64,000 bases of DNA from a phage. The notes under the pieces are model-generated. The model was not told the DNA's origin, did not search any database, and worked only from the letters and a program-made list of their open reading frames with translations. Both the position numbers and the translations under genes were made by a program. This document shows positions 1 through 64,000 of this stretch, one piece after another. The stretch lies in assembly GCA_021469345.1 (NCBI GenBank), contig GCA_021469345.1_3049.1. One strand, 5' to 3'. Each line of letters begins with the position of its first letter. Within the stretch, counting starts at the first letter, position 1.

Positions 1-395
1 ACAACAACGTTGTGTTCAACAAAGAGCTCTTTTAATCCACCAAGCATGGATTCAAACAGTTCGGCTTTGATGCCTTTATCAACTGCTAATTTATTTTCAG
101 CGAGCCATTCTTTCGCAAGATGGTCAATGAATTTAGAAGCTTGCTCAGCGATTTTCTTCTCAGCTTTTTCTTCGGCTTCTTCTTTATTTTTTTCTACTTC
201 TTCTTCTGCTTTTTCAGCAATTTTAGCGATATGAGATTCAGCTAATTTAACGGCGTGCTGCTTGACGGTAGCTTCGAATACAGTGCCGAAAGTTTCTTTT
301 GCTTCCGGAGAAATATTAACTGATTCGAAAATACTATCAAGAGCAACGGAAGCATCAATTTTCTGCGCTTCGGCAATCAGTTGTTCTTTAAGCAT
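1..395 (-). CDS. 22: Prohead core scaffold protein gp22, N-terminal part; gene runs off the window start
   Basis: Minus-strand frame opens with ATG at 393-395 and reads MLKEQLIAEAQKIDASVALDSIF..., matching the T4 gp22 N-terminus; sits downstream of gene 21 as in T4. The listed + ORF 10..234 is its shadow. Confidence 0.8.
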   Translation of the reverse strand, partial: MLKEQLIAEAQKIDASVALDSIFESVNISPEAKETFGTVFEATVKQHAVKLAESHIAKIAEKAEEEVEKNKEEAEEKAEKKIAEQASKFIDHLAKEWLAENKLAVDKGIKAELFESMLGGLKELFVEHNVV

Positions 396-422
396 TTTGT
401 AGTCCTGTTGTTTAGATAATAA

Positions 423-430
423 TATTTATA
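423..430 (-). promoter_or_regulatory. Late promoter (TATAAATA) for gene 22
   Basis: Exact TATAAATA on the minus strand, about 28 nt upstream of the gene 22 start. Confidence 0.65.
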
Positions 431-1064
431 ACGCTTTTTTCATGGCCTCTGCGAGAGCCATATAGGCGTCATCGGCACTTGTATCGGCTTCCGCCGTCTG
501 TGATTCGGTAATTTCCTTAGGAGTTACCCATGCATCTGGAGCACTTGGACCCCATACTGCATCAACACCTACAGTTAATTTGAATCCTTCGTTTACGATA
601 CGATAACCTTTATTTGTGTCAGTCAATGAACCTAATCCACGAGAAGAAACTCCTGGAATCCATCCGGCACGAATATTAGCTGCTAATTTATCTCCAGGAC
701 CATGGTCACCTTCAATAACACGAGCTCGTCCGTATACGTCATTTCCTTTCCACCACATATCTTCTATAATGATAGCGGCTTGCATCGGGTCAACATTAGC
801 GCGTGGAGGATGATTTAATTCTCCGAGAGCTTGTTTAGTTAAAACTTGCTCATTAATATAGTCTTTTACCGCTTTTTCTAATATACGTTTTGGATAAAGA
901 CGTTTATTTCTATTGACGACTTCCGCTTGCATGAATATTCCTTCGATGTATAAACCCGGTTTTAAACCTAAGTCTTTTCCATCATGGGATTCAAGCATTG
1001 GTACGCCATCAATAATTTCGCCAGGTTGACCCCAAGTTTCAATTAGTAATTGGGGTTCATTCAT
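426..1064 (-). CDS. 21: Prohead core protease gp21
   Basis: 212 aa, same length as T4 gp21; T4 gene order 68-21-22. Confidence 0.9.
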   Translation of the reverse strand: MNEPQLLIETWGQPGEIIDGVPMLESHDGKDLGLKPGLYIEGIFMQAEVVNRNKRLYPKRILEKAVKDYINEQVLTKQALGELNHPPRANVDPMQAAIIIEDMWWKGNDVYGRARVIEGDHGPGDKLAANIRAGWIPGVSSRGLGSLTDTNKGYRIVNEGFKLTVGVDAVWGPSAPDAWVTPKEITESQTAEADTSADDAYMALAEAMKKAL

Positions 1065-1489
1065 TAGCTTAATCCTAATGCTTTACGGCGTTTAAGAGCT
1101 TTTTTACGCTTACGCTGAGCACGAGATTGACCCGCTGGATTGGCAATCTTCGTTTTGGTAGCTTTACGAGCAATTTGTCTACGTTTTGCTTTAGACAGCC
1201 CAGTGGTTTGAAATGCATTTCGTTCGCGGGTTTTGCGATCTTTAGTGCGAGTAATTTCACCACGGGCGGAAACATGTTTAACGATAAATTCATTTAACGG
1301 CATATTTTCATTAATAGAAGATAATGCAACCGCTAAATCAGTTTCATCATCAAGCATATTCTCGACAATTGTATTTATATCGTCTTTATTTAAAGCAGAA
1401 GACAATTCGTCAAAGCGACCCTGTGCTTCAGGAATAAGTGCTTCGACATTCTCGAGAACTAATTCATGAGTTTCAGGGATCAGAAGCAT
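1064..1489 (-). CDS. 68: Prohead core protein gp68
   Basis: 141 aa, same as T4 gp68; start overlaps the gp67 stop; basic C-terminus. Confidence 0.8.
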
Positions 1490-1733
1490 TATTCATCATC
1501 CTCGTCTTCGTCAGAGTCTTTGTCTTTTTTGTCGTCTTTATCATCGCTATCTTCGTCATCATCTTCATCTTCATCCTCGTCTTCAGGTTCTTCACCTTCG
1601 ATTAAGAAATTACGAGCGATAGCGATTTTTTCTTCTTTAATTAAATCAATCGTTCTTGCAGCCATGGCTTCAGCAAATAATTTACGAGCGGCTACGAGGT
1701 CGTTTGATTTAATAGCTTCAATTAAACCTTCCA

Positions 1734-1734
<1 letters not shown>
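1489..1734 (-). CDS. 67: Prohead core protein gp67 (acidic D/E-rich)
   Basis: 81 aa with a poly-D/E tract; position between gene 20 and gene 68 as in T4. Confidence 0.8.
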
Positions 1735-3359
<1,625 letters not shown>

Positions 3360-3391
3360 TTAAGCAGGATGGGGATTTCTCCCCATTCATT

Positions 3392-3883
3392 TTATTCCCA
3401 ATAATCGAGAGCAAGAGTTACTTCAAATGTTTGGATTTCATTGTTTGAATCCCAATCTAATTGAAGTTCACCCACGTTAGTAGGCCACAGACCTTTAATT
3501 TCAATTTCTTTTGTTACTGTTTTAGCGTCACGAGCATATTGACGAACGATAGCGCTCTTTTTATACTCTGCAGGTTTTCCACCAGTAATTTCGTTTCCTT
3601 GTCCCGCAGCAATGCTTTGCCAATCAACAAACTTCTGGCGAGCATCATGTGCCTCATCGTTCATTACTGTAACAGTCCAGTCATCAAATGTACGATCGCC
3701 TGCTACGTTAATTTTACGGTTCATAAATCCGACTGGAATTTTTTCTACAATACCAGCTGGTAAAGCAGTGGCTTTACATTGAAACGTAAAATTTTGTCCA
3801 AGATAAGAAATTTCTACTTGGAATAAGTTAGGTCGCGCAAAATCACCAGATTCAAACGCTCGTGTTACATCATCTACAAACAT
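3392..3883 (-). CDS. 19: Tail tube protein gp19
   Basis: 163 aa, T4 gp19 length and position between 18 and 20. Confidence 0.92.
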   Translation of the reverse strand: MFVDDVTRAFESGDFARPNLFQVEISYLGQNFTFQCKATALPAGIVEKIPVGFMNRKINVAGDRTFDDWTVTVMNDEAHDARQKFVDWQSIAAGQGNEITGGKPAEYKKSAIVRQYARDAKTVTKEIEIKGLWPTNVGELQLDWDSNNEIQTFEVTLALDYWE

Positions 3884-3897
3884 ATTAGCCTCTGTAG

Positions 3898-3905
3898 TAT
3901 TTATA
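3898..3905 (-). promoter_or_regulatory. Late promoter for gene 19 (proximal)
   Basis: Exact TATAAATA on the minus strand 15 nt upstream of the gene 19 start. Confidence 0.6.
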
Positions 3906-3956
3906 TCCCTATGTTTAACCTAGGGCATATAGAATTAAAGAATTAAGGATATAGTG

Positions 3957-3964
3957 TATTTATA
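3957..3964 (-). promoter_or_regulatory. Late promoter for gene 19 (distal)
   Basis: Second exact TATAAATA in the 18-19 intergenic region. Confidence 0.5.
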
Positions 3965-3999
3965 TGGCCTGCCGAAACAGGCCTTTAGAATGCACCGTA

Positions 4000-5979
4000 T
4001 TAACCTGCAAGACCAGTTAACTCATCGAAATCTGCACCAGTAGCAGTTGCGACGAAATTAAGTTGGATATAATTTATACTGCGCGCCGGTTGGATGTAGA
4101 ATGTTGCAACAAACTCATTTCTATCAATTACTGACGGAGTGTTATTTGTTGTATCGCAAACTACACGATATTCATAAATTCCACCGAGAGCTTTAATTCC
4201 CTGTAAGTACTGGGCAGTTTCTGTGCGGAATGATGAACGAGTAAACGCGTTGTTTAATTCGAACAAACGATATTTTGAACTACGTCCGATATTCGTTTTC
4301 AACATATTAAACAGACGACGAACGTTAATACGATCAAATGGAGAAGGAACAGAAGTAGCTGTTTTATCACCGTATAATACGTAACCATCACCACCTGTAC
4401 CAGTTACTGGGTTGATAGCTTCTTGGTATAAACGGTCGCGCTGAGCCTGGCGAGTTTCAATAGCCAGTTTAATAACGTTCAAAATTTGGCCACGATTATA
4501 ACCAGCTGGAGACATCCAAGTCTGAGATACGTTATCAGTTCTTGCGCATAAACCCGCAATATCAGCTGCTAATGGAACCCAGCGATTGACATCATTGTAT
4601 TTGTCATACTGATATTTGTAGTTACCATCAATTGCTGCATAAGTTGAACTAATATTAAAGTTATTATCAGTATATGAACCTGTGGCAGTTCTCCAGTTAA
4701 CTAAATTATCTACTGCGCGGGTTACAGGAATTCCAACTACAGTTTCACGCGGAGGTGAGCACAATACTAAGCAATCTTGACGAGCATCCCCAATTGAAAC
4801 GACGTGTTTTTGGACAGTAGATGCTGTTTCAAGAGATTCACCGGCACAAGAACCCGCAATAAACAGCTGAACGTCAACAGATTCACGGTCAGCAAAGAAG
4901 TCCCAAGCTTCCATCAAATCTCCTGCTGTTACTTCAGCATTTGATGATAACCCACCAGACAGAGTTAAAATTCCAGAGAATCCTTCTGGCCAGTTTTGTG
5001 CAGTTGCAAAAATATATTCTGAACCACCTTTTGCGAAAAAGTCATCGATATAGATGTTACTATCGTAAATATCTTTTTCACCACGCTTAGTTGAAAGAAC
5101 AATGCTTTGAACAATAGCATCATTACGACGAACTATAATAGCATACTGTGAATCAGTTTGTGGTCCATATCCAAACACAGCTTTAGCAGTAGATGCACGA
5201 GTACCACCGCCTGGATAAATTGGCAGTAATGCAGAAGCCCCTTTTGCGTAGTCAGCTTTAGATACGATTTCAACTTCAATTTTATCGCCTAATTCGCCTG
5301 GATAAAGAGCTACTACTCCTGGAATTCCGTATTTTTCGAGATTTGCTTGAAAGCCAGCCTCTGTCATAGCAGCTTCAGCATTTTCAATTTCAGCTAATAA
5401 AATACCAGAATCAGTAATAATTTTTCCAAGAGTTATTACTGCAGCTAAACCAGAGGAAGATGAAGAAATTTCCGCAGTCCAGTTAGAACCTAGTGCTGGA
5501 TATTCACCGACTTCTTTAGCTTTAGCGATAATTTTTGCAGTAGGAATATTAATTTTCTTAATTTTTCCATCTACGTCTACTTCAGTAATTTTACCTTCAG
5601 TTTCAATAGCATCTGAAACATATTTGACCGTGATTTTATCTCCAACTGCGTAGTTACTACCTGGGGTAGAAATTGTGTATTCAATATTACCGGCAATCGG
5701 AGATGAGTTTTTAGCGGTATCTCTATCAACAGCACGAACTACTCGTAAGTCATTTCCGTACTGCAAGAAATTCATCGCAGACATAAAATAGTCAGCAGTT
5801 TCAGCGGTTGGTTGACCAAAAGTATTAACTAAATCTACTTCATTTGTAACCTGTTTAATCTGAAAAGCAGGACCCCACTGGAATTTACCGGCCAAAGCTG
5901 CTGTACCAGTAGAGTTATTAACCACGGTGCTTTGAACCGTAGTTTCTTTGAGCTCAATGCCCGGAGATAATAAAGTCAT
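4000..5979 (-). CDS. 18: Contractile tail sheath protein gp18
   Basis: 659 aa; N-terminus MTLLSPGIELKETTVQSTVVNN recognised as T4 gp18. Confidence 0.95.
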   Translation of the reverse strand: MTLLSPGIELKETTVQSTVVNNSTGTAALAGKFQWGPAFQIKQVTNEVDLVNTFGQPTAETADYFMSAMNFLQYGNDLRVVRAVDRDTAKNSSPIAGNIEYTISTPGSNYAVGDKITVKYVSDAIETEGKITEVDVDGKIKKINIPTAKIIAKAKEVGEYPALGSNWTAEISSSSSGLAAVITLGKIITDSGILLAEIENAEAAMTEAGFQANLEKYGIPGVVALYPGELGDKIEVEIVSKADYAKGASALLPIYPGGGTRASTAKAVFGYGPQTDSQYAIIVRRNDAIVQSIVLSTKRGEKDIYDSNIYIDDFFAKGGSEYIFATAQNWPEGFSGILTLSGGLSSNAEVTAGDLMEAWDFFADRESVDVQLFIAGSCAGESLETASTVQKHVVSIGDARQDCLVLCSPPRETVVGIPVTRAVDNLVNWRTATGSYTDNNFNISSTYAAIDGNYKYQYDKYNDVNRWVPLAADIAGLCARTDNVSQTWMSPAGYNRGQILNVIKLAIETRQAQRDRLYQEAINPVTGTGGDGYVLYGDKTATSVPSPFDRINVRRLFNMLKTNIGRSSKYRLFELNNAFTRSSFRTETAQYLQGIKALGGIYEYRVVCDTTNNTPSVIDRNEFVATFYIQPARSINYIQLNFVATATGADFDELTGLAG

Positions 5980-6007
5980 TTTTAATCCTCTTTAATATGC
6001 TTTAATA

Positions 6008-9148
<3,141 letters not shown>

Positions 9149-9189
9149 GACTTCTCCTAATCTGGGCTTTAATTAATTTATAATATTTA

Positions 9190-10891
<1,702 letters not shown>

Positions 10892-10892
10892 T

Positions 10893-10921
10893 TAAAAATC
10901 CTTTGGGGCCTTGCGGCCCCC
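10893..10921 (-). terminator. Hairpin terminator between wac and gene 13
   Basis: GGGGCC-TTGC-GGCCCC stem-loop with a downstream T-rich tract on the minus strand. Confidence 0.5.
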
Positions 10922-10924
10922 ATG

Positions 10925-12388
10925 TTATGCTGGTGATAAAAAGGTAGAAAGTAATACCCATTCGCCGTCTTTACGAACGTAAGCTTGGCCATCTTTTGGA
11001 GCTTCAGGAATATAACCTGCTTCTTGGAGAGCTTGAACATCACCTTGCAGAGAAGATATACTACCTTTAGCGGTATTCACTTCTTGTGTAACTGATGCAA
11101 TGTTGGTTTCGTTAGCTTTTATTGAATTGGTTAATCCTCGTTCTTCGACAGTTGAACCATTTGGGTTAGTTCCATTTACTAAAGTATTTAACGCTACAAC
11201 TTGCCCTTTAATTCTTGTGCTGTTATTACCAATTTCTACCTGTAGGTTTTGAACATCGTTATTCAAGCCTGAAACAGAAGTTTCAATTGTAGAAACTCGG
11301 TTTAAAAGAGACCCAGGAGGAGACGGTTGTCCACCGCTAGAATCAGTTCCAACAATTTGGTTTAACCATGAAACATTCGCTCTTAAACCAGATGAAGTGT
11401 TTTCACCTACAATTCCGTTTAGAGCTTCGATTGAAGTTGTATTATCTTTAATTTGTCCTTTAATACTCGAAGGAATATCATCTGAACCAATGGAAGTTTC
11501 AATAACTGTTAAACGCTGTTTAATACCTCCACTTTGATTTAGCTCTAAATTAATAGATGCAATATTATCAGTGTTTGTATTAATACTCGTGATAATCGAA
11601 TTATTTCCTGGATATCCTATTGAGGTCTTAATAGCACTAATGTCAGATTCAAATGTTGTCTGTTTAGTGTCAATTTCATTTAAACGACTATAAACGTTTT
11701 GTGAAAATGATGGTGGTTTCGGTCCAAGCTCTTCACGAAGATTACCAACTTCAATAGTCAAAGAACCTACATCAGATTCAATAAATTTTGTTTCTAATTC
11801 GCTTAAACGTATTCCCTGCGAAGTAATGGCATCAGTATTATTAATAATGCGATGCTTCATTCCACTACTAGGATTTCCTACAACAGGAAGACCATTAATA
11901 TCTTGACCTGCGTATTGTCCAAGTTCACGCTTTATCCACAGTAAATCATTTCTGATTGTTCTGTATACAGAGTTGGCCTCAGAGTTAAATGGACCAATAT
12001 CAGCAAGAATACTGTCAACCGTACTATTAGTTCCATTTAATATTTCTGTATGTTCACTGGTTAGCGTTTTGAGGTCAGAAATATCCTTTTTATTGATACC
12101 TATTTGGGCCAAAGCTTCAATATCACCAGATACATCTAAGATGCCCTGAATTGTTTTAATATCACTATTTGCGGTTTCTAAAGATGTTTTAAGTATTCCA
12201 ATGTTTTTATCAAGAACTTCAACATTTCTTAGTACGGAAACTGTAGGTCTATTCATTGAACCTTCACTTCCATACTGTGTATCAGCTCCTAAAATTTCTT
12301 CGCCGTTTTTAATCCAGGAAATGCGGCTCTGGCCCTCTGCAGGAGGGCCGTCAACGAATGGTAAGTCATTCAGTACAATATCTGTCAT
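10925..12388 (-). CDS. wac: Fibritin (whisker/collar protein)
   Basis: 487 aa as in T4 Wac; repetitive coiled-coil-like sequence. Confidence 0.9.
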
Positions 12389-13968
12389 TCTTTTACCTTA
12401 ATTATGTAGTTTAAAGAAATGTTCCATGGACGTGTTTCATTTCCAATTAATTCAGGACGATTTAATGTATATTTGGAATTACGCTGCGATTCTGGGTCAA
12501 TTTCATATCCGTCATTGGTGAAGTATGAACGGTTATCCCAGTCAAGTCCTTTACGTGTACCAACAAAATTTGATCTACGGGTATTACCGAATGCCCCAGA
12601 ATCATCATGCTCACCAAATCCACCAGCATGTTTATGATAAGACATCTGCTGTTTCTGTACTTCACCAACATATCCACCAGTACAACCTACACCTAATCTA
12701 GGCTTACCAAATTGGTCATTGCCATTAACATTTGGATTCGTTAAGTGAGAGCCACGACCAGAGCCACGAACAAAAAGACCGCGCATGTCAGGCAATCCGG
12801 GATTTGATGAACTTCCGCCATATCTTGTTCCAATTCTAGAAGCATATAATGGACAATCTGAAGCTGAAACAGTTCCGCCATGACAGAATCGCCAAGCATC
12901 ACTAGGAAGGCTATCAGCCGCCCACATCATAATAGCTCCGACAGGAATAGTTCTATCAATTTCATTTTGCGTTACAACACGCTTACCTTGAATATAACCA
13001 CCGGTCATGTTAACTGTTCCGGTAATATTTGCTCCGCCTGAAGCTATTGTAAGTGTGTTATTAATGCGGAGTGTTCCATTAATCGTTTGACCACCTCTTT
13101 GGTGGATAACGTCAGCATTCCAAGCTAAGGCTGATGAAGCATCTCCTCCGCTTTGTGAACCAGCGGTTGTAGTTAATTTAACTACGCCTCTCATTGACGT
13201 TGTAGAACCACGGCCATTAAGAGTTGCGCCAGTAACTGCGACTGAAGCATTATTCGAGTTAACTTCTGACTGTGTTCCTAATTTAATTACACCTTTATAC
13301 TCTTCAGTAGCAGTAGAATTCATAAACGTATAAGGAGAAATCGCATAGCCTTCTCTTAAAGTTCCTTGACGAACTTGCGCTACTGTTGCTAATTGAACAA
13401 CGCCTTGGTCCGATTCGGTAGCTGTGGTTTCAGAAGGAGCAATTTGCGCAATTAATTTAATAGCTAACTGCTGTGTTTTTAATGGAGTCATTGCAGTAGT
13501 ATCATCTGCACCAGCTAATGCTTGCGGTAGAGATGAAATTTTAATAACACCATTCGAGGATTCAGTTGAAACTCGTGTTTCAAACGCATTATTAAGAGCA
13601 ACAGTAAATTTAGCTGGAGTTATAGAAGATTCGTTATTAACTCCGGCAATGGCTTCATCATTGGTTGAATACCTTGTTAATCCGTAAACAGTTTCAGTTG
13701 CGTTTGGATATGATAATCTTGTTGCCAGCGTTGCTGGTGTAACTGCTTTGGTATTATTAGTTCCATCTATAACTTCCTGTTCAGTGGCAAGAAATAAAAT
13801 TCCCTTTGTTGTTGACGATGCATCAGGAACTCCATTTACGCCAGCAGGAGAAATGGCTGCTATAGCAGCCTGAACATCAGTAATCTCTGGTGGAAAATTC
13901 GTATCGGTAGGATCAAATTTTACATAACGAGATTCATTAGAAACGTGTTGATATGTATTATTACTCAT
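12385..13968 (-). CDS. 12: Short tail fiber protein gp12
   Basis: 527 aa as in T4 gp12; start overlaps the gene 11 stop. Confidence 0.9.
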
Positions 13969-14624
13969 GCTGTTCTCTCAAAATGATAAAATACTGTAGG
14001 AGTCTGCTGATTATCTAAAGTTACCGTTTGTGCGCCTAATAAATTCCATGTACCGTAGCCAGGTTTAGACTCAGAAATAATTTCCTGCGAAATAGTTATT
14101 CCATATGTAGAATATGTGCTTAATACATGTTTTTGATTATCTAAATAAGTAACTTCTAATTTACTACCATCTGTTGGATGGTCTTTATATGAGTTGATAG
14201 CAGTAAATGACGCAATAGCTTCTTGAAGGGCAACACGAACTTTTGCAACAAACTCAATTGCCGTCATTCCAGTTGTTGCTGAAACTGGAAGACCAAATAC
14301 TAATACCGTAACAGGAGAACCCGGAGGAAGAGAATCGTCTGTTACAGTTCCAGAAAATGCCCAATAATCAGTTTGAGAAACACCCTCAGGAGAAACACCA
14401 GTTTTATTAGTAATAATTGTACCAACGTCTTTTATAGAAAAATTATGAACGTCATTAATAGCTGATTCTACGTTTGGTTCATAAAATCCTTTCGCTAATT
14501 GAGAAATTGTCACTGACCCAACTGATTGACGATTCATTACATCTATATTACCAGCTTTAGGTCTAAAACCAAGAAAATCGGCTAAGCGGGAAATAACTCC
14601 CGCTTTATTATTAAGTAAACTCAT
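13965..14624 (-). CDS. 11: Baseplate wedge protein gp11 (short tail fiber attachment)
   Basis: Start at [10 protein letters not shown] gives 219 aa, the T4 gp11 length, and a 1-nt overlap with the gene 10 stop. Confidence 0.88.
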
Positions 14625-16432
14625 TATGCAATCCTTATCCAACGATAAACTGTAATATATGGTTGAATGTTAGTTATTGATGTTGGCGGAGTGTGAGTAG
14701 AGTTAGTAGATGCTTTAGCTTCACGGTATTTAGTGTAAATTGGACCGGATTCATCTGGATCGTATTGACACCCACCAACAATGACTGATCCATTTTCATC
14801 AACTATTAGAACTTCTTCATCTGTTTCAGTTGCAGGAAGATTAGCATTTTCCAATGTAACCGAAGTAGAACCACCTGTTCCACCTGCAGTATGTGAAGGA
14901 TTTCCACCGGAATCTAAATCGTTGTTATTTAGAGCGAAATTCGGATCCGAAATATCTTCATTCCATCCAACTAAAACTTTTCCTTGCCCAAATAATTTCC
15001 ATGAGCCGAATCCCATATATGTAACAGGGTTGTTTGGATTAACAGCGTTTTCATATATAGTTCCAATAGGATAAATCGTATCAAAGATATTTGAAACAGC
15101 ATTAAATTCGCGTTGATAAGATTGAACTGCTTCTACATTTGGCCAACCAATTTTATCGAAGTCTGTTAAATTTACATCACCAGAAATATCTACTCCCGGT
15201 CCTTGCGATACATAGAGATTATCAGTTTCATCAATAATCTCATCTTTTGTCAATAATGTACCCAAATCATTATTAAACCAGGTGATATTGATAATGTCAC
15301 CATGCTCAAATACTCTATCGAAATGTAAAATTTCCGGTATGCCGTTTTCATCAGTTTCAATTGAATAATCGGTATGAGATTGTTCCCAAGTTCCACCTAA
15401 AACAGAGCATTCTACTTCATCGTCTGAATCGGCACCAATACAATGAAATAATGGCATTCCAACTGTGCCAGCCAATTCCTGCAAAATTCCGTTAAAACGA
15501 ACCTCAAGAGAGTTAGGATTAATAGGTTCTCCTGGAATTAATCCAAAAGCAGAAAATGGAATTGATTTCATTGTTGATAAATCAGTAACGTAAATGCTTC
15601 CTTCTAAAGAAGTTTTTGATGTTAATTTTGAATCTAACAATCTAATTTGACGTCTTGTATATGAACTTCTCCACTGCGATACACCATCCATAAATGTTTC
15701 AATTTGAACAGTGTCACCAATATTACAAGGCTGTCTTAATCGAATATTAAATCCATCAAGAGGAACCAGTTCTCCTTCATTTTCGCCCGGAGAGCCAAAA
15801 TCACTGTTTTCGCTAAACACATCGCCGTAATACAATTCGTTACCACGATGTTTTACTCTGATGTTATTTACATTATAACTGGTTCCACGGAAAACATCTA
15901 AAAAGTCCGTTTGTCCTTGGACTTCGACTAAAAATTCTTTACGAGCTACATTACTAATGTCTGAACTGGTAATTTTGTCAATTTGTTTATTTTTGACATA
16001 TTCCCAACGTCCTGGGGCACAATACACTAGTTCTAAATCGCTGAATTGAACATTAATTTCAACTGGTACTGCAGACCCTTTAATCGTATCACCGGAAGCA
16101 GCTACTAGTGTAACTGGGTTGACGTTCCATGTAGCAAATACGTCTCTAGCTCTAATTACCTTGTTGTAATCATTAACTGTTCCTTTTGGAAGATTTATAG
16201 TCACTCTTCCAGAAGAGGTATTAATAGCGTATGATTTTCCCCATTCAGCTTTTAGTGTTTGCCCAGATGAAGCATCATAAGTTTTCCAGGCACCAGCTGA
16301 ATATGGAACGTCTCCATCACCGAGCTCGTAATAAAGCTCATCAAAGTTTTCATTTATTTTTATACCACCTTTACGCAGGTAGTCACCGGTACCATCATCT
16401 ACAACATTACCGATATTAATATTTTGTTTCAT
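14624..16432 (-). CDS. 10: Baseplate wedge protein gp10
   Basis: 602 aa as in T4 gp10. Confidence 0.9.
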
Positions 16433-17298
16433 TATTGAGCCACCCCGATTTTCTGCGTAGCGATAACTTTAACTGCTGCTCTCATACCGACAGTTGAAGA
16501 ACTTATAGTCGCCGTTACATAATTTTCTTTAATACTAAATGCAATATTAGCGATTTCGTCTTCTTCGGTTTCATTCCCAACTCGCATGACAGCATATTCA
16601 GAAGAAATTACCTCTGAATTGACAGTATCCACAAGAATATTTATTTCTGCTGTTTTAATTTTTCTTCCATCTACCGATTGGCACGTAACTAGCAATTTAG
16701 CCATATTGTATTCAGTGCGATGAAATAATGGAATGTCAACTGATCCAGATGTAGAAATATTCCATGTACCTTCAGCTGGTGATTCCTTTTGTCCAAACAT
16801 ACTTTCAATAGAATAATTCCAAACCGAAGTAGAATTATCAGATGAAATACAACGTAAAGTAACTTTACTATATGGGCTAGTTACTACTAAATTACCTGAA
16901 ACACCTTTAATTGAATCAATAGCTTGAATTGTCAAAGGATTAGTAACTGATATTGATCCATTAGAGTTAATGAATTCAACACAATCGCCGAGTTCGCCTC
17001 TTTCAATGATAACTTTAACACCTACAGTAGAGGTATCAATATCATGCCTAGTGCCAACTTTTACTGGAGTTGCATACTCTGCGATAGTGTGTTTTTGATA
17101 ATATCCAGTAGCATGGATAATTTGACCATCTGCTCCAGTGCCATTTGCTACTGCCATTTTACGCTGATCGCCAAACGCATTATAAATTGCGTTAAAATCA
17201 CTATTAATTTTATTACCACCGTCGAATAAGATATCACCAGTAGAAGCGTTACCAATTTCGCCGGTATCAATCAATTTCTTTGGTTCTTGAATGAACAT
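16432..17298 (-). CDS. 9: Baseplate wedge protein gp9 (long tail fiber socket)
   Basis: 288 aa as in T4 gp9. Confidence 0.9.
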   Translation of the reverse strand: MFIQEPKKLIDTGEIGNASTGDILFDGGNKINSDFNAIYNAFGDQRKMAVANGTGADGQIIHATGYYQKHTIAEYATPVKVGTRHDIDTSTVGVKVIIERGELGDCVEFINSNGSISVTNPLTIQAIDSIKGVSGNLVVTSPYSKVTLRCISSDNSTSVWNYSIESMFGQKESPAEGTWNISTSGSVDIPLFHRTEYNMAKLLVTCQSVDGRKIKTAEINILVDTVNSEVISSEYAVMRVGNETEEDEIANIAFSIKENYVTATISSSTVGMRAAVKVIATQKIGVAQ

Positions 17299-17322
17299 AG
17301 CGGTTTCCTTATGAGTTTATAG

Positions 17323-17330
17323 TATTTATA
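17323..17330 (-). promoter_or_regulatory. Late promoter for gene 9
   Basis: Exact TATAAATA on the minus strand upstream of gene 9, just after the gene 8 terminator hairpin. Confidence 0.65.
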
Positions 17331-17358
17331 AAGAAAAAGGGAGCCCGTGGGCTCCCTT
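17331..17358 (-). terminator. Hairpin terminator between genes 8 and 9
   Basis: Palindrome GGGAGCCCGTGGGCTCCC followed on the minus strand by a T-run. Confidence 0.6.
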
Positions 17359-17361
17359 AAT

Positions 17362-18366
17362 TTAAAATGTAAACAGAATATTGATTTCTTCTGTTTGATC
17401 CATTGCCATAATAATAGGTGGCCTATTTTCCATATAAATCATTTCGCCCGAATGCCTCATTAAATCTTCCGGATCATAATAATCCTTTTCAGCTTTAACG
17501 TTTGGGTCATTTGGATGAGCTTTAGCTTCAAGAGGATTCGTGATTATTGATATTTGTCTAAATCCTTTATTTCCTGGCAATGCAGCTTCAGGAAAATAAA
17601 CTGAATCTAAATATGCTTTAAAACGAATAGTATTTGCCTTAACACGGTAAATTAATCCAAAATCATCTTGTTGCCAAGTGAGATTATCTTCATATCCCCA
17701 TCTAGTCGGGTCTTCTTTTAATTCCTCAGGCCAAGGAACCACGATATATTCATTTGTGCATCTATTTATAGATACATCAGGCGGAATCTCAAATAGATAT
17801 TCCCACACATACCCGTCTCCTGGTTCAATTGTTCCTTCAGCATCTCCTCGGCCTTCAGGCGGAGTCATTGACCTAGCAGAAGGAGTCCATTTTCCACCTA
17901 ACTTAAGGCATTCATCTTTATCAGTTAAAGATGCTATTGAACACATTCCGGTATCAGGAACATCTAAACAACGATATACTAACCAGCCTGCGCCTGATTC
18001 AGTAGCGTTGTAAGGAGCTGAGTTACACACTACAATGTCATTAATTCTAAATGTGTATGGATCAGGATATCGAGTATCTCCCCAATCTCTACGAGGAATA
18101 ACTGCATCAAGCATTGATGGAAGAACTTTTACTGTTCCCATCATATGCGTCCACATGTCAGTTACACCTAATACAGAATCAGTGGGATAAGGCGGGGCAA
18201 AGCCCGCCTCATTTTCATTTGATGACCACGGTTCTGATCTTCCAAATGTGATAAAGATAGTGTTTTTATCCGGACCACTTCCAATTGAATTATAAAAATT
18301 CAACATTTTTTCTGTTCTAAATTTTGAAGTAACTATCGCACGATAGATAACACTTGAATCATTCAT
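17362..18366 (-). CDS. 8: Baseplate wedge protein gp8
   Basis: 334 aa as in T4 gp8. Confidence 0.9.
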   Translation of the reverse strand: MNDSSVIYRAIVTSKFRTEKMLNFYNSIGSGPDKNTIFITFGRSEPWSSNENEAGFAPPYPTDSVLGVTDMWTHMMGTVKVLPSMLDAVIPRRDWGDTRYPDPYTFRINDIVVCNSAPYNATESGAGWLVYRCLDVPDTGMCSIASLTDKDECLKLGGKWTPSARSMTPPEGRGDAEGTIEPGDGYVWEYLFEIPPDVSINRCTNEYIVVPWPEELKEDPTRWGYEDNLTWQQDDFGLIYRVKANTIRFKAYLDSVYFPEAALPGNKGFRQISIITNPLEAKAHPNDPNVKAEKDYYDPEDLMRHSGEMIYMENRPPIIMAMDQTEEINILFTF

Positions 18367-21300
18367 CTATTTTAACCTGTGTTGGATTTTCAGGGTCTCT
18401 TGGATTTCCTATATTATCTTTTAGACGTTTATTAACTAAATCTCTAAATTGCGCAAATGTTGTTCCAGATGCATCAAATAAAGGACTCATTAATTTACGT
18501 CGTTCAGACGGCAATTGACCTTGAAATATTGAATTGTTATTTTCAGCATTATAGTCATCAGGAAGAGGATATTTTACACCAGCCATTGGGCCAGGCTCAT
18601 AAATTGCTTCGCCTGTTACTGAATCATGCTCAATTTCACCAGTTGGAGTCAATTTAGCTACTCTATCAGCATATTCAGTAGGCAATCCAGAATCCCATTT
18701 ATAGTTTTTGTATTTATTAATTATAGTCTCTGTATGTTTAAGAGTTAAACCAACATTAATAAACATTGTTAAAAGGGTAATTGCTATAAATCCAAATCCT
18801 ACTGGATGAACAAAACGAATAACGTCAGATTTCCAGCGGGAAGAAGGTAAATTGGATTTAATTTTCATTACATAATATGATCGACTTCTATTAATATAGT
18901 CTATATTGTTTTGAAGCAAATCCTTTCCTTTAACGCCACGAATAATTTCGCCTTCAAAACTAGGGAGTCTTTCTGCTTTAACTTCTTGACCAGCAATTAA
19001 TCGTCCCAAAAGATTATGAATAGTTACGGTCCATTGCAATTTACCATTAGAATAGCTTCTTTCTATATAAGTAACATTACATCTTCCTGTTGCCGTATAA
19101 ATCGTTTGTCCTACTAAATCTTCAGTCAAAGAATCAGATTGAACGATTATGTCATATTCAGTACCAGCCCCAGATTCAATTTCAATTTCAACTTCTTCAT
19201 TATAAAGAACTTTAAAAAGAAATTTGTATGATGCTTCAATTCCTTTAGTAGAATAAAAATCATAGCTGCGTGATTCGAAAAATCTTGCAACAGCATCACG
19301 TTTGTCAGCATTTAAATAAATGTTTCTTTTATATATCTCTGACCACAAATATTCCCACGCATGCTCTTCTCGTGGATATTTGTTACGAATTAAATTTCGT
19401 AAATTGTTATACTGAGTTCCATATCCATCAGAAAGATATTGAATATATGCTTCGCAAAATGCCTCAAAATTCGAATCCTGTAACAAATAAGAATCAGGCA
19501 TCATTGTGCCAATCAATGGTCTTAAATCAGGGTCAGCCAATCCACGCTCTTCTTCTGGTGACCAAGGGGTTTCATGCTCTTGGTTTTGTAAAAACGCTTT
19601 TAAAAATACTTCAGTTGGCTTCCAAATAATTTCGACAGCGTCTCTAACACGATAGTTAAAATCATAGTAAGAAATTATTTCACCAGAGGCTTTATAGAAA
19701 AGCATCCCAGATGCATATTTTTTAAATCCAGTGAATTTAACATTTGGCATTACTATAGTGCAATCACCATCATCCCAGTATTCATGAACTAATCTATCTG
19801 GTGATGTTTCCGGAATATTTTCTATAACTTTGGTGTATTTTAAATCCGCATAAACTACTACAGCTCTATCAGAGTTGTTTATCCAACAGCGTGTGTTAGA
19901 TTTTTTAGACCAGTTAAAGAACGGTTCTGCGTAGTATTTCATTGGTTGAGGAGTAAAAGTCTCCCAATCAGATTTTTCATCCGCTATAAATGCCATCATA
20001 TGATAATGCTTATCAGCTAACCATTCACGAGGAAATTCATATTTAACAGCGCCAATTAACTGATATTTTGCCGCAGTTTCAGGGTCATTAACAACATTAT
20101 CACTTAAAAATTTAAAATTACTCGAAGACAGAGAAACTAATTTACCGTCAGTTGACATATTCGCATATCCGGGTTGAATACGTCTTCTTTCTTCTTCGGT
20201 ATTACCAAAAACTCTTTTCCACGTTTTTGTGTCATGATTTAAAACATATATTCCTTTATCAGCAGAATCAATTATTTTTGATGTTCTAGGATTAGCATTT
20301 AATGTTTCAACTTCACCAATAATAAGAGCAAAAACTTTATCACCAACAGAATCCATTTTATAGCATACTGCTTTAGGATTTCCGGTTATAGTCATAGTGT
20401 CAGGTTCAAAAAGTCTTTCCGAATATGTTGGGGATAATGGATCAGAATCTATAGGTGCATTACTCGTTTTTATGTATCTAACTTTATCTCTGGCAACAAC
20501 ATAGATATAATCATCCGTGCAAGTAATAGCTTCTGCAATGCGGTATACATTAGCTGGCAAAGTCGCGTAAGTGGCAAAAATTTCTACATCAAATCCTAGA
20601 TGTAATTGGTCGCCAAGTTTAGCAAATGTTATATCCTGTGAACTGAATCTGACATCATCTGCTGACCATCTAACGCCAGTCGATTTACGGCCATAGAAGA
20701 CCTTGTCGTATCCTAGAACGTATGTTGTGTTCGCAGATTGGTAATATACTGTCTTAGATAAAGGATATCCTACACGGTCATTGAAGAGCTTTACAGCTTT
20801 CCAAGTTTGTCCTTTATCATTGGATACTTTAACTACAGGTTGATAGCGCTCAAAAAGATATAGAATTCCTTCTGATTCCATCAAATAAACTCGGTTAATA
20901 TCCTTACATACTTGCTGAATAGAACCTTGTATTTCATGATACTCATTTTCACCAATAATAAAATTACTTATTGATGAGACATCAACATACGATGGGCTGA
21001 ACTGGAATGATTCATTCATCAATGCAGCCATTATAGTGTCATTATTAAAATTAACATAATCAGAATTATTAAGAGTAAATTTTTCCTGAATGAATTTATT
21101 AGCTAATTGCATTTCAATCATGTTTTGAAATGTATAAGCATTTGTAGCAAAAGTTTCAAACTCTTCGGTATAGATCCAATCAGACTGCTCAAAATCTTGC
21201 GCAGCTGTGGCTACTCTAATAACGTATGATGTCAATGGGTCGGCATCATCAAAAAAGAAGCTGTTATTTGCAGTATATCCTAAATTAATCCATTTGTATT

Positions 21301-21457
21301 GATTACTCGGGAGATTTTCCCCCGAGTCTGTTTTTGTCTCAGCGATTTCTACAAAATAGTAGAAATTAGCACCAACGTCATCCCAGCGTACTTGCACCTG
21401 ATTTGCGGATAACTTGGAAATTCTGAGACTAGTGACTGAAGGTGCTTTTACTGTCAT
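18359..21457 (-). CDS. 7: Baseplate wedge protein gp7
   Basis: 1032 aa as in T4 gp7. Confidence 0.9.
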   Translation of the reverse strand: MTVKAPSVTSLRISKLSANQVQVRWDDVGANFYYFVEIAETKTDSGENLPSNQYKWINLGYTANNSFFFDDADPLTSYVIRVATAAQDFEQSDWIYTEEFETFATNAYTFQNMIEMQLANKFIQEKFTLNNSDYVNFNNDTIMAALMNESFQFSPSYVDVSSISNFIIGENEYHEIQGSIQQVCKDINRVYLMESEGILYLFERYQPVVKVSNDKGQTWKAVKLFNDRVGYPLSKTVYYQSANTTYVLGYDKVFYGRKSTGVRWSADDVRFSSQDITFAKLGDQLHLGFDVEIFATYATLPANVYRIAEAITCTDDYIYVVARDKVRYIKTSNAPIDSDPLSPTYSERLFEPDTMTITGNPKAVCYKMDSVGDKVFALIIGEVETLNANPRTSKIIDSADKGIYVLNHDTKTWKRVFGNTEEERRRIQPGYANMSTDGKLVSLSSSNFKFLSDNVVNDPETAAKYQLIGAVKYEFPREWLADKHYHMMAFIADEKSDWETFTPQPMKYYAEPFFNWSKKSNTRCWINNSDRAVVVYADLKYTKVIENIPETSPDRLVHEYWDDGDCTIVMPNVKFTGFKKYASGMLFYKASGEIISYYDFNYRVRDAVEIIWKPTEVFLKAFLQNQEHETPWSPEEERGLADPDLRPLIGTMMPDSYLLQDSNFEAFCEAYIQYLSDGYGTQYNNLRNLIRNKYPREEHAWEYLWSEIYKRNIYLNADKRDAVARFFESRSYDFYSTKGIEASYKFLFKVLYNEEVEIEIESGAGTEYDIIVQSDSLTEDLVGQTIYTATGRCNVTYIERSYSNGKLQWTVTIHNLLGRLIAGQEVKAERLPSFEGEIIRGVKGKDLLQNNIDYINRSRSYYVMKIKSNLPSSRWKSDVIRFVHPVGFGFIAITLLTMFINVGLTLKHTETIINKYKNYKWDSGLPTEYADRVAKLTPTGEIEHDSVTGEAIYEPGPMAGVKYPLPDDYNAENNNSIFQGQLPSERRKLMSPLFDASGTTFAQFRDLVNKRLKDNIGNPRDPENPTQVKIDE

Positions 21458-23436
21458 TGTGATATAGGCTCCAAATCGATAGTTAAGTATTGTGGACGTA
21501 AGTCATTTTCAAATACAATCAGTGAACCATCGCGAGTAAAGATAACATCATCGGTTGGGTCAGAATATAATTCAATAGTCTGAACTTCAAATTTTTCAGA
21601 TGTTAAATTAATTTTAGCGATATTCCAATAAATCATGTCAGCTGGATAATTTATTTCACCGATAACATAGTATTTGTCGCGTCCATCAGAATTTGCTAAT
21701 TTGTTAAAATCGTTGCCTGTATATGGCTGAATGTTTTCATTTTCTGTAACATCGCCAGAAGCAAATGGACCAATAATAACTTTACCAGTTCCTTTAGAAT
21801 CTCGGTCTGTTGATACTATACGAACGTCATATAATACATCTTCTTCTAAACCGGTATCAGGATTTACAACCTTTCGTCCAGAATTAAATGAAAACGTATT
21901 AGATTCCATAGAACGATCTTTTATTTGATTATTGTATTTAATACCTGCTTCAGGCGTTTTATAGAAGTTTTGTACTTCACGAACAATTTGAATTGTCGCT
22001 GATGAACCAATGATAGAATGATCTGCATCATCTACATATGTCAACATCTTAGATTTAGCGAAAGACGAGTTAAAAATTTCTACATCTTCGGTATAATAAC
22101 GATCAATTTTATCAATTATTTGACCTTCGAGCCACTGTTCGGATTCTTGCAGCTTATTTAAAGCATATGTGACTTTTAAATTAGTCTTAATAAAAAGATA
22201 ATTAGGAGAAATAATTGATGGCGTAATAGGAGCTAAATTATAGTCTTTGAGATAATTTTTAATATCTTCGCGCTGTACGGTAGTTAAATACAATCCTGAT
22301 TTAGGTTTAGCAGCAATAAATGCATAACCAGGTTTAGTAGAATCAGTGAAAGTCTGAACTGCTTGAATAATAGAACCAAATCTTTCTGAAACGAATGTAT
22401 CATAGTCAGTCGCAGTTACGCATCGTTGCTGAGTTTCACGTTTAATAGTACCCAATTCGCGAATACGCTCAATATCTTCTGGGTCACCGCCGCCATCTGC
22501 TCCGACAAAATCTGGGTCATCGTTTGGGTTTTCATTAATATTGATGACAGTTATATTTGTTAATGTATCTGCGTATGAAAATCCGACTGCGCCGTTCGCA
22601 TCTGCACCATTAGTACTGATGTACTCAATAACAATCGTAGAGTTCTGGGTAGGTTTAAGACCTCCGATATAATTAGCGGTCAAAGCTCCTTCAGAAGCAT
22701 TAACAGAAATTTCACCTTCACCAAAATAGAATTCAGTGTTTCCATCAATAGTTTCACGCATATAGTAAATCGTTGATGTTGAACCAGCATGAACCATTGA
22801 CTTTCTCGTCCAGTTAATCCATTCCGCTCCATCAACATATAATTTAACCTGGTTTCTATCAATATTTTTATCATAAATGATAATAGGTGTTAATTTATCA
22901 TAAATGATTTCAGTTCTTACTATACGTCCCTGGGCCAATTTTAAACGCGGAAAATATTGGTTATTTTTATCACGAATGGCAATAACGTCTTCGGTAGAAA
23001 CGAAGTTATATGGATTAACAGAAGTATCTTTTGCATATGCTAAAAAGCGAGTTCCGCGAGGAATAGTAATGTAATTCCTATTCAATGCGTCGGTGCATGT
23101 TAACATAATTTCGGTCTGCGCAGCGGATTTTGAAGTAGGTAAATATCCGTTATCTTGTGCAGCTTGAACAACTGAACTTCGTAAGTTAGCAGTACGCATA
23201 AAGCTTTCATACACAGCAGCATTACCAAACTGCTGAATGTACAGCGTATTATAAGCCAAAAGGTCACACAGAACGTTTAATCTTGAGCCTTCAAAATCAT
23301 AATCCAAAAATTCATTTTGGCCATTAAGCCATTCAATGAGGTTTTGTTTTATTTCAGCAAACGTACCCCCGACGAATATCTCGGGAATAGCATTTGCTGT
23401 TCTTGTTAATTGATAATTTACAGGGGTATTTGCCAT
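21454..23436 (-). CDS. 6: Baseplate wedge protein gp6
   Basis: 660 aa as in T4 gp6; overlapping stop/start with gene 7. Confidence 0.9.
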   Translation of the reverse strand: MANTPVNYQLTRTANAIPEIFVGGTFAEIKQNLIEWLNGQNEFLDYDFEGSRLNVLCDLLAYNTLYIQQFGNAAVYESFMRTANLRSSVVQAAQDNGYLPTSKSAAQTEIMLTCTDALNRNYITIPRGTRFLAYAKDTSVNPYNFVSTEDVIAIRDKNNQYFPRLKLAQGRIVRTEIIYDKLTPIIIYDKNIDRNQVKLYVDGAEWINWTRKSMVHAGSTSTIYYMRETIDGNTEFYFGEGEISVNASEGALTANYIGGLKPTQNSTIVIEYISTNGADANGAVGFSYADTLTNITVININENPNDDPDFVGADGGGDPEDIERIRELGTIKRETQQRCVTATDYDTFVSERFGSIIQAVQTFTDSTKPGYAFIAAKPKSGLYLTTVQREDIKNYLKDYNLAPITPSIISPNYLFIKTNLKVTYALNKLQESEQWLEGQIIDKIDRYYTEDVEIFNSSFAKSKMLTYVDDADHSIIGSSATIQIVREVQNFYKTPEAGIKYNNQIKDRSMESNTFSFNSGRKVVNPDTGLEEDVLYDVRIVSTDRDSKGTGKVIIGPFASGDVTENENIQPYTGNDFNKLANSDGRDKYYVIGEINYPADMIYWNIAKINLTSEKFEVQTIELYSDPTDDVIFTRDGSLIVFENDLRPQYLTIDLEPISQ

Positions 23437-23444
23437 TTTAAATC

Positions 23445-23738
23445 CTATTTAATGAATACTTTAGATGATGCCTGAGCCACAGTATCACCGCATGATATTG
23501 GATCAGCCATTTGAACAGCTTTCTTTCCGGTGACGTATACCTTAGAAGTTCTAGGTTGTGTCACTCCGCCATGTGTTTCATATGGCTTTTTAATTTCTGT
23601 ATGTTCTGTAATTGGATCACCTGCTACGAGAACAGCAATTCCTCCAGTGAATACTTTACTTTGTGTAGCATTTACAACTGTTGGAGGCCATGCTTCATGG
23701 CCAGCAGTAACACACTTATCGTAACTTAATCCTGACAT
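23445..23738 (-). CDS. 5.4: PAAR-repeat spike-tip protein gp5.4
   Basis: 97 aa, Gly/Val-rich PAAR-like sequence, between genes 5 and 6 as in T4. Confidence 0.85.
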
Positions 23739-24293
23739 TTATGGCCTCTCATACACATAGCTTCTCAGTTTATTAGCCCAACGGCTCCAATTTCCAACTA
23801 TAGTTTTAGTATAATTTTTAACGAGAGTTTTTCTTACTGGAGCAGGAGGATCTGTCGGTTCAGTAGTATCAGAAGATGACCTAGAATTACTGCTAGAACC
23901 TCCAGATTCACTCTGTTCTTGATAGTCATATATTAATGTTACTTCGTAAGTGAATGTCTTCTGGAGATTCTGAGGAGCTTTCCACAAATACAACTGAGTA
24001 TCAGAATCAGTAGGAAGTTCTTCCCATGAAGCAGCAGTTTTAAATTCATCGCCTAAACGATATTTCAACGCGTCATTTCCGAAACCAAATACAGATTCAT
24101 ATGTTCCATATAAGCGATTTTCTTCTACTAAAACCCCAGGAGTTTCTTCGTAACTAGTTATATTTATAGATACTAACGTTTCACCTGTTTCTAATTGAGC
24201 GGTAAAGGTGACGTCGATAGAAGAACCTTCCATGGATTCTCCTAAATCAGTGCTCATTGGAAGTATATTAGCCAATGTCAATCCTCGATCCAT
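23739..24293 (-). CDS. Hypothetical protein, gp5.1-like by position
   Basis: About 184 aa from the first ATG (the listed ORF begins at a TTG at 24296); overlaps the 3' end of gene 5; Ser-rich C-terminal region. Start uncertain. Confidence 0.6.
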
Positions 24294-25995
24294 CAATTGT
24301 GTATTGACCAGATGAAATAGAACTCATAGATGCCATTTTTTCTGTCCAATCACCACCAACGTCCCAATCAACTGTCCCAGCAACTTTCCAAGAAAGATTT
24401 CCATTTACTGTGTTAGTTTGATTACCTTCAACTAAAGTGGTAGCATCTCCTTTAACTGTAATGTCAGCATTGCCTTCAACTACAATAGTAACATTACCTT
24501 TAACTAGAATAGTTCCATTACCTTCAACCGTCTTAGTTTCATCGCCACGTACAAATATTGTATTGCTTCCATCTATTTGGTGAAGACGATTATCCATGTT
24601 GTAATAAATTTCTGATCCACCGACGTTAGTCTTTTTATCACCGGCTACCAAAAAATTACCATCAGCATTTGTTATATCATACAAATTATCAACAGTTTTT
24701 CTTGTTCTTCTCCCTGACGGTGATACTTCTTCATAAGTTCCAGTTGGATGAACTAATCTATATCGTTCTTGCCCAGGGGTATCATCAAATTCCTGAATAT
24801 GTCCACTTTCAGTTTCCATTGTATGCACATAAGGATATTCACCTTTATATGAAGAAACTGGTTCTTTGAATAAAATTCTCGAGTCATTTGGAATAGGAGG
24901 GTCAGCAGGGTCAGAAGATTTAGCTACAGTAGCAGCCATTGCTGATAAAGACCTAGCTGGGGTTTTCACTTCAACACCGTATGATTCCAAATTCCCCGTA
25001 AGAATAATCATGGTAACACGGGATGCACGGCCTTTTGTTTGTTGATACCACAATGAATCACGACCGGCTTTATATGCTTTTTCCCAATCTCCTGCTAACA
25101 TAGCAGTTAACATTGTGTTAAATTTAGCTACACCGCCAACACCCATCTGAAATGCCATATTTTCTAACGCCATTTGACGAGAACGGTTGACAGCTTGCCA
25201 GACTGGTCCTACTTTAGAATGTGATTTAATGTCACGTTGCATATCAGCCAAATCACGCTCAAATAAAGTCGTCGCTTCTTCCATTGTAATAGAACCTGGA
25301 TTTCCTGTAATTTCACGACCAACTTGTTTCGATAAAACTTTATTAATTTGAGCCATATCACGAACTGGCTGCTTCATGATAAGATGACCAATACCAATTG
25401 TCGGATATCCTTCGGTATCCCAATAAACTTTTAGTCTTAATCCTTCATCACGGCGAAGCATTTCAGCCATTGACATATTTGGATTATCATCGGTTGGAAT
25501 CTCTGATAGTGGTCTATCATCGGGATTTATTGCGGTGTCTAAGTTACTATCTTGAATAACGTTAGAAGAGGAATCATATCCTACTTCTCCGCCTTGGTTT
25601 AATACGTTAGTATCATTTCCTAGACGTCTAGGATACTGTCCAGTCGGGTCAGAAAATCCTTCAAGTCTATTAGGCTTTTCGCGAACTATTCCGCCATAAG
25701 TACCAAGGACAATTCCGTTAGTTTTCCATTTGTCTAAAAAATGACCATAAACTCTAGTTCCTTCTACTGGCCCTGTAACAGAACCTCCAATTCCAGACAT
25801 TGCTGCAGAAGTTATAGGTTGAATAACTGACATCCATGGCAATTTATCGGTTGGAATACCCATTACGTCGCCTTGCGCTCTTTGGGGTGGATGCAGACCA
25901 ACCACACGAACACGAACACGACCTAATTTTAATGGGTCCATTCTATCTTCAACAACACCAACAAACCAATTAAGGTTATTACTTATCATTTCCAT
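24268..25995 (-). CDS. 5: Baseplate hub and tail lysozyme gp5
   Basis: 575 aa as in T4 gp5; internal lysozyme-like segment MAEMLRRDEGLRLKVYWDTEGYPTIGIGH; C-terminal VEGN/VKGN beta-helix repeats. Confidence 0.92.
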   Translation of the reverse strand: MEMISNNLNWFVGVVEDRMDPLKLGRVRVRVVGLHPPQRAQGDVMGIPTDKLPWMSVIQPITSAAMSGIGGSVTGPVEGTRVYGHFLDKWKTNGIVLGTYGGIVREKPNRLEGFSDPTGQYPRRLGNDTNVLNQGGEVGYDSSSNVIQDSNLDTAINPDDRPLSEIPTDDNPNMSMAEMLRRDEGLRLKVYWDTEGYPTIGIGHLIMKQPVRDMAQINKVLSKQVGREITGNPGSITMEEATTLFERDLADMQRDIKSHSKVGPVWQAVNRSRQMALENMAFQMGVGGVAKFNTMLTAMLAGDWEKAYKAGRDSLWYQQTKGRASRVTMIILTGNLESYGVEVKTPARSLSAMAATVAKSSDPADPPIPNDSRILFKEPVSSYKGEYPYVHTMETESGHIQEFDDTPGQERYRLVHPTGTYEEVSPSGRRTRKTVDNLYDITNADGNFLVAGDKKTNVGGSEIYYNMDNRLHQIDGSNTIFVRGDETKTVEGNGTILVKGNVTIVVEGNADITVKGDATTLVEGNQTNTVNGNLSWKVAGTVDWDVGGDWTEKMASMSSISSGQYTIDGSRIDIG

Positions 25996-26569
25996 AAGAT
26001 TTCTCCATTATACGTATAAGGTCGTTCATAAATGAATTGATGTCTGATTTTGCTATTATTTTTATTTGACGAAGTTTTTCATTTTCAAGAACAGCAGCTT
26101 CATACGTATCTACCGCAGCAAGTGCTCCTTCATATTGAGGATATTTTCTAGCTTTATCACCTTTGTCATACCAAACATATGGATTATCATCGTATGATAT
26201 TAAATTATAAAATTTTTCACCATTCTCATTCACATGATATACTATTTGGTCTCCACCTACGTTTTTGTATTTTTGTATAGATGCTTGATAAGCAGCTTCT
26301 TGCGAAGTAATCCATCCATAATACGGATCATAATTATCATTACACATCAATAAAACCCAATACAGCTGTGGATTTCCATATATAGCATTTGCTAATTCTT
26401 CCGGGCGTGGTGAACCTTTAATATAATAAGTACGTAAGCGGTATCCCGCAAGAGCACGTTTGAAATAGTCTTTATAGTTTCTAAAAATATCTGTCATAGG
26501 AATAGTCGGCGCGTTTTTATTCACCGTTTTGGCCGCATATTCAATCGGATCAAAAAATGTAAAGAGCAT
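25979..26569 (-). CDS. 53: Baseplate wedge protein gp53
   Basis: 196 aa as in T4 gp53; divergent from gene 4 across a bidirectional late-promoter region. Confidence 0.88.
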   Translation of the reverse strand: MLFTFFDPIEYAAKTVNKNAPTIPMTDIFRNYKDYFKRALAGYRLRTYYIKGSPRPEELANAIYGNPQLYWVLLMCNDNYDPYYGWITSQEAAYQASIQKYKNVGGDQIVYHVNENGEKFYNLISYDDNPYVWYDKGDKARKYPQYEGALAAVDTYEAAVLENEKLRQIKIIAKSDINSFMNDLIRIMEKSYGNDK

Positions 26570-26582
26570 GGGCCCTCCTGTT

Positions 26583-26590
26583 TATAAATA
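26583..26590 (+). promoter_or_regulatory. Late promoter for gene 4
   Basis: Exact TATAAATA on the plus strand about 27 nt upstream of gene 4. Confidence 0.6.
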
Positions 26591-26597
26591 TATTATC

Positions 26598-26605
26598 TAT
26601 TTATA
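26598..26605 (-). promoter_or_regulatory. Late promoter for gene 53 (divergent)
   Basis: Exact TATAAATA on the minus strand about 30 nt upstream of gene 53. Confidence 0.6.
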
Positions 26606-26616
26606 AGGAGAATCCA

Positions 26617-27069
26617 ATGGCATATTCTGGAAAATGGGTTCCTAAAAATATATCAAAGTATAGAGGTGACCCTAAAAAAATTACGTATAGATCAAATTGG
26701 GAAAAATTCTTTTTTGAATGGTTAGATAAAAATCCAGAAATTATTGCATGGGGTAGTGAAACAGCAGTAATTCCTTATTTTTGTAATGCAGAAGGGAAAA
26801 AACGTAGATACTTCATGGATATTTGGATGAAAGATTCTTCTGGACAAGAATTTTTTATTGAAATAAAGCCTAAAAAAGAAACACAACCACCAGTTAAACC
26901 AGCACATCTAACAACTGCAGCGAAGAAAAGATTTATGAATGAAATTTATACATATTCTGTTAATACTGACAAATGGAAAGCAGCGCAATCTTTAGCTGAA
27001 AAGCGTGGAATAAAATTTAGAATTCTAACAGAAGATGGATTACGAGCTCTTGGCTTTAAGGGGGCATAA
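26617..27069 (+). CDS. 4: Head completion protein gp4
   Basis: 150 aa as in T4 gp4; SD AAGGAG upstream. Confidence 0.88.
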
Positions 27070-27893
27070 TGGCTATTTTTCAAATAATTAATGAAAGCAC
27101 TCCCCAAGTTCCAAAGGTTAAGCAATCATTAAATGAAAAGAAATGGATTCAGATAGGTCTTGAATATAAAAAGGCTAAAGCAAAAGGAATGACAGGAAAG
27201 CAATTTGCTGAAGAAAGAGGAATCAAATACTCTACGTTTACTTCGGCAATGTCAAAATATGCTTCAGGAATTAAAACGGCTGAAAAGATTCAAAAGCTTG
27301 AATCAAAACCAATGAATAAACTCAATAAGCAAGAAAGACAACTGCTTATGATAAATTCATTCAGACAAACATTGCGCGATAAAATTCGTAATGAAGGTGC
27401 AGCAATTAATAATAAAACCAGAAAGTGGTTTGCTGAAACTATTAAGCAAGTAAAAGGACATAAAGTTGTTCGCCCGCAGCCGGGACGAATATATGCTTTT
27501 GCTTATGATGCTAAACACAAGGAAACTCTTCCTTATTGGGATAAATTTCCTTTGATAATTTACCTTGGTTTAGGTAAGCATAACTTAATGTACGGATTGA
27601 ACTTGCACTATATTCCACCTAAAGCTCGTCAGCAATTCCTAGAAGAGCTTTTAAAGCAATATTCAAATACACCTACTATTACTAATAAAACGAAATTAAA
27701 AATTGATTGGAGTCAAGTGAAAGGATTTAGGGGTGCAGACCAAATGATTAAGGCATATATACCTGGTAATATTATGGGTAGCCTTGTTGAAATCGCCCCG
27801 AAAGACTGGGCGAACGTTGTGTTGATGCCACTCCAAAGCTTCTACTCCAAAGGAAAACGTTTCTCTGCAAACAAAGTCTGGTCAAATATCTAA
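27069..27893 (+). CDS. 2: DNA end protector protein gp2
   Basis: 274 aa as in T4 gp2; ATGA overlap with gene 4. Confidence 0.88.
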
Positions 27894-27999
27894 TTCTATT
27901 ATCTTCCATTCTTTTCTGTTGTTTGTTCTAAATGGAATTGAATGGAAGGGACTTAGACCCATTATACCACCAACAGTTATAAAGCATTATGAGGAATAT

Positions 28000-28530
28000 A
28001 TGTCGCAAGCTCTGCAACAAATTTTTAACCAAGCAAATACAACTAACTTTGTAGTATCAATACCACACAGTAATACTACATCTGCTTTTACTTTAAATGC
28101 TCAGTCAGTTCCTATTCCAGGAATTAGAATACCTGTTACTGATACCGTGACTGGGCCGTTTGGACTGGGCCGAGCACAACGTCCAGGTGTTACATTTGAG
28201 TACGATCCACTCATCGTGAGATTTATAGTTGATGAAGAACTTAAGTCGTGGATAGGAATGTATGAATGGATGCTAGGAACTAGCAACTATCTTACAGGTG
28301 AAAATACTGCCCAAAAAACAGGTCCTGAGTACATTACGCTTTACATCTTAGATAATAGCAAAACTGAAATCGTGATGTCAATAAATTTTTATAAGCCTTG
28401 GGTTTCTGACCTATCTGAAGTAGAATTTAGCTACACAGAAGATTCAGACCCGGCTTTAGTATGTACTGCAACGATTCCTTACACCTATTTTCAAGTAGAA
28501 AAAGATGGAAAAATTATAGCAGAAGTTTAA
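28000..28530 (+). CDS. 3: Tail completion / sheath stabiliser protein gp3
   Basis: ATG at 28000 preceded by SD GAGGA gives 176 aa (MSQALQQIF...), the T4 gp3 length. Confidence 0.85.
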   Translation: MSQALQQIFNQANTTNFVVSIPHSNTTSAFTLNAQSVPIPGIRIPVTDTVTGPFGLGRAQRPGVTFEYDPLIVRFIVDEELKSWIGMYEWMLGTSNYLTGENTAQKTGPEYITLYILDNSKTEIVMSINFYKPWVSDLSEVEFSYTEDSDPALVCTATIPYTYFQVEKDGKIIAEV

Positions 28531-28579
28531 TGCTTCAGTTTCATGTGTTATAATCTTAACTAAATTTGAGGAGAAACAT

Positions 28580-29292
28580 ATGAAACTAATCTTTTTAAGT
28601 GGTGTAAAGCGTAGCGGAAAAGATACTACTGCAGATTTTATCATGAATAATTATTCTGCAGTTAAATACCAACTTGCTGGTCCTATTAAGGATGCACTGG
28701 CTTATGCATGGGGAGTATTTGCAGCAAACACTGACTATCCTTGCTTAACTCGTAAAGAGTTTGAAGGAATTGACTATGATCGTGAAACTAATTTAAATCT
28801 GACTAAATTAGAAGTAATTACGATTATGGAACAAGCATTTTGCTATCTTAATAGTAAAAGCCCAATTAAAGGTGTGTTTGTTTTTGATGACGCAGTTAAT
28901 TTCGTAGCATTTAACAAGATTGCTGACGTTATAAATAATATTGAAGATCAATGGTCAGTCCGTCGTCTGATGCAAGCCCTAGGTACGGATTTGATTGTTA
29001 ATAACTTCGATCGCATGTACTGGGTAAAATTATTTGCTTTAGATTATCTTGATAAATTTAACTCAGGTTATGATTATTATATCGTTCCTGATACTCGTCA
29101 AGATCATGAAATGGATGCGGCTAGGGCGATGGGTGCTACAGTAATTCATGTAGTTCGTCCTGGTCAAAAATCCAATGATACACATATTACAGAAGCTGGA
29201 TTGCCAATTCGTGATGGTGATTTAGTAATTACAAACGATGGTTCTCTTGAAGAACTTTTTTCTAAAATTAAAAATACACTAAAGGTACTATA

Positions 29293-29293
<1 letters not shown>
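28580..29293 (+). CDS. 1: Deoxynucleoside monophosphate kinase gp1
   Basis: MKLIFLSGVKRSGKDTTADFI P-loop N-terminus recognised as T4 dNMP kinase; 237 aa. Confidence 0.9.
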
Positions 29294-29990
<697 letters not shown>

Positions 29991-30042
29991 TTTCACAAAG
30001 TTGTTTACACGTTGATGAGGTAGTGATACTATTATCTCATCA
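29991..30042 (+). promoter_or_regulatory. Early promoter with upstream TTTCACAAAG element and stem-loop (PeSL-like), serving ipI
   Basis: GTTTAC -35 at 30003-30008, -10 inside GTGATACTATTA, flanking inverted repeat GATGAG/CTCATC. Confidence 0.6.
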
Positions 30043-30062
30043 AAATTAATTAGGAAAATAAA

Positions 30063-30350
30063 ATGAAAACTTTCAAAGAATTTACTTCTACAACTACCCC
30101 GGTTTCTACTATTACTGAAGCTACTCTTACTTCTGAAGTTATTAAAGCAAATAAAGGACGAGAAGGTAAACCAATGATTAGTTTGGTTGATGGCGAAGAA
30201 ATCAAAGGTACTGTTTACCTAGGTGATGGGTGGTCTGCTAAAAAGGATGGTGCTACAATCATTATCTCTCCTGCTGAAGAAACTGCGTTGTTTAAAGCTA
30301 AACACATTTCTGCGGCACATCTCAAGATTATTGCTAAAAATCTTTTGTAA
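30063..30350 (+). CDS. ipI: Internal protein I (capsid-packaged, injected)
   Basis: 95 aa; N-terminal capsid-targeting leader MKTFKEFTSTT...ITE/A; T4 IPI length and position. Confidence 0.88.
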   Translation: MKTFKEFTSTTTPVSTITEATLTSEVIKANKGREGKPMISLVDGEEIKGTVYLGDGWSAKKDGATIIISPAEETALFKAKHISAAHLKIIAKNLL

Positions 30351-30355
30351 TAAAT

Positions 30356-30410
30356 ATTTCACAAAGTTGTTTACATAGGGTTTTAGTTGTGATACTATTA
30401 CCCTATCAAC
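30356..30410 (+). promoter_or_regulatory. Early promoter cassette (PeSL-like)
   Basis: TTTCACAAAGTTGTTTACA, -10 in GTGATACTATTACCCTATCAA, inverted repeat ATAGGG/CCCTAT; 21 nt identical to the promoter at 48931. Confidence 0.6.
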
Positions 30411-30426
30411 TACCGAGGAGAATAAA

Positions 30427-30612
30427 ATGAAACGTTGTGAATTAATTCGAAATGTTGCTATTGCAATTTCTGCTTCCGCTTTTAGTTTTTCAATGTTTGT
30501 TGGATTTATATGCGGATTATTGACTACAGCAGAAAATGTTTTTTCACTTGTAGTAGCATTTTTAATTGGTTTAATCGCTATTGTTATGGATAAAATTTCT
30601 AAAGGTGAATAA
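30427..30612 (+). CDS. Small hydrophobic membrane protein
   Basis: 61 aa with two hydrophobic segments; follows an early promoter. Confidence 0.5.
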   Translation: MKRCELIRNVAIAISASAFSFSMFVGFICGLLTTAENVFSLVVAFLIGLIAIVMDKISKGE

Positions 30613-31017
30613 ATGAATATTAACGAATATTATGTTTATGCTGGGGATTATGCAAATCCTTCTCATTTTGAAGGTAATTTAATACCTGATAGAGTTTTTA
30701 ATACTCCTTTTGAAGCGTGGAGTTGGGTTGAAAGTAAAAATGGATTTTCTTATCGTTATGTTGAAGTAACTGATTGGAAAGGAACTAAATATCCTAAAGA
30801 GCATTATTATGTAGACCCATCTAAAGTAAATTTTCTTTTGTTCGCAGGCGATAATTACTATCCTTGCGGTGGATATGATGATTTGATTGCGTATGCTGAA
30901 ACAGAAGATGAATTACGCCAAATTATTGAAGACAATAAATCAAAACGATTTGGCGATAGTTTTGACTGGTGGCAAATCGTAAATGCCCATACACATACTA
31001 TTGTTGATAAAGGTTAA
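30613..31017 (+). CDS. Hypothetical protein with an internally duplicated AGD-Y-Y-P motif
   Basis: 134 aa; YVYAGDYANPSHFEG and LFAGDNYYPCGGYDD look like an internal repeat. Confidence 0.55.
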   Translation: MNINEYYVYAGDYANPSHFEGNLIPDRVFNTPFEAWSWVESKNGFSYRYVEVTDWKGTKYPKEHYYVDPSKVNFLLFAGDNYYPCGGYDDLIAYAETEDELRQIIEDNKSKRFGDSFDWWQIVNAHTHTIVDKG

Positions 31018-31019
31018 TA

Positions 31020-31307
31020 ATGATTCTTTATGCGAAAGTATCATCCATTGAAAATGGATATAAATATGATCAAGAAGCAGCTAAAGCCTTGATTGATGAT
31101 TATGGCATTTTAACATGTTTTGAAGTTGAAAAGGTTTACATTGATCGTTCATCTTCTCAAGTTAAATTAGTGAAGGAAGACCGTAAATTTAACACAGTTA
31201 ACTTTGATTTCTTTATTGAAACGGAAAAAGGTCCTCTTGAATATGATATTTTCAAGAATCCTTTGGGTCTTGAATGCATCGTAAATATGTATCAGCATAA
31301 ATGGTAA
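31020..31307 (+). CDS. Hypothetical protein
   Basis: 95 aa ORF tightly packed after the previous gene. Confidence 0.5.
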   Translation: MILYAKVSSIENGYKYDQEAAKALIDDYGILTCFEVEKVYIDRSSSQVKLVKEDRKFNTVNFDFFIETEKGPLEYDIFKNPLGLECIVNMYQHKW

Positions 31308-31404
31308 ATATGCTTTAAGAATTATTTGTTATTATTAACTCATACCGCACTGATTAATACCCTCTATCATCAAGGGTTCTTGTTTGAGAGCCTTTGTTAA
31401 TAAT

Positions 31405-31477
31405 TGGGAATTAGCCAAGTTGGTAAGGCATAGCACTTTGACTGCTAGATGCAAAGGTTCGAGTCCTTTATTCCCAG
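31405..31477 (+). tRNA. tRNA-Gln (anticodon UUG)
   Basis: Cloverleaf read by eye: acceptor TGGGAAT/ATTCCCA, T-arm GGTTCGAGTCC, anticodon loop CTTTGAC. Confidence 0.85.
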
Positions 31478-31478
31478 C

Positions 31479-31565
31479 GCGAGAATGGTCAAATTGGTAA
31501 AGGCACAGCACTTAAAATGCTGCGGAATAATTTCCTTGTGGGTTCGAGTCCCACTTCTCGCACCA
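31479..31565 (+). tRNA. tRNA-Leu (anticodon UAA), long variable arm, CCA encoded
   Basis: Acceptor GCGAGAA/TTCTCGC, anticodon loop CTTAAAA, T-arm GGTTCGAGTCC, 3' ACCA. Confidence 0.85.
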
Positions 31566-31570
31566 AATTT

Positions 31571-31644
<74 letters not shown>

Positions 31645-31654
31645 ATTTAATTTA

Positions 31655-31728
31655 CTCCGTGTAGCTCAGTTTGGTAGAGCGTCTGCTTTGGGAGCAGAAT
31701 GTCGTAGGTTCAAATCCTGCCACGGAGA
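31655..31728 (+). tRNA. tRNA-Pro (anticodon UGG)
   Basis: Acceptor CTCCGTG/CACGGAG, anticodon loop TTTGGGA, T-arm GGTTCAAATCC. Confidence 0.85.
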
Positions 31729-31730
31729 CT

Positions 31731-31817
31731 GGAGGCGTGGCAGAGTGGTTTAATGCACCGGTCTTGAAAACCGGCAGTCGCTCCGGCGACTCATAGGTTC
31801 AAATCCTATCGCCTCCG
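31731..31817 (+). tRNA. tRNA-Ser (anticodon UGA), long variable arm
   Basis: Acceptor GGAGGCG/CGCCTCC, anticodon loop CTTGAAA, T-arm GGTTCAAATCC. Confidence 0.85.
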
Positions 31818-31819
31818 TT

Positions 31820-31895
31820 GCTGATTTAGCTCAGTAGGTAGAGCACCTCACTTGTAATGAGGATGTCGGCGGTTCGATCCCGTCAATCAGCACCA
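31820..31895 (+). tRNA. tRNA-Thr (anticodon UGU), CCA encoded
   Basis: Acceptor GCTGATT/AATCAGC, anticodon loop CTTGTAA, T-arm GGTTCGATCC. Confidence 0.85.
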
Positions 31896-31896
31896 A

Positions 31897-31968
31897 GGCC
31901 CTGTAGCTGGAAGGTTCAAGCAAGCGACTCATAATCGCCAGATGGTGGTTCAATTCCACCCAGGGCCA
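31897..31968 (+). tRNA. tRNA-Ile (anticodon CAU, presumably lysidine-modified as in T4)
   Basis: Acceptor GGCCCTG/CAGGGCC, anticodon loop CTCATAA, T-arm GGTTCAATTCC. Confidence 0.8.
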
Positions 31969-32009
31969 TATTTTGGGAACATAAATACTCTTAGAAATAG
32001 GAGATATTT

Positions 32010-32675
32010 ATGTTCCATTACACTTATAAAATAACAAATAAAATTAATAATAAAATTTATATTGGTGTGCATTCTACCGAAAATTTAGATGATGGATATA
32101 TGGGTTCTGGTAAATTATTAAAAAGAGCTCAAGATAAGTATGGTATAGAAAATTTTTCTAAAGAAATATTAGAGTATTTTGATGATAAAGAATCTATGCT
32201 TGAAGCCGAGAAAAATATTGTCACAGAAGAGTTTTTAAATAGACCAGATGTGTATAATTTAAAACTTGGCGGTGAAGGTGGATGGGACCATATAAATATT
32301 CCTGGGATGCTAAACCAGAAGAAAGACGCTAGTTTAAAAGGAGCTAAATCGTTTAAGTCACGTTTTAAAAATGATATTTTACTTCAAGAAAAATATCGTA
32401 AACATGGTTCAAATGTATTTAAACGCTTGTGGTCAACTCCTGAATACAGGGAAAAATTTTTAAATAATAGCAGATTTTTAAATAAGCATCATACTCCTGA
32501 AACTATTAATAAAATGAAAGAATCTCACGCCAGAAATAAACATCAACAGGGCGAAAAGAATTCCCAATTTGGTATGATGTGGATTCATTCATTAGATGAA
32601 AAAGTTTCTAAACGTATTAAGAAAACTGACCCAATTCCAGAAGGATGGCTTAAAGGTCGAAAAATGAAATTTTAA
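32010..32675 (+). CDS. segB: GIY-YIG homing endonuclease SegB
   Basis: 221 aa; N-terminal YTYKITN...KIYIGVHST...YMGSG GIY-YIG module; inserted inside the tRNA cluster as in T4. Confidence 0.85.
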   Translation: MFHYTYKITNKINNKIYIGVHSTENLDDGYMGSGKLLKRAQDKYGIENFSKEILEYFDDKESMLEAEKNIVTEEFLNRPDVYNLKLGGEGGWDHINIPGMLNQKKDASLKGAKSFKSRFKNDILLQEKYRKHGSNVFKRLWSTPEYREKFLNNSRFLNKHHTPETINKMKESHARNKHQQGEKNSQFGMMWIHSLDEKVSKRIKKTDPIPEGWLKGRKMKF

Positions 32676-32678
32676 TTA

Positions 32679-32754
32679 CGGGGCATAGCTCAGAAGGAAG
32701 AGCAAGGACCTTCTAAGTCCTGGGTCGTAGGTTCGATCCCTACTGCCTCGACCA
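32679..32754 (+). tRNA. tRNA-Arg (anticodon UCU), CCA encoded
   Basis: Acceptor CGGGGCA/TGCCTCG (one G-U pair), anticodon loop CTTCTAA, T-arm GGTTCGATCCC; begins 4 nt after the segB stop. Confidence 0.85.
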
Positions 32755-32757
32755 GAC

Positions 32758-33070
32758 AAGAAGCCGGGTCGCTACCGGTAAGTCGTCGGACTGATGTTCC
32801 CTGAGTAAGGACTGGTCTTAATAAATCTTTACGATTTGTTAATACCCCCTTACATCACAACAGAAACGGCGCACCGAATTATCGATTCGAGGAAATATCT
32901 TTGCCGTAAGCCGAGTAGCGTTTTTGACGGAACGTTCGGATATGGTCGAGATATGGCCTTTTAAAAATATTGAGTAGCGTCAACTGCTTAATAACCGGGT
33001 TCGAATCCCGGCGTTTCGTACAAACACTTGCCTTAGCAGGTGGAACCCCGACAAGGTTGCCGCAAGGCTT
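32758..33070 (+). ncRNA. T4-type small stable RNA region (species 1 / species 2 RNAs), exact ends not determined
   Basis: No credible ORF; contains a tRNA-like T-arm (CCGGGTTCGAATCCCGG); lies directly after tRNA-Arg as in T4; closed by the hairpin terminator at 33071-33100. Confidence 0.45.
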
Positions 33071-33100
33071 AGCCCCAGCCGAAAGGTTGGGGCTTTTTGG
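33071..33100 (+). terminator. Rho-independent terminator after the stable RNA region (repeat copy 1)
   Basis: AGCCCCAGCCGAAAGGTTGGGGCTTTTTGG: stem AGCCCCA/TGGGGCT plus T5. Confidence 0.65.
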
Positions 33101-33108
33101 TATAAATA
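33101..33108 (+). promoter_or_regulatory. Late promoter for the internal-protein-like gene
   Basis: Exact TATAAATA 29 nt upstream of the ATG at 33137. Confidence 0.6.
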
Positions 33109-33136
33109 GATGAGTTAATTAACACAGGAAATAATA

Positions 33137-33599
33137 ATGAAAACTTATGCTCAATTTTTAATGACCGAAGCATCCGCTTCAGATGTTCGCGCTGTAGCAA
33201 CTGCTGCTATTAAAGCTGGTAAATATTCTTATAAAGATGCTTCTGACGAATCTCGGTACAAGTTCTATGACGATATGAGAGCTGAAGGCTTTGTGGGTAA
33301 CTATGTTACCACCGCCTGGAAAAGCCTGGTTGCTACTGGTGCGGCTTTCGAAAAACCTTCTGGTAAACCTGCTCCTAAGGCTGACCCTAAAGCAGCACAA
33401 GAAAAAAAATATTGCTAAAGGAATTATCTCTAGGTATGAAGCAATTCTTAAAGAACTTTTGATAATTAAGACCGAAGGCCAGAAACTTGCACGTGCTTAT
33501 AGTTTCAAAGATAATCCACATGCTCATGACCTAGAGTATGTTGAAGACCTCCAAAAAATCATCAAAGACCGCATTTGGTCTGCTAAACAAATCAAATAA
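33137..33599 (+). CDS. Internal-protein-like gene with capsid-targeting leader; reading frame split at an A8 tract (33402-33409)
   Basis: Late promoter TATAAATA at 33101, SD, leader MKTYAQFLMTE/A. Frame A stops at 33418; frame B continues from the A-run to 33599 and ends at a terminator. One fewer A would fuse them into about 150 aa. Confidence 0.6.
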
Positions 33600-33606
33600 C
33601 ATTCTT

Positions 33607-33636
33607 AGCCCTAGCCGAAAGGTTGGGGCTTTTTGG
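33607..33636 (+). terminator. Rho-independent terminator after the internal-protein-like gene (repeat copy 2)
   Basis: AGCCCTAGCCGAAAGGTTGGGGCTTTTTGG, near-identical to 33071-33100. Confidence 0.65.
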
Positions 33637-33744
33637 TATCTAGGCCTTTCCAGACCTCTCTAGGCATCATTTAGTTTATACCCTTTATAATATATTATCC
33701 TATCTTTTAATTGCCCCTCCCTGCCCCAGAATTCCCCAAAACTT

Positions 33745-33810
33745 TTTAAAAAATTTTTTCACAAAACTGTTTACATCCCTGTTCTTCTATGGTACTATAC
33801 AACTATCAAC
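33745..33810 (+). promoter_or_regulatory. Early promoter cassette
   Basis: TTTTTCACAAAACTGTTTACA plus GGTACTATACAACTATCAAC; identical blocks recur at 48418-48471 and 51070-51089. Confidence 0.6.
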
Positions 33811-33829
33811 TACTGATACAGAAAACAAC

Positions 33830-34105
33830 TTGGAGAACGAAATGGATAATTACGGCGAACTGTTCAACTTCTTTATGAAATGCGTTTCAGAAGATTTTGG
33901 TCGTACAGTGAATGATATTAAAGTTATCGGTCCTGATCATCCGATGTTTGAAACTTACGCAGTAATGGGTAATGAAGATGGTCAGTGGTATACTGTAAAG
34001 GTTGTGATTAACATGTTCACGGCAGAAGGTTATGTTAAACTGTCTTCTAAAGTTTACCATGATAACGATGAAATCGCAGAAGAATATTTCAATAATATGA
34101 AATAA
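33830..34105 (+). CDS. Hypothetical protein (e.x-like region)
   Basis: 91 aa ORF downstream of an early promoter; start may be an internal Met. Confidence 0.5.
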   Translation: MENEMDNYGELFNFFMKCVSEDFGRTVNDIKVIGPDHPMFETYAVMGNEDGQWYTVKVVINMFTAEGYVKLSSKVYHDNDEIAEEYFNNMK

Positions 34106-34140
34106 AACGTTTACATGGGCTTATGATTGAGATATTATGA
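34095..34140 (+). promoter_or_regulatory. Early promoter
   Basis: GTTTAC at 34109 with GATATTAT -10. Confidence 0.5.
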
Positions 34141-34469
34141 GCCCTATTAATGAGAAGAATGTTATGAGTCTTTATACTGAACTGAATAAAAAATCTGAAG
34201 AATCTGCTGAAACTATTTTTAAAAACGTGCAAAGGCGTATTTTAGAAAAGATGTATAACGCTGCAGCTAAAGGTGAAAAATCTTGCCGGTTTCCGATTAG
34301 GTGTTCTTCAGATTTATGCGCAAATACTATTGAATGGCTGGAAAGTGAAGGTCTTACGGTAGAGAAAAACCCGGCGACTTCTATTGACGGCGAATCATAT
34401 ATTAGTATTTCTTGGGATAAACCTCGTACGAATGAAGGGTACTACAAGTTGTTGAGTTGGAAAAATTAA
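34137..34469 (+). CDS. Hypothetical protein
   Basis: 110 aa ORF following an early promoter at 34095-34140. Confidence 0.5.
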   Translation: MSPINEKNVMSLYTELNKKSEESAETIFKNVQRRILEKMYNAAAKGEKSCRFPIRCSSDLCANTIEWLESEGLTVEKNPATSIDGESYISISWDKPRTNEGYYKLLSWKN

Positions 34470-34543
34470 AAATAATGATGTACAAACACCAAGGACGGTG
34501 TTATTATAGACTTATCAAAACAAATACAGAAACGGAGAAATAA

Positions 34544-34708
34544 ATGACTACTTTAATTATTTGGTTCGACGAAAATGAAGAAACATACTGCGTGAACATT
34601 GGCGAAAGCCCAATGCCAGAATTTGAATCTTCAGATAAAAACTCGGTTGTATCTTGGGCTGAAGGTTATAAAGCAGCAAAAGGTGATGTTGAAATAGTTT
34701 ACATCTAA
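34544..34708 (+). CDS. Small hypothetical protein
   Basis: 54 aa ORF with SD GGAGAAA, below the ORF-track length cutoff. Confidence 0.35.
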   Translation: MTTLIIWFDENEETYCVNIGESPMPEFESSDKNSVVSWAEGYKAAKGDVEIVYI

Positions 34709-34752
34709 GTATGAAGGCGTTACTATAGACTTATCATCACAAGGAAAACATT

Positions 34753-35088
34753 ATGAAACGTAACTTTAGTAAAGCTTTTTGTAATAGAAATGATTATCCT
34801 GAAGAGCTTTTTGAATCTAAGGAATTTAAAGAGTTTAACGAACGTTCTCAAAACATGCCTGTACAGTGGGTATTGGATTATGCTAACCGTATCTTTGAAG
34901 GCGTACGTTTCGTTGGCCCCGATGATGAAGCTCCTTATTTTAAAAAGGCTTGGGAACTCGCCAATCAAGCATATATCAATGCTTTAGAATCTTCTAAAGG
35001 TACTGACGATGATTTTATTTTATTGGCTATCAATGATGCTGTTGTCGAGGCCATCGACGCCTTTATCGACGAGCTAGACGAAGAATAA
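34753..35088 (+). CDS. Hypothetical acidic protein
   Basis: 111 aa, acidic C-terminus; SD AAGGAAAA upstream. Confidence 0.5.
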   Translation: MKRNFSKAFCNRNDYPEELFESKEFKEFNERSQNMPVQWVLDYANRIFEGVRFVGPDDEAPYFKKAWELANQAYINALESSKGTDDDFILLAINDAVVEAIDAFIDELDEE

Positions 35089-35120
35089 GTTTACAATCTA
35101 TTAAAAACGTGATATTATCT
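35080..35120 (+). promoter_or_regulatory. Early promoter
   Basis: GTTTAC at 35089 with GATATTAT -10. Confidence 0.5.
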
Positions 35121-35145
35121 AATTGTATCAACCTAAGGAAATACT

Positions 35146-35739
35146 ATGAACACACTGAAGAAAATTGTTGAGTTTATTCGCACTAAACTTGGTTCTGCTA
35201 TGGCTAAAAATCTATCTGTTGAAGAACAGTATACTGCTGCAGCAGCAAAACTACTTGATAAAATTAAAGATCTAAAAACTGCTTCTATTAAATCTATTAA
35301 TGAAGAAAAGCGTATTCGTGAACTTATTGTCGAAAAGAATAAGCAGGCCGAATCAAAAGAGCGTGAAATTCGCAAGCTTCTTTCCGAAGGTCAAGATGTA
35401 ACAATGCATGCTAAACTCGGTTTACTATATCGTCGAACAGCTGAGCAGTTGACTACTAAAGCTGACGGTTATGCTGAAATGCGAATTGAAATTGCCAAGA
35501 AAGTAGTTGAGTTAGATGATGCTCGTCAAGAACTTGCAGTTAAATTGGAATATATCCGTGAAACTCGCGCCGCGAATGCCCTTGGAATTAGTACTGCCGA
35601 TGATGTAGTTGAAATCGCAGCGCTGACTAAGGTTGATATTGAAGATACCCTTGCTCGAGTTGAAACCTTTAACGGTAATATTTCCGGGGTTGAAACTACC
35701 TCTGCCGATGTTCAGGAATATATTAATTCTCTGAAATAA
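35146..35739 (+). CDS. Coiled-coil protein, possibly PspA/IM30-like
   Basis: 197 aa, helical heptad-like sequence rich in K/E/A; followed by a GC hairpin at 35747-35761; preceded by an early promoter. Confidence 0.5.
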
Positions 35740-35744
35740 TGATA

Positions 35745-35765
35745 AGGGGCTTCGGGCCCCTATTA
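35745..35765 (+). terminator. GC hairpin, possible weak terminator
   Basis: GGGGCTTCGGGCCCC stem-loop after the 35146 ORF; weak U-tract. Confidence 0.4.
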
Positions 35766-35781
35766 CTTGGAGTAAGTAGGA

Positions 35782-36390
35782 ATGAAAATGCAAAGTGATT
35801 TCAATTCAATGTTTGAAGAGTTCCAAAGACAGGTTGATGTTCCAGACCAATTATTACATGCTCTTAAACGCATGGCAGAAGGACGTAATTATTATTGGGG
35901 TTCTTCATATGAAACTGATGAAAGTCTTTCTGGAAGATTTTATAGAGGTAAAAAGTCTTTAATACGTCCTGGAATACTTATTAACAGTATTGAATCAATT
36001 CATTCATTGACGTGTGATTTTGATGTTGAATTTACTGATTTCATTTCTCCTGAATGGACAGTTTGTTATTTAAACGACGATTTTGATTATCTCGGTGTTT
36101 ATAGTTTAAGTGACGCATGGTTTAAACGTAACTTACAAAAGTCAAATTTATTTTATATTGATACTACGGTAAAATTTCAGGGAAAGAAATATTTCTTTAC
36201 TCTTATAGTTGATTCTGAAACGAAGCATGAAAATAAACGTATTCTTAGTAAAAGGAATATCTTGAATATTGTTGATGATCTTTTTGATAAATTCGTGGAA
36301 AATCCTAGTTTTGAAAGCGATTTATTACTAGAAAAATTTGTTAAGGAATGTAGAGAATATGTCAAAGCCATCAATGCATCTTCCAAGTAA
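35782..36390 (+). CDS. Hypothetical protein
   Basis: 202 aa ORF, no recognised motifs. Confidence 0.5.
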   Translation: MKMQSDFNSMFEEFQRQVDVPDQLLHALKRMAEGRNYYWGSSYETDESLSGRFYRGKKSLIRPGILINSIESIHSLTCDFDVEFTDFISPEWTVCYLNDDFDYLGVYSLSDAWFKRNLQKSNLFYIDTTVKFQGKKYFFTLIVDSETKHENKRILSKRNILNIVDDLFDKFVENPSFESDLLLEKFVKECREYVKAINASSK

Positions 36391-36751
36391 ACCCTTAAAG
36401 TATGAATCAAAGCACCAGATAATTTCTACTGATGTATTAATAGGTCCTGTAATAGCTGTATCATTTGTAATTCTACTGGGGGTTGGAATAGTTATAGATG
36501 TTATGACTGATATTGAATCTAATATAATATTTGCGTCAACATTAATTCTTCCAATGATAGTTCCATTTTTATTAGTACCTGTAAATTGGGTAGGATACTG
36601 GTATCAAGGAAGGCATTATCGTAAACGCGTACGTGATTGGAAAGCTCAGTGTAAAAAGATTAAAAAGGAACACCAGCTTAAACTTGCTGCGTATGAATTT
36701 GATGAAATTATGAAATTTGTTAAGGAATCACGATGCAAAAGCCAAAACTAA
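36359..36751 (+). CDS. Membrane protein, paralog of the next gene
   Basis: Two hydrophobic segments then a basic C-tail ending MKFVKESRCKS; start taken at the internal Met (MSKPSMH), uncertain. Confidence 0.5.
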   Translation: MSKPSMHLPSKPLKYESKHQIISTDVLIGPVIAVSFVILLGVGIVIDVMTDIESNIIFASTLILPMIVPFLLVPVNWVGYWYQGRHYRKRVRDWKAQCKKIKKEHQLKLAAYEFDEIMKFVKESRCKSQN

Positions 36752-37095
36752 ATAAAGTCAAATATTCGCTTCCTGAGTCATTTTTAATTTTTGCTGTGGC
36801 GTTGGCTGCAGCTCTTGCGGGTAGTCTTTTTGGATTATTAATTGACTGTCTTATTTTAAACATCGACGGCACAGTAAATATAACAGAAGTTTGGAGTGAA
36901 CTTCACTATACTAAAATTATTTCATTATTTTCATTCTTTGGTACCATGTTATATTTTCATTATGATAATTTTAAAATAAATTGGCAAAGAAAAAAGGATT
37001 ACAAAATACAATTAAAAGAATATAATAGCTACATGTCTTATATTGAAAATGAATCAATGAAAGAGTTTGTGAGTGATTGCAGGAAATTAAAATGA
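36733..37095 (+). CDS. Membrane protein, paralog of the previous gene
   Basis: 120 aa; hydrophobic segments and a similar C-tail (MKEFVSDCRKLK). Confidence 0.5.
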   Translation: MQKPKLNKVKYSLPESFLIFAVALAAALAGSLFGLLIDCLILNIDGTVNITEVWSELHYTKIISLFSFFGTMLYFHYDNFKINWQRKKDYKIQLKEYNSYMSYIENESMKEFVSDCRKLK

Positions 37096-37532
37096 AAACA
37101 TTATCAGCTGGTATTATCTTCATGACAGAAGATAAAGATTTATTTATGGGTCGGGTCACTGGTTCTCGTAAGCCTGGAATGATGGCGCATCGCTGGGATA
37201 TTCCAAAAGGGCGTGTAGAAAGTTCTGATTTGAATGCACTGGAAGCTGCAAAAAGAGAATGCTTAGAAGAGACCGGTTTTAGCAATTATAATCCAGACCT
37301 TCTAGAAGACCTAGGTGTATTTAAATATTCTAGTAATAAAGACTTACAGTTATTTTATTATACGATTCCAGTAGAGCATGAGATGTTTAGAAATTGCCAT
37401 TGCGAGTCTTATTTTGAAAATAAAGATGGCGTTATGATTCCAGAGATGGATGCTTTTGCTCTTATTCCTCGTACTCAGTGGCAATATGTGATTGGCCCTT
37501 CACTTTACCGAATAATGAACAGCCTCTTTTAA
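37077..37532 (+). CDS. nudE: Nudix hydrolase NudE (e.1)
   Basis: Nudix box GRVESSDLNALEAAKRECLEETGF; immediately upstream of e as in T4. Confidence 0.8.
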   Translation: MQEIKMKTLSAGIIFMTEDKDLFMGRVTGSRKPGMMAHRWDIPKGRVESSDLNALEAAKRECLEETGFSNYNPDLLEDLGVFKYSSNKDLQLFYYTIPVEHEMFRNCHCESYFENKDGVMIPEMDAFALIPRTQWQYVIGPSLYRIMNSLF

Positions 37533-38100
<568 letters not shown>

Positions 38101-38158
38101 TACAGTTACTTGAAGAGACAAATTATTAATTAAAATATTTTACATTTAAAGGAAACAT

Positions 38159-38632
38159 ATGAAAACATATCAAGAATTTATTACTGAAGCAGCTATTAAT
38201 TCTCAAATTATTGCTGAATCTTTTACTGATCTTTTGAAATTTAAAAAAGGCCAAAAAATCACTGCTGTATTGGATGATGGTACAGAAGTTGAGATGGATG
38301 TACAAGGATATAATTATGCAGTAGATGGAAAACTGTATAATAAATCTCATGCTAAATTTGATTCATTTGACGACTTTGTTAATACAGTTGAAGATGAAAA
38401 AACTCGTCGATCCATTGCAACTGGTGATGCTAAGGTTCTTATGGCACATGGTCATGAACGCATTCGCGCTAAACAGAATAAAATGGGTGAAGATAATTTT
38501 GCATTAGTTGGTTATCAATCTGGTAAACAAACCTATGGTTATCAGCGTACTGCTACCATGTATAATAAAAATGGTAAAATTGCCTTTGTGAATAGTAAGG
38601 GTTCTATTCAGTACGTTAAATCGTTCAAATAA
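38159..38632 (+). CDS. Internal protein (IPII/IPIII-like) with capsid-targeting leader
   Basis: 157 aa; leader MKTYQEFITE/A with gp21-type L/I-x-E cleavage context; adjacent to e as ipIII/ipII are in T4, but the length differs from both. Confidence 0.7.
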   Translation: MKTYQEFITEAAINSQIIAESFTDLLKFKKGQKITAVLDDGTEVEMDVQGYNYAVDGKLYNKSHAKFDSFDDFVNTVEDEKTRRSIATGDAKVLMAHGHERIRAKQNKMGEDNFALVGYQSGKQTYGYQRTATMYNKNGKIAFVNSKGSIQYVKSFK

Positions 38633-38737
38633 GCAAATAAGAAATATGGGAACAACCTGGACCTCATGATTCTGTGAGGGATTCCCGCCAACCTGTAATA
38701 AGGTCGAGCCCAAGTGCGGTAATGGGTAAATACAGAA

Positions 38738-39325
38738 ATGGACAATTCATGCGCCACGGAATGGCCCAAACTTAGAGAGAATAAAATGAGAACATTTTTA
38801 ACTGGTCCTTATCTATCCCTGATGAATGCTTTTACACACCATTCTGATGCTAGAGTAGAAGAAATTTGTAAAAACGATTATATCCCACCATTTGAAGATT
38901 TACTTAAAGAGTATTGTACACTTCGTATAGATGGTGGACGTCAATCTGGTAAATCAATTGCTGTGACTAATTTTGCTGCTAATTGGTTGTATGATGGCGG
39001 AACAGTTATTGTTCTTTCTAATACTTCAGCTTACGCTAAAATTTCTGCAAATAACATTAAAAAGGAATTTTCGCGTTATTCTAATGATGATATACGTTTT
39101 CGTTTATTTACTGATTCTGTGCGTAGTTTTATTGGTAATAAAGGAAGCAAGTTCAGAGGTTTATCGCTTTCGCGAATTTTGTATATAATTGACGAGCCTG
39201 TCAAATCTCCTGATATGGATAAGATTTATAGTGTCCATATTGACACTGTACACTACTGCTGTAATAGTAAATGTTGCATTGGTGGTATTACTCGTCCACA
39301 GTTTTTCGTAATCGGAATGCAATGA
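38738..39325 (+). CDS. Hypothetical P-loop protein
   Basis: Walker A-like GGRQSGKS and Walker B-like LYIIDEP; start may be the internal MRTFL. Confidence 0.5.
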   Translation: MDNSCATEWPKLRENKMRTFLTGPYLSLMNAFTHHSDARVEEICKNDYIPPFEDLLKEYCTLRIDGGRQSGKSIAVTNFAANWLYDGGTVIVLSNTSAYAKISANNIKKEFSRYSNDDIRFRLFTDSVRSFIGNKGSKFRGLSLSRILYIIDEPVKSPDMDKIYSVHIDTVHYCCNSKCCIGGITRPQFFVIGMQ

Positions 39326-39422
39326 TGACAGACACTCAGCTTTTCGAATATCTTTATTTTTCGCCAAAAACTATTAAAAATAAATTGGTGAATCATTTTG
39401 AAATTTTGGCAAAAATAACATT

Positions 39423-39650
39423 TTGAGCGAATTTTATCCTAAGCAATACAAATTACAAAAAGGCGTATTCAAAGGATGCAGAGTTTTGTGCACGGCTCCT
39501 AATGCACGGCTAATGAATAAAATTCCATATTTTACCATGGAATTTATTGATGGGCCTTTTAAAGGACTAATCACCCAAAGTTTAATGGCATATGATTCTG
39601 AGCCATTTTTAATTAAAGAACAATCTTGGATAAATTTATTTTCTAATTGA
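39423..39650 (+). CDS. Hypothetical protein
   Basis: 75 aa ORF; low information. Confidence 0.4.
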
Positions 39651-39657
39651 GGTTTAT

Positions 39658-40020
39658 ATGAAAGCATATCAAATTCTTGAAGGCACACACAAAGGTACTA
39701 TTTATTTTGAACACGGTATTCAAGCACGAATTATTGTCTCTAAAACCTTTAAAGAGGACTCTTTTGTAGACCCAGAAATTTTCTACGGTTTGCATGCCCG
39801 TGAAATTGAAATTGAGCAACAGCCTACAGTTAAAATTGAAGGTGGTCAACACCTGAACGTTAACGTTCTGCGTCGTGAAACTCTGGAAGATGCAGTTAAG
39901 CATCCGGAAAAATATCCGCAGCTGACCATCCGTGTATCCGGTTATGCAGTTCGCTTTAACTCTCTGACTCCGGAACAGCAGCGCGACGTTATCGCTCGTA
40001 CCTTTACCGAGAGTTTGTAA
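39658..40020 (+). CDS. Autonomous glycyl radical cofactor (GrcA/YfiD-like)
   Basis: C-terminal about 60 aa ([62 protein letters not shown]) carry the RVSGY glycyl-radical signature and match E. coli GrcA as I remember it; N-terminal part unrelated. Confidence 0.85.
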
Positions 40021-40241
40021 TGGCAAAGATAATTATTGAAGGTTCTGAAGATGTGCTAAATGCTTTCGCCGAATGGTTTAGTAATTCAGGCGAACAGCAA
40101 TTTAACGAAGCATGGAACATGGGTGATATTAATGGAATTTATCCTACTACAGAAATTTCTGTTCAGGGATATGGCATTCATGAACCTATTCGTTTAGTTG
40201 AATACGATTTATGTACTGGTGAGGAAGTCAAATATGATTGA
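40020..40241 (+). CDS. Hypothetical small acidic protein
   Basis: 73 aa ORF tightly coupled to the preceding gene. Confidence 0.45.
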   Translation: MAKIIIEGSEDVLNAFAEWFSNSGEQQFNEAWNMGDINGIYPTTEISVQGYGIHEPIRLVEYDLCTGEEVKYD

Positions 40242-40500
40242 AGATATTAAAGGTTATAAGCCACATACCGACGAAAAAATCGGTAAAGTAAATGCTATTA
40301 AAGACGCTGAAGTTCGTTTAGGACTTATCTTTGATGCTTTATACGATGAATTTTGGGAAGCATTTGATAGCTGTGAAGATGATGAACTCGCGAAGAATTA
40401 CGCCGAAAGCCTCGATCAGTTAACTATTGCTAAAACGAAACTCAAAGAAGCCAGTATGTGGGCTTGCCGTGCAGTGTTTCAACCAGAGGAAAAATACTAA
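40234..40500 (+). CDS. Hypothetical small acidic helical protein (vs.4 / Acb2-like position, unverified)
   Basis: About 88 aa from the ATG after SD GAGGAAG; acidic; positional inference only. Confidence 0.45.
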
Positions 40501-40778
40501 TGGCTCAATTAAGCGCAGGGTTTGGTTATGAGTATTATACTGCCCCTCGTCGTGTATCTGTTGCTCCTAAGAAAATTCAAAGTCTTGATGACTTCCAGGA
40601 AGTAGTTCGTAACGCTTTCCAGGACTATGCACGTTATCTTAAAGAAGATTCACAGGACTGTCTCGAAGAAGATGAAATTGCTTACTATGAGCAGCGTCTT
40701 GAACAGCTCAAAAATCTACATGAGGTTCGTGCAGAAGTTTCAAAGTCTATGAATAAATTGATTAGATTTAAAGAATAA
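40500..40778 (+). CDS. Hypothetical protein
   Basis: About 92 aa from [13 protein letters not shown]; TAATG overlap with the upstream gene. Confidence 0.45.
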
Positions 40779-40812
40779 CTGTTTACTTTTCCTCTTGACT
40801 GTGGTATAATTT
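40770..40812 (+). promoter_or_regulatory. Early promoter for regB
   Basis: GTTTAC at 40781, perfect TATAAT at 40805-40810. Confidence 0.6.
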
Positions 40813-40837
40813 TTCTATCAGTTAAGAGGAGAATAAC

Positions 40838-41299
40838 ATGACTATCAATACAGAAGTTTTTATCCGTCGAAATAAGCTTCGTCGTCACTTTGAGTCGGAG
40901 TTTCGTCAAATTAACAATGAGATTCGTGAGGCATCAAAAGCAGCAGGGGTCTCATCGTTTCATCTAAAATATTCTCAACATCTTCTTGATCGCGCAATTC
41001 AACGGGAGATTGATGAGACATACGTTTTTGAATTATTCCATAAAATAAAAGACCATGTTTTAGAAGTTAATGAATTCCTGAGTATGCCTCCGCGTCCTGA
41101 CATTGACGAGGATTTTATTGATGGGGTTGAATATCGTCCTGGACGTTTAGAAATCACAGATGGAAATCTTTGGCTTGGATTTACAGTTTGTAAGCCTAAT
41201 GAGAAGTTCAAAAACCCGTCACTTCAATGCAGGATGGCAATTATCAATAGTCGTCGTTTACCAGGAAAGGCTTCTAAAGCAGTAATTAAAACTCAATGA
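40838..41299 (+). CDS. regB: Endoribonuclease RegB
   Basis: 153 aa as in T4 RegB; basic N-terminus MTINTEVFIRRNKLRRHFESEFRQ; early promoter upstream. Confidence 0.85.
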   Translation: MTINTEVFIRRNKLRRHFESEFRQINNEIREASKAAGVSSFHLKYSQHLLDRAIQREIDETYVFELFHKIKDHVLEVNEFLSMPPRPDIDEDFIDGVEYRPGRLEITDGNLWLGFTVCKPNEKFKNPSLQCRMAIINSRRLPGKASKAVIKTQ

Positions 41300-41306
41300 G
41301 GTAAGC

Positions 41307-41852
41307 ATGAGAAAAGCACTACTCGCTGGTCTATTGGCCATTTCAATGATGGCACATAGCTCCGAGCATACTTTCAGTAATGTCCAACTCGATAACATGC
41401 GTTACGCATATCAATTCGGGGAACAATTTTCTAAGGATGGAAAATATAAAACACATAAAAATATCCACAAGAGCGGATTAGGTCATATAATGGCTGCTAT
41501 TTTATGGCAAGAAAGCTCTGGCGGAGTTAATTTAAAATCTAAACCAAAGCATCACGCTTATGGAATGTTCCAAAATTATTTGCCTACTATGCGAGCAAGA
41601 GTTAAGGAACTTGGTTATAATATGACCGATGCTGAAATAAAAAGAATGTTGAATAAACGATCCAATTCAGCTTCCTGGGCGTACATTGAACTTTCTTATT
41701 GGTTAAATATACATAAGGGCGATATAAGAAAAGCAATATCCTCTTATAATTCGGGATGGAATGTTAAAGCTGGTTCTAAATATGCTTCTGAAGTCCTAGA
41801 AAAGGCTAATTACCTTAAAAATAATAAACTTTTGGAAATAGTAAATGACTAA
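41307..41852 (+). CDS. Secreted protein with signal peptide (vs.1-like)
   Basis: 181 aa; MRKALLAGLLAISMMAHS signal peptide; between regB and vs. Confidence 0.6.
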   Translation: MRKALLAGLLAISMMAHSSEHTFSNVQLDNMRYAYQFGEQFSKDGKYKTHKNIHKSGLGHIMAAILWQESSGGVNLKSKPKHHAYGMFQNYLPTMRARVKELGYNMTDAEIKRMLNKRSNSASWAYIELSYWLNIHKGDIRKAISSYNSGWNVKAGSKYASEVLEKANYLKNNKLLEIVND

Positions 41853-42192
41853 AATTTTGGTTTTATGTATAGGATTAATTTCATTTTCTGCTTCTGCGTC
41901 AGCAGATACATCATATACTGAAATTAGAGAATATGTAAACCGCACTGCGGCAGATTATTGTGGGAAAAATAAAGCATGCCAAGCTGAATTTGCACAGAAA
42001 TTAATATATGCATATAAAGACGGAGAAAGAGATAAATCAAGCAGATACAAAAACGATACATTATTAAAACGATATGCTAAAAAGTGGAATACCTTAGAAT
42101 GTTCAGTTGCGGAGGAGAAAGATAAAGCCGCTTGTCATTCAATGGTTGACCGTTTGGTAGATTCTTATAATCGAGGATTGAGTACTAGATGA
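41845..42192 (+). CDS. vs: Secreted protein, Vs-like (valyl-tRNA synthetase modifier position)
   Basis: 115 aa with signal peptide MTKILVLCIGLISFSASASA; T4 vs is of similar size and location. Confidence 0.55.
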   Translation: MTKILVLCIGLISFSASASADTSYTEIREYVNRTAADYCGKNKACQAEFAQKLIYAYKDGERDKSSRYKNDTLLKRYAKKWNTLECSVAEEKDKAACHSMVDRLVDSYNRGLSTR

Positions 42193-42668
42193 TTGTAAAA
42201 TATATCAAGGGCGATATTGTCGCCCTCTTTCTTGAAGGTAATATTATTGCGCACGGGTGCAATTGTTTTCATACAATGGGCAGTGGTGTAGCTGGTCAAT
42301 TAGCAAGAGCCTATCCCAAAATTTTAGAAATAGATAAAACCACTACCGAGTACGGTTCTCGTGATAAATTAGGCGATATGTCTATTGTTTTTAAACATAA
42401 ACCTAATGGTTTTGGCATATGTTATAACTTGTATACGCAATACGAACCAGGTCCTAATCTTGATTATGGTGCTTTAGTAAACTGCATGATAGAATTAAAT
42501 CTACAGGCAGAAACCCTTTTGTTTAAACCAGTAATTTACATTCCACGCATAGGTTGTGGTATTGCTGGCGGCGATTGGGATAAGGTTTCTAAATTAATCG
42601 ACATGTTTACTCCTGATATTGATTTAATAGTGGTGGATTATGAAAGTACATTACCCACATCCGTTTGA
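42189..42668 (+). CDS. Macro-domain (ADP-ribose binding/processing) protein
   Basis: 159 aa; KGDIVALF...IIAHGCNCFHTMGSGVAGQLA and IYIPRIGCGIAGGDW resemble the macro-domain motifs GDIT...N.AN...GGGV and the distal G-x-G loop. Confidence 0.65.
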   Translation: MIVKYIKGDIVALFLEGNIIAHGCNCFHTMGSGVAGQLARAYPKILEIDKTTTEYGSRDKLGDMSIVFKHKPNGFGICYNLYTQYEPGPNLDYGALVNCMIELNLQAETLLFKPVIYIPRIGCGIAGGDWDKVSKLIDMFTPDIDLIVVDYESTLPTSV

Positions 42669-42852
42669 TCCTAAAAACAAAGTGGAAATTATTCGTCAAT
42701 GGGAACGCATTTGCCGTACTAAATGCCCAATTAATAGTCCACATGATGTAGATAAAGACTACATTGGAACATTCGTTGAATATACCTTTATTGATAAGAA
42801 AGGTCGTAAACAACATGTAGAAGAATATTGCTTAAAGGTTACATGGTTATGA
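42640..42852 (+). CDS. Hypothetical protein
   Basis: 70 aa ORF overlapping its neighbours. Confidence 0.4.
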   Translation: MKVHYPHPFDPKNKVEIIRQWERICRTKCPINSPHDVDKDYIGTFVEYTFIDKKGRKQHVEEYCLKVTWL

Positions 42853-43055
42853 GCCAAACTAGTATTCTTAAAAATGCCCATTGTGAAAAGTGTAAGTGGC
42901 CGGTTGTTTTTGCTTTATGCAACGATGAAATGGCTTGTGATTTCGATTATTGGTGCTATTGTTCTAATAAAGGATGTATCAATCATAAAGGTGAAGGATT
43001 TTATTCGGGATTTTATCCTTATCCAGATTTCGTTAAAGAAGGTAAACCAAAATGA
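42849..43055 (+). CDS. Cys-rich small protein (putative zinc-binding)
   Basis: About 68 aa with CEKC...C...C..C.C..C..H spacing. Confidence 0.45.
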   Translation: MSQTSILKNAHCEKCKWPVVFALCNDEMACDFDYWCYCSNKGCINHKGEGFYSGFYPYPDFVKEGKPK

Positions 43056-43225
43056 ATAGTTTTGAGTTACAATACGAAGTGTTACGTGAGCTTGATAATT
43101 TAATTGAACTCGCTGTTAATAAAGGTTTTGCCATTGGAATCGGTCAAAAAGATACTGGTCATTTAACTATGGAAATATTTAAGCAAAAGCGAATTATTTT
43201 AAAACTCCTGGAAATTAATATATGA
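43052..43225 (+). CDS. Small hypothetical protein
   Basis: 57 aa ORF with ATGA overlaps on both sides. Confidence 0.4.
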   Translation: MNSFELQYEVLRELDNLIELAVNKGFAIGIGQKDTGHLTMEIFKQKRIILKLLEINI

Positions 43226-43407
43226 GTCTGAGTAAAGAACAAAAAGATAAATTGTTTGAGCTTATCCATGAACTTCTAGATGAGCATACAGAAGCAAACA
43301 CCTTTTATGATGAATACGGCCCGTTATCTCCCGAACAGCAGGAAGAATTTGCTGATCGGTTTGATAAGAAAGAAAATGAATTAATAACTTATGTGAATAC
43401 GCTTTAA
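43222..43407 (+). CDS. Small hypothetical acidic protein
   Basis: 61 aa ORF. Confidence 0.4.
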   Translation: MSLSKEQKDKLFELIHELLDEHTEANTFYDEYGPLSPEQQEEFADRFDKKENELITYVNTL

Positions 43408-43416
43408 GAAGGTGAT

Positions 43417-43998
43417 ATGGCGAGTTTAATTTTTACTTATGCAGCAATGAATGCTGGAAAATCTGCTTCTCTTTTGACTGCCGCACATAATTATAAAGAA
43501 CGTGGAATGAGTGTATTAGTTCTTAAACCCGCTATTGATACTCGCGATTCTGTCTGTGAAGTCGTTTCTCGCATTGGAATTAAGCAGGAAGCGAATATTA
43601 TTACAGATGATATGGATATTTTCGAGTTCTATAAATGGGCTGAAGCACAAAAAGATATTCATTGTGTATTTGTAGATGAAGCTCAGTTTTTAAAAACTGA
43701 ACAAGTGCATCAATTGAGCCGAATTGTTGATACATATAATGTTCCTGTTATGGCTTATGGATTAAGGACTGATTTCGCTGGAAAATTATTTGAAGGTTCT
43801 AAAGAACTTTTGGCGATTGCAGATAAACTTATTGAACTAAAGGCAGTTTGTCATTGCGGTAAAAAAGCGATTATGACAGCTCGATTAATGGAAGATGGAA
43901 CACCAGTTAAAGAAGGTAATCAAATCTGTATTGGTGATGAAATTTATGTTTCTTTGTGTAGAAAACATTGGAATGAATTAACTAAAAAGCTCGGTTAG
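43417..43998 (+). CDS. tk: Thymidine kinase
   Basis: 193 aa; P-loop AMNAGKS; C-terminal zinc knuckle CHCGKK...C; matches T4 Tk in length. Confidence 0.92.
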   Translation: MASLIFTYAAMNAGKSASLLTAAHNYKERGMSVLVLKPAIDTRDSVCEVVSRIGIKQEANIITDDMDIFEFYKWAEAQKDIHCVFVDEAQFLKTEQVHQLSRIVDTYNVPVMAYGLRTDFAGKLFEGSKELLAIADKLIELKAVCHCGKKAIMTARLMEDGTPVKEGNQICIGDEIYVSLCRKHWNELTKKLG

Positions 43999-44007
43999 TG
44001 CAAAAGT

Positions 44008-44015
44008 TATAAATA
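44008..44015 (+). promoter_or_regulatory. Late promoter upstream of the rI.1-like ORF and rI
   Basis: Exact TATAAATA after the tk stop. Confidence 0.5.
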
Positions 44016-44040
44016 GGTTTATCTAACTAAAGGGGTATAT

Positions 44041-44205
44041 ATGCTACAATTAACTGAAAAGCAACTTCGCAATCTTACTGTGCTTCAATTAGATGAAATT
44101 CGTAGGGAAGTTGGAAATATCATTTCAGCTTTGCGTCGAGAAGTATCACTCAACCAATCTCCGGCAGACTATACTAGATTGCGAAATTTTGAAAAATTAC
44201 CTTGA
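44041..44205 (+). CDS. Small hypothetical protein (rI.1-like position)
   Basis: 54 aa ORF with SD AAAGGGG, preceded by TATAAATA at 44008. Confidence 0.4.
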
Positions 44206-44266
44206 TAAAGTTAAGGCCGTGCATCGGCATAAAGTAAATACAGGACAAAAATGATAGGAGGCCTTT

Positions 44267-44560
44267 ATGGCCTTAAAAGCAACGGCACTTTTTGCCATGC
44301 TAGGATTGTCATTTGTTTTATCTCCATCGATTGAAGCGAATGTCGATCCTCATTTTGATAAATTTATGGAATCTGGTATTAGACATGTTTATATGCTTTT
44401 TGAAAATAAAAGCGTAGAATCATCTGAACAGTTCTATAGTTTTATGAGAACGACCTATAAAAATGACCCGTGCTCTTCTGATTTTGAATGTATAGAACGA
44501 GGCGCGGAGATGGCACAATCATACGCTAGAATTATGAACATTAAATTGGAGACTGAATGA
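44267..44560 (+). CDS. rI: Lysis inhibition regulator RI (periplasmic antiholin)
   Basis: 97 aa; N-terminal signal-anchor MALKATALFAMLGLSFVLSPSIEA recognised as T4 RI. Confidence 0.85.
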   Translation: MALKATALFAMLGLSFVLSPSIEANVDPHFDKFMESGIRHVYMLFENKSVESSEQFYSFMRTTYKNDPCSSDFECIERGAEMAQSYARIMNIKLETE

Positions 44561-44943
44561 AATTCAGCGACTTTTCACAAAGTGGAAAACCTTCAAAGGC
44601 AGATGAATACTTAGGTTTATTAATGGCTGCACAAGCTTATTTTCATTCTGCACATTTTGAAACTAAAAATTATGCTAGACACAAAGCATACGATTTTATT
44701 TTCTCCGAGTTGCCAGATTTGATTGATAAATTTGGTGAGCAATATTTGGGGTATTCTGGTAGAAAATACACACCTTCAATTCCAGATGCTAGTAAACTTC
44801 CTACCGACACAATTAAAATGATTGATCGCATACTAGACCAATCTAACAGCATTTATAAAGAAATGCCTCCAGCCATCCAAAGCACGATAGATGATATTAC
44901 TGGGATGTTTTACCAGAGTAAGTATCTTCTTTCCCTCGAATAA
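44557..44943 (+). CDS. Hypothetical protein (rI.-1-like position)
   Basis: 128 aa, coupled to rI; followed by a hairpin terminator. Confidence 0.55.
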
Positions 44944-44947
44944 CATT

Positions 44948-44970
44948 AGTCTCCTTCGGGAGACTTTTTT
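44948..44970 (+). terminator. Rho-independent terminator after the rI operon
   Basis: AGTCTCC-TTCG-GGAGACT followed by TTTTTT. Confidence 0.65.
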
Positions 44971-45012
44971 CATTTTACCGGTTTACTTTCCGTTTGAGCT
45001 GTGATACTATAC
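44970..45012 (+). promoter_or_regulatory. Early promoter
   Basis: GTTTAC at 44981, -10 in GTGATACTATAC. Confidence 0.55.
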
Positions 45013-45038
45013 AACCATCGGATAAAGAGGAGAACATC

Positions 45039-45227
45039 ATGAAAATTGAAGCACTTAATCAAGAAGGAAATATCTACGTCATCATTAATGGTGATTTTTT
45101 CGTCGACATGGATGAAGTTACTAGTGAAGAACTTGTAGAACTTCTTAAGAAACGTTATAATATGTGTGATGAAGTTGCAACTCATATGGCGTGTGCAATA
45201 TTCTCTCTTTCATATGTGGTGGAATAA
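45039..45227 (+). CDS. Small hypothetical protein
   Basis: About 62 aa from the ATG after SD AGGAG; downstream of an early promoter. Confidence 0.4.
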
Positions 45228-45409
45228 TGATTAGTATCGAACAAGCTGATAAAATTAAGGAATTGGTAGCTTTAATTCGTAAAGCAGACGAGGAGCGCAT
45301 TAACTTTGCCTTATCAGGTATTGAAGAACTTGAAGCTAAAGTTGATAATGCTTTAGAAGCGTTAGATATGTTTCTTGATGAAATTATCGATCATAATACG
45401 AGAGTTTAA
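45227..45409 (+). CDS. Small hypothetical protein
   Basis: About 60 aa, TAATG-coupled. Confidence 0.4.
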   Translation: MISIEQADKIKELVALIRKADEERINFALSGIEELEAKVDNALEALDMFLDEIIDHNTRV

Positions 45410-45411
45410 TT

Positions 45412-45606
45412 ATGCTAACACGTGAACAGTTTGAAAAAATCATTAAATTAGCACGTGATATTGAAATAGATTCATACCAATTAGCAGTTGAGCATTGTGA
45501 AGGATATTCATACGATGGTATAGAATCAGCTAAAAAGGATTTGGATAAATCTAAAGCTAAGTTAGTTCAATATCTTGAAATGATTAGGTGGAACAATGAA
45601 AACTGA
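45412..45606 (+). CDS. Small hypothetical protein
   Basis: 64 aa ORF. Confidence 0.4.
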   Translation: MLTREQFEKIIKLARDIEIDSYQLAVEHCEGYSYDGIESAKKDLDKSKAKLVQYLEMIRWNNEN

Positions 45607-45769
45607 AAAGCAGATGTTTTTAATGAAGCTAATTGAAGAATATGCTAATGCAGTTTCTGACTATGAGTATTCTGCTCGGGAAAGAGGTATAGCTTTCGCC
45701 AAAGAAGAAATGAAAATCATGGTTGATGCTCACACAAAGCTTCAGAATTTTATTGAAAACGTCATTTAA
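45596..45769 (+). CDS. Small hypothetical protein
   Basis: 57 aa ORF overlapping the upstream stop. Confidence 0.35.
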   Translation: MKTEKQMFLMKLIEEYANAVSDYEYSARERGIAFAKEEMKIMVDAHTKLQNFIENVI

Positions 45770-45803
45770 CAGTTTACAAGTTGGCAAGGTTATGGTATAG
45801 TAA
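45762..45803 (+). promoter_or_regulatory. Early promoter
   Basis: GTTTAC at 45772, -10 in GGTATAGTAAT. Confidence 0.5.
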
Positions 45804-45933
45804 TCTTGTCAACTGCCAAGGAGAAGAGAATGAAAGTTTTGTTTGTTGTGTATGTGATGATTCAATATAATTACCCAATGTTTACTTATAATCTGGTGAA
45901 CAACATTATTGATATTATTCAAAGGAGTATGTA

Positions 45934-46119
45934 ATGACAAGTGAGCAGGCTTTTAAATTAAGAGAATTAATTGAGACGTATAGTAAAGCTGTTCATACAT
46001 CAACAATTATTGATGAATCAGCTTTCTCCGGACATGCTAACAAGATTAAATACAAAACTCTTATGGAAGAAGCTAAAGTAAATCTTGATTCTTATATTGA
46101 AACTTTAATTGGTGAATAA
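45934..46119 (+). CDS. Small hypothetical protein
   Basis: 61 aa ORF downstream of an early promoter. Confidence 0.4.
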   Translation: MTSEQAFKLRELIETYSKAVHTSTIIDESAFSGHANKIKYKTLMEEAKVNLDSYIETLIGE

Positions 46120-46120
46120 C

Positions 46121-46387
46121 ATGGGCTTTCCTAAATTAGAAGTAGGTGATTTGGTCTTAACAAAATTATGGAATGGTGTTCAATCAGTAGAAATCTGCCA
46201 ATATCGTGGAGCAACAGGTAATTTGATGTACACGATTTATAATCCAGAAATTTTATTAGAGTGTCATTTGGAACGCTTTATAAAAGACACCGATAGTATG
46301 CCGTATAGTGTATCGATTGTACGTAAATCTGATACAAAGGAATATTCTAAAATTTTAGAACAAATTCGTGCCAATAAAAAGGATTAA
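46121..46387 (+). CDS. Hypothetical protein
   Basis: About 88 aa from MGFPKLEVGD. Confidence 0.4.
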   Translation: MGFPKLEVGDLVLTKLWNGVQSVEICQYRGATGNLMYTIYNPEILLECHLERFIKDTDSMPYSVSIVRKSDTKEYSKILEQIRANKKD

Positions 46388-46388
46388 T

Positions 46389-46907
46389 ATGAAACGATTA
46401 GTATTAGAAGTTAGTTCACTTTTTGGTGAATTGGCTATAGAAAAAGTAAATAATATGTATCGTTTGACACAAGAAGACGATATGCTATATTTTACGCCTA
46501 GTGAAATCATTCATTTAACCCAAATTGAAAATCCTTATACTGATAAAATTGTAAGCATTAATGATGAGCATAAAATTCATTTTTATTCTTCATGCCCAGG
46601 ATTTAATATTGAAAGCGAGTCAATATGCTTATCAGTTATCCATTGGGATAGTTTTATAGATAAGATTAAATATTTTTATTATTCTAATGAAAGAAAACAT
46701 AGTTTAAAATGGCTCAAAAATTGCAATGCTATTATTACTAACGCTTGCAATCAGAATGATGAAACTATTTTAAATGTGTCAAAATGTTATGAAGAGGGAG
46801 ATGTAGTATCTATTCGTCAAAACAATGGAGAAATTTCATTATCAAAATCAGAAGCTGAAGCTATGATTAAGTATTTAACAACCGTTACGCCTTCAATGAA
46901 AGGATAA
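46389..46907 (+). CDS. Hypothetical protein
   Basis: About 172 aa from MKRLVLEVSS. Confidence 0.45.
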   Translation: MKRLVLEVSSLFGELAIEKVNNMYRLTQEDDMLYFTPSEIIHLTQIENPYTDKIVSINDEHKIHFYSSCPGFNIESESICLSVIHWDSFIDKIKYFYYSNERKHSLKWLKNCNAIITNACNQNDETILNVSKCYEEGDVVSIRQNNGEISLSKSEAEAMIKYLTTVTPSMKG

Positions 46908-46909
46908 TT

Positions 46910-47371
46910 ATGATTATTAATGAAAACTCTTGGCACTATAAATTATTCAAATTGTTTAACGATGAATGGCAACGACCTAAGACGCTGTGCGCATACTTTT
47001 GGTCTATTGTTATCCCTACATTTTTCGTTTCTTTTTTCGGATGTACTATACTCGTAGGTCTAACTATCATCTGCGCAGAAATCATGCAGAAATGGCTTAT
47101 TTTTGGTAGTTTATGGACTCTTATTCCATCAGCATTTATACTTGCTATTTTGCTTGTTTTACTTATTATTGGTTCATTTGTTATTCCTGCACAACTGCAT
47201 GAAAAATATAAAGATTATAAATGGAAAAAGGATTATGCTTTACATGTAGAAAATATTGATAGGGCGTATAAAGGTTTACCTCCTATTCAACCCAAGAAAT
47301 CTATTATCGTCGAATTTTTAAAAGCTCGTAAAGCTAAAGTATGTCCTGTTATTGAATATAAGGCTGAATGA
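46910..47371 (+). CDS. Integral membrane protein
   Basis: 153 aa with two or three hydrophobic helices. Confidence 0.5.
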   Translation: MIINENSWHYKLFKLFNDEWQRPKTLCAYFWSIVIPTFFVSFFGCTILVGLTIICAEIMQKWLIFGSLWTLIPSAFILAILLVLLIIGSFVIPAQLHEKYKDYKWKKDYALHVENIDRAYKGLPPIQPKKSIIVEFLKARKAKVCPVIEYKAE

Positions 47372-48381
47372 TGAAAACAGTAATGAAAAGCTATTTTGGT
47401 AGTTATCTTTATGGAACTTCTACCCCAGAATCTGATGTAGATTTTAAAGAAATCTTTGTTCCTCCTGCTCGTGATATTCTTATTGGAAATGTTAAAGAGC
47501 ACATGAGTAAAAACACTAACAACACATCATCTAAAAACACTAAAGATGATATTGACCATGAACTATACAGTCTTAAATATTTCTTTAAATTAGCAGCAGA
47601 TGGTGAAACTATAGCATTGGATATGCTTCACACTCCACCTGAACTAGTGGTTAAATCTGATTTGCCTGATGTGTGGAAGTTTATTCAAGACAACCGTTCT
47701 CGTTTTTATACGACTAGCATGAAATCATATTTAGGATATGTCCGCAAGCAGGCTTCTAAATACGGTGTCAAGGGTTCTCGTTTGGCTGCATTACGCGATG
47801 TATTGAAAGTAGTTAATCAAATCCCTGAGCAATGGGTTGATTACCAAGAAGACGGTTCCATTAAGCAGCGTCGTACTAAAGTTGAAGATATTAAGCATCG
47901 TCTTCCAGAAAACGAATTCTGTGAATGGGTGTTCCATAATCATGAGAAAACAGGCCCGCAAACGTTCTACACTGTGTTGGGTCGTAAATATCAGACAACG
48001 CTTTCTCTTATTGAGCTTAAGCAGTCACTGAACAAATTAGATGCTGAATATGGTGAACGTGCTCGTAAGGCCGAAGCCAATGAAGGCATTGACTGGAAAG
48101 CTCTGAGTCATGCTTGTCGTGGTGGACTTCAACTATTGGAAATTTACAAAACTGGTGACTTGGTTTATCCACTTCAAGACGCTCCATTTATTCTCGACGT
48201 GAAGTTGGGTAAACATCCATTTAAAACGGTTCAAGAGTTTTTGGAAGATGTGGTTGATCAAGTAGAAGCAGCATCTACTGAAGCTTCTAAGAACGGTATG
48301 CAGCAAAAAGTAGACATGAGTTTCTGGGATGACTTCCTTGAGAAGGTGTATCTCGAAAACCATCGAAGTTATTATAAATGA
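47368..48381 (+). CDS. Pol-beta-superfamily nucleotidyltransferase-like protein
   Basis: 337 aa; N-terminal FGSYLYGTSTPESDVDF resembles the G-S-x(9-13)-D-x-D motif of the minimal nucleotidyltransferase fold; followed by a strong terminator. Confidence 0.6.
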   Translation: MMKTVMKSYFGSYLYGTSTPESDVDFKEIFVPPARDILIGNVKEHMSKNTNNTSSKNTKDDIDHELYSLKYFFKLAADGETIALDMLHTPPELVVKSDLPDVWKFIQDNRSRFYTTSMKSYLGYVRKQASKYGVKGSRLAALRDVLKVVNQIPEQWVDYQEDGSIKQRRTKVEDIKHRLPENEFCEWVFHNHEKTGPQTFYTVLGRKYQTTLSLIELKQSLNKLDAEYGERARKAEANEGIDWKALSHACRGGLQLLEIYKTGDLVYPLQDAPFILDVKLGKHPFKTVQEFLEDVVDQVEAASTEASKNGMQQKVDMSFWDDFLEKVYLENHRSYYK

Positions 48382-48383
48382 TA

Positions 48384-48408
48384 GGGAGCCTTCGGGCTCC
48401 TTTTTTTA
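48384..48408 (+). terminator. Rho-independent terminator after the nucleotidyltransferase-like gene
   Basis: GGGAGCC-TTCG-GGCTCC followed by TTTTTTT. Confidence 0.7.
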
Positions 48409-48414
48409 TTTCAA

Positions 48415-48475
48415 AAATTTTTCACAAAACTGTTTACAAGCATAAAGCTTTATGGTACTATACAACTATCAAAAC
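48415..48475 (+). promoter_or_regulatory. Early promoter cassette
   Basis: TTTTTCACAAAACTGTTTACA plus TGGTACTATACAACTATCAA. Confidence 0.6.
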
Positions 48476-48497
48476 AAACACTTAAACGGAAAACAAA

Positions 48498-48647
48498 ATG
48501 AAAATTACACCAATTGAAGTAAAAAAGTTGATTGATACAGAAGAAATTTCAGAGTGTTTTGAAAGTTTCTTAGAAGACGCAACTGAAGATAACGCGGTTT
48601 ATCTTGCCCAGAAAATTATCGAAACTTATTTGGAGAAGAATCAATGA
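48498..48647 (+). CDS. Small hypothetical acidic protein
   Basis: 49 aa ORF immediately downstream of an early promoter; ATGA-coupled to the next gene. Confidence 0.35.
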   Translation: MKITPIEVKKLIDTEEISECFESFLEDATEDNAVYLAQKIIETYLEKNQ

Positions 48648-48907
48648 CAGTTTACGTAGATGTTTTAATGAATCATGGATGGAAACTTCGCGGTCATCCA
48701 ACTAAAAATTGTCATATGTTCACTGATGGAGATATTGAAGAGCTTCACGAAATGGCAGAAGCAATAGGAATGAAACGTTCTTGGTTTCAAGATAAACGCA
48801 TTAAACATTATGACTTACACGCTCGGCGACGCCAAAAAGCTGTAGAACTTGGAGCTGTAGAAGTATCTCGTCGCGAAGCAGTAAAAATTTGGCAAACATT
48901 AAAATAA
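48644..48907 (+). CDS. Hypothetical protein
   Basis: 87 aa ORF, His-rich. Confidence 0.45.
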   Translation: MTVYVDVLMNHGWKLRGHPTKNCHMFTDGDIEELHEMAEAIGMKRSWFQDKRIKHYDLHARRRQKAVELGAVEVSRREAVKIWQTLK

Positions 48908-48952
48908 ATTGTTTACAGCAGGGTAGTAGTGTGATACTATTACCCTATCAAA
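48900..48952 (+). promoter_or_regulatory. Early promoter cassette (PeSL-like)
   Basis: GTTTAC at 48911, -10 in GTGATACTATTACCCTATCAA, inverted repeat GGGTA/TACCC. Confidence 0.6.
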
Positions 48953-48976
48953 ACAAATGTGAAATTGGAGAATAAA

Positions 48977-49945
48977 ATGAAAACTGTAACTATCAATAAG
49001 GGTATCTACTTCGGTAAAGAAATCTCTGGAACTTTTGAGCTCTTAGGTGAATGGTTCCCAGATAATGCTCCGGTAGATGCACAAGGAGATGGTAAAGTTT
49101 TTGTTGAAATTGACGGTAAACGTCGCGGTGTTTGGGTTTACAAATCAGACATTTCATATGATGGTGTAAAAGTTGAAGAAGTTAAAGAATCGTATGAAGA
49201 TATGAAAACCCGCATTAATAAAAGATTTAATGTTATGGGAATGATGACGAATGGTATTATTAATGGAAATATTCGTTCATTAATTATCTCTGGCGCAGCA
49301 GGTATTGGTAAAACGTATTCTTTAGATAAAGCTTTAAATAAAGCAAATGATAATGGATACATTGAATATAAAAGCATTAATGGTAAAATCTCTGGTATCG
49401 GTCTTTATGAACAGCTCTGGAATAATCGTGAAGAGAATTCTGTCCTTTTGATTGATGATGTGGATGTTTTCTCTGATATGGACATTCTTAATCTTCTAAA
49501 AGCCGCTCTGGACACTGGAGAGACCCGTAAAGTCTGCTGGAGCACTGCATCTTCTTACTTAGAAGAAAAAGGCATTGACCGTGAGTTTGAATTTAAAGGA
49601 ACGATTGTTTTTATCACAAACGTTGACATTGACCGCGAATTAGACCGCGGTACTAAACTTGCTCCACATTTACAAGCATTAGTGTCCCGCTCAGTTTATT
49701 TGGATTTGGGTGTTCACACCAATGAAGAAATTATGGTCAGGGTTGAAGATGTTATTCTTTCAACTGACATGATGCAAAAGCGCGGTCTTTCTGATGAAGA
49801 AACTTATAAAGCATTATCATGGATGAAAGTTAATGTTAATCGTTTACGCAATGTTTCACTGCGTACTGCTCTTTATCTTGCTGACTTTATTATGACCGAC
49901 AAAAATCATTGGGAAGAAATTGCTGAAACGGTATTATTAAAATGA
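48977..49945 (+). CDS. AAA+ family ATPase
   Basis: Walker A GAAGIGKT and Walker B LLIDDVD; about 322 aa from the ATG after SD GGAG. Confidence 0.65.
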   Translation: MKTVTINKGIYFGKEISGTFELLGEWFPDNAPVDAQGDGKVFVEIDGKRRGVWVYKSDISYDGVKVEEVKESYEDMKTRINKRFNVMGMMTNGIINGNIRSLIISGAAGIGKTYSLDKALNKANDNGYIEYKSINGKISGIGLYEQLWNNREENSVLLIDDVDVFSDMDILNLLKAALDTGETRKVCWSTASSYLEEKGIDREFEFKGTIVFITNVDIDRELDRGTKLAPHLQALVSRSVYLDLGVHTNEEIMVRVEDVILSTDMMQKRGLSDEETYKALSWMKVNVNRLRNVSLRTALYLADFIMTDKNHWEEIAETVLLK

Positions 49946-50661
49946 AAAAATATTTTACTATCTATAAAACTGAAATATTAAATTTAAAGACAGGTATTAA
50001 GAAATACTATTATGGTCGACATATAACTAATAACATCAATGATTCGTATGTTGGTAGTGGAAATTATATAGAACGTGTAAAAGTGTCAAATGACCACATA
50101 TTATCAAAAACGGTTTTAGAAGTTTTTGATAATTATGATAAAATGGTACAAGCTGAAATATTATATATCATGGCAGGTAAATTGAAATATGGAAAAAACT
50201 GTGTTAACCTGTCATACGGGGGTGAAGGAGGAAAGGTTGCAGATGAAACTAGGATAAAATGCAAAAAGCATTCTATAAATTTATGGAAAAATCCTAATCA
50301 TATACAGCATATGAAGAAAAAGATGAAAGAGGTCACATCCACGCCGGAAGCTAAATTAAACACTTCAATAAAAACTTCGCAACGATATAAGGACCCAGTT
50401 TTTGTTAGAAAAGTTAGTAATATTATTAAAAAGAAACTAAGCAATCCTACAGTAAAAGAAAAGCATATTAATGGAATTAAAGCTGCAAAGCGTTCTCATT
50501 TAACTATATGGCAGTATGAAGATGAATTATTCGAGCTTTGGAAAGAAACTAAATATGGATGGAGAAAATTTACAAAGGAAGCTATAAAACACGGATATCC
50601 AAATGAACCGTATCGTAGTATGGTATCAACTTTTCAGAAAAGACATTTAGAAGAATCCTAA
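49942..50661 (+). CDS. GIY-YIG-type homing endonuclease (seg-like)
   Basis: 239 aa; YFTIYKTE...KKYYYGRH...YVGSG parallels the SegB N-terminus in this window; basic C-terminal region. Confidence 0.6.
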   Translation: MKKYFTIYKTEILNLKTGIKKYYYGRHITNNINDSYVGSGNYIERVKVSNDHILSKTVLEVFDNYDKMVQAEILYIMAGKLKYGKNCVNLSYGGEGGKVADETRIKCKKHSINLWKNPNHIQHMKKKMKEVTSTPEAKLNTSIKTSQRYKDPVFVRKVSNIIKKKLSNPTVKEKHINGIKAAKRSHLTIWQYEDELFELWKETKYGWRKFTKEAIKHGYPNEPYRSMVSTFQKRHLEES

Positions 50662-50743
50662 GACAAAAAGGCAGTTCAGAAATAGATTATATGGACTGCC
50701 ATTAAAAAGATGACTAGAATTAAACTGGTAAACGGAGGTAGTG

Positions 50744-51046
50744 ATGTTATACTCAAAGGCTCGTGAAATTTACGAAACTAAAATTAAAGAAGCAGTATTT
50801 CAGTTCGCAACAACAATGCGATGGACAAATGACTGTGAGTATTCAAAAAATCATAAGAAGCCCATGGTGACAAGAAAGGCTCATATGTTAGTGTTAATAG
50901 ACCGCGAGCAGATTAAAGCCCGAGAAGCCCTCCAGAATCATAAAAAGGCTGCCTTTGAATGGTTTATGGATAACACTGCTCCTGAGACTAAGAAAGCAGT
51001 AAGCGCATGGTTCAGTGGAAAAAATTGCGAAAGAAGTTTCTTTTAG
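50744..51046 (+). CDS. Hypothetical protein
   Basis: About 100 aa. Confidence 0.45.
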   Translation: MLYSKAREIYETKIKEAVFQFATTMRWTNDCEYSKNHKKPMVTRKAHMLVLIDREQIKAREALQNHKKAAFEWFMDNTAPETKKAVSAWFSGKNCERSFF

Positions 51047-51090
51047 TGGTTTACAAGACTGTTCCTCTGTGGTACTATACAACTATCAAC
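51040..51090 (+). promoter_or_regulatory. Early promoter cassette
   Basis: GTTTAC at 51049, -10 in TGGTACTATACAACTATCAAC. Confidence 0.6.
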
Positions 51091-51106
51091 TACGGAGGAA
51101 CACAAA

Positions 51107-51379
51107 ATGAACGCTAAAGATATTTTCAACCTGGTAAATTACAACGATGGTAAATTTAAATCTGAAGCACAAAGCAAGTTCTTTAATGACATCTCAATCG
51201 GAGGTGAAATCACTGTTGATGGAGGACAAATTTACAAATCCCGTTGGAATTGGATCGTTATTATCGATGAGATTGGTATTGTAGAAATTTATAAAAATAC
51301 GAAAATCGTGCATTACACTGGTCTCGTGATACTAACGAACAGTACAAAAAGGATAAAGCATCTAAATTATCTCGTGTAA
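51107..51379 (+). CDS. Hypothetical protein
   Basis: 90 aa ORF downstream of an early promoter. Confidence 0.45.
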   Translation: MNAKDIFNLVNYNDGKFKSEAQSKFFNDISIGGEITVDGGQIYKSRWNWIVIIDEIGIVEIYKNTKIVHYTGLVILTNSTKRIKHLNYLV

Positions 51380-51414
51380 CTCAAGAAGATATTGAGTTCA
51401 TCAAGAAAGATATT

Positions 51415-51630
51415 TTGATGTATGATAACTTAATTGCTGAAGAGCAAGCTGTTATTGATAAATTTGATGAGATTAAAGCTTCTCGTGAAATTCCTGATTT
51501 TATGAAAGAATCAGTAAATGAACGATACACTCTCATTTCAGAGCGTATTGAAACTTACAAAAAGCAAAGAGCTGAACGCCAAAATACTCTTCGGAAGTTT
51601 GAAGAACGGTTAAAGACGGTACTCGCATAA
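51415..51630 (+). CDS. Hypothetical helical protein
   Basis: 71 aa ORF. Confidence 0.4.
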   Translation: MMYDNLIAEEQAVIDKFDEIKASREIPDFMKESVNERYTLISERIETYKKQRAERQNTLRKFEERLKTVLA

Positions 51631-51685
51631 CCGCTTTATACCAAGGATGGTATAATGGTTCTAAGCCCTTTTAACTGAGATTATT

Positions 51686-51925
51686 ATGAAACAGTTGATA
51701 ATTAAAAGATTGAATTTATTGATATGTTGTTTATGTATAGTAATTGCATATGGTTATTACGCAATTAATGATTATATGCATTATAAAGATTATGATGTTA
51801 CTGTAGTTAAACCCTTACAGGAACTCAAGGAAAGGGGTCTAGTTTATCGTTTATTGCTGTATATGAACTCAAAGACGGTTATAGATTTAGCGAATATATT
51901 TCGCCAGAGATGTATTCTTCAATAG
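51686..51925 (+). CDS. Small membrane protein
   Basis: 79 aa with an N-terminal hydrophobic helix. Confidence 0.4.
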   Translation: MKQLIIKRLNLLICCLCIVIAYGYYAINDYMHYKDYDVTVVKPLQELKERGLVYRLLLYMNSKTVIDLANIFRQRCILQ

Positions 51926-52092
51926 AAAAAGGTGATAATATTACTGTAAGTTTACGTCCTTTCGACGTAAAACAGACATTGTTTGATAATATTGTTTGGT
52001 TCTTTGGAATGGTATTAGTTCAATCTATATGTGGTGCTTATATAGTCTGTTCCATCTTATTCTGTATATTTAGTAAAATTGAAATTGAGTGA
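51910..52092 (+). CDS. Small membrane protein
   Basis: 60 aa with a hydrophobic C-terminal segment. Confidence 0.35.
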   Translation: MYSSIEKGDNITVSLRPFDVKQTLFDNIVWFFGMVLVQSICGAYIVCSILFCIFSKIEIE

Positions 52093-52099
52093 GGAAAAT

Positions 52100-52987
52100 A
52101 TGTCAGTAGTAATTAATAATGTCAATGCAGTAATTAAATCTTTAGTTAATAAAAAATCAAATGAATGGACTGTACTTCAACACGACGAGTCAGATAAATT
52201 TTTTCATAAATTTAACCCAGTACTAAATTTAAATGTTATTGATAAAGATGTTCACGCCGAAATTTTAGATAAGTTTAAAGTTGATATTGGATTTGGATTA
52301 GAAAAACATTTACAACGAACAAACGGGTCTGGAATGCTTTTATCTAATCGCATTATGAAAGCCCTTAATAAAATTGGAGCATTGTCTCGTATTAACGCGA
52401 GTGAAATCCTTCGTAATTATAATAAAGGATATGACCTTTATGGTCGACTAATGCCGAAATTATCATTTGACCAAATGATCGCAGATTTGTGGGAAAATCA
52501 ACGACGATTATTAGCATTAGGCGCTCGATTGGCTAAAGGTCTAGATAAACAAATGATTTTTAAAACTAATAATACAGAAGACCTTAAATGCTTTAAATTT
52601 AGCACTCGTGGAGATGATTATTACGTCAGAGCTCACTCTACAGATTATGCTAATATGGGTCATCATCTCTGTTTAGCTTTTGAAGTTTTAAAAGAAGCCG
52701 GAACATTAGAATATGTGTCTGGTGCAAAATGCCCTATTGGTTCAAGTTGTATTTTAATTTATCGCCCGGATGAATCCAGTTCAACTAAATTGCCTACAAA
52801 ACCTGTACCAGTTCGCAGTAACGAAAAACATTCTGAACAAATTGATTATTTTAATAAGCAAATTGAAGAGCTGAATATTTCTATTCAACAATATGACGAT
52901 GAAATTTTCAGACTATCTGGACTGAGTAGTAAAGCTAAATCTGAGCGTGAAAAGTTAATTAAAATTGTTGATTTACTTAAATCTTAA
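52100..52987 (+). CDS. Paralog family member 1 (coiled-coil C-terminus), function unknown
   Basis: About 295 aa from the ATG after SD GAGGAAAA; central L..Q..LL..GARL..G motif and C-terminal heptad-like tail shared with the next three genes. Confidence 0.6.
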   Translation: MSVVINNVNAVIKSLVNKKSNEWTVLQHDESDKFFHKFNPVLNLNVIDKDVHAEILDKFKVDIGFGLEKHLQRTNGSGMLLSNRIMKALNKIGALSRINASEILRNYNKGYDLYGRLMPKLSFDQMIADLWENQRRLLALGARLAKGLDKQMIFKTNNTEDLKCFKFSTRGDDYYVRAHSTDYANMGHHLCLAFEVLKEAGTLEYVSGAKCPIGSSCILIYRPDESSSTKLPTKPVPVRSNEKHSEQIDYFNKQIEELNISIQQYDDEIFRLSGLSSKAKSEREKLIKIVDLLKS

Positions 52988-52995
52988 GGAACACT

Positions 52996-54024
52996 ATGAA
53001 AACTCGTTCTCAAATTGAAGATATGGTTCGTAATGCCAGTTATACTCGTGATGTTATGACATTTTTGTGTGAAAATAATTTAGACCCTGATAAAGTTAAT
53101 CGTGTTATTCATCACTTTAAGTATACGAATAGCAGTGAATGGGTGCGTAATTTTAGTAAAGCAGGGTATATTACACAAATGACTGCTCGTGAACAGCTCA
53201 CCGATTTCTGTAAAACTATTGATTATAAAAATCCTTTGATTGTTCAAGGCGTTGGTCAGAGTAAGGTTGATTTATCAACAGGATTTTTTAATCCAAATCA
53301 TTATCGTCTTGAATGGAGATTTATTGCTCTATTCCGTAAACAATTAAAGCAAATTTTGTCTACTGCTAGTCGATTAAAAGGTTCTGATATTAACTTAAAG
53401 AATCTGAAATTTGATGGTTATACTCTTCAGATGGAAGTAAGACCGTTAAAAGAAAATAATAGAACTGCACGAATTAGCTTTAAGCCTAATACAAAAAATT
53501 CTCTTTCAATTTGTGAATGCCTTAAATCACAGTTGACAGAAGCATTTAAGTATATGGATGTTGTTGCTGCTGTTCAATCTAAGATTTTACCTCGTTTTGA
53601 GCGAAATTGGGAACATACAACAACGTATGAACTTGATATGATCGTTTCATTTAAATACGATTTTTTGAGAAAGGACGAAGTCACGCAAGAGAAAAAGCAG
53701 GAAGTACAAGATAACTTAAATTTAAATTTATCTAATTACTTATCAAACGATCCTAAATTTTGGATGTATAGTTCAGGTAATAAAGATGCATGGAAATTCA
53801 ATAAAGTGAATTTTCTTCCTATTGAAAATCCGAGTCTTAAACCTGTTGAAAAATGGCACGCGGATGCGATTGAGAAGTCCCTTAAGGCAGTAGATGATGA
53901 ACTCGTTAAAGCGACCAATGAAGTGCTAAAAGCTGAAAAGGTGTTAGAACAAGCTCAGTCAAGGGTTCAAAATCTGACAAAGCAACGTTCTAAACTGAAC
54001 AATGCACTAAATGCACTAAACTAG
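52996..54024 (+). CDS. Paralog family member 2
   Basis: 342 aa; MKTR N-terminus; FRKQLKQILSTASRLKG central motif; coiled-coil tail. Confidence 0.6.
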   Translation: MKTRSQIEDMVRNASYTRDVMTFLCENNLDPDKVNRVIHHFKYTNSSEWVRNFSKAGYITQMTAREQLTDFCKTIDYKNPLIVQGVGQSKVDLSTGFFNPNHYRLEWRFIALFRKQLKQILSTASRLKGSDINLKNLKFDGYTLQMEVRPLKENNRTARISFKPNTKNSLSICECLKSQLTEAFKYMDVVAAVQSKILPRFERNWEHTTTYELDMIVSFKYDFLRKDEVTQEKKQEVQDNLNLNLSNYLSNDPKFWMYSSGNKDAWKFNKVNFLPIENPSLKPVEKWHADAIEKSLKAVDDELVKATNEVLKAEKVLEQAQSRVQNLTKQRSKLNNALNALN

Positions 54025-54055
54025 TTTACTTTGCCACAAGGATGTGGTATAATGT
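54015..54055 (+). promoter_or_regulatory. Early promoter for paralog 3
   Basis: GTTTAC at 54024, perfect TATAAT at 54048-54053; CCACAAGGATGTGG hairpin in the spacer. Confidence 0.6.
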
Positions 54056-54081
54056 TCTTACTTTCTACTGAGGAGATTAAT

Positions 54082-55083
54082 ATGACTCGTAACGAATATA
54101 TCAAATCATTCAATAGAGTTATTGATGATAAAGCTATACCGATGTTTGGCCAAAATAGCGTTCTTTCTATTATCAATCAATGGCTCAATAGTGTTGATGC
54201 AGGTATTGTTTCTTCTACTAAATTTATTCATGAAATTCGTAAAATTTCTAGCCGTGTAGATAAAGATCTTATCAAGAAAACCTTTAAAGAGTCTCGTCTT
54301 CTTTCATATTTGGTTAATCGGGATATTCTTGGTAATTTTGGGAAAGAAATTAAACGAACCAAAGATGTAGTAGGATACAATTGGTTCGGTGATGTTAATA
54401 CTTATCATCTTAATACTAAAGAAGACCCTGAGAATATTTTTACTCGTCGTTGGGTTAGTGAATTTAGGAGTTTTACGAAGCAAATTCTAAAATCAGCTTC
54501 TAAATTATGTTATGGCGATTATCGTCAAATTCATCCTTTAGCTGATGATATGATTATAGCAGAAGAATATGAACTTGATAAAAACAAAGTAGCTATTTTT
54601 ATTAATTACAGATTTTTTACACCAGAAACTAACCAAAAGAACATTAATAAATTTTTCTCAATTGCTAGCACTATAACTCGTCAATTAGAGACCGCATTAC
54701 TTTGTATGGAAACAGTAGAAAATATTCATACTTATCCTTTTAAGAATATATGCGGTTGGGAAGGATATAAACTCGTAATTAGCCTTCGTGAAGTGAAATG
54801 TGCTTATTCACCTACTGATAAAGAAATTTACCAACAAAAATGCGAAGAAATTGTGAATACTCCTAAAGAAGAAACTACCCTTGAGGAACTAATGGAATGT
54901 CTTGATGATTCGCCTGAACCGGTAGAAATTCGTCCAGAAGTTATTGCATTAGAAAAAGCTTATAAAGAAGCTCTAGAAATTTCTAATAAAGCACAGAAAG
55001 AATATGAGAAGGCTAAAAGGATTTGGGAAGAATCTGTCAATCGCTTGGATCGTCTTGAACAAGCTTTACAATTAATTAAGTAA
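54082..55083 (+). CDS. Paralog family member 3
   Basis: About 333 aa from the ATG after SD GAGGAG (the listed ORF start lies inside the promoter); FRSFTKQILKSASKL motif; coiled-coil tail. Confidence 0.6.
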   Translation: MTRNEYIKSFNRVIDDKAIPMFGQNSVLSIINQWLNSVDAGIVSSTKFIHEIRKISSRVDKDLIKKTFKESRLLSYLVNRDILGNFGKEIKRTKDVVGYNWFGDVNTYHLNTKEDPENIFTRRWVSEFRSFTKQILKSASKLCYGDYRQIHPLADDMIIAEEYELDKNKVAIFINYRFFTPETNQKNINKFFSIASTITRQLETALLCMETVENIHTYPFKNICGWEGYKLVISLREVKCAYSPTDKEIYQQKCEEIVNTPKEETTLEELMECLDDSPEPVEIRPEVIALEKAYKEALEISNKAQKEYEKAKRIWEESVNRLDRLEQALQLIK

Positions 55084-55135
55084 TTTAAAGCCAAGGATGG
55101 CTCGGAGTATAAACTATTAACCAAGTGAGAAGAAC

Positions 55136-56068
55136 ATGAAAACTCGTAAACATTATATTGATTATTTTGACAGTCTTATTACTAAACACCGTAATTATCA
55201 GATCGGGCACAGAGCAGTAATCAATAATATTCTTCGTGATTTCCTTCAATATGTTGGTCAGGAAAATCATATCTGTAAAGATACTCAAAACGCTTATTCT
55301 CATTCGTTAGGCAATTTGCTTGAATGGTTTAAACGTTCTCGTATGTTATCTTCTACTGTAGCTCGTGATAACATTAAAAACTTTATGAAACCGAGCTTTA
55401 TTAAATCTGTGACATCTAAAACCGATTTGGTTGAATTTACTATTATTAACGATGTTAAAAAGACTCATTTAGCTGATTGGTTATCTACCATTCCTGAAAC
55501 TAAATTTGCTGATAAATTTGCTTGTGAATTCAATAAACAAGTTAATATGCTTTTTAAACATTCATGTAAATTATTCACAGGCGGCGATGATCGTACAAAT
55601 AAAGTTCATGTTAAAGATTGGGTTACTGCAGTGTTCAAACCAACTGGTAATGGTAACGCATCATTATCAATTGATATCCAGGTTCCTTATTACTACTCAC
55701 GTAATCTCGGTACTATGAAAGCCGAAGAAATTAATAAGCGCAACAAAACCGTTCGTTCTCTGTCTTATAAACTTCGCATGATGTTACAGACTATGGATGT
55801 TGTTGAAATGTTCGACGAAACCGAAGATAACGGTTCAATGTTATATAGTTCTCGTACCCGAATTAAGTTGAAGAACCCTAACGAGTATAAACTTAAGACT
55901 ATTAAAGAACCTAAAGTAGAAAAGGTTGATAACTTGAGCGAAGAACGTGAATATCTCAATTCTCGTTTGATTGAAGTTGAAGCCCAAATTGCAGAACACA
56001 CCAAATTGTTAAAAGCTCTTAATGCAAAAGCAAATGGTTTACGTAATGCTATTGAGGTATTGAAATGA
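55136..56068 (+). CDS. Paralog family member 4
   Basis: 310 aa; MKTRKHY N-terminus; FNKQVNMLFKHSCKL motif; coiled-coil tail. Confidence 0.6.
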   Translation: MKTRKHYIDYFDSLITKHRNYQIGHRAVINNILRDFLQYVGQENHICKDTQNAYSHSLGNLLEWFKRSRMLSSTVARDNIKNFMKPSFIKSVTSKTDLVEFTIINDVKKTHLADWLSTIPETKFADKFACEFNKQVNMLFKHSCKLFTGGDDRTNKVHVKDWVTAVFKPTGNGNASLSIDIQVPYYYSRNLGTMKAEEINKRNKTVRSLSYKLRMMLQTMDVVEMFDETEDNGSMLYSSRTRIKLKNPNEYKLKTIKEPKVEKVDNLSEEREYLNSRLIEVEAQIAEHTKLLKALNAKANGLRNAIEVLK

Positions 56069-56379
56069 AAAAGCGTCTATTAGAAGACATTGCAGCTTCA
56101 AGTAATTCCAGTTTAATTAAAATTATTATGGCCGGTGAAGAAGACGATTTGGAAATGCGTGGAAAGATTCATGGTTGTGATGATTATAGCCCTCCTGTTA
56201 ATTGGGATTCTGTAATGGTCATGGTTAAACGTCGCGAAAGGGCTTCTAAAAACGTTCCTAATTGTCCTGAATGCGGTACTGAACAGGTACAATTAGTTCA
56301 TTGGCAGACTAGTAATCTTCGTTATAAATGTCGCCATTGTAAACACCGATTTGACCGAGAAGAAAATGACCAAGCGTAA
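56065..56379 (+). CDS. Zinc-ribbon protein
   Basis: 104 aa; CPECG...CRHCKH four-Cys/His ribbon. Confidence 0.5.
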
Positions 56380-56608
56380 AGAATATATGGAGGCTGCTGA
56401 AAAGGCAGTCCGTGAATTAGCAATAGCTTATTATAATGAACATGGTAAATTTCCTGATAGATATAGCGTGCTTAAATCTGCTTTAACTCGTTCATATAAA
56501 AATATGCTATCAGAAGTAAGTGATATTATATACAAACATAAAGAACAAACGGGCCAAAGTCTTGATTACGACGAGACTTTTAAACAAGTACTAGGAATTA
56601 AGGAATAA
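56366..56608 (+). CDS. Hypothetical protein
   Basis: About 80 aa; start uncertain. Confidence 0.4.
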
Positions 56609-56609
56609 T

Positions 56610-56873
56610 ATGTTTAAAGTATATGGTTATGATAGCAACATCCACAAATGCGTGTATTGCGATAATGCAAAACGTCTCTTGACTGTGAAGAAACAGCCGT
56701 TTGAATTTATCAACATTATGCCGGAAAAAGGTGTTTTTGATGATGAGAAAATTGCTGAGCTTCTGACTAAACTAGGTCGTGATACTCAAATCGGCTTAAC
56801 AATGCCTCAGGTATTTGCTCCTGATGGAAGTCATATTGGTGGATTTGACCAATTGCGGGAATACTTTAAATGA
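56610..56873 (+). CDS. nrdC: Thioredoxin/glutaredoxin NrdC
   Basis: 87 aa; CVYC redox motif; matches T4 NrdC in length. Confidence 0.85.
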   Translation: MFKVYGYDSNIHKCVYCDNAKRLLTVKKQPFEFINIMPEKGVFDDEKIAELLTKLGRDTQIGLTMPQVFAPDGSHIGGFDQLREYFK

Positions 56874-57085
56874 TGCTCGAAGGAACTGATTATATCCATG
56901 ATTATCGTGGAAGCGCGGTATATGTAGGTGATGAAGTTGCAGTTTACTATGGGTATGGAGCTTTGATGACAGCTAAGGTTATTCAAATTAAAAATAACCG
57001 TGCTAAACTTGAAGTTTATTATTCTAATGGCGAAAAGTCTATTTCTAAGTGGAAATATGGCGATTGTATGGTTAAACTGGGGTAA
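56870..57085 (+). CDS. Hypothetical protein
   Basis: 71 aa ORF coupled to nrdC. Confidence 0.45.
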   Translation: MMLEGTDYIHDYRGSAVYVGDEVAVYYGYGALMTAKVIQIKNNRAKLEVYYSNGEKSISKWKYGDCMVKLG

Positions 57086-57087
57086 AT

Positions 57088-57258
57088 ATGATTTACGATA
57101 TTAATGTAGCAAGAACTCCATTAATGGTTACTATTCCAGCTGAAGAATTAGATCGTCTTCAGAAAATTGAAGAACTTCTTTGGGAAATTGAATCTGATTT
57201 GCCATCAGGACTAGAATCCTGGATTGATTATGAAGAACTTAATAAGCTTCGGGGTTAA
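57088..57258 (+). CDS. Small hypothetical acidic protein
   Basis: 56 aa ORF; a second 54-aa ORF (57230-57394) overlaps its end in another frame. Confidence 0.3.
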   Translation: MIYDINVARTPLMVTIPAEELDRLQKIEELLWEIESDLPSGLESWIDYEELNKLRG

Positions 57259-57380
57259 ACCCTGGTGGGCGGTTAGATGGGAAACTGTAGAGCCAGAGCC
57301 GGAAGAACCGGTTTACACTGATGAAGAAACAGTATATAATGAACCTACAATAAATGACTTAATTGATATGGAGATGGGAC

Positions 57381-57866
57381 ATGATTACAGTAGATAAGTG
57401 GTTTAGAATTAATCGTGCTGATACAGGGCTGTGTAATTACTGGCCGGAACTTAGTGCAGGTACTGTCTTTAAGGTTCGTGAACTTGCAAAAGAATGTGAA
57501 GATGATATAGAGCCTGATACTGGAATTATTGAAATTGAACTTTCCGACGGAAAGATTATTAACATCTATGATAAGCCAATTACGTATTGGTGCTTGTGGA
57601 ATACTGAATCAGTCGCAACTGGCGAAATTGAAGAAGTCGTAGAACGAGTTGATCAAGCTATTCATAAACCTAAAGCCGATTTTCAAGGTGAACGTATTTC
57701 ATACGCATTAGCTAAATTAGCTGCACAAGAAAATAACGATGGCTATGAAGGTAACCTGATGCAAGCTGCCGCAGAGTACATTGAATGGCTTGAAACTCAA
57801 ATTTCTTTTTCTGACCAAAAGATTCGGCAATATAAGCGATTGAATCAAATGTTTTACAATACTTGA
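57381..57866 (+). CDS. pin: Protease inhibitor Pin (inhibitor of host Lon protease)
   Basis: 161 aa from ATG (MITVDKWFRIN); T4 PinA length and position next to gene 49. The listed ORF starts at an upstream TTG. Confidence 0.7.
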   Translation: MITVDKWFRINRADTGLCNYWPELSAGTVFKVRELAKECEDDIEPDTGIIEIELSDGKIINIYDKPITYWCLWNTESVATGEIEEVVERVDQAIHKPKADFQGERISYALAKLAAQENNDGYEGNLMQAAAEYIEWLETQISFSDQKIRQYKRLNQMFYNT

Positions 57867-57876
57867 AAATAATAAA

Positions 57877-57905
57877 TACCCTTATCTATTTAAGGTAAGG
57901 GTTTA
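57877..57905 (+). terminator. Hairpin between pin and gene 49
   Basis: ACCCTTA...TAAGGGT stem-loop followed by a T-rich tract. Confidence 0.45.
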
Positions 57906-57907
57906 TT

Positions 57908-58381
57908 ATGTTATTGACTGGCAAATTATATAAAGAAGAAAAACAGAAATTTTATGATGCACAAAATGGTAAATGCTTAATTTGCCAACGAGAACTAAAT
58001 CCTGACGTTCAAGCTAATCACCTCGACCATGACCATGAATTAAATGGACCAAAAGCAGGAAAGGTGCGTGGATTGCTTTGTAATCTCTGCAATGCCGCAG
58101 AAGGTCAAATGAAGCATAAATTTAATCGTTCTGGCTTAAAGGGACAAGGTGTTGATTATCTTGAATGGTTAGAAAATTTACTTACTTATTTAAAATCCGA
58201 TTACACCCAAAATAATATTCACCCTAACTTCGTTGGAGATAAATCAAAGGAATTTTCTCGTTTAGGAAAAGAGGAAATGATGGCTGAGATGCTTCAAAGA
58301 GGATTTGAATATAATGAATCTGACACCAAAACACAATTAATAGCTTCATTTAAGAAGCAGCTTAGAAAGAGTTTAAAATGA
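57908..58381 (+). CDS. 49: Endonuclease VII (Holliday junction resolvase) gp49
   Basis: 157 aa; CLICQ...C..C zinc motif and HLDHDHE; T4 gp49 length. Confidence 0.88.
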   Translation: MLLTGKLYKEEKQKFYDAQNGKCLICQRELNPDVQANHLDHDHELNGPKAGKVRGLLCNLCNAAEGQMKHKFNRSGLKGQGVDYLEWLENLLTYLKSDYTQNNIHPNFVGDKSKEFSRLGKEEMMAEMLQRGFEYNESDTKTQLIASFKKQLRKSLK

Positions 58382-60195
58382 CAATTGAAAAAGAAATTGA
58401 AGGATTGATTCATAAAACTAATAAAGACCTTTTAAACGAGAATGCTAATAAAGATTCTCGTGTTTTTCCAACTCAACGGGACCTTATGGCTGGTATTGTG
58501 TCTAAACACATTGCCAAAAATATGGTCCCGTCTTTTATTATGAAAGCACATGAAAGCGGAATTATCCATTTCCACGATATTGATTATTCCCCTGCTCTTC
58601 CATTTACTAATTGTTGTTTAGTAGATTTAAAAGGAATGCTTGAGAACGGGTTTAAGCTCGGTAATGCACAGATTGAAACTCCTAAATCAATTGGCGTTGC
58701 TACTGCAATTATGACACAAATTACTGCACAGGTTGCTTCCCATCAATACGGCGGAACGACTTTTGCTAATGTAGATAAAGTACTTTCTCCTTATGTTAAA
58801 CGCACCTATGCAAAACATATTGAGGATGCAGAAAAATGGCAAATCGCTGATGCGTTGAATTATGCTCAATCTAAAACAGAAAAAGACGTATACGATGCAT
58901 TCCAAGCTTATGAATATGAAGTAAATACTCTCTTTAGTTCAAACGGACAAACGCCTTTTGTAACAATTACATTTGGTACGGGAACTGACTGGACTGAACG
59001 AATGATTCAGAAAGCAATTCTGAAAAATCGTATTAAAGGCCTTGGTCGCGATGGGATAACTCCTATTTTCCCTAAGCTTGTTATGTTCGTTGAAGAAGGT
59101 GTTAATCTTTATAAAGACGATCCAAACTATGATATTAAGCAGCTTGCTCTAGAGTGTGCAAGCAAAAGGATGTATCCTGATATTATTTCAGCTAAGAACA
59201 ATAAAGCTATCACTGGTTCATCTATTCCTGTTTCTCCGATGGGATGCCGTAGTTTCTTGAGCGTATGGAAAGATTCGACTGGTAATGAAATTCTTGATGG
59301 ACGTAATAATCTTGGTGTTGTAACATTGAATCTTCCTCGCATCGCGTTAGATTCTTATATTGGAACACAGTTCAATGAACAGAAATTTATCGAATTGTTT
59401 AATGAACGAATGGATTTATGTTTTGAAGCTTTGATGTGTAGAATTAGTTCCTTAAAAGGAGTTAAAGCGACTGTTGCTCCTATTCTTTACCAAGAAGGTG
59501 CATTCGGGGTTCGTCTTAAACCTGATGACGACATAATTGAGTTATTTAAAAACGGTAGAAGTTCAGTGTCCCTAGGATACATTGGTATTCACGAATTGAA
59601 TATTCTTGTCGGTCGTGATATTGGACGAGAAATTTTAACTAAAATGAATGCTCATCTTAAACAGTGGACTGAAAGAACTGGGTTTGCTTTTAGTTTGTAT
59701 TCTACTCCTGCTGAAAACCTGTGCTATCGCTTCTGTAAACTTGATACCGAAAAATATGGAAGTGTAAAAGATGTTACCGATAAAGGCTGGTACACTAACA
59801 GTTTCCATGTTTCAGTAGAAGAAAATATCACTCCATTTGAAAAGATTTCTCGCGAAGCACCGTATCATTTCATTGCAACAGGCGGTCACATTTCTTATGT
59901 TGAACTTCCTGATATGAAAAATAACCTAAAAGGTCTTGAGGCTGTATGGGATTATGCTGCACAACATTTAGATTATTTTGGTGTTAACATGCCGGTAGAT
60001 AAGTGTTTTACGTGCGGAAGTACTCATGAAATGACTCCTACTGAAAATGGATTTGTTTGTTCTATCTGTGGAGAAACTGATCCTAAAAAGATGAACACAA
60101 TAAGAAGAACATGTGGTTATTTGGGAAATCCGAACGAACGCGGATTTAATCTCGGCAAAAATAAAGAAATCATGCATAGGGTTAAACACCAATGA
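58378..60195 (+). CDS. nrdD: Anaerobic ribonucleoside-triphosphate reductase NrdD, uninterrupted
   Basis: 605 aa; C-terminal glycyl-radical region and CxxC zinc ribbon (CFTCG...CSICG); one continuous ORF. Confidence 0.9.
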   Translation: MTIEKEIEGLIHKTNKDLLNENANKDSRVFPTQRDLMAGIVSKHIAKNMVPSFIMKAHESGIIHFHDIDYSPALPFTNCCLVDLKGMLENGFKLGNAQIETPKSIGVATAIMTQITAQVASHQYGGTTFANVDKVLSPYVKRTYAKHIEDAEKWQIADALNYAQSKTEKDVYDAFQAYEYEVNTLFSSNGQTPFVTITFGTGTDWTERMIQKAILKNRIKGLGRDGITPIFPKLVMFVEEGVNLYKDDPNYDIKQLALECASKRMYPDIISAKNNKAITGSSIPVSPMGCRSFLSVWKDSTGNEILDGRNNLGVVTLNLPRIALDSYIGTQFNEQKFIELFNERMDLCFEALMCRISSLKGVKATVAPILYQEGAFGVRLKPDDDIIELFKNGRSSVSLGYIGIHELNILVGRDIGREILTKMNAHLKQWTERTGFAFSLYSTPAENLCYRFCKLDTEKYGSVKDVTDKGWYTNSFHVSVEENITPFEKISREAPYHFIATGGHISYVELPDMKNNLKGLEAVWDYAAQHLDYFGVNMPVDKCFTCGSTHEMTPTENGFVCSICGETDPKKMNTIRRTCGYLGNPNERGFNLGKNKEIMHRVKHQ

Positions 60196-60662
60196 ATTAT
60201 GATAGATTTTATCCTTGCGATTTTGTGAATGGCCCTGGATGCAGGGTCGTTCTTTTCGTTACAGGTTGTTTGCATAAATGCGAAGGGTGTTATAATAAAT
60301 CAACATGGAATGCTAGAAATGGCGTTCCATTCACTGGTGAAACACTGGAACAATTAATTGAATGTTTGAATAATGATTATATAGAAGGATTAACTATAAC
60401 TGGAGGAGACCCTCTCTATCCTGATAACCGAGATGTTGTTCATTGCATTGTTCAAACAGTAAAAAATCTTTATCCCAATAAAAGCATTTGGTTGTGGACA
60501 GGATATAAATTTGAAGATATTAAACAACTAGAAATGCTTAAATATGTTGATGTTATTATTGATGGGAAGTATGAGAAAAATCTTCCGACTAAAAAGCTGT
60601 GGCGAGGATCAGATAATCAGCGACTTTGGTCAAATACCGATGGGGTGTGGACACATGATTAA
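60192..60662 (+). CDS. nrdG: Anaerobic NTP reductase activating protein NrdG (radical SAM)
   Basis: 156 aa; radical-SAM Cys cluster CLHKCEGC; coupled to nrdD. Confidence 0.88.
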   Translation: MNYDRFYPCDFVNGPGCRVVLFVTGCLHKCEGCYNKSTWNARNGVPFTGETLEQLIECLNNDYIEGLTITGGDPLYPDNRDVVHCIVQTVKNLYPNKSIWLWTGYKFEDIKQLEMLKYVDVIIDGKYEKNLPTKKLWRGSDNQRLWSNTDGVWTHD

Positions 60663-60777
60663 ATTGAATTACATTATGGATACTATAAATGATATGATTT
60701 TTCATTTTGGTCCAGAATTTTATTCCCAATATAGTTTAGTGCTTATCAATGCTTGGTTAATCAATTAAGGGTAAAAT

Positions 60778-60993
60778 ATGTATAAATTTCGTAAAGGTTT
60801 AGCTGATTTTCTTACAACTGTAACATTCTTTCTGTTTATGGCAGTTGGAGCTATTTTCCTTATTCCTTTTATTGCTATATTTTTCGTGATTAGCTTAATT
60901 TCTCCAGAAAAAGGCTTATCTTCTAGTGAGTTTAATGAGCGTCTGGATAAAATTACTAACAAGCTGAATGCTGTTCTTGATAAAAAGGCTTAA
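60778..60993 (+). CDS. Small membrane protein
   Basis: 71 aa with a hydrophobic helix. Confidence 0.45.
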   Translation: MYKFRKGLADFLTTVTFFLFMAVGAIFLIPFIAIFFVISLISPEKGLSSSEFNERLDKITNKLNAVLDKKA

Positions 60994-60995
60994 TT

Positions 60996-61307
60996 ATGAT
61001 TAGTTTTGAGCGGTATGTAGTAGAGAGTTGGAATGGTTTTGATATGTTCGGTAATGACTATTATTTCTATGAATGTAGTCTGAACCCAAGCTTCTGGGCT
61101 GGACGTGAACAAGACCTCGAAGAAATCAACGCTCGTGCCGATTTGTTAGGTGAACTGCCTACTACTTATTTCACCTTTGATGAATCCGGCTTCGTTATCC
61201 AGGTTTATTTTCCTGAAGAAAACTCTGGTGAGGATTCTGTTAACCCGCCATACTGGGCTTATCAAGGAATTATTTCTCGTGGAACAAAACTCGAACTTAA
61301 AGAATAA
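60996..61307 (+). CDS. Hypothetical protein
   Basis: 103 aa ORF. Confidence 0.45.
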   Translation: MISFERYVVESWNGFDMFGNDYYFYECSLNPSFWAGREQDLEEINARADLLGELPTTYFTFDESGFVIQVYFPEENSGEDSVNPPYWAYQGIISRGTKLELKE

Positions 61308-61602
61308 GATTGAAATCTATGGCATCCCCGAAGAAGTAGGTCGTTGTCCTGGATGTCAATCAGTTACAAAACTTCTAAAGGAGCTCAATGCTCCTTTTAC
61401 TTTCTATAAAGTTCTTACAAATAACGGTAAGATTGAGTATGATCGTCCACTGATTGTATCTCTTGCTAAACGCGCTGGATTCACATCTCTTAACATTCGT
61501 TATCCAGTCATTTTCATTAATGATTCCAGACAAAAGAACATTAAACACTTCAAAGAAACCCTCATTTCACTTGGATATGATAGAGATATCATAGAAGACT
61601 AA
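61279..61602 (+). CDS. nrdH: Glutaredoxin-like protein NrdH; start codon uncertain (GTG at 61279 proposed)
   Basis: KIEIYGIPEEVGRCPGCQ redox motif; no in-frame ATG near the N-terminus, but GTG at 61279 follows SD AAGGA; followed by a terminator. Confidence 0.6.
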   Translation: MEQNSNLKNKIEIYGIPEEVGRCPGCQSVTKLLKELNAPFTFYKVLTNNGKIEYDRPLIVSLAKRAGFTSLNIRYPVIFINDSRQKNIKHFKETLISLGYDRDIIED

Positions 61603-61604
61603 GA

Positions 61605-61628
61605 TGGGCCCTCTGGGCCTTTCTTTCT
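61605..61628 (+). terminator. Rho-independent terminator after nrdH
   Basis: GGCCC-TCT-GGGCC followed by TTTCTTTC. Confidence 0.55.
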
Positions 61629-61684
61629 TACATTCTGTATATTACCATTCTAAGCTATCGTTCCCTTCTTATCATTCCCTAAAA

Positions 61685-61730
61685 TATTTTTCACAAAGTT
61701 GTTTACAACAAGTTCAAACCGTGGTATTAT
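61685..61730 (+). promoter_or_regulatory. Early promoter with upstream TTTCACAAAG element
   Basis: TTTTCACAAAGTTGTTTACA with -10 in TGGTATTATT. Confidence 0.55.
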
Positions 61731-61760
61731 TAACATATGAATTGCCTTTGAGGAATTGAT

Positions 61761-61937
61761 ATGGTTGATAAAGAGATTAAAAGGGATCAGTATTATCGTG
61801 TTAACGGACATATCGTTATTGTTACAGCAGTCGATGATTTAGATGTTCATTATACTGTGATTAAATGGAACAAACGCATGATTTGTGATCGTGCTGTATT
61901 TAGTTCAGTTGCTAAGGAAATTAAACTCCATGGGTAA
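61761..61937 (+). CDS. Small hypothetical protein
   Basis: 58 aa ORF with SD GAGGA downstream of an early promoter. Confidence 0.4.
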   Translation: MVDKEIKRDQYYRVNGHIVIVTAVDDLDVHYTVIKWNKRMICDRAVFSSVAKEIKLHG

Positions 61938-62223
61938 AACGTATCGTCGTAAAGACTTGAAAGTTCGTGATTATGACTATTTCGGAAAGCGTAAAGCTCC
62001 TGATGGGGTAAGTCATAAAGATATGGTTGAAAACATTTTTCGCTCAGATAAATGGCGTAGAATGAAAGGTATTGATTCAGAAGTTAAAGATGAGCTAAAT
62101 CGTCAATTACGCGGTGAAGTAAGAAAGTTGAAAAAATCAGTTTACATTGACGATGATTTTGATTATAATACTTCTCAACGAGTTGCTAAACGTAAATCAA
62201 ACGAGTGTTATCGTTATAGCTGA
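61930..62223 (+). CDS. Hypothetical basic protein
   Basis: About 97 aa, Lys/Arg-rich. Confidence 0.45.
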   Translation: MGKTYRRKDLKVRDYDYFGKRKAPDGVSHKDMVENIFRSDKWRRMKGIDSEVKDELNRQLRGEVRKLKKSVYIDDDFDYNTSQRVAKRKSNECYRYS

Positions 62224-62230
62224 GGAAAAT

Positions 62231-62362
62231 ATGAATATCAAACGAATGCTTTTTAAGCAGGGGTTATATACTTTAAATGTTACTCCAAAAGGCGATACAA
62301 CTAAGTGGTCAGTAAATGACTGGATTAAATTTATTGATGAAAATGGTAATTGGGAAATTTAA
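62231..62362 (+). CDS. Small hypothetical protein
   Basis: 43 aa ORF with SD GAGGAAAA. Confidence 0.35.
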   Translation: MNIKRMLFKQGLYTLNVTPKGDTTKWSVNDWIKFIDENGNWEI

Positions 62363-62563
62363 ATGAATCCTGAATCTAAATTATCGCAGCGAATTGCTGA
62401 AGAACGCGCCAAATTTTTCCAGAACATGAAACACAATGGTATTGAGGATGAAGTTTTTCTAAATTGGTTCTGGAATAATAAGTATGCAGCATGTGAAGGA
62501 GCTTTGTCATTGTCAGTCGCAATGATGTACGAAGGCTGGAAGGGTGCCAAAAAGTTTAGCTAA
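62363..62563 (+). CDS. Small hypothetical protein
   Basis: 66 aa ORF followed by a hairpin terminator. Confidence 0.45.
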   Translation: MNPESKLSQRIAEERAKFFQNMKHNGIEDEVFLNWFWNNKYAACEGALSLSVAMMYEGWKGAKKFS

Positions 62564-62584
62564 GGGCTTCGGCCCTTTTTTTGG
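62563..62584 (+). terminator. Rho-independent terminator
   Basis: GGGC-TTCG-GCCC followed by TTTTTTT. Confidence 0.6.
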
Positions 62585-62617
62585 ATAATAAAATTTTAAC
62601 GTAATTGAGGATAATGT

Positions 62618-62944
62618 ATGACTATTCAAATTAAAAACGTCATTAATTCTTACGCATATGATAAAGTAGTTTCTTTGCTAGAAAAAGGCGATATTGTAAC
62701 TCCTCAAATTTTGGATAAATGGGAAAAAGAGCTTCATCAGATGATGAAACAGAATGATCAGAAGATTGGACGCAATACTGTCCGTGAATTGTTGGTTCAA
62801 TATATCTTGTCAGAATTTGATGTTAAAGCTTTTGGTGTAGAATCTAAAGCTTATCAAAAGCATGAAATTTCCGATAAAACTATTCGTCGCATGAAAAATC
62901 AACGCAAGAAAAAATTTGCAGACCTGAAAATTACTAAGGTATAA
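62618..62944 (+). CDS. Hypothetical protein
   Basis: 108 aa ORF with SD GAGGA. Confidence 0.45.
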   Translation: MTIQIKNVINSYAYDKVVSLLEKGDIVTPQILDKWEKELHQMMKQNDQKIGRNTVRELLVQYILSEFDVKAFGVESKAYQKHEISDKTIRRMKNQRKKKFADLKITKV

Positions 62945-62946
62945 TT

Positions 62947-63162
62947 ATGAACGAAGCTCTTATTAACGATTTGCGTCTTGCTGGATATGAAGTAAATACA
63001 AATGGCATTGGTTTAACTCAAATTGAAGGAAATGGATTCATCCTTGAGTATGAATTTAGCCAATGGTGGTTATATGCCAATTATGGCGAATTGATTGAAT
63101 ATGTTGACCAATTTGATTCACTAGATGCAGCTCTTGAAGCGGCTAAGTTGATGAATGTATGA
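62947..63162 (+). CDS. Hypothetical acidic protein
   Basis: 71 aa ORF. Confidence 0.4.
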   Translation: MNEALINDLRLAGYEVNTNGIGLTQIEGNGFILEYEFSQWWLYANYGELIEYVDQFDSLDAALEAAKLMNV

Positions 63163-63428
63163 AATTAATTAATATTTCTATTGCTATTGAAAATTTTGGT
63201 ATTTTCTATGTTGACCAATACATGAAAATTTCATTTTTCCCAAATAAAACTGGTGTTGGATATTGGGAAAGCCATGTTTCTGAATTAACTGGAAGTAAAT
63301 ATTCTAATACCCATAAAAAGTTTTTAGACTTTTTATATCGCGCTGATATTAATGATCATTACATAGATATTCATGAATTTAAAAAGATGATGGAGAAAGT
63401 ATTCCAAGCATACTGTTTACTTAGATAA
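63159..63428 (+). CDS. Hypothetical protein
   Basis: 89 aa ORF. Confidence 0.4.
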   Translation: MKLINISIAIENFGIFYVDQYMKISFFPNKTGVGYWESHVSELTGSKYSNTHKKFLDFLYRADINDHYIDIHEFKKMMEKVFQAYCLLR

Positions 63429-63506
63429 CTGATATCCTCTATGCTTTAAGATAGATCTTCAAATATTATGATATAATAGATCTATGAATTGAGCTAAGAG
63501 GTGAAA

Positions 63507-64000
63507 ATGTCAGAAACTAAGCCTAAATATAATTACGTAAACAATAAAGAGCTTTTACAAGCTATTATTGATTGGAAAACAGAATTAGCAAATAATAAAG
63601 ACCCAAATAAAGTAGTTCGTCAGAATGATACTATCGGATTAGCCATTATGCTTATTGCAGAAGGCTTATCTAAACGTTTCAACTTTTCAGGATACACCCA
63701 GTCTTGGAAACAAGAAATGATTGCAGATGGTATAGAAGCTTCTATTAAGGGGCTTCATAATTTTGATGAAACGAAATATAAAAACCCACATGCGTATATA
63801 ACTCAAGCTTGTTTTAATGCATTCGTCCAACGTATTAAAAAAGAACGTAAGGAAGTTGCAAAGAAATATAGTTACTTCGTTCACAATGTCTATGACAGCC
63901 GTGACGACGATATGGTTGCGTTAGTAGATGAAACTTTTATTCAAGACATCTACGATAAAATGACGCATTACGAAGAATCAACCTATAGAACACCGGGGGC
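63507..64000 (+). CDS. 55: Late-transcription sigma factor gp55, 5' part; runs off the window end
   Basis: [24 protein letters not shown]... recognised as T4 gp55; SD GAGGTG upstream. Confidence 0.85.

Follow-up and report, generated by a model that had tools for sequence, protein, structure and literature searches.

Early promoter cassettes of a T4-like phage: probable exchange at short homology patches and candidate hairpins of read-through RNA

The early region of a Tequatrovirus (T4-like phage), contained in the 64,000-nt stretch of phage DNA analysed here (the window) and co-linear with 76.0-39.7 kb of T4 in a comparison with that genome, carries a series of T4-type early promoters. The reading that we consider probable combines the promoters, gene exchange between their cassettes at short homology patches and, superimposed, hairpins that would belong to read-through RNA. 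Both the early promoters and their linker function in recombination (PeSL; IP-locus motifs) have been published before; the IP-locus motifs are reportedly the subject of Repoila et al. 1994. For the hairpins, we found in the literature no description of read-through-only hairpins with an arm in the spacer as a general property of early promoters.

How firmly can the promoters be identified? An earlier note had counted at least 14 early promoters with GTTTAC, and motif and PWM searches uphold their T4-type identity, with 15 strong promoters and a degenerate one picked up by a fixed-spacing PWM, spanning 30003-61701 and all on the + strand (Table 1). A search for GTTTAC-N15-19-TANNAT gave 19 matches against 1.27 expected; exact GTTTAC-N18-TAnnnT occurs at 15 sites and its ATGTAC version at one. 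Over the whole 64 kb, a two-block PWM allowing spacers of 17-19 nt found 17 + strand sites and none at all on the - strand, a restriction also seen in nine relatives and two further T4 regions. Weak sites lie inside genes at 37959, 57311, 60268 and 62140. The cassettes share one layout (GTTTAC, 18 nt, TGnTAnnAT, a cCTATCAA leader, Shine-Dalgarno sequence (SD), ATG), with the PWM consensus aA.t.GTTTACa...tGtGaTActAT...cctatc and, upstream, A/T-rich UP-region blocks of the TTTCACAAA type. An SD and an ATG follow every strong site after 25-85 nt, and the -35/-10 spacing, the GT-rich/TGn extended -10, the start region and the single direction are those of T4-type early promoters. T4 early promoters (Pe) were reviewed by Hinton 2010 (PMC2988021); in the T4-like genome comparison of Nolan et al. 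2006 (PMC1524935) their consensus GTTTAC is positioned at -36..-31, and regB has been described as having a 'typical early promoter' (PMC3014915). The window cassettes have in common with them GTTTAC at this position, the GT-rich extended -10, TAnnAT, the A-rich upstream region, extra conserved positions outside the sigma-70 elements and a location 5' of early genes and small ORFs. They are orthologous to T4 cassettes at ipI, trna.4, e.8, e.7, e.6, ipIII, regB, mobD.5, mobD.2, nrdC.10, nrdC.8, nrdC.4 and 55.6. Nothing essential differs, and inserted ORFs have brought two to three extra copies (34109/34478, 48911). Host sigma-70 RNA polymerase would recognise these 15-16 promoters, each abutting the 3' end of the preceding gene and probably driving one small early + strand gene.

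Table 1. Cassettes and related features of the window, with hairpins predicted by folding -35..ATG (z, fold z-score) and breakpoints relative to other phages
Feature	Span	Strand	-35	-10	ATG	Predicted hairpin	Breakpoints
ipI-like internal virion protein gene cassette (PHROG internal virion protein)	29981..30065	+	30003-30008	30027-30032	30063	30012-30043, read-through type, encloses -10, z = -4.2	
trna.4 early promoter cassette	30347..30429	+	30369	30393	30427	30375-30406, ATAGGGT/ACCCTAT, z = -2.1	30386 (spacer), four relatives; neighbouring 30352 in one relative
36-bp intrinsic-terminator direct repeat (copies 33068-33103, 33604-33639) and 500-bp insertion	33068..33639	+					
e.8 early promoter cassette	33747..33844	+	33769		33842	none significant	
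orf34164 early promoter cassette	34087..34166	+	34109		34164	34117-34144, GGGCUUAUGAU/AUUAUGAGCCC, z = -4.45	34105, 34167
degenerate cassette	34456..34546	+	34478 (ATGTAC)	TATTAT	34544	small, within spacer, ACACC/GGTGT	34470
e.7 early promoter cassette	34675..34755	+	34697		34753	absent	34703 (-35 end), 34742 (leader)
e.6 early promoter cassette	35067..35148	+	35089		35146	absent	35127 (leader), five relatives
Ip4-like internal virion protein gene cassette	38046..38161	+	38068		38159		38122-38132 (leader), 38190 (ORF, 31 nt in)
regB early promoter cassette	40759..40840	+	40781	40805	40838	40787-40833, 3' arm = SD, UUUUCCUCUUGACUG/CAGUUAAGAGGAGAA, z = -5.8	
mobD.5: terminator 44948-44965 and early promoter	44948..45041	+	44981		45039	absent from spacer	
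mobD.2 early promoter cassette	45750..45832	+	45772		45830	45779-45814, 15 bp, around -10, z = -4.25	
terminator 48383-48402 and early promoter, inserted two-ORF module	48383..48500	+	48432		48498		
nrdC.10 early promoter cassette	48889..48979	+	48911		48977	48920-48946, around -10, z = -2.8	48965 (leader)
nrdC.8 early promoter cassette	51027..51109	+	51049		51107	51060-51102, 3' arm = SD, UGUUCCUCUGU/ACGGAGGAACA, z = -5.1	
nrdC.4 early promoter cassette	54002..54084	+	54024		54082	54032-54049, within spacer, z = -2.3	
55.6: terminator 61606-61620 and early promoter	61606..61763	+	61701		61761	absent from spacer	

Subsets of these promoters share long identical blocks. The four quoted in the earlier note are all present, at most 2 nt from where it had placed them, and shuffles expect 0 matches: TTTTTCACAAAACTGTTTACA at 33755 and 48418, TGGTACTATACAACTATCAA at 33790, 48453 and 51070, GTGATACTATTACCCTATCAA at 30389 and 48931, and TTTCACAAAGTTGTTTACA at 29991, 30357 and 61689. 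Did the blocks converge on polymerase contacts, with no special exchange role and with breakpoints falling simply at gene boundaries? The spacers lying between them are unrelated (25% identity), which such convergence would accommodate. However, identical blocks of 20-21 nt are commoner than the promoter consensus alone would give: a PWM for which 40 other promoters served as the training set puts the probability of identity at ~5e-7 per pair, and 1 and 4 identical pairs were observed among 105, ~1e4-fold above the prediction. The blocks are probably polymerase-contact segments that are also of common ancestry or were exchanged between cassettes.

The breakpoints bear on the same alternative. 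Relative to six relatives, 12 of the 52 unique indel/replacement breakpoints fall inside cassettes, which make up 5.3% of the sequence (p = 1.3e-5). With gene starts as the null, breakpoints occur at 7 of 14 promoter-bearing starts and at 15 of 75 others (p = 0.024), an odds ratio of four in favour of the starts with a promoter. Inside a cassette, a junction may occupy the end of the -35, the spacer or the leader. The junction sequences reveal hybrid promoters, as at T4 P(nrdC.10): the segment 48505-48964 is missing from T4 and RB14, and the single promoter there joins the upstream half of the window's 48432 promoter to the 48911 leader. Crossovers of this kind between cassettes, yielding mini-circles, have been demonstrated in RB49/phi1 (PMC2839356). 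Convergence alone, to which the breakpoints at promoterless gene starts and the 40 of 52 outside cassettes lend some weight, is rather unlikely in the face of the block excess, the odds ratio, the hybrid junction and the mini-circles. The preferred reading is that the identical blocks serve as short homology patches for crossovers between cassettes. How much of the modularity would this explain? The earlier note's view of the cassettes as borders of exchange modules holds in part: breakpoints are enriched in them, but only 8 of 16 cassettes have any (almost all of these are either nrdC.10 or part of the IP/e.x region at 30-38 kb), so that module borders are explained in part only. The 40 breakpoints elsewhere lie at gene junctions that have no promoter, at homing-endonuclease and intron sites and at a terminator repeat. 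The terminator repeat flanks a 500-bp insertion that holds an ORF of unknown function (33137-33418, phrog_2280) and is missing in T4 and T2, with a junction overlap of 35-36 nt; in RB14 this locus is a replacement, 657 nt vs 510 nt in the window. Crossovers at cassettes, by the published PeSL/IP-locus mechanism, would account for part, though not the majority, of the genes gained, lost or swapped between relatives.

The inverted repeats around the -10 region are real and longer than the earlier note had quoted. Folds from -35 to ATG have 11-17 paired positions, with z between -4.2 and -5.8 at 30003, 34109, 40781, 45772 and 51049; at 30369, 48911 and 54024, z is between -2.1 and -2.8. The other eight of the 16 cassettes have no significant hairpin in this fold. 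Each spacer in the window tends to be complementary to its own leader (duplex energy -10.75 kcal own vs -6.95 kcal cross; permutation p = 3e-5), and the own duplex ranks first at regB (-22.5 kcal), at nrdC.8 (-20.8 kcal) and, among 16, at the 30003 cassette (-13.8 kcal). The test replicates in T4 (p = 1e-5), Mosigvirus (p = 1e-5 and 1.5e-4), Dhakavirus (p = 1.6e-4) and independent T4 regions (p = 3.3e-4). Stems also persist where their sequences change. Across the regB orthologs of eight lineages the arms co-vary, and none of the 40,320 permutations pairs them better than the matched one; at the nrdC.8 promoter, the stems of the Mosigvirus, Dhakavirus and Gaprivervirus orthologs are different ones. 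In the T2 trna.4 promoter, GATAGGGT sits elsewhere in the spacer and pairs with the same 3' arm; both arms of the 34109 hairpin are changed relative to T4 P(e.7) (ATAGGCT/AGCCTAT); and the mobD.2 stem, with 14 perfect pairs in the T4 ortholog, has two G·U pairs in the window. Internal mismatches of the stems comprise 15 G·T and 0 A·C, although some stems are orthologous and the count corresponds to ~12 independent events. Tolerance of G·T and never of A·C indicates a hairpin of the sense-strand RNA. A G·T excess may be inflated by strand-biased C-to-T mutation, and the same bias is expected from a DNA hairpin of the non-template strand.

Might the complementarity be functionless? It was in T4 that templated quasipalindrome mutation was originally described, and 'correction' of quasipalindromes by template switching in replication could create such repeats, as could self-complementarity of the consensus, which is indeed partly self-complementary (..TAGTGATACTA..) and extends several stems into the -10. 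Half of the promoters lacking a hairpin is compatible with this too. Yet consensus and composition are controlled for in the own-vs-cross test, which reaches significance in five independent sets; lineages retain a stem at the same promoter despite different sequences, even with a shifted 5' arm; and template switching would leave perfect Watson-Crick repeats, from which a 15:0 bias of G·T over A·C does not follow. We therefore regard absence of function as improbable and prefer the reading as RNA hairpins.

What, then, is the relation of these hairpins to PeSL? In the published PeSL cassettes (Arbiol et al. 2010, PMC2839356; Comeau et al. 2014, including a T4/PST pair, PMC4122927), the stem-loop is a terminator just upstream of the promoter. 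The window has much in common with them: units of early promoter and SD/ATG that separate small ORFs, hyperplastic regions, some indels and swaps with crossovers between -10 and ATG, and an upstream terminator at three to four cassettes. A terminator stands directly 5' of the -35 in three only (44948, 48383, 61606), among which mobD.5 has a true PeSL-type layout and 55.6 a PeSL-type one. Twelve of the 16 cassettes have no upstream terminator, and the one at 33607-33630 sits ~135 nt 5' of the 33769 promoter. The expected trade-off between hairpin and upstream terminator is no more than a trend when orthologs are collapsed (p = 0.068). Unlike PeSL stem-loops, the repeats have one arm in the spacer and the other past the -10, which places them within the promoter and 3' of it, and they have no U-tract. 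The parallel with PeSL stem-loops that the earlier note had drawn was accordingly rejected: the repeats behave as promoter-specific, co-varying, G·U-tolerant stems of sense-strand RNA.

A related possibility is that the repeats act as DNA, forming cruciforms or hairpins that draw recombination or structure-specific nucleases and make the cassettes mobile in a PeSL-like way. Arbiol et al. speculated that PeSL stem-loops are perhaps recombination targets, and GGGC/GCCC repeats are involved in Mosig's T4 deletions (both in PMC2839356); the enrichment of breakpoints in cassettes, several of them in spacer or leader and so inside the repeats, points the same way. In a cruciform, however, both strands must pair, and each G·T on one strand is an A·C mismatch on the other. 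Promoter-specific, co-varying arms moreover reduce the similarity between cassettes, unlike shared homology patches, and the strongest hairpins (regB, nrdC.8, mobD.2) are at cassettes without a breakpoint in the comparison with six relatives. With the published PeSL stem-loops being upstream terminators, an action as DNA seems to us a poor candidate, no better than absence of function.

At two window cassettes, regB and nrdC.8, the 3' arm is the SD itself. Opening the SD..AUG region is predicted to cost +14.1 kcal (regB) and +13.1 kcal (nrdC.8) in read-through RNA relative to the gene's own RNA. Among relatives, such 3' arms are found at T4 denV, alc and motB.2, at several Mosigvirus/Dhakavirus promoters and at regB of Gelderlandvirus. 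The arrangement recalls T4 e, soc, 49 and I-TevI, whose hairpins sequester the ribosome-binding site and have an internal promoter (reviewed in PMC3014915). Common to both are a 3' arm over SD or AUG and, as predicted for the window, a 5' arm before the proximal start, closed long transcripts and open proximal ones; the gene 49 hairpin itself is also in this window (57878-57902). In those T4 genes, though, the internal promoter is late (gp55, TATAAATA) and its purpose is delayed expression, whereas the window hairpins have an early sigma-70 promoter, the arm in its spacer, and many stems that fall short of the SD. The RegB endoribonuclease targets GGAG in the SD of early genes, and secondary structure blocks cleavage (PMC3014915). 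The sequestered SDs of regB (AGAGGAGAA) and nrdC.8 (CGGAGGAAC) contain the RegB core motif, and we infer that this site is hidden in read-through and exposed in proximal transcripts.

How could a promoter spacer bring this about? At about half of the promoters it would encode a 5' arm, to be paired with a 3' arm situated past the -10. The 5' arm lies within the spacer at -30..-14, a geometry compatible with proximal transcripts that lack it if they start 7 nt past the -10, as assumed from spacing. The promoter's own transcript would thus have no 5' arm and would miss all or most of any 3' arm directly after the -10, so that the hairpin would form only in RNA reading through from upstream. We infer these starts, the folding in vivo and the effects on translation and decay. 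Where the SD is the 3' arm (regB, nrdC.8; T4 denV, alc, motB.2), the ribosome-binding site would be closed and GGAG hidden in read-through RNA and open in promoter-proximal RNA, which would couple translation to the gene's own promoter. The stems that enclose the -10 (ipI, trna.4, orf34164, mobD.2, nrdC.10) behave differently. Those at 30003, 30369, 34109, 45772 and 48911 do not pair with the SD, and the predicted change in SD access is about zero, except that the mobD.2 SD is predicted to be more closed in its own RNA than in read-through RNA; no single function therefore fits all. Tentatively, the enclosing stems may have a structural role in the intercistronic RNA, for example as a nuclease barrier or 3'-end stabiliser.

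Does this extend beyond the window? We put forward, at slightly less than an even chance, that across the Tevenvirinae the spacer is a coding space for the 5' arms of read-through-only hairpins, giving each early cassette a post-transcriptional insulator. It might take the form of a closed ribosome-binding site with a hidden RegB site, or of a nuclease barrier, and might be an alternative to an upstream terminator. Coding for 5' arms would explain why spacers diverge completely among otherwise identical promoters.

As to the promoters and their linker role, which are textbook or published matter, the window adds only one more instance. Confirmation of the hairpin layer would mean that a seemingly 'free' promoter spacer can be under selection at the RNA level, and would carry the translational gating known from e, soc, 49 and I-TevI beyond a few late genes to numerous early ones, among them those of the toxic RNase RegB and the host-shutoff factor Alc. 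It would also offer a testable handle on how dozens of back-to-back T4-type early cassettes are expressed independently, and on how RegB tells GGAG sites apart. In phage engineering, expression from read-through transcripts could change when an early promoter cassette is transferred separately from the leader that matches it, or the leader separately from the promoter.

By megablast the window is placed in Tequatrovirus, with 93-96% identity to many T4-like phages and, among the matches listed, none above ~96%; ~1,100 phage records match the region. Positions 27954-64000 are co-linear with T4 from 76.0 to 39.7 kb, the + strand being the T4 early (minus) strand, so the interval under study spans gene 57B/ipI, the tRNA cluster, e.x, e, regB, tk, mobD.x, nrdC.x, 49, nrdD and the 55.x genes. 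An Rfam search of 28-64 kb returned eight tRNAs and nothing else; segB (32010-32675) splits their cluster (31405-31968 and 32679-32751). The earlier note had described at least fourteen early promoters sharing identical blocks, and these are indeed of the T4 type, with the published layout of GTTTAC at -36..-31, a GT-rich extended -10 and an A-rich UP region (PMC1524935, PMC2988021). GTTTAC-N15-19-TANNAT occurs 19 times against 1.27 expected, and a two-block PWM (UP/-35 block plus extended -10 block, 17-19 nt spacer) yields 17 + strand sites and not one - strand site over the full 64 kb, a bias that recurs in nine relatives (6-19 sites vs 0) and in two further T4 regions (7 and 9 vs 0). At each of fifteen strong sites an SD and an ATG come within the next 25-85 nt; one additional promoter (34478) has a degenerate -35, and weak promoter-like sites lie inside genes at 37959, 57311, 60268 and 62140. 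Inside the 5' end of nrdG (60227-60296), a strong stem-loop with a T-run precedes a promoter-like GTTTGC-17-TATAAT, just downstream of the T4 mobC position (junction 60192-60212); this promoter-like site is kept in a Gaprivervirus (~31189). Judging from orthology and secondary sources, the sites probably correspond to experimentally mapped T4 promoters; promoter features are absent from the T4 GenBank record. All four identical blocks are present within 2 nt of where the earlier note had put them, and shuffles give zero matches. The promoter consensus does not account for identical 20-21-mers: a PWM trained on 40 other promoters puts the probability at ~5e-7 for any one pair, but 1 and 4 such pairs are seen. 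The spacers (between -35 and -10) that separate identical blocks share 25% identity and are unrelated.

Are these promoter cassettes, named here by the start of their -35, also the borders of exchangeable modules? BLAST alignments of the window were chained against six full-length Tequatrovirus relatives (T4, IME537, NIC06P2, RB14, T2, ESh34) and two partial ones, with both ends of each indel or replacement that spans 90 nt or more counted as breakpoints and a cassette running from 45 nt upstream of the -35 to 10 nt past the ATG. Twelve of the 52 unique breakpoints in 28-64 kb fall inside cassettes, which make up 5.3% of the sequence (binomial p = 1.3e-5); under a stricter null, breakpoints occur at 7/14 promoter-bearing gene starts vs 15/75 promoterless ones (Fisher p = 0.024). 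The excess partly supports the proposal that breakpoints among relatives coincide with module-bordering cassettes, but only 8 of 16 cassettes carry breakpoints (six of them within 30-38 kb), and the other 40 breakpoints lie at segB and a seg-like endonuclease, at the intron site of nrdD and the mobC site, at a 36-bp terminator repeat, or where genes meet without a promoter. Individual junctions are telling. By their junction sequences, the single nrdC.10 promoter of T4 and RB14 joins the upstream half of the window's 48432 to the leader (downstream of the -10, up to the SD/ATG) of 48911, so the window gained two ORFs and one promoter. In RB14 and T2, which are without orf34164 and e.7, the junctions lie immediately before a -35 hexamer or at its end, and within a leader. 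The IP gene is replaced in four relatives; one junction is ~30 nt inside the ORF and the other within the spacer of the promoter that follows (30386). For ESh34, the right-hand junction is at 30352, upstream of the -35 and still within the cassette. Breakpoints in internal-protein genes (30084-30097; 38190) lie ~21-34 nt inside both ORFs, in a segment covered by two repeat families (D5 and D6), so that the first ~10 codons move with the promoter cassette; these codons are probably the conserved N-terminal capsid-targeting sequence of IPs. The swapped ORFs encode internal virion proteins or products of unknown function. Such junctions are the published mechanism of gene exchange at early promoter cassettes, known from PeSL (promoter-early stem-loop) elements and the IP locus (PMC2839356, PMC4122927); the early promoters, the fact that they recur and their function as linkers are already known.

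Other differences among relatives were seen along the way. The RB14 promoter (~8080-8130) that replaces P(e.7)/P(e.6) has GTTTACA and upstream sequence in common with the window and a third, unrelated spacer and -10 (..CCGGAGTATAATACTCTC..), nearly palindromic around the -10. At 33068-33639 a 36-bp direct repeat of an intrinsic terminator flanks a 500-bp insertion with ORF 33137-33418 (phrog_2280, unknown function), absent from T4 and T2 and with a replacement in RB14; this is a terminator-to-terminator version of cassette shuffling. At 37066-37095, e.2 (~455 nt in T4, IME537, RB14, ESh34, G10400 and teqdroes) is missing, and e.3 and nudE share a 30-nt overlap at a junction in which no promoter is involved. 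A seg-like homing endonuclease (49942-50661) separates nrdC.10 from nrdC.9, nrdD (58913-58916) is without the I-TevII intron, and mobC is also absent.

The inverted repeats around the -10, which the earlier note had likened to PeSL stem-loops, are real (fold z to -5.8) but are something else: the published PeSL stem-loop is a terminator immediately 5' of the promoter (PMC2839356, PMC4122927). Only three cassettes have a terminator directly upstream of the -35 (terminators at 44948, 48383 and 61606), and a fourth terminator (33607) is ~135 nt upstream of P33769. In the flagged repeats the 5' arm instead lies within the spacer and the 3' arm past the -10. RNA folding from -35 to ATG gives 11-17 paired positions and z = -4.2 to -5.8 in five cassettes (30003, 34109, 40781, 45772, 51049), z = -2.1 to -2.8 in three, and no hairpin signal in eight. 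Mutual exclusion of hairpin and upstream terminator (p = 0.003-0.005 with redundant data) became a trend only, p = 0.068, once orthologs were collapsed, and the claim was dropped. Upstream of regB, Aeromonas phage L9-6 (200-330) has a strong terminator and then a GTTTAC promoter without a spacer-leader stem, and Krischvirus FL04 (RB49-like) has regB without any upstream promoter; both layouts agree anecdotally with the two as alternatives.

Is the complementarity specific to each promoter? Every spacer was tested for pairing with the leader of its own promoter and with those of all the others. In the window the own pairing is stronger (-10.75 vs -6.95 kcal, p = 3e-5), as it is in the homologous T4 region (p = 1e-5), two Mosigviruses (p = 1e-5 and 1.5e-4), one Dhakavirus (p = 1.6e-4), weakly in one Gaprivervirus (n = 5, p = 0.05), and for 14 T4 promoters from unrelated regions (p = 3.3e-4), where alc, motB.2, dmd, the ndd.4 region and mrh.2 have strong stems. 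At the orthologous regB promoter the stem is preserved among genera with differing sequences.

Arms of the regB promoter stem by genus
Genus	Stem arms
Tequatrovirus	TTTTCCTCTTGACTG/CAGTTAAGAGGAGAA
Mosigvirus	TTCTCCTCTAGTTG/CAACTAGAGGAGAA
Dhakavirus	ATCTCCTGTAG/CTACAGGAGAT
Gelderlandvirus	TTTCTCCTCTTTATG/CATAAAGAGGAGAAA

The regB relatives came from the GenBank phage collection; an IMG/VR pattern scan for regB promoter homologs gave 2 loci only. MAFFT with RNAalifold did not bring the arms of seven regB promoters into register because the stems vary in length and position, and a cross-lineage permutation of the own-vs-cross test was therefore used: over eight lineages (seven named genera and one unclassified Klebsiella phage) the true spacer-leader matching ranks first among all 40,320 permutations. 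The nrdC.8 promoter has three different stem solutions across three genera, and ATAGGGT occupies differing spacer positions in T2 and the window while meeting the same 3' arm. With stems scored blind to mismatch type, internal mismatches comprise 15 G·T, 0 A·C and 8 others (p = 3e-5; ~12 independent events). This bias speaks for pairing within a single sense strand, most plausibly as RNA; a two-strand cruciform is not plausible. In the accessible literature, no account turned up of complementarity between spacer and leader as a general and co-varying trait of early promoters.

What could such stems do? Transcripts, in vivo folding, translation and decay are here inferred. With the start site assumed 7 nt after the -10, proximal RNA, started at the cassette's own promoter, would lack the 5' arm, so the hairpin would be confined to read-through RNA arriving from upstream. 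An SD-sequestering role for all hairpins was rejected: class A stems enclose the -10 only and leave predicted SD access at about zero change. As a low-confidence guess, they could be intercistronic nuclease barriers or 3'-end stabilisers. For mobD.2, a class A case, SD access goes in the opposite direction (predicted opening cost 8.7 kcal in proximal vs 1.4 kcal in read-through RNA), and in its leader (45772-45832) one segment is predicted to have two partners, the spacer in read-through RNA and the SD in proximal RNA; a two-state leader with read-through RNA as the translatable form is possible. Class B stems cover the SD: regB and nrdC.8 in the window, denV, alc and motB.2 in T4, several in Mosigvirus and Dhakavirus, and regB in Gelderlandvirus. 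Opening SD..AUG is predicted to cost +14.1 kcal (regB) and +13.1 kcal (nrdC.8) more in read-through than in proximal RNA. In nrdC.8 (51107-51634) a frameshifting 4-nt deletion relative to T4 at ~codon 66 cuts the ORF to 90 aa (175 aa in T4); either the gene is a pseudogene or the deletion is a sequencing error. The nrdC.8 promoter and the hairpin that sequesters the SD are undamaged. RegB cuts GGAG in early SD sequences and is blocked by structure (PMC3014915), and class B stems have the architecture of T4 e, soc, 49 and I-TevI, except that the promoter is early here and late there. By this analogy and the modelled costs, class B stems would keep their gene silent in read-through RNA and protect it from RegB. 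The known RBS-sequestering hairpin upstream of gene 49 is itself present at 57878-57902 (ACCCTTATC...AAGGTAAGGGT, then TTATTATG), and provides an internal positive example of the proposed mechanism.

What the first reader, a model, noticed from the sequence alone, without database searches (positions are those of the whole stretch)
32010..32754. GIY-YIG endonuclease inside the tRNA cluster, and a second seg-like gene at 49942
segB splits the tRNA array (seven tRNAs before it, tRNA-Arg starting 4 nt after its stop), and a second GIY-YIG ORF (49942-50661) shares the N-terminal catalytic module (YxYKITN / KxYYGRH / Y[MV]GSG). Free-standing homing endonucleases drive marker exclusion and localised gene conversion, so the flanking genes (tRNAs; the AAA+ ATPase and paralog array) are likely exchanged between co-infecting phages.
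Basis: partly seen in the sequence, partly recalled or inferred. Interest (0 to 1): 0.4.

Follow-up and report, generated by a model that had tools for sequence, protein, structure and literature searches.

The report
Two homing endonucleases in T4-like phage
The window comes from a T4-like coliphage with two selfish "homing" nuclease genes: the well-studied segB inside the tRNA gene cluster, and a second, uncharacterised relative inserted exactly at the stop codon of gene nrdC.10. This is an ordinary feature of this phage group.

Summary
ORF 32010-32675 is the segB ortholog, 96% amino-acid identical to T4 SegB. Seven tRNA genes lie upstream and tRNA-Arg follows 3 nt after its stop.

ORF 49942-50661 ("ORF2") is a real but divergent Seg-type GIY-YIG gene. 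Pfam does not detect it. A profile-profile alignment to the Pfam-positive SegB clade gives 98.2% probability (E 6e-14).

ORF2 behaves like a mobile homing endonuclease gene:
- It is present in 67 phage records, while 434 of 503 have the empty site.
- It always sits at the nrdC.10 stop codon, including 43-46% identical homologs in other T4-like lineages.
- It is about 11-fold less diverse at third codon positions than its flanks.
- Frameshifted or truncated copies exist.
- The last 7 nrdC.10 codons are recoded in every carrier.

No flanking SNP beyond about 20 bp is linked to ORF2.

The window's segB cassette lies between T2-type tRNA alleles, whereas T4 and T6 have T4-type alleles. That is a natural mosaic of the kind SegB homing would produce.

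SegB is already known. ORF2 is an annotated but uncharacterised member of a known kind. Interest is low to moderate.

The parts
31405..31968 (+). Seven tRNA genes upstream of segB: Gln, Leu, Gly, Pro, Ser, Thr and a CAU-anticodon 'Met'. The last one (31897-31968) is the T2-type allele, not T4's tRNA-Ile.
   Evidence: ARAGORN and Rfam. Allele comparison: 100% identical to T2 tRNA-Met, 69% to T4 tRNA-Ile. The SegB core recognition motif GGTTCRANTCC is present in 5 of these tRNAs.
31969..32009 (+). segB leader: late-promoter-like CATAAATA (31980-31987) and Shine-Dalgarno AGGAG (31999-32003). It has one mismatch to the T4 leader over 41 nt, and differs from the T6 leader.
   Evidence: Sequence read; alignment to T4; comparison of leaders. 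[quoted passage not shown] Promoter function is not tested here.
32010..32675 (+). segB, a free-standing GIY-YIG homing endonuclease (221 aa)
   Evidence: 96% amino-acid identity to T4 SegB and 93.7% to T6 SegB. Pfam PF01541 28.5 bits against a cut-off of 22.6. PHROG_314 E 1.7e-52.
32679..32754 (+). tRNA-Arg (UCU), T2/AR1-type allele, immediately downstream of segB
   Evidence: ARAGORN and Rfam. 98.7% identical to AR1, 94.7% to T2, and only 69.7% to the T4/T6 tRNA-Arg.
48959..49945 (+). nrdC.10 homolog (P-loop/AAA-like ATPase of unknown function). It is the host gene at whose stop codon ORF2 sits. The true start may lie a few codons downstream of the GTG at 48959.
   Evidence: ORF list; weak AAA/STAND Pfam hits; PHROG_1250 E 3e-166; annotated nrdC.10 in AR1, RB51 and T4.
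49925..49945 (+). Recoded last 7 codons of nrdC.10 (GAA ACG GTA TTA TTA AAA TGA, protein ...AETVLLK*). This is the predicted immunised target site, or the minimal co-converted tract.
   Evidence: All 8 ORF2-carrying genomes have this version. Nine of the 10 genomes without ORF2 have G[AC]G GTT ACT CTT CTG AAA TAA (...AEVTLLK*, or ...ATVTLLK* in G8 and ECML-134), and T4 has a frameshifted variant. The same ETVLLK*/ATGA overlap occurs in a distant T4-like contig.
49942..50661 (+). ORF2: an uncharacterised Seg-type GIY-YIG free-standing homing endonuclease gene (239 aa), the ortholog of RB32ORF093c and T6 KMB99_gp092. Residues 1-100 form the nuclease domain, 100-181 helical repeats, and 182-239 a low-confidence C-terminal region.
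   Evidence: BLASTP to SegB E 7e-13. PHROG_314 E 1.9e-30. hhalign to the SegB clade 98.2%. Invariant residues retained. AF2 N-terminal domain pLDDT 87. Matches to viral Seg-like models. Presence/absence polymorphism.
50744..51046 (+). nrdC.9 homolog, the downstream neighbour. Homology with ORF2-less genomes resumes at CTAAGAC (50656-50662).
   Evidence: Alignment to T4; junction table.

Best explanation
The window is from a Tequatrovirus (T4-like phage) that carries two independent free-standing GIY-YIG homing endonuclease genes.

(1) segB. By orthology, its product cuts tRNA genes at the sequence encoding the T-psi-C arm (GGTTCRANTCC core), with a preference for tRNA-Asn of segB-less relatives. 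The break is repaired by phage recombination from the segB-bearing genome, so segB and its neighbouring tRNA genes are copied in and the recipient's markers are lost. In this phage the cassette (leader + segB + ATTAC spacer) sits in a T2-type tRNA array, where it replaces Tyr/Asn(/His) between tRNA-Met and tRNA-Arg.

(2) ORF2. This is a divergent Seg-type enzyme inserted exactly at the nrdC.10 stop codon; its ATG overlaps the TGA. Inferred mechanism: it is made at a low level, probably by translational coupling. It cleaves the ORF2-less allele in or near the last codons of nrdC.10 or the nrdC.10-nrdC.9 spacer, and is copied in by recombinational repair. The carrier allele is protected because those 7 codons are recoded while the NrdC.10 protein tail is kept.

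Shown here: gene identity, residues, insertion site, distribution, low diversity, recoding.
Inferred: cleavage activity, target position and homing of ORF2.
For: segB:
- 96% identity to T4 SegB.
- Pfam GIY-YIG above threshold.
- Same slot directly upstream of tRNA-Arg as in T4 and T6.
- Y17 and G19 are present; these were mutated together (Y17A/G19A and Y17F/G19A) to inactivate T6 SegB (PMC13096335).
- The recognition core motif occurs 6 times in the window against 0.2 expected, 5 of them in the tRNAs.
- T4 x T2L crosses gave 99.6% inheritance of segB, dependent on gene integrity (PMC2330249).
- Mosaic: the window's tRNA-Met is 100% T2-type and its tRNA-Arg 95-99% T2/AR1-type, while segB and its leader are T4-type. 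T4 and T6 carry other alleles. The 5' neighbour is Ile in T4, Met here and Tyr in T6.

ORF2:
- Homologous to SegB.
- Retains Y8, Y23, G25, H27, D34, Y36, G38-S39-G40, E72, N89 and GG93-94, which are invariant or nearly so in 112 family members.
- The order of secondary-structure elements is that of a GIY-YIG domain, with pLDDT 87.
- 49 viral Seg-like/GIY-YIG models match at E<=1e-3.
- 67 records carry it at >=95% amino-acid identity, while 434 of 503 have the uninterrupted site.
- The junctions are identical in 8 carriers.
- Third-codon-position diversity is 0.0049, against 0.054 (nrdC.10) and 0.064 (nrdC.9) in the same genomes. Segregating sites are 9/720 against 132/2106, Fisher p 4e-9.
- Decayed copies exist in AR1 (a 1-nt deletion giving 165 aa) and RB3 (96 aa).
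- Homologs 43-46% identical in a Klebsiella phage and a metagenomic T4-like contig also follow the nrdC.10 homolog directly.
- The carriage patterns of segB and ORF2 are independent: window and T6 +/+, T4 and ZCEC15 +/-, AR1 -/+, T2 -/-.
Against: - No biochemical or genetic data exist for ORF2, and I found no paper on it.
- Pfam and NCBIfam give no hit for ORF2 or for two divergent homologs, even at E<=10.
- Foldseek finds no solved GIY-YIG structure for either model.
- Sequence search of the PDB is uninformative.
- The equivalent of I-TevI Arg27 cannot be placed unambiguously.
- No flanking SNP beyond ~20 bp is associated with ORF2 in 8 carriers against 10 non-carriers, so long co-conversion tracts are not seen.
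- No recognisable late promoter precedes ORF2 and no clear Shine-Dalgarno sequence does either.
- The recoded tail could simply be donor-lineage sequence rather than a selected immunity change.
Confidence: 0.75

Rival explanations
1. ORF2 is an old, vertically inherited gene that most Tequatrovirus lineages have lost. It is now an inactive or decaying relic, not a currently mobile element.
For: Homologs sit at the same locus in distant T4-like lineages, which could reflect ancestry. Frameshifted or truncated copies exist. No expression signal was identified.
Against: Third-position diversity of ORF2 is about 11-fold lower than that of both flanking genes in the same 8 genomes. An ancestral gene should be as diverged as its neighbours. 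Flanking haplotypes within 15-25 bp of the junction segregate freely in both carriers and non-carriers. Seven of 8 sampled copies are intact, with all family-invariant residues. Independent precise loss in most lineages, each restoring one codon version of the nrdC.10 tail, is unparsimonious.
Confidence: 0.1
2. ORF2 is an active nuclease retained mainly because it benefits the phage, rather than as a purely selfish homing gene. The benefit could be damaging co-infecting competitors, or seeding recombination and segmental amplification of nearby loci, as shown for SegB.
For: SegB of T6/T4 drives SegB-dependent amplification of tRNA-Tyr, the gp49.1-nrdC.1 region and tifA under defence pressure (PMC13096335). 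T6 also carries ORF2. An intron endonuclease mediating interference competition is reported (PMC11620839 abstract).
Against: In T6 the amplification of the nearby gp49.1-nrdC.1 region was lost in the segB deletion although ORF2 was still present. ORF2 is absent from most relatives and decays in some, as expected of a dispensable selfish gene. Nothing here tests a benefit.
Confidence: 0.12
3. ORF2 has lost nuclease activity and acts only as a DNA-binding protein, for example a repressor, as I-TevI can act at its own operator.
For: It is a divergent clade invisible to the Pfam GIY-YIG models. Several nearly invariant family positions are changed: T13L, N17T, K->V48, G->N50, N->I53, Y->V88.
Against: All strictly invariant positions are kept, including the residues aligned with SegB Y17 and G19 and the invariant Glu and Asn. 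They are also conserved among three ORF2-clade members only 43-46% identical to one another.
Confidence: 0.03

Closest known systems
Phage T4 SegB (free-standing GIY-YIG homing endonuclease in the tRNA cluster; Brok-Volchanskaya et al. 2008, PMC2330249)
   Same: 96% amino-acid identity, same length (221 aa), a leader with one mismatch over 41 nt, and the same position immediately upstream of tRNA-Arg within the tRNA array.
   Different: The flanking tRNA genes are different alleles. The window has T2-type tRNA-Met and T2/AR1-type tRNA-Arg; T4 has tRNA-Ile and a tRNA-Arg only 70% identical.
Phage T6 SegB (drives segmental amplification of tRNA-Tyr and other anti-defence loci; Chihara et al. 2026, PMC13096335)
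   Same: 93.7% amino-acid identity, with Y17 and G19 conserved; upstream of tRNA-Arg.
   Different: T6 has tRNA-Tyr directly upstream of segB and a different leader, and it lacks Pro and Ser in the array. The window has no tRNA-Tyr at all, so the tRNA-Tyr/segB repeat unit described for T6 cannot form here.
RB32ORF093c / T6 KMB99_gp092 / AR1 'segE' (annotated putative site-specific intron-like DNA endonuclease)
   Same: ORF2 is the ortholog: 98.7-100% amino-acid identity and the identical position between nrdC.10 and nrdC.9.
   Different: Nothing substantive. The AR1 copy is frameshifted. The 'segE' label in some records is a name transfer, since T4 segE lies at a different locus, inh/uvsW.
T4 SegF and SegG (free-standing Seg endonucleases that exclude T2 gene 56 and gene 32 markers)
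   Same: A gene inserted between two conserved genes. The presumed target lies in the adjacent gene of the HEG-less relative, and sequence differences near the junction distinguish carrier alleles from non-carrier alleles.
   Different: ORF2's cleavage site and homing are untested. ORF2 overlaps the host gene's stop codon and carries a recoded version of its last 7 codons.
I-TevI catalytic domain (PDB 1MK0/1LN0), the structural reference for GIY-YIG homing endonucleases
   Same: The GIY and YIG strands and the following helix/strand align by profile: hhalign 90.9%, E 1e-6, using an I-TevI sequence recalled from memory. A PDB profile search touches 1MK0 at the GIY-YIG hairpin only.
   Different: I-TevI is intron-encoded. 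There is no significant Foldseek match of the ORF2 model to it. The Seg family has longer strands, an invariant His two residues after the YIG glycine, and no unambiguous Arg27 equivalent.

Membership tests
T4-type SegB (ORF 32010-32675) | High sequence identity to the experimentally characterised T4 and T6 SegB proteins | tested here: met
   213/221 identical to T4 SegB; 93.7% to T6 SegB.
T4-type SegB (ORF 32010-32675) | Free-standing gene inside the phage tRNA array, directly upstream of tRNA-Arg | tested here: met
   Seven tRNAs upstream and tRNA-Arg 3 nt downstream; same slot in T4 and T6.
T4-type SegB (ORF 32010-32675) | GIY-YIG catalytic domain recognised by the curated model, with the residues mutated to inactivate T6 SegB (Y17, G19) | tested here: met
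   PF01541 28.5 bits against a cut-off of 22.6; K15-I-Y17-I-G19 present. The double mutants Y17A/G19A and Y17F/G19A were inactive in PMC13096335.
T4-type SegB (ORF 32010-32675) | Site-specific cleavage of tRNA genes at the GGTTCRANTCC core, and segB-dependent preferential inheritance | not testable with these tools
   Only the substrate motif could be checked: 6 matches against 0.2 expected, 5 of them in the tRNAs. Activity is known for T4 SegB.
GIY-YIG nuclease superfamily (ORF2, 49942-50661) | Match to the curated GIY-YIG profiles (Pfam PF01541/PF19835, TIGR01453) | tested here: not met
   No Pfam or NCBIfam hit for ORF2 or for two 43-46% identical homologs, even at E<=10.
GIY-YIG nuclease superfamily (ORF2, 49942-50661) | Demonstrable homology of the N-terminal domain to proteins that do match the curated profile | tested here: met
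   BLASTP to SegB E 7e-13. hhalign of the ORF2 clade against the PF01541-positive SegB clade: 98.2%, E 5.6e-14 over 94 columns. PHROG_314 E 1.9e-30.
GIY-YIG nuclease superfamily (ORF2, 49942-50661) | Conserved Tyr of 'GIY', Tyr-x-Gly of 'YIG', catalytic Glu and structural/metal Asn | tested here: met
   Y8, Y23, G25, E72 and N89 occupy columns that are 97-100% conserved in 112 family members and align with SegB Y6, Y17, G19, E67 and N83. Correspondence of E72/N89 to I-TevI E75/N90 is inferred from position, not directly aligned.
GIY-YIG nuclease superfamily (ORF2, 49942-50661) | Conserved catalytic Arg (Arg27 of I-TevI) | tested here: inconclusive
   hhalign places I-TevI residues 23-31 in a gap relative to the Seg profile. 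Candidates are the invariant H27 or R45, which is R in 71/112 members.
GIY-YIG nuclease superfamily (ORF2, 49942-50661) | GIY-YIG fold (three-stranded sheet flanked by helices) matching a solved structure | tested here: inconclusive
   The AF2 N-terminal model (pLDDT 87) has the element order b-b-a-b-a. Foldseek finds no PDB hit at E<=0.001. It matches 49 predicted viral Seg-like/GIY-YIG models with TM 0.6-0.74.
Free-standing homing endonuclease gene (ORF2) | Own ORF between genes, not inside an intron or intein | tested here: met
   It lies between nrdC.10 and nrdC.9, and its start overlaps the nrdC.10 stop.
Free-standing homing endonuclease gene (ORF2) | Presence/absence polymorphism at one precise site among close relatives | tested here: met
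   67 records carry it at >=95% amino-acid identity. 434 of 503 have the uninterrupted junction. Junctions are identical in 8 carriers.
Free-standing homing endonuclease gene (ORF2) | Evidence of recent horizontal spread: the element is much less diverged than its flanks, with no linkage to flanking haplotypes | tested here: met
   Third-position pi is 0.0049 against 0.054 and 0.064, Fisher p 4e-9. No associated flank SNP beyond the junction tracts.
Free-standing homing endonuclease gene (ORF2) | Carrier allele differs from the empty allele at the presumed target so that it escapes cleavage | tested here: inconclusive
   The last 7 nrdC.10 codons are recoded in all carriers. That this is the target, or that it confers resistance, is inferred.
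Free-standing homing endonuclease gene (ORF2) | Double-strand cleavage of the HEG-less allele and nuclease-dependent super-Mendelian inheritance | not testable with these tools
   Requires a cleavage assay and phage crosses. No publication was found.

The most novel reading that the evidence does not exclude
ORF2 defines an uncharacterised, locus-specific Seg lineage that targets the nrdC.10 stop-codon region and is currently sweeping through Tequatrovirus. Like SegB, it might also seed recombination or segmental amplification of the adjacent variable nrdC.x/49.x region, which contains the anti-OLD gene 49.2. That would make it a second 'accordion driver' rather than a purely selfish gene.
Probability: 0.1. 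Interest if true: 0.55.

Novelty: new member of a known kind. Interest (0 to 1): 0.25.

Why it matters
The segB part adds nothing new in principle, because its homing and its role in amplifying anti-defence loci are published. It does supply a clean natural example: the same segB cassette sits between T2-type rather than T4-type tRNA alleles, with breakpoints at the tRNA gene ends.

The ORF2 part points to an untested homing endonuclease that is present in classic phages (T6, RB14, RB32/33, RB51). It comes with a concrete, testable prediction of its target, the last codons of nrdC.10 in T2 and T4. It also comes with population evidence that it is spreading now. If confirmed, it would explain one more local marker-exclusion site in T-even crosses and add a new DNA specificity to the Seg family. 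This is useful to phage geneticists but not surprising.

Tried and rejected
- Direct sequence searches of ORF2 and SegB against PDB chains, and a 112-sequence profile against the PDB, gave nothing usable beyond a 19-residue touch on I-TevI.
- Foldseek of the full-length model (pLDDT 67) and of the N-terminal model (pLDDT 87) against the PDB gave no hit at E<=0.001. I therefore do not claim structural confirmation against a solved GIY-YIG domain.
- The word-indexed protein search with ORF2 alone found only 2 relatives; a small alignment was needed as query.
- IMG/VR gave only four close Tequatrovirus loci, so GenBank records were fetched one by one.
- I looked for a co-conversion signature, meaning flank SNPs associated with ORF2 or reduced flank diversity in carriers. 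I found none beyond ~20 bp. I first read the perfectly associated junction sites as non-homologous replacement. After translating them I re-read them as a recoded nrdC.10 tail.
- I searched for a T4 late promoter (TATAAATA) or a clear ribosome-binding site for ORF2 and found none. A MotA-box-like TGCTGAC...TATTAT inside nrdC.10 is too weak to claim.
- I considered that other Seg or Mob genes might lie in the window. An HMM of the Seg family finds only the two, and seven other mid-sized ORFs gave no nuclease domains.
- Literature searches for nrdC.9, and for nrdC.10 with endonuclease, found no study of ORF2.
Full report
**What is in the sequence.** The ORF at 32010-32675 (+, 221 aa) and the ORF at 49942-50661 (+, 239 aa, "ORF2" below) both exist as described. 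ARAGORN and Rfam agree on seven tRNA genes at 31405-31968 (Gln, Leu, Gly, Pro, Ser, Thr and a CAU-anticodon tRNA called Met). They also agree on tRNA-Arg(UCU) at 32679-32754, three bases after the TAA stop of the first ORF. The finding's end coordinate is therefore the end of tRNA-Arg, not of the gene. The window is a Tequatrovirus (T4-like coliphage). The tRNA region matches 933 phage records, at 95-97% identity for the best, and the second locus matches at up to 98.7%.

**The first gene is segB.** Its product is 213/221 identical to T4 SegB and 93.7% identical to T6 SegB. It passes the Pfam GIY-YIG threshold (28.5 against 22.6 bits). It occupies the same slot as in T4 and T6, directly upstream of tRNA-Arg.

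T4 SegB is experimentally characterised:
- It makes double-strand cuts in tRNA genes and recognises a 27-bp site whose conserved core is GGTTCRANTCC, the T-psi-C arm.
- It prefers tRNA-Asn of segB-less phages.
- It is inherited by 99.6% of T4 x T2L progeny, in a manner that depends on gene integrity, with loss of the T2L tRNA markers (PMC2330249).

A 2026 paper further shows that T6/T4 SegB drives segmental amplification of tRNA-Tyr, of the gp49.1-nrdC.1 region and of tifA. This amplification is recombination-dependent and allows escape from Septu, OLD and ToxIN. The Y17A/G19A and Y17F/G19A double mutants were inactive (PMC13096335). The window's SegB has Y17 and G19. The core motif occurs 6 times in the window against 0.2 expected, five of them in the tRNAs upstream of segB.

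**The segB neighbourhood is a natural mosaic.** The segB ORF is 96.5% identical to T4 at nucleotide level, and its 41-nt leader has one mismatch to T4's. The tRNA on its 5' side is 100% identical to T2's tRNA-Met and only 69% identical to T4's tRNA-Ile. The tRNA-Arg on its 3' side is 95-99% identical to the T2 and AR1 alleles and only 70% identical to the T4/T6 allele.

The arrays compare as follows:

| Phage | tRNA array |
|---|---|
| T4 | Gln Leu Gly Pro Ser Thr Ile [segB] Arg |
| window | Gln Leu Gly Pro Ser Thr Met [segB] Arg |
| T6 | Gln Leu Gly Thr Ile-type Tyr [segB] Arg |
| T2 | Gln Leu Gly Pro Ser [orf] Met Tyr Asn Arg |
| AR1 | Gln Leu Gly [SegB-like gene] Ser Thr Met Tyr Asn His Arg |

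So segB always abuts tRNA-Arg and always replaces tRNA-Asn, its preferred target, while the left partner varies. In this phage the breakpoints fall at the very ends of the flanking tRNA genes. The arrangement of the window-type tRNA-Met followed by the segB leader occurs in 77 records. That it arose by homing is an inference from the pattern together with the published crosses.

**The second gene is a divergent Seg-type GIY-YIG gene.** Pfam and NCBIfam give no hit for ORF2, nor for two homologs 43-46% identical to it, even at E<=10. Homology is nevertheless firm:
- BLASTP to SegB gives E 7e-13.
- PHROG_314 'homing endonuclease' gives E 1.9e-30 over the whole length.
- A profile-profile comparison of the ORF2 clade with the Pfam-positive SegB clade gives 98.2% probability, E 5.6e-14 over 94 columns.

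In a 112-member family alignment, ORF2 keeps every invariant or near-invariant catalytic-domain residue: Y8, Y23, G25, H27, D34, Y36, G38-S39-G40, E72, N89 and G93-G94. These align with SegB Y6, Y17, G19, H21, E67 and N83.

ORF2 does differ from the family consensus at several nearly invariant, probably structural positions, which explains why Pfam misses it. AlphaFold2 models the N-terminal 100 residues confidently (pLDDT 87), with the element order strand-strand-helix-strand-helix.

Two caveats remain. Foldseek found no solved structure at E<=0.001 for either model, although 49 predicted viral Seg-like or GIY-YIG models match. The equivalent of I-TevI Arg27 is also ambiguous.

**Where ORF2 sits.** It lies between nrdC.10 (a P-loop ATPase-like gene) and nrdC.9, and its ATG overlaps the nrdC.10 stop (ATGA). 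Comparison with T4 and nine other ORF2-less genomes defines the site to the base. In ORF2-less genomes, nrdC.10 typically ends GAG GTT ACT CTT CTG AAA TAA (...AEVTLLK*). That stop is followed 15-16 nt later by CTAAGAC (CTATGAC, CTAAGAT or CTATAAC in some genomes). In all eight carriers examined it ends GAA ACG GTA TTA TTA AAA TGA (...AETVLLK*), followed by the 0.72-kb ORF and then CTAAGAC.

The element is thus inserted at the stop codon. The last seven codons of the host gene are recoded at about 10 of 21 positions, while the protein tail is essentially kept. The last ~17 nt of ORF2 also resemble the original spacer. Clustered substitutions next to the insertion point are what one expects either from selection for a non-cleavable carrier allele or from a very short co-converted tract from a diverged donor. 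A distant T4-like metagenomic contig has the same ETVLLK*/ATGA junction with a 43% identical ORF2 homolog.

**Evidence that ORF2 is, or recently was, mobile.**
- (i) Sporadic distribution. 67 phage records encode it at >=95% amino-acid identity (T6, RB14, RB5, RB6, RB32/33, RB51, RB68, AR1, IME537, ZN18 and others). 434 of 503 records have the uninterrupted junction.
- (ii) Carriage is independent of segB. The window and T6 have both, T4 and ZCEC15 have only segB, AR1 has only ORF2, and T2 has neither.
- (iii) Low diversity. In eight carriers ORF2 has 9 segregating sites in 720 bp, against 132 in 2106 bp of flanks (Fisher p 4e-9). Third-codon-position diversity is 0.0049, against 0.054 in nrdC.10 and 0.064 in nrdC.9. 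The gene therefore coalesces far more recently than the DNA around it.
- (iv) No linkage. Flanking haplotypes are not linked to it. A polymorphism 15-25 bp from the junction (AAAAATCAT/AAAAACGGT) segregates in both carriers and non-carriers. No site in 0.97 kb upstream or 2 kb downstream shows an allele-frequency difference >=0.6, apart from the junction tracts.
- (v) Decay. AR1 has a 1-nt deletion that truncates the protein to 165 aa, and RB3 encodes a 96-aa remnant.
- (vi) Site fidelity. Homologs 43-46% identical in Klebsiella phage Wolf_ER13 and in a metagenomic T4-like contig also follow the nrdC.10 homolog directly (74-78% amino-acid identity).

Together these fit the homing endonuclease life cycle better than vertical descent with loss.

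The claim that flanking genes are exchanged is well founded for segB, from published crosses and the mosaic shown here. For ORF2 the data show that the gene moves onto many flanking backgrounds. They do not show the ATPase gene or the downstream nrdC genes travelling with it. Any co-conversion tract that persists is about 20 bp on each side. Longer tracts may occur in individual crosses and be erased by the intense recombination of these phages, but that cannot be decided here.

**Mechanism, with status.**
- Shown: gene identities, residues, junctions, distribution, diversity contrast, recoded tail.
- Established from the literature for the ortholog: SegB cleavage specificity, homing and amplification.
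- Inferred for ORF2: it is translated at a low level (probably coupled to nrdC.10, since no late promoter or clear ribosome-binding site precedes it). It cuts the ORF2-less allele in or near the nrdC.10 stop-codon region and is copied in by UvsX/UvsY-dependent repair. The recoded tail protects carriers.

I put about 0.75 on the overall reading, and about 0.65 on the current nuclease and homing activity of ORF2 specifically.

**Novelty and score.** SegB is already known in detail. ORF2 has been annotated as a putative endonuclease since the RB32-era genomes but, as far as the searchable literature shows, has never been studied. It is a new member of a known kind. A specialist would not be surprised. 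The useful products are a base-precise insertion site, a predicted target and a population signal of recent spread. Interest is 0.25.

Noticed in passing
L040 (phage AR1) 1679-2329: AR1 has a SegB-like gene between tRNA-Gly and tRNA-Ser, where the window, T4 and T2 have tRNA-Pro. It is 86% identical to SegB over the N-terminal 113 aa only, and the C-terminal half is unrelated. This suggests domain shuffling between Seg genes and a second insertion slot in the tRNA array.
   Followed up: partly
window 31890-31968: The end of tRNA-Thr plus the tRNA-'Met' gene is 97.5-98.7% identical in rV5-like phages (FV3, Murica, LL12) and in records labelled Campylobacter phage. These tRNA genes are therefore shared across phage genera. 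ARAGORN cannot tell whether the CAU tRNA is Met or a lysidine-modified Ile like T4's.
   Followed up: no
window 32755-33100: An ORF-free stretch downstream of tRNA-Arg is conserved with the T4 region annotated rnaC (species 1 RNA). It holds a sixth GGTTCRANTCC motif (32998-33008) and a terminator-like hairpin (33071-33094). Rfam at gathering threshold reports nothing there.
   Followed up: partly
window 48498-48907: Two small ORFs (49 aa, and 87 aa annotated DUF4031 in relatives) between nrdC.11 and nrdC.10 are themselves a variable cassette. They are present in IME537, SYGD1, ACG-C40 and ECML-134 and absent in AR1, RB51, RB33, T6 and RB27. T2, ACG-C40 and SYGD1 carry a ModB-like ADP-ribosylase at this place.
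   Followed up: no
L056 1004-1768: The metagenomic T4-like contig that carries an ORF2 homolog has, two genes upstream, another ORF that resembles only the C-terminal half of ORF2 (31% over 111 aa). It may be a second nuclease sharing the DNA-binding module.
   Followed up: no
L041 (T6) 3587-3889 and many GenBank records: nrdC.9 and nrdC.10 homologs are frequently annotated 'thioredoxin' or, in T6, 'HNH homing endonuclease'. These look like name-propagation errors. A nrdC.9-like neighbour in L056 carries only DUF7203.
   Followed up: no
window 49942-50247 (ORF2 residues 1-102): A confident AF2 model of the Seg-type nuclease domain has 10-11-residue strands and finds no solved structure by Foldseek, although predicted viral models match. 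Either small-domain sensitivity is the problem, or the Seg-type domain is an elaborated GIY-YIG variant for which no close solved structure turned up.
   Followed up: partly

What the first reader, a model, noticed from the sequence alone, without database searches (positions are those of the whole stretch)
33071..33636. Extra internal-protein-like gene with capsid-targeting leader, split at an A8 tract and flanked by 30-bp direct repeats
Between the stable-RNA region and the e.x genes sits a compact cassette: a TATAAATA late promoter (33101), SD, and an ORF starting MKTYAQFLMTE/A. That N-terminus has the same architecture as the capsid-targeting leaders of IPI (30063) and the internal protein at 38159 (MKT[FY].[EQ]F...TE/A, the gp21 cleavage context). 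A protein with this leader is expected to be packaged in the head and injected with the DNA, which is the delivery route of the known anti-restriction protein IPI. The reading frame stops at 33418 just after an A8 homopolymer (33402-33409), but a clean ORF in the +1 frame continues to 33599 and ends at a terminator. One fewer A would give a single protein of about 150 aa. So this is either a sequencing/homopolymer error, a recent inactivation, or expression by slippage at the A-run. The cassette is bounded by two near-identical 30-bp hairpin terminators (33071-33100, 33607-33636), the signature of a module inserted or exchanged by recombination between repeats.
Basis: partly seen in the sequence, partly recalled or inferred. 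Interest (0 to 1): 0.8.

Follow-up and report, generated by a model that had tools for sequence, protein, structure and literature searches.

The report
Frameshifted internal-protein-like gene in T4-like phage
A T4-like phage carries, at a site that is empty in T4 itself, a gene whose start looks like the address tag that loads proteins into the phage head for injection; this copy is broken by one extra A in a mutation-prone run of A's, and the family is a good untested candidate for a new anti-defence protein.

Summary
The window is a Tequatrovirus. Between rnaC and e.8 lie a terminator hairpin, a TATAAATA late promoter, an SD and an ORF starting MKTYAQFLMTE/A. The ORF stops just after an A8 run (33402-33409). 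Its +1 frame stays open to 33599, and a second copy of the hairpin follows.

- **Frameshift:** Relatives have A7 and one 152-157 aa ORF. Removing one A gives a protein 100% identical to that of phage Pu-Krd-SF3.
- **Selection:** Both halves are under strong purifying selection in the single frame (dN/dS 0.04-0.2).
- **A8 is probably real:** The exact 93-aa product occurs on 5 contigs from independent datasets, in at least 3 haplotypes.
- **The run is hypervariable:** Public genomes show A6, A8 and A9 variants in several allele backgrounds. It is the longest homopolymer in a window depleted of such runs.
- **Presence or absence:** T4 and PST lack the gene and keep exactly one repeat copy, which fits deletion between the repeats.
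- **Leader:** Only the two known ip genes and this ORF carry the leader in the window. Distant homologues in Mosigvirus, Klebsiella and Yersinia phages keep a leader with a canonical L-x-E motif. Some relatives carry a second leader-bearing gene next door.

The family (PHROG 2280) has no known function, fold or literature. Packaging and anti-defence function are inferred.

The parts
32882..33020 (+). rnaC (species 1 stable RNA), the upstream neighbour and end of the tRNA/stable-RNA cluster
   Evidence: Mapped from the RB27 annotation through the 98.7% identical alignment. T4 has the same RNA.
33069..33103 (+). Left copy of the 35-bp direct repeat. It is an intrinsic terminator hairpin (stem-loop 33071-33094, GAAA loop, T-run) that ends the stable-RNA operon.
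   Evidence: T4 and PST keep a single copy at this position.
33101..33108 (+). T4-type late promoter box TATAAATA, overlapping the 3' end of the left repeat
   Evidence: The same hairpin-T-run-TATAAATA arrangement occurs in RB27, fPS-2, AR1, Klebsiella phage KP01 and L034. MHG19 has TATAAATA behind a different, weaker stem. This is a consensus match only; there are no expression data.
33126..33129 (+). Shine-Dalgarno AGGA, 7 nt upstream of the ATG
   Evidence: Read directly from the sequence.
33137..33169 (+). Leader MKTYAQFLMTE, a capsid-targeting-sequence-like propeptide with a predicted gp21 cut after E11
   Evidence: It has Y4, F7 and L8 as in the IPIII CTS MKTYQEFIAE. The criteria come from PMC9026906. 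AlphaFold2 models the leader as disordered.
33137..33418 (+). Truncated ORF of 93 aa: leader, N-terminal three-helix domain and K/P/A-rich linker, ending QEKKYC*
   Evidence: The identical product is found on 5 public contigs.
33402..33409 (+). A8 homopolymer, the +1 frameshift site. Intact alleles have A7 (codons GAA AAA AAT).
   Evidence: A6, A8 and A9 variants exist in other phages. It is the longest homopolymer in the window.
33408..33599 (+). Out-of-frame remainder encoding the conserved C-terminal helical domain (NIAKGIISRYEAILKELL...DRIWSAKQIK*), 63 codons plus stop. No inactivating change other than the frameshift.
   Evidence: dN/dS of this part among intact alleles is 0.04-0.08.
33605..33639 (+). 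Right copy of the 35-bp direct repeat (1 mismatch). It is the terminator hairpin of the cassette (stem-loop 33607-33630) and is followed by TATCTAGG, with no late promoter box.
33770..33798 (+). Early-type promoter-like site upstream of e.8; downstream context, not part of the cassette
   Evidence: It is conserved in T4.
33842..34105 (+). e.8, the downstream neighbour
   Evidence: Pfam Phage_T4_Y07A is recorded on the homologous gene.

Best explanation
The cassette at 33069-33639 is a non-essential accessory gene of T-even-type phages. It encodes a small basic two-domain protein of 153 aa when intact, with a predicted mature form of about 15.8 kDa and pI 9.4.

Proposed mechanism: the gene is transcribed from its own late promoter. 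The N-terminal capsid-targeting-type leader directs the protein into the prohead core. The gp21 prohead protease trims the leader after a Glu. The protein is then carried in the head and injected with the DNA. It would be a further member of the 'internal protein' (Ip) class, at a third locus (rnaC-e.8) beside the two classical ip loci. By analogy with Ip1-3, its most likely role is to neutralise a host defence at the moment of DNA entry.

In this window the gene carries a genuine +1 frameshift, A7 to A8, in a replication-slippage-prone A-run in the interdomain linker. The main product is therefore a 93-aa protein: leader, N domain and linker, without the strongly conserved C-terminal domain. 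At most trace amounts of full-length protein could arise from polymerase or ribosome slippage.

The two 35-bp terminator repeats are substrates for homologous recombination. Deletion between them gives the T4/PST state, with one repeat and no gene.

Shown here: the anatomy, the frameshift, the selection on the intact frame, the tract polymorphism, the empty site, and leader conservation across genera.

Inferred: late expression, head targeting, cleavage, injection and anti-defence function.
For: **The gene is real and the intact form is the selected state.** Relatives have A7 and a single 152-157 aa ORF. dN/dS is 0.06-0.21 for the N part and 0.04-0.08 for the C part, with dS of 0.7 or more between the divergent alleles. 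tblastn finds the gene in 512 phage records, 470 of them full length.

**The leader matches the internal-protein type.**
- Only IPI, the ip gene at 38159 and this ORF match the leader pattern among 600 Met starts.
- Y4 and F7 (targeting residues) and L8 are present, by the criteria in PMC9026906.
- Sibling alleles and distant homologues keep canonical L-x-E sites: FLNE/A, FLTE/Q, KP01 MKFKEFLAE/A, MHG19 MLNFNEFLAE/S, P0012 and L034. The rest of the protein diverges or swaps domains.
- There is a weak match of residues 1-43 to a PHROG annotated 'internal virion protein'.
- A second gene, sharing only the leader, sits next door in Pu-Krd-SF3 and PhAPEC2. fPS-65 has a gene of the same size there, which was not translated.

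**Late promoter.** It is fused to the terminator in Tequatrovirus relatives, Klebsiella phage KP01 and L034.

**A8 is a real allele.** The exact 93-aa product is on 5 contigs from different datasets, all with A8. One is 100% identical to the window over 2183 bp. The others come from different backgrounds and haplotypes.

**The tract is hypermutable.**
- A8: bov10K1, FJ1, T4_ev240, ECO07P3, teqhal and P0006.
- A9: fPS-65 and ECO4.
- A6: SfPhi01 was verified. Two more records with the same -1-frame tail, and the protein P0011 from a Mosigvirus-type allele, are inferred from their tails.
- A/T runs of 7 or more number 5 in the window against about 47 expected.

**Empty site.** T4 equals left flank plus one repeat plus right flank. 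The T4 and PST annotations show no gene there.

**Functional analogy.** Ip1, Ip2 and Ip3 each inhibit a distinct GmrSD type IV restriction enzyme and share only the leader (PMC12373910).
Against: - There is no direct evidence that the protein is in virions, processed or injected. No proteomic or genetic paper on it was found.
- In the window allele the predicted site is L-M-T-E/A, so P3 is Met and not the canonical L/I. Processing of this allele is uncertain.
- IPI and the 38159 ip gene in this window have early-type promoters. This gene has only a late box, so its regulation differs from theirs.
- Every deposited record inspected calls it a hypothetical or 'Phage' protein. Pfam, NCBIfam, PDB sequence search and fold searches give nothing, so the function rests on analogy alone.
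- Raw reads were not inspected. The A8 evidence rests on assemblies.
Confidence: 0.62

Rival explanations
1. Homopolymer sequencing or assembly error: the real phage has A7 and an intact 153-aa gene, so nothing biological happened at the tract.
For: A7 is the state in the large majority of relatives (52 of 54 close records; 9 of 9 IMG/VR loci). Homopolymers are the classic indel-error site. The sibling records bov9_1 and bov10K1 differ by 1 bp in total length, and one has A7 while the other has A8. The C-terminal part shows no decay.
Against: The identical A8 product occurs on 5 contigs from different datasets. These include read-level re-assemblies (Logan) and at least 3 haplotypes or genomic backgrounds. 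Changes to A6, A8 and A9 recur specifically at this tract across many laboratories. No other split gene was noticed in the part of the window that was examined. An A8 run is well within the accuracy of short-read consensus (my own knowledge).
Confidence: 0.12
2. Programmed recoding: the A8 allele is expressed as a full-length protein by transcriptional slippage (loss of one A in the mRNA) or by +1 ribosomal slippage of tRNA-Lys on the A-run. The two-frame layout would then be functional.
For: The A-run is slippery for both RNA polymerase and ribosomes (established knowledge). Both frames are intact and the 0-frame stop is only 2 codons after the run. A8 alleles persist in several backgrounds.
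Against: The defining feature of programmed recoding is a split layout conserved across relatives, and that is absent: relatives are in frame with A7. A6 and A9 variants fall in the other wrong frame, as expected from random slippage. No stimulatory element was looked for. Efficient RNA polymerase slippage in E. coli generally needs runs of about 9 or more (my own knowledge).
Confidence: 0.05
3. Contingency locus: the conserved A7 run is kept because it gives phage populations reversible switching between a full-length and a truncated (or null) form of an injected protein. Each form would be favoured on different hosts.
For: Tract lengths of 6, 7, 8 and 9 are seen in many allele backgrounds. 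They include A6 and A9 on the same KVAQEK haplotype. The tract is kept in alleles that differ by dS of about 1, including a Mosigvirus. The genome otherwise strongly avoids such runs, with 5 against 47 expected. The tract lies in the interdomain linker, so the truncated product keeps the leader and a folded N domain. That N domain also occurs with other C domains in Klebsiella and Yersinia phages.
Against: GAA-AAA-AAT are the preferred codons in this AT-rich genome. Conservation of three synonymous sites is therefore not significant by itself (rough estimate about 0.05). Distant homologues lack the tract. Only a few percent of genomes are shifted, which also fits neutral loss of a dispensable gene during laboratory propagation. 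No within-population data exist.
Confidence: 0.15
4. Not a head-packaged protein: the shared N-terminal codons are a conserved recombination or translation-initiation module, and the protein acts in the cytoplasm late in infection.
For: No virion proteomics are available. The window allele has a non-canonical M-T-E site. Regulation differs from that of the neighbouring ip genes. All databases call it hypothetical.
Against: The leader is conserved at the protein level, with varied codons and lengths, across genera. It always keeps [YF]-x-[EQ]-F-[LIV] and a following L/I-x-E. In T4 the first 10 residues of IPIII are sufficient to target even foreign proteins into heads (PMC9026906). The protein is basic and Lys-rich; that this resembles the DNA-associated internal proteins is from my own knowledge.
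Confidence: 0.15

Closest known systems
T4 internal proteins Ip1/IPI, Ip2/IPII, Ip3/IPIII, and IpIV-VI of phage PST
   Same: All are small, non-essential and variably present genes of T-even phages. Their N-terminal leaders are of the MKT[YF]x[EQ]F...E/A type, and the mature parts are otherwise unrelated. The mature protein here is basic and Lys-rich. It is expected to be loaded into the prohead core, trimmed by gp21 and injected. Ip1-3 inhibit distinct GmrSD type IV restriction enzymes (PMC12373910).
   Different: The gene lies at a third locus (rnaC-e.8), not at the ipI locus (57B-trna.4) or the ipII/III locus (e-denV). It has a late promoter only, whereas this window's ip genes have early-type promoters. 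It has a two-domain architecture with a K/P/A linker. The window allele has M-T-E rather than L/I-x-E. No experimental evidence exists for packaging or function, and the records inspected do not annotate it as an Ip.
PeSL elements (promoter-early stem-loops) of T4-type phages (Arbiol 2010, PMC2839356; Comeau 2014, PMC4122927)
   Same: A composite terminator stem-loop plus promoter, placed immediately upstream of an SD and start codon, flanks a gene-sized indel between closely related phages. Recombination between copies explains gain or loss of the module.
   Different: The promoter fused to the hairpin is a late box (TATAAATA), not a sigma-70-like early promoter. The repeat occurs only twice in 64 kb, so it is not a dispersed family. 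The left copy doubles as the terminator of the stable-RNA operon.
T4 frameshift hot spots at A-runs (Streisinger slippage model; rII and e genes)
   Same: Gain or loss of single bases in a run of A's during replication, recurrent and reversible, at one site.
   Different: The variation here is seen as natural polymorphism among sequenced wild phages, at an A7 run inside an accessory gene. It is not a laboratory mutation spectrum. This comparison rests on my own knowledge and was not tested here.
PHROG 2280 (unknown function)
   Same: The repaired protein matches it end to end (E 5e-52). So do the neighbouring 188-aa leader gene and the Klebsiella phage KP01 homologue.
   Different: The PHROG carries no function. 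The family members share the leader and the general layout, but their domains differ. The 153-aa and 188-aa proteins are alike only in the leader when compared pairwise.

Membership tests
T-even internal proteins (CTS-bearing, head-packaged, injected) | N-terminal capsid-targeting sequence like MKTYQEFIAE, with targeting residues at positions 4 (Y/F) and 7 (F) | tested here: met
   The leader is MKTYAQFLMTE, with Y4 and F7. Only the two known ip genes and this ORF match among 600 Met starts. The criteria are from PMC9026906.
T-even internal proteins (CTS-bearing, head-packaged, injected) | gp21 cleavage motif L/I-x-E just after the targeting residues (positions 8 and 10 in IPIII) | tested here: inconclusive
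   The window allele has L8-M9-T10-E11/A12, so P3 is Met. Sibling alleles and distant homologues have canonical FLNE/A, VLNE/A, FLTE/Q and FLAE/A.
T-even internal proteins (CTS-bearing, head-packaged, injected) | Synthesis at the time of prohead assembly | tested here: inconclusive
   TATAAATA lies 28 nt upstream of the ATG and is conserved in relatives. This is a consensus match only, with no transcript data.
T-even internal proteins (CTS-bearing, head-packaged, injected) | Physical presence of the leader-trimmed protein in virions, and injection into the host | not testable with these tools
   No proteomic report was found.
T-even internal proteins (CTS-bearing, head-packaged, injected) | Dispensable and variably present among close relatives | tested here: met
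   The gene is absent from T4 and PST. It is present in 470 or more phage records. Frameshifted alleles occur in viable isolates.
T-even internal proteins (CTS-bearing, head-packaged, injected) | Location in one of the two described ip loci | tested here: not met
   The gene lies between rnaC and e.8. [quoted passage not shown] This is a historical rather than a mechanistic criterion.
T-even internal proteins (CTS-bearing, head-packaged, injected) | Inhibition of a host defence such as a GmrSD-type restriction enzyme | not testable with these tools
   No homology or fold match to any characterised inhibitor.
PeSL mobile regulatory cassettes | Stem-loop terminator joined to an early sigma-70-like promoter | tested here: not met
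   The hairpin is joined to the late box TATAAATA. No early-type promoter was found at the repeat.
PeSL mobile regulatory cassettes | Copies flank indels between closely related genomes | tested here: met
   T4 has exactly one copy and no gene.
PeSL mobile regulatory cassettes | Dispersed multi-copy family within the genome | tested here: not met
   Only two copies in the 64-kb window, allowing up to 3 mismatches.
Programmed frameshift or transcriptional-slippage gene | Two-frame layout at the slippery site conserved among relatives | tested here: not met
   Relatives are in frame with A7. Shifted alleles fall in either wrong frame.
Contingency (phase-variable) locus | Coding homopolymer whose length varies among close relatives | tested here: met
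   A6, A7, A8 and A9 are all seen.
Contingency (phase-variable) locus | High-frequency reversible switching within a population, with a selective benefit for each state | not testable with these tools
   This needs deep sequencing of lysates and fitness assays.

The most novel reading that the evidence does not exclude
The rnaC-e.8 interval is a third, unrecognised internal-protein locus of T-even phages. Its main gene encodes an injected anti-defence protein, and the conserved A7 run in its linker works as a contingency switch. By replication slippage, phage populations would continually produce variants that inject either the full two-domain protein or only its N domain. That would be phase variation of an injected counter-defence factor in a virulent phage.
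Probability: 0.12. Interest if true: 0.75.

Novelty: new member of a known kind. Interest (0 to 1): 0.5.

Why it matters
T4 lacks this gene, so the model phage never drew attention to it. Yet roughly two thirds of sequenced T4-like coliphages carry it, and every record I inspected calls it 'hypothetical protein'.

In 2025 all three T4 internal proteins were shown to be specific inhibitors of different GmrSD type IV restriction enzymes (PMC12373910). A widespread, uncharacterised family with the same head-targeting leader is therefore a concrete candidate for a new injected anti-defence protein. This matters for phage host range and for the choice of therapeutic phages.

The recurrent frameshifts at one A-run also carry a practical warning. 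Isolates of 'the same' phage can differ in whether this gene is intact, and annotation pipelines split it into meaningless pieces.

Tried and rejected
**Function by homology or fold: nothing found.**
- Pfam gave no hit and NCBIfam gave only noise.
- The PDB profile search had a best E-value of 0.6.
- Foldseek against PDB gave nothing below E=1, only generic helical bundles.
- Foldseek against BFVD returned only uncharacterised members of the same family.
- The AlphaFold2 model is of moderate quality (pLDDT 72.8, built from 5 sequences).

**Literature: no report on this gene.**
- No paper mentions RB32ORF133c or RB69ORF149c.
- No virion proteomics for this gene were found.
- Repoila 1994 is not held.
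- The supplement of Comeau 2014, which lists the PST/T4 Ip differences, is not held.
- Petrov 2010 and Nolan 2006 do not discuss Ips.

**Counting tract lengths across all 512 records: only partly possible.**
- Short tblastn queries ending in the frameshift tail were masked by the low-complexity filter.
- Only the -1-frame tail query worked, giving 7 records from 5 phages.
- The frequency of shifted alleles is therefore a lower bound of about 2-5%.
- The IMG/VR scans gave few loci: 2 and 9.

**Other ideas rejected.**
- Independent translation of the C-terminal domain in the A8 allele: there is no in-frame ATG, and no SD before the only TTG. The second CDS that gene callers annotate in bov10K1 and FJ1 is an artefact.
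- A dispersed PeSL family: rejected, because only two copies exist.
- Recent insertion of the cassette: rejected in favour of loss in T4, because homologues sit behind the same terminator-late-promoter junction in Mosigvirus, Klebsiella phage KP01 and the distant contig L034.
Full report
**1. What the window is**

The region is a T4-like phage (Tequatrovirus) read in the reverse of the conventional T4 map.
- The order on the + strand is 57B, ipI (30063), trna.4-.2, seven tRNAs, segB, tRNA-Arg, rnaD, rnaC, the cassette in question, e.8, e.7 ... e, and an ip gene at 38159.
- No record in the phage collection is identical to it. The best match over the cassette is RB27 at 98.7%, and the surrounding 12 kb is a mosaic of 94-95% matches.

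**2.

- The hairpin-plus-T-run occupies 33071-33100.
- TATAAATA is at 33101-33108, AGGA at 33126-33129 and the ATG at 33137.
- The 93-codon ORF ends at 33418, just after the A8 run (33402-33409).
- The +1 frame is open to 33599.
- A second copy of the hairpin is at 33607-33636.
- The repeat is really 35 bp with one mismatch (33069-33103 and 33605-33639).
- It occurs exactly twice in 64 kb, against 0 expected.
- Both copies fold into 10-bp GAAA-tetraloop hairpins with a T tail.

**3. The split is a +1 frameshift of a gene that is normally intact**

- RB27, vB_Eco-B1.1, SP21535, fPS-2, AR1, Pu-Krd-SF3, the Mosigvirus PhAPEC2 and nine IMG/VR contigs all have A7 and a single ORF of 152-157 aa.
- Removing one A from the window gives a protein 100% identical to that of Pu-Krd-SF3.
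- Between divergent alleles both halves evolve under strong purifying selection in that single frame. dN/dS is 0.06-0.21 for the N part and 0.04-0.08 for the C part, with dS of about 0.7 or more. The full-length protein is therefore the selected state.
- The C-terminal segment of the window carries only polymorphisms that also occur in intact alleles. The break is evolutionarily young.

**4. Is the A8 real?**

I could not see reads, but the assemblies point to a genuine allele.
- The exact 93-aa product is encoded on five public contigs from different datasets: four read-level re-assemblies and one GenBank assembly. All have A8.
- One of them (SRR17583572) is 100% identical to the window over 2183 bp.
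- The other four have different flanks (no segB, 93-95% identity) and belong to two further haplotypes.
- Their nearest A7 relatives differ: B1.1 for the window type and RB27 for the other. A8 therefore either arose more than once or has moved by recombination.

A one-off sequencing error is unlikely. A systematic homopolymer artefact cannot be formally excluded.

**5. The tract is a hot spot**

Every frameshift found in this gene in public data is at this run.
- A8: bov10K1, FJ1, T4_ev240, ECO07P3, teqhal and the protein cluster P0006.
- A9: fPS-65 and ECO4.
- A6: SfPhi01 was checked at the DNA level. 235Ecol030PP and vB_Eco_F26 are inferred from the same -1-frame tail and match length. So is the protein P0011, which comes from a Mosigvirus-type allele.
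- SfPhi01 (A6) and ECO4 (A9) share the same local haplotype.
- bov9_1 (A7) and bov10K1 (A8) are sibling genomes that differ by 1 bp in total length.

Shifted alleles make up at least 2-5% of the records that carry the gene: 2 of 54 and 3 of 55 in the spread sample.

The window as a whole avoids such runs. It has 5 A/T runs of 7 or more against about 47 expected from a second-order Markov model, and a single run of 8 or more (this one) against about 16. Two of the other four are terminator T-tails.

The codons are GAA-AAA-AAT, the preferred ones in an AT-rich genome. Their conservation in alleles with dS of about 1 is suggestive but not significant by itself.

A-runs are the classic replication-slippage hot spots of T4 (Streisinger model; my own knowledge). 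Recurrent mutation in a dispensable gene is therefore the simplest reading. A maintained contingency switch is the more interesting one that the data do not exclude.

Programmed recoding is not supported, because the split layout is not conserved and shifted alleles fall in either wrong frame.

**6. What the protein looks like**

- The leader MKTYAQFLMTE has the two residues that matter for head targeting in IPIII (Y4, F7) and the hydrophobic position 8. The criteria are quoted from the review PMC9026906.
- In the window, only IPI (MKTFKEF...ITE/A), the ip gene at 38159 (MKTYQEFITE/A) and this ORF match M-x-x-[YF]-x-[EQ]-F among 600 possible Met starts.
- The expected gp21 motif is L/I-x-E. 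The window allele has M-T-E/A, a conservative but non-canonical P3.
- Sibling alleles have FLNE/AVLNE/A or FLTE/Q. Distant homologues have MKFKEFLAE/A (Klebsiella phage KP01), MLNFNEFLAE/S (Yersinia phage MHG19), MLKFNEFLAE/G (P0012) and MKTYNEFLNE/SVLNE/A (L034).
- The leader and a cleavable Glu are thus kept while the rest diverges. That pattern is what one expects of a targeting propeptide.
- AlphaFold2 (pLDDT 72.8) gives four parts: a disordered leader; a confident three-helix N domain (about residues 18-75 of the 157-aa allele that was modelled); a K/P/A-rich disordered linker that contains the A-run; and a long helical hairpin.
- The predicted mature protein is basic, with pI 9.4 and 25 K+R in 142 aa.
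- The Klebsiella and Yersinia phage homologues keep the leader, N domain and linker but have a different C domain.
- Within Tequatrovirus, N and C parts have different histories. RB27 against fPS-2 gives dS 0.80 for the N part and 0.08 for the C part. The linker is therefore also a recombination joint.
- The frameshifted product keeps the leader, N domain and linker. Because ten CTS residues suffice to package foreign proteins in T4, it would probably still be loaded into heads.

**7. The locus**

- T4 has rnaC, then a single copy of the repeat, then the e.8 upstream region. That is exactly left flank plus one repeat plus right flank of the window.
- The PST annotation shows no gene in the same interval, and the interval is short enough that none fits.
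- About 470 of the roughly 675 phage records that match the locus carry a full-length gene.
- Homologues sit behind the same stable-RNA, hairpin, T-run and TATAAATA junction in Mosigvirus (with a one-mismatch box), in the Klebsiella phage KP01 and in a distant contig, L034. MHG19 has TATAAATA behind a different upstream stem.
- The gene is therefore probably old at this site, and T4 lost it by recombination between the 536-bp-spaced repeats. This is the opposite direction from the 'inserted module' wording, but the same mechanism.
- The arrangement resembles the PeSL cassettes described for T4-type phages. It differs in having a late rather than an early promoter and only two copies.
- Pu-Krd-SF3 and PhAPEC2 carry a second gene directly downstream (188 aa, MKTYAEFLTE/AAKLP...). 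fPS-65 has a gene of the same size at that position, which I did not translate.
- The 188-aa protein shares only the leader with the first gene in a pairwise comparison. It falls in the same PHROG 2280.
- The rnaC-e.8 interval thus holds 0, 1 or 2 leader-bearing genes. It behaves like a third ip locus, whereas T4's Ips are described as lying in two loci (PMC12373910).

**8. Function**

- Pfam, NCBIfam, PDB sequence search and two fold searches give no lead.
- No paper or proteomic dataset on this gene was found.
- The only functional inference is by class. Ip1, Ip2 and Ip3 share nothing but the leader, and each inhibits a different GmrSD type IV restriction enzyme.
- The most likely role is therefore an injected inhibitor of some host defence, with an unknown target.

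**9. Verdict**

- It is an unrecognised but widespread member of the internal-protein class, at a non-classical locus, and T4 lacks it.
- In this genome it is broken by a +1 slip in a hypermutable A-run.
- It is not a new kind of system. Its value is as a concrete, testable candidate anti-defence gene and as a possible case of tract-length switching.
- Packaging, processing, injection, target and switching are all inferred, and the experiments that would settle them are listed above.

Noticed in passing
L024:1379-1945 (Pu-Krd-SF3); L023:1637-2200 minus strand (PhAPEC2); absent from the window between 33640 and 33840: Some relatives carry a second leader-bearing gene (188 aa, MKTYAEFLTE/AAKLP..., 'RB69ORF149c-like') between this gene and e.8. 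It has its own hairpin, which shares only the GGGCTTTTTGG.AT tail. It matches PHROG 2280, but in a pairwise comparison it shares only the leader with the 153-aa protein.
   Followed up: partly
Proteins P0009, P0010 and P0015 (public assemblies); corresponds to window about 30613-37532: Three deletion chimeras turned up. One joins the N part of Trna.3 to the last 31 aa of this protein. One joins residues 9-39 of this protein to the C part of NudE. One joins a KP01-type N domain across to the e.8-like gene. The tRNA-e region seems prone to large deletions that end inside this gene.
   Followed up: no
whole window: A/T homopolymers of 7 or more are strongly depleted: 5 observed against about 47 expected from a second-order Markov model. 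Runs of 8 or more number 1 against about 16. Two of the five are terminator T-tails (48401-48407 and 62576-62582), and one is in the ORF 26617-27069.
   Followed up: partly
window 38159-38632: The ip gene beside e is not T4 ipIII. It is a 157-aa protein of PHROG 3155 ('internal virion protein'), the same length as PST ipIV. No T4-type ipII or denV ORF follows it; the next ORF (38738-39325, 195 aa) was not identified.
   Followed up: no
window 29995-30062 and 38064-38158: ipI and the 38159 ip gene are preceded by early-type promoters (GTTTACA, 17 nt, TAnnAT) and have no TATAAATA nearby. The cassette gene has only a late box. The leader-bearing genes therefore do not share one regulatory pattern.
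   Followed up: no
window 31897-31968 and 32010-32675, compared with L001 and L002: tRNA content and segB presence vary among close relatives. The window and T4 have segB and 8 tRNAs. RB27 has 10 tRNAs (adding Tyr and Asn) and no segB. B1.1 has an extra tRNA-His and a 116-aa ORF. ARAGORN calls the CAU tRNA Met, whereas T4 annotates it as Ile.
   Followed up: no
gene-internal, around window 33370-33420: There is a recombination breakpoint inside the gene. RB27 against fPS-2 gives dS 0.80 in the N part and 0.08 in the C part, and fPS-2 against AR1 shows the reverse. The conserved linker and A-run block appears to act as a joint for domain shuffling.
   Followed up: partly
record OR584013.1 (hit H191): A record named 'Pseudomonas phage PsgM02F' (host Pseudomonas coronafaciens) carries this Tequatrovirus gene at 100% identity over the N part. 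The host label or the sample deserves a check.
   Followed up: no

Follow-up and report, generated by a model that had tools for sequence, protein, structure and literature searches.

The interval between e and regB in this phage is very probably, judging from sequence comparison, an ordinary Tequatrovirus segment whose arrangement is annotated in phages AR1, RB14 and RB32 and is also seen in T2. The locus is already known and holds nothing new, consisting mostly of the standard, described T4 gene set: a single internal-protein gene, Ip4, is followed by the conserved operon vs.8-vs.7-vs.6-vs.5-vs.4-vs.3 (38159-40778; Table 1). The single piece of the interval that departs from T4 is Ip4, itself a named and widespread allele.

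Table 1. Features of the e-regB interval and its borders (positions in the window)
Feature	Position	Strand	Basis or remarks
Conserved 5' module of internal-protein genes	38068..38158	+	Aligns with T4 e-ipIII and ipIII-ipII intergenic regions, AR1, teqskov
Ip4 internal head protein, 157 aa	38159..38632	+	PF24183, phrog_3155, AR1 annotation
Non-T4 segment (Ip4 body), 453 bp	38191..38643	+	blastn, window against T4
vs.8 upstream leader, 3' anchor of swapped cassette	38644..38785	+	Continuous T4 homology from 38644
vs.8, 179-aa P-loop NTPase	38786..39325	+	98% identical to T4 Vs.8 residues 41-219
vs.7, split	39322..39650	+	Parts 39322-39426 (34 aa) and 39423-39650 (75 aa)
vs.6, GrcA/Y06I-type autonomous glycyl-radical 'spare part' protein	39658..40020	+	97.5% identical to T4 Vs.6
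vs.5, intact 73-aa form, acidic (pI 4.05)	40020..40241	+	phrog_1986, E 7e-44, full length
vs.4 = Acb2, cyclic-oligonucleotide sponge (anti-CBASS)	40234..40500	+	94% identical to T4 Vs.4
vs.3 = TadIV-1, N7-cADPR sponge (anti-type IV Thoeris), long form, 92 aa	40500..40778	+	91/92 identical to T4 Vs.3
Early-type promoter TTTACT-17-TATAAT	40782..40810	+	Promoter scan; 5' of regB, end of interval
regB	40838-41299		99% identical to T4 RegB; bounds interval

Comparison of the interval with T4 and its relatives

The order of this region in T4 (NC_000866) is e-ipIII-ipII-denV-vs.8...vs.3-regB. When the window (the whole 64,000-nucleotide stretch of DNA that was analysed) is compared with T4 by blastn, homology is interrupted only between 38190 and 38644, and from 38644 to 42338 the DNA is 96.5% identical. 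Window and T4 have in common e, vs.8, vs.7, vs.6, vs.4, vs.3 and regB, the encoded proteins (Vs.8, Vs.7, Vs.6, Vs.4 and Vs.3 among them) being 94-100% identical, as well as the promoter/leader module of the internal-protein genes and the vs.8 leader. What distinguishes the window from T4 is the absence of denV, as in T2, and the exchange of one injected head-protein gene, a common swap.

The original prediction had read the whole interval as a lineage-specific variable island in which a P-loop protein and small acidic proteins were new anti-defence candidates, a reading that we consider highly improbable. It drew on real features: the products of vs.5, vs.4 and vs.3 are indeed three small acidic proteins (pI 4.05, 4.56 and 5.23), two of the small proteins are truly sponges, and the body of Ip4 is unrelated to T4 IPII and IPIII. 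Alignment with T4, which the prediction had itself proposed as a check, nevertheless gave the outcome it had named as contrary to an island, in that all reading frames from the P-loop protein through vs.3 align cleanly with T4 orthologues. Each protein is a close match to a named T4 gene product, the DNA of 38644-40778 shares the identity given above, the gene arrangement, which the annotations of AR1, RB14 and RB32 record, is a common one in phage records, and the sponge functions have been published already. Variability therefore survives for the 453-bp Ip4 body only. The open reading frames that the prediction listed are real at the positions it gave, but vs.6 and vs.7 had been overlooked.

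Phages AR1, RB14, RB32 and T2 share the order e-Ip4-vs.8-vs.7-vs.6-(73-aa ORF)-vs.4-vs.3-regB at a locus without denV, and their DNA matches the whole of the 2774-bp query at 96.5-97% identity. The AR1 annotation of this order reads Ip4, vs.8, vs.7, vs.6, vs.4, vs.3, and the same names are used in RB14 and RB32; in T2, Ip4 follows e with no denV between them. The window differs from T2 in that vs.8 is intact rather than fragmented, and from all four phages in that its vs.7 is split by a 1-nt deletion private to it.

Borders of the exchanged cassette and the absence of denV

The T4 counterpart of the non-T4 segment is 1441 bp long and comprises the ipIII body, ipII and denV. On the left, T4 homology stops within the leader codons of the internal-protein gene; on the right, it resumes 12 nt past the Ip4 stop codon. 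The conserved 5' module, with T4 early-promoter-like hexamers (GTTTAC at 38068-38073 and TAGTAT at 38092-38097), is found upstream of ipIII, ipII and Ip4, the ribosome-binding site AAAGGAAACAT precedes the Ip4 ATG, and the Ip4 leader aligns with T4 ipII and ipIII. On the other side, the vs.8 leader is near-invariant in T4, T2, AR1 and teqskov, the aligned T4 sequence reaching to about 38727. From these breakpoints we infer that the cassette would have been exchanged by homologous recombination over shared flanks, with the promoter, ribosome-binding site and capsid-targeting codons common to all internal-protein genes serving as the left border, and the near-invariant leader 5' of vs.8 as the right.

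The T4 annotation treats the vs.8 leader as an N-terminal extension of Vs.8 beginning at GTG; this GTG frame is closed by a stop at 38775 in the window, and members of the Vs.8 family begin with M[RKN]TFLT. A structured RNA in this GC-richer leader was considered and dropped, as shuffled sequence folds just as well (z = +0.6), and a search of 37000-42000 against Rfam (E<=1) returned no match.

That the region holds no endonuclease V-like reading frame had been noted earlier, and the absence extends across the 64-kb window: tblastn with T4 DenV had no hit at E<=1, and blastn with denV at word size 7 gave chance matches of at most 32 nt only. The spacer between e and Ip4 is 95 bp. In teqskov a 400-bp denV cassette lies between e and Ip4, replacing window positions 38123-38131, and encodes a DenV 78% identical to that of T4, with flanks at 95-97%. 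denV would seem to behave as a separate 400-bp cassette, situated between e and Ip4 in some relatives and missing in the present phage. Phage T2 classically lacks v (denV) function, and the present phage, because it has no denV, is predicted to be UV-sensitive like T2.

The order e-Ip4-vs.8 without denV may be the older arrangement, with the ipIII-ipII-denV of T4 a derived, more complex insert, in which case the present phage lost no genes; we give this history not quite an even chance. More distant genera (~71-72% DNA identity) place Ip4 right after the endolysin gene. In Klebsiella phage vB_Kp_M198, a P-loop ORF of the size of Vs.8 comes after e-Ip4 under the annotation 'terminase large subunit'; Salmonella phage Melville also has e-Ip4, and its annotation shows no denV in the interval from e to regB. 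Additionally, the Ip4 body is present in more phage records than the T4 ipIII body (471 against 261), and the two denV alleles, standing at two positions and diverged to only 78% identity, suggest independent cassette placements. Such record counts, however, reflect sampling, and Klebsiella, Salmonella and Yersinia phages also have ipIII-type genes. DenV, moreover, is widespread (1107 records), which makes loss in the present lineage equally possible.

Ip4 is probably an injected anti-defence protein

The original prediction correctly described a single 157-aa internal protein with a capsid-targeting leader (MKTYQEFITE, residues 1-10) and correctly set it apart from IPII and IPIII. The protein belongs to the Ip4 family, matching PF24183 (DUF7412) with 319.4 bits (cut-off 27, E 6e-96, residues 1-157 on profile positions 1-158) and phrog_3155, 'internal virion protein', with E 6e-102. 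The allele is named Ip4 in RB14, RB32 and AR1 and ipIV in PP01, and is also present in T2. Without its leader, Ip4 has no similarity by BLASTP to IPII, IPIII or the window's own IPI (E > 1), and no solved structure is related to its fold. A literature search turned up neither experiments nor papers that deal with Ip4 itself.

Two motifs of the head-protease (gp21) type, L/I-x-E followed by a small residue, occur at ITE10/A and IAE20/S; the family alignment shows E10 and E20 as nearly invariant (>=90%), and a basic mature protein (pI 9.1-9.3) is predicted. By comparison with other internal proteins, the leader probably carries Ip4 into the prohead, where the head protease would trim it after E10 and E20. 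The trimmed protein, basic and of ~15.5 kDa, would then enter the host along with the DNA.

By analogy, Ip4 is probably an injected protein that blocks a first-line host defence. T4 IPI* inhibits GmrSD, a type IV restriction enzyme, and anti-defence roles of internal proteins have been described (PMC9391042; bioRxiv 10.1101/2025.11.20.689424): IPIII is required for infecting ECOR17 (PMC9391042), and in phage Bas37 the inhibitor of McrBC is Bas37_0260, a protein that also has a leader (bioRxiv 10.1101/2025.11.20.689424). Ip4 resembles IPI*, IPIII and Bas37_0260 in its N-terminal capsid-targeting leader, its small basic predicted mature protein and its swap-prone locus, and resembles IPI in having two protease-type L/I-x-E sites. 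Past the leader, however, it lacks sequence similarity to T4 IPI*, IPIII and Bas37_0260, and its Pfam family is PF24183 rather than PF11634. We tentatively put forward the joint proposal, possible rather than probable, that Ip4 may inhibit type IV restriction or an ECOR17-type system as the first-line defence and that the 73-aa Vs.5 may be a third anti-defence protein.

The sponge genes vs.4 and vs.3 and their upstream neighbours

The identification of vs.4 as a Vs.4/Acb2 sponge gene, already put forward as a candidate in the original prediction, stands. The protein matches PF24729, the Acb2/Tad1 hairpin domain (71 bits, cut-off 27, E 9e-20), and PDB 7UQ2, 'Vs.4' (E 4e-53, 94% identity), and the equivalence of acb2 and vs.4 is published (PMC12657218). 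Five substitutions separate it from T4 Vs.4, four of them within residues 43-52. The neighbours of vs.4 had been proposed as further sponge candidates, and this is borne out for vs.3, although not as a novelty, since T4 Vs.3 (99% identical) was published in 2026 (Nat Commun) as TadIV-1, an N7-cADPR sponge (PMC13243611). Only long TadIV-1 homologues (~90 aa, with a flexible N-terminal region) inhibit type IV Thoeris, and R17, R18 and K24 matter in the T4 protein (PMC13243611). Vs.3 of the window, which has a homologue in PDB 9WIW (E 6e-38) and differs from T4 Vs.3 by the one substitution T64E, keeps these three residues and the long N-terminal region. On the published activities of the near-identical T4 proteins, Vs.4/Acb2 would sequester cyclic-oligonucleotide immune signals and Vs.3/TadIV-1 would sequester N7-cADPR from type IV Thoeris.

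Vs.6 carries the motif RVSGYAV, with G95 as the radical glycine, and matches PF01228 (Gly_radical) with 67 bits (cut-off 22.2); against the NCBIfam equivalog TIGR04365 it scores 154.6 bits, under the cut-off of 170, and the N-terminal part of phage Vs.6 diverges from bacterial GrcA. Its function is taken from that described for T4 Y06I (PMC8683613) and not from the equivalog model: as in the near-identical T4 protein, Vs.6 would serve as a replacement glycyl-radical domain, restoring pyruvate formate-lyase that oxygen has cleaved.

Homologue searches with Vs.5 recovered only phage proteins of 72-74 aa, and no relative was found in PDB. The annotated T4 Vs.5 has 58 aa, owing to a 1-nt deletion that the window, AR1 and T2 lack. 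The gene adjoins the sponge genes vs.4 and vs.3 on their upstream side, and because the T4 reference vs.5 is frameshifted, a third anti-defence role may have escaped work on T4.

Vs.8, a small P-loop protein

The P-loop protein of the original prediction exists as described but is not specific to an island, being T4 Vs.8. Its Walker A motif (GGRQSGKS, 38933-38956) and Walker B motif (LYIIDEP, 39179-39199) are both invariant or nearly so across a small family, which at 50% identity comes to just 41 clusters in a set of 1.84 billion proteins. No curated family was matched above threshold (AAA_14, 15.8 bits against 27; Terminase_6N, 12.9 bits against 22; AAA_30, sub-threshold), and the best family-search E-value among members of the Vs.8 family, ~1e-4, is likewise below family thresholds. 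A profile search of PDB reached gp17 at E 0.02, and a structural model of low confidence (pLDDT 55) resembles RecA-like ATPase domains. We infer that Vs.8 is a minimal one-domain RecA-like ATPase; the model being poor, this assignment draws on the Walker motifs and the weak matches. Compared with the RecA-like domains of terminase large subunits and SF2 helicases, Vs.8 differs in being a single domain of 179 aa with no nuclease or second RecA domain. Literature searches on vs.8, vs.7 and vs.5, and on denV in T2, gave nothing useful.

The interruption of vs.7

DNA alignment places the break in vs.7 in the A-run at 39411-39415, where the window has A5 and T4 has A6, and this 1-nt deletion is probably a sequencing error. 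A biologically real break, either a pseudogene or programmed -1/+1 slippage on the A-run, is unlikely, even though A5 brings in a stop codon (39424-39426) and the C-terminal part starts anew from a TTG at 39423. An 81-nt query across the break has an exact match in none of 437 related phage records, and a second frameshift in the window also falls in a poly-A run (A8 at 33402-33409 against A7 in RB27), a signature of homopolymer sequencing error. Both halves, furthermore, are 100% identical to T4 Vs.7 (residues 1-31 and 35-109), so that there has been no decay since the break. As vs.7 is interrupted in the window sequence, the operon may include one non-functional gene.

Predicted equipment of the phage and its annotation

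The phage is predicted to be equipped with Acb2 against CBASS and TadIV-1 against type IV Thoeris; its predicted set of injected proteins includes IPI and Ip4 and lacks IPII and IPIII. Should the phage be a candidate for therapy, this equipment bears on its host range. Next to the proven anti-defence genes stand Ip4, Vs.8 and the intact Vs.5. Upstream of regB, the early-type promoter of Table 1 comes from a consensus promoter/terminator scan that yielded 17 promoter-like sites, not in excess of shuffled sequence (expected 13.4). Eight genes of the region are now correctly named. Several carry propagated misnomers in public records, where Vs.x homologues appear as 'endoribonuclease' and a Vs.8 homologue as 'terminase large subunit'.

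Composition of the e-regB interval

The window phage is T4-like, of the genus Tequatrovirus, and the plus strand of the window has the orientation of T4 early transcripts. The original prediction described the interval between the lysozyme gene e and regB as a variable island, and all of the ORFs on which it was built exist where they had been placed. The first residues of the 157-aa ORF, MKTYQEFITE, are the leader that targets T4 internal proteins to the capsid; the P-loop protein carries GGRQSGKS as well as a Walker B motif; and the three small acidic proteins at 40020-40778 have pI values of 4.05, 4.56 and 5.23. This inventory, however, overlooked vs.7 and a GrcA-type glycyl-radical gene, vs.6.

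Features of the e-regB interval and other window features discussed
Feature	Window position	Protein identity to T4 or remark
Second lysozyme-like sequence	24979-25476 (- strand)	43% identical to e
IPI	30063-30350	
GIY-YIG-like ORF (221 aa)	32010-32675	
Third leader-bearing gene	33137-33599	
nudE	37077-37532	flanks the Ip4-vs interval
e (lysozyme)	37569-38063	97%
Ip4 (157 aa)	38159-38632	
vs.8	from 38786	98% (residues 41-219)
vs.7	39322-39650	100% (both halves)
vs.6	39658-40020	97.5%
vs.5 (73 aa)	40020-40241	
vs.4 (acb2)		94%
vs.3 (TadIV-1)		99%
regB	40838-41299	99%
vs.1, vs, tk.4		also neighbour the interval

Variability is confined to 453 bp. In blastn comparisons, homology to T4 is unbroken across e and the intergenic promoter and reaches 30 nt into the internal-protein gene, to 38190; it restarts at 38644, 12 nt past the Ip4 stop codon, and extends to 42338 at 96.5% identity. 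The T4 counterpart of the gap is 1441 bp long and holds the ipIII body, ipII and denV. From the P-loop ORF onwards all genes align cleanly with their T4 orthologues, the outcome that the original prediction had itself named as refuting, and the P-loop protein is T4 Vs.8. Of the original prediction, the observations are partly confirmed, and there is partial support for the interpretation.

Both the gene content and the arrangement of the locus are already known. Phage records match the full 2774-bp interval end to end at 96.5-97.5% identity; AR1, RB14 and RB32 are annotated with Ip4, vs.8, vs.7, vs.6, vs.4 and vs.3, and in PP01 the Ip4 gene is named ipIV. The Ip4 body is found in 471 records, T2 among them, and the T4 ipIII body in 261. 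Since Ip4 also lies directly after the endolysin gene in the more distant Klebsiella phage vB_Kp_M198 and Salmonella phage Melville, the e-Ip4-vs.8 arrangement may be the older one and that of T4 derived. In vB_Kp_M198 the ORF following Ip4 encodes a Vs.8-sized P-loop protein annotated as 'terminase large subunit'.

Proposed cassette exchange and the position of denV

Approximately 150 bp 5' of ipIII, ipII and Ip4 form one common module, in which an early-promoter-like GTTTAC...TAGTAT is followed by the ribosome-binding site AAAGGAAACAT and then by the leader codons, while about 140 nt on the 3' side (38644-38785) are near-invariant among T4, T2, AR1 and teqskov. The breakpoints coincide exactly with these common segments, which fits the outcome of homologous recombination between co-infecting T-even phages, by which Ip4 would have been swapped. 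In T4 the 3' segment is annotated as coding, from the GTG start of Vs.8, and this frame is broken in the window. The segment has no Rfam match and its folding is not unusual; its G+C content is above that of its surroundings.

No denV had been recognised in the interval, and the T4 DenV query finds no match anywhere in the window (tblastn, E<=1); sensitive blastn returned only chance matches. The spacer between e and Ip4 is only 95 bp. Phage T2 likewise has e-Ip4 and lacks denV; T2 is classically without v (denV) function and is more UV sensitive than T4. Teqskov carries a 400-bp denV cassette between e and Ip4, in place of window 38123-38131. The gene thus lies between e and Ip4 in teqskov (L002 1560-1976), whereas it lies between ipII and vs.8 in T4; the two DenV proteins are only 78% identical, with flanks at 95-97%, and both alleles have their own early-type promoter upstream. 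denV is a unit of its own.

Two TATAAATA late-promoter motifs are located just 5' of e, at 37535 and 37548, and the motif is absent from the 95-bp spacer. Late e transcripts could read through into Ip4.

Ip4 and other leader-bearing proteins

Ip4 gives a full-length match to PF24183 (DUF7412), with 319 bits, and also matches phrog_3155, 'internal virion protein'. Its family is narrow, with 14 clusters at 90% identity, all of about 157 aa. Ip4 has two sites of the head-protease type, ITE10|A and IAE20|S, and E10 and E20 are close to invariant across the family; a second I-x-E site like that of Ip4, ITE19|A, occurs in the leader of the window's IPI. T4 IPI is processed at two sites in like manner. 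The mature Ip4 is predicted to be basic (pI 9.1-9.3), and the part past the leader resembles none of IPI, IPII and IPIII. A literature search found no published work on Ip4. Its candidate role as an injected anti-defence protein is suggested by analogy with other leader-bearing proteins: IPI inhibits GmrSD and IPIII is required for infection of ECOR17 (PMC9391042), and in Bas37 a protein with such a leader inhibits McrBC (bioRxiv 10.1101/2025.11.20.689424).

The window phage encodes IPI, the GmrSD nuclease inhibitor (PF11634, 179 bits; phrog_4363), Ip4 and a third, internal-protein-like product that opens MKTYAQFLMTE|AS...; IPII and IPIII are absent. The match of the third protein to phrog_2280 is confined to the family's first half, and its RB27 counterpart is a single 153-aa ORF downstream of rnaC. 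In the window this ORF is divided by a 1-nt insertion (A8 at 33402-33409, A7 in RB27). A 1-nt deletion in another A-run (A5 at 39411-39415, A6 in T4) cuts vs.7 into pieces of 34 and 75 aa, and the exact window vs.7 sequence occurs in none of 437 related phage records. Because both poly-A frameshifts fall in otherwise perfectly conserved genes, they point to homopolymer sequencing error rather than biology.

Products of the vs genes

The conserved start of Vs.8 is M[RKN]TFLT, at 38786. The GTG extension annotated in T4 is probably leader rather than protein, since a frame change disrupts it in the window. Walker A and Walker B are kept across the family, for which a set of 1.84 billion proteins clustered at 50% identity yields only 41 clusters. 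Matches to AAA_14, Terminase_6N, AAA_30 and T4 gp17 were all sub-threshold, and from its sequence Vs.8 can be read as a minimal one-domain ASCE ATPase. In the T2 record (L004 3072-3718) vs.8 is in three short ORFs, with the C-terminal 110 aa alone left as one ORF, and T2 may be without a working Vs.8. A Vs.8-sized P-loop ORF in the Klebsiella phage locus (L005 3596-4129) is mislabelled 'terminase large subunit'.

In Vs.6 the glycyl-radical motif is RVSGYAV; the protein passed PF01228, and its score against the equivalog model for bacterial GrcA was slightly under the cut-off. Experiments on T4 Y06I have validated it as a spare part that serves pyruvate formate-lyase after cleavage by oxygen (PMC8683613). 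The 73-aa acidic ORF is intact vs.5, with a full-length match to phrog_1986. Compared with the window, AR1 and T2, the T4 reference vs.5 (L003 2882-3058) has a 1-nt deletion, GCC to GC, and is out of frame beyond residue 17, so that the annotated 58-aa T4 Vs.5 reads as a frameshifted version of this conserved protein.

The proposal that small acidic proteins here are sponges was sound; for Vs.4 and Vs.3 it has been superseded by published work. Vs.4 passed PF24729 and matched PDB 7UQ2, 'Vs.4', at E 4e-53; acb2 is vs.4 (PMC12657218), and the window protein is identified by this similarity as Acb2. T4 Vs.3 has been shown to be TadIV-1, a dimeric sponge that takes up N7-cADPR, the type IV Thoeris signal; its N-terminal flexible region and R17, R18 and K24 are required (Nature Communications 2026, PMC13243611). 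The window Vs.3 matches PDB 9WIW, from that study, at E 6e-38; it is the long form, identical to T4 Vs.3 at 91 of 92 residues, and keeps R17, R18 and K24. The name 'Endoribonuclease' on 9WIW is a propagated misannotation, as are the 'endoribonuclease' and 'RegB' labels on Vs.8, Vs.7 and Vs.3 homologues (teqskov L002 2601-4593).

Elsewhere in the window, the second lysozyme-like sequence is, from its position and identity, probably the lysozyme domain of the baseplate protein gp5. The 221-aa ORF, flanked by a probable tRNA region on one side and the e.x genes on the other, has a GIY-YIG-like N-terminus (YKITNKINNKIYIGV) and may be a Seg-type homing endonuclease.
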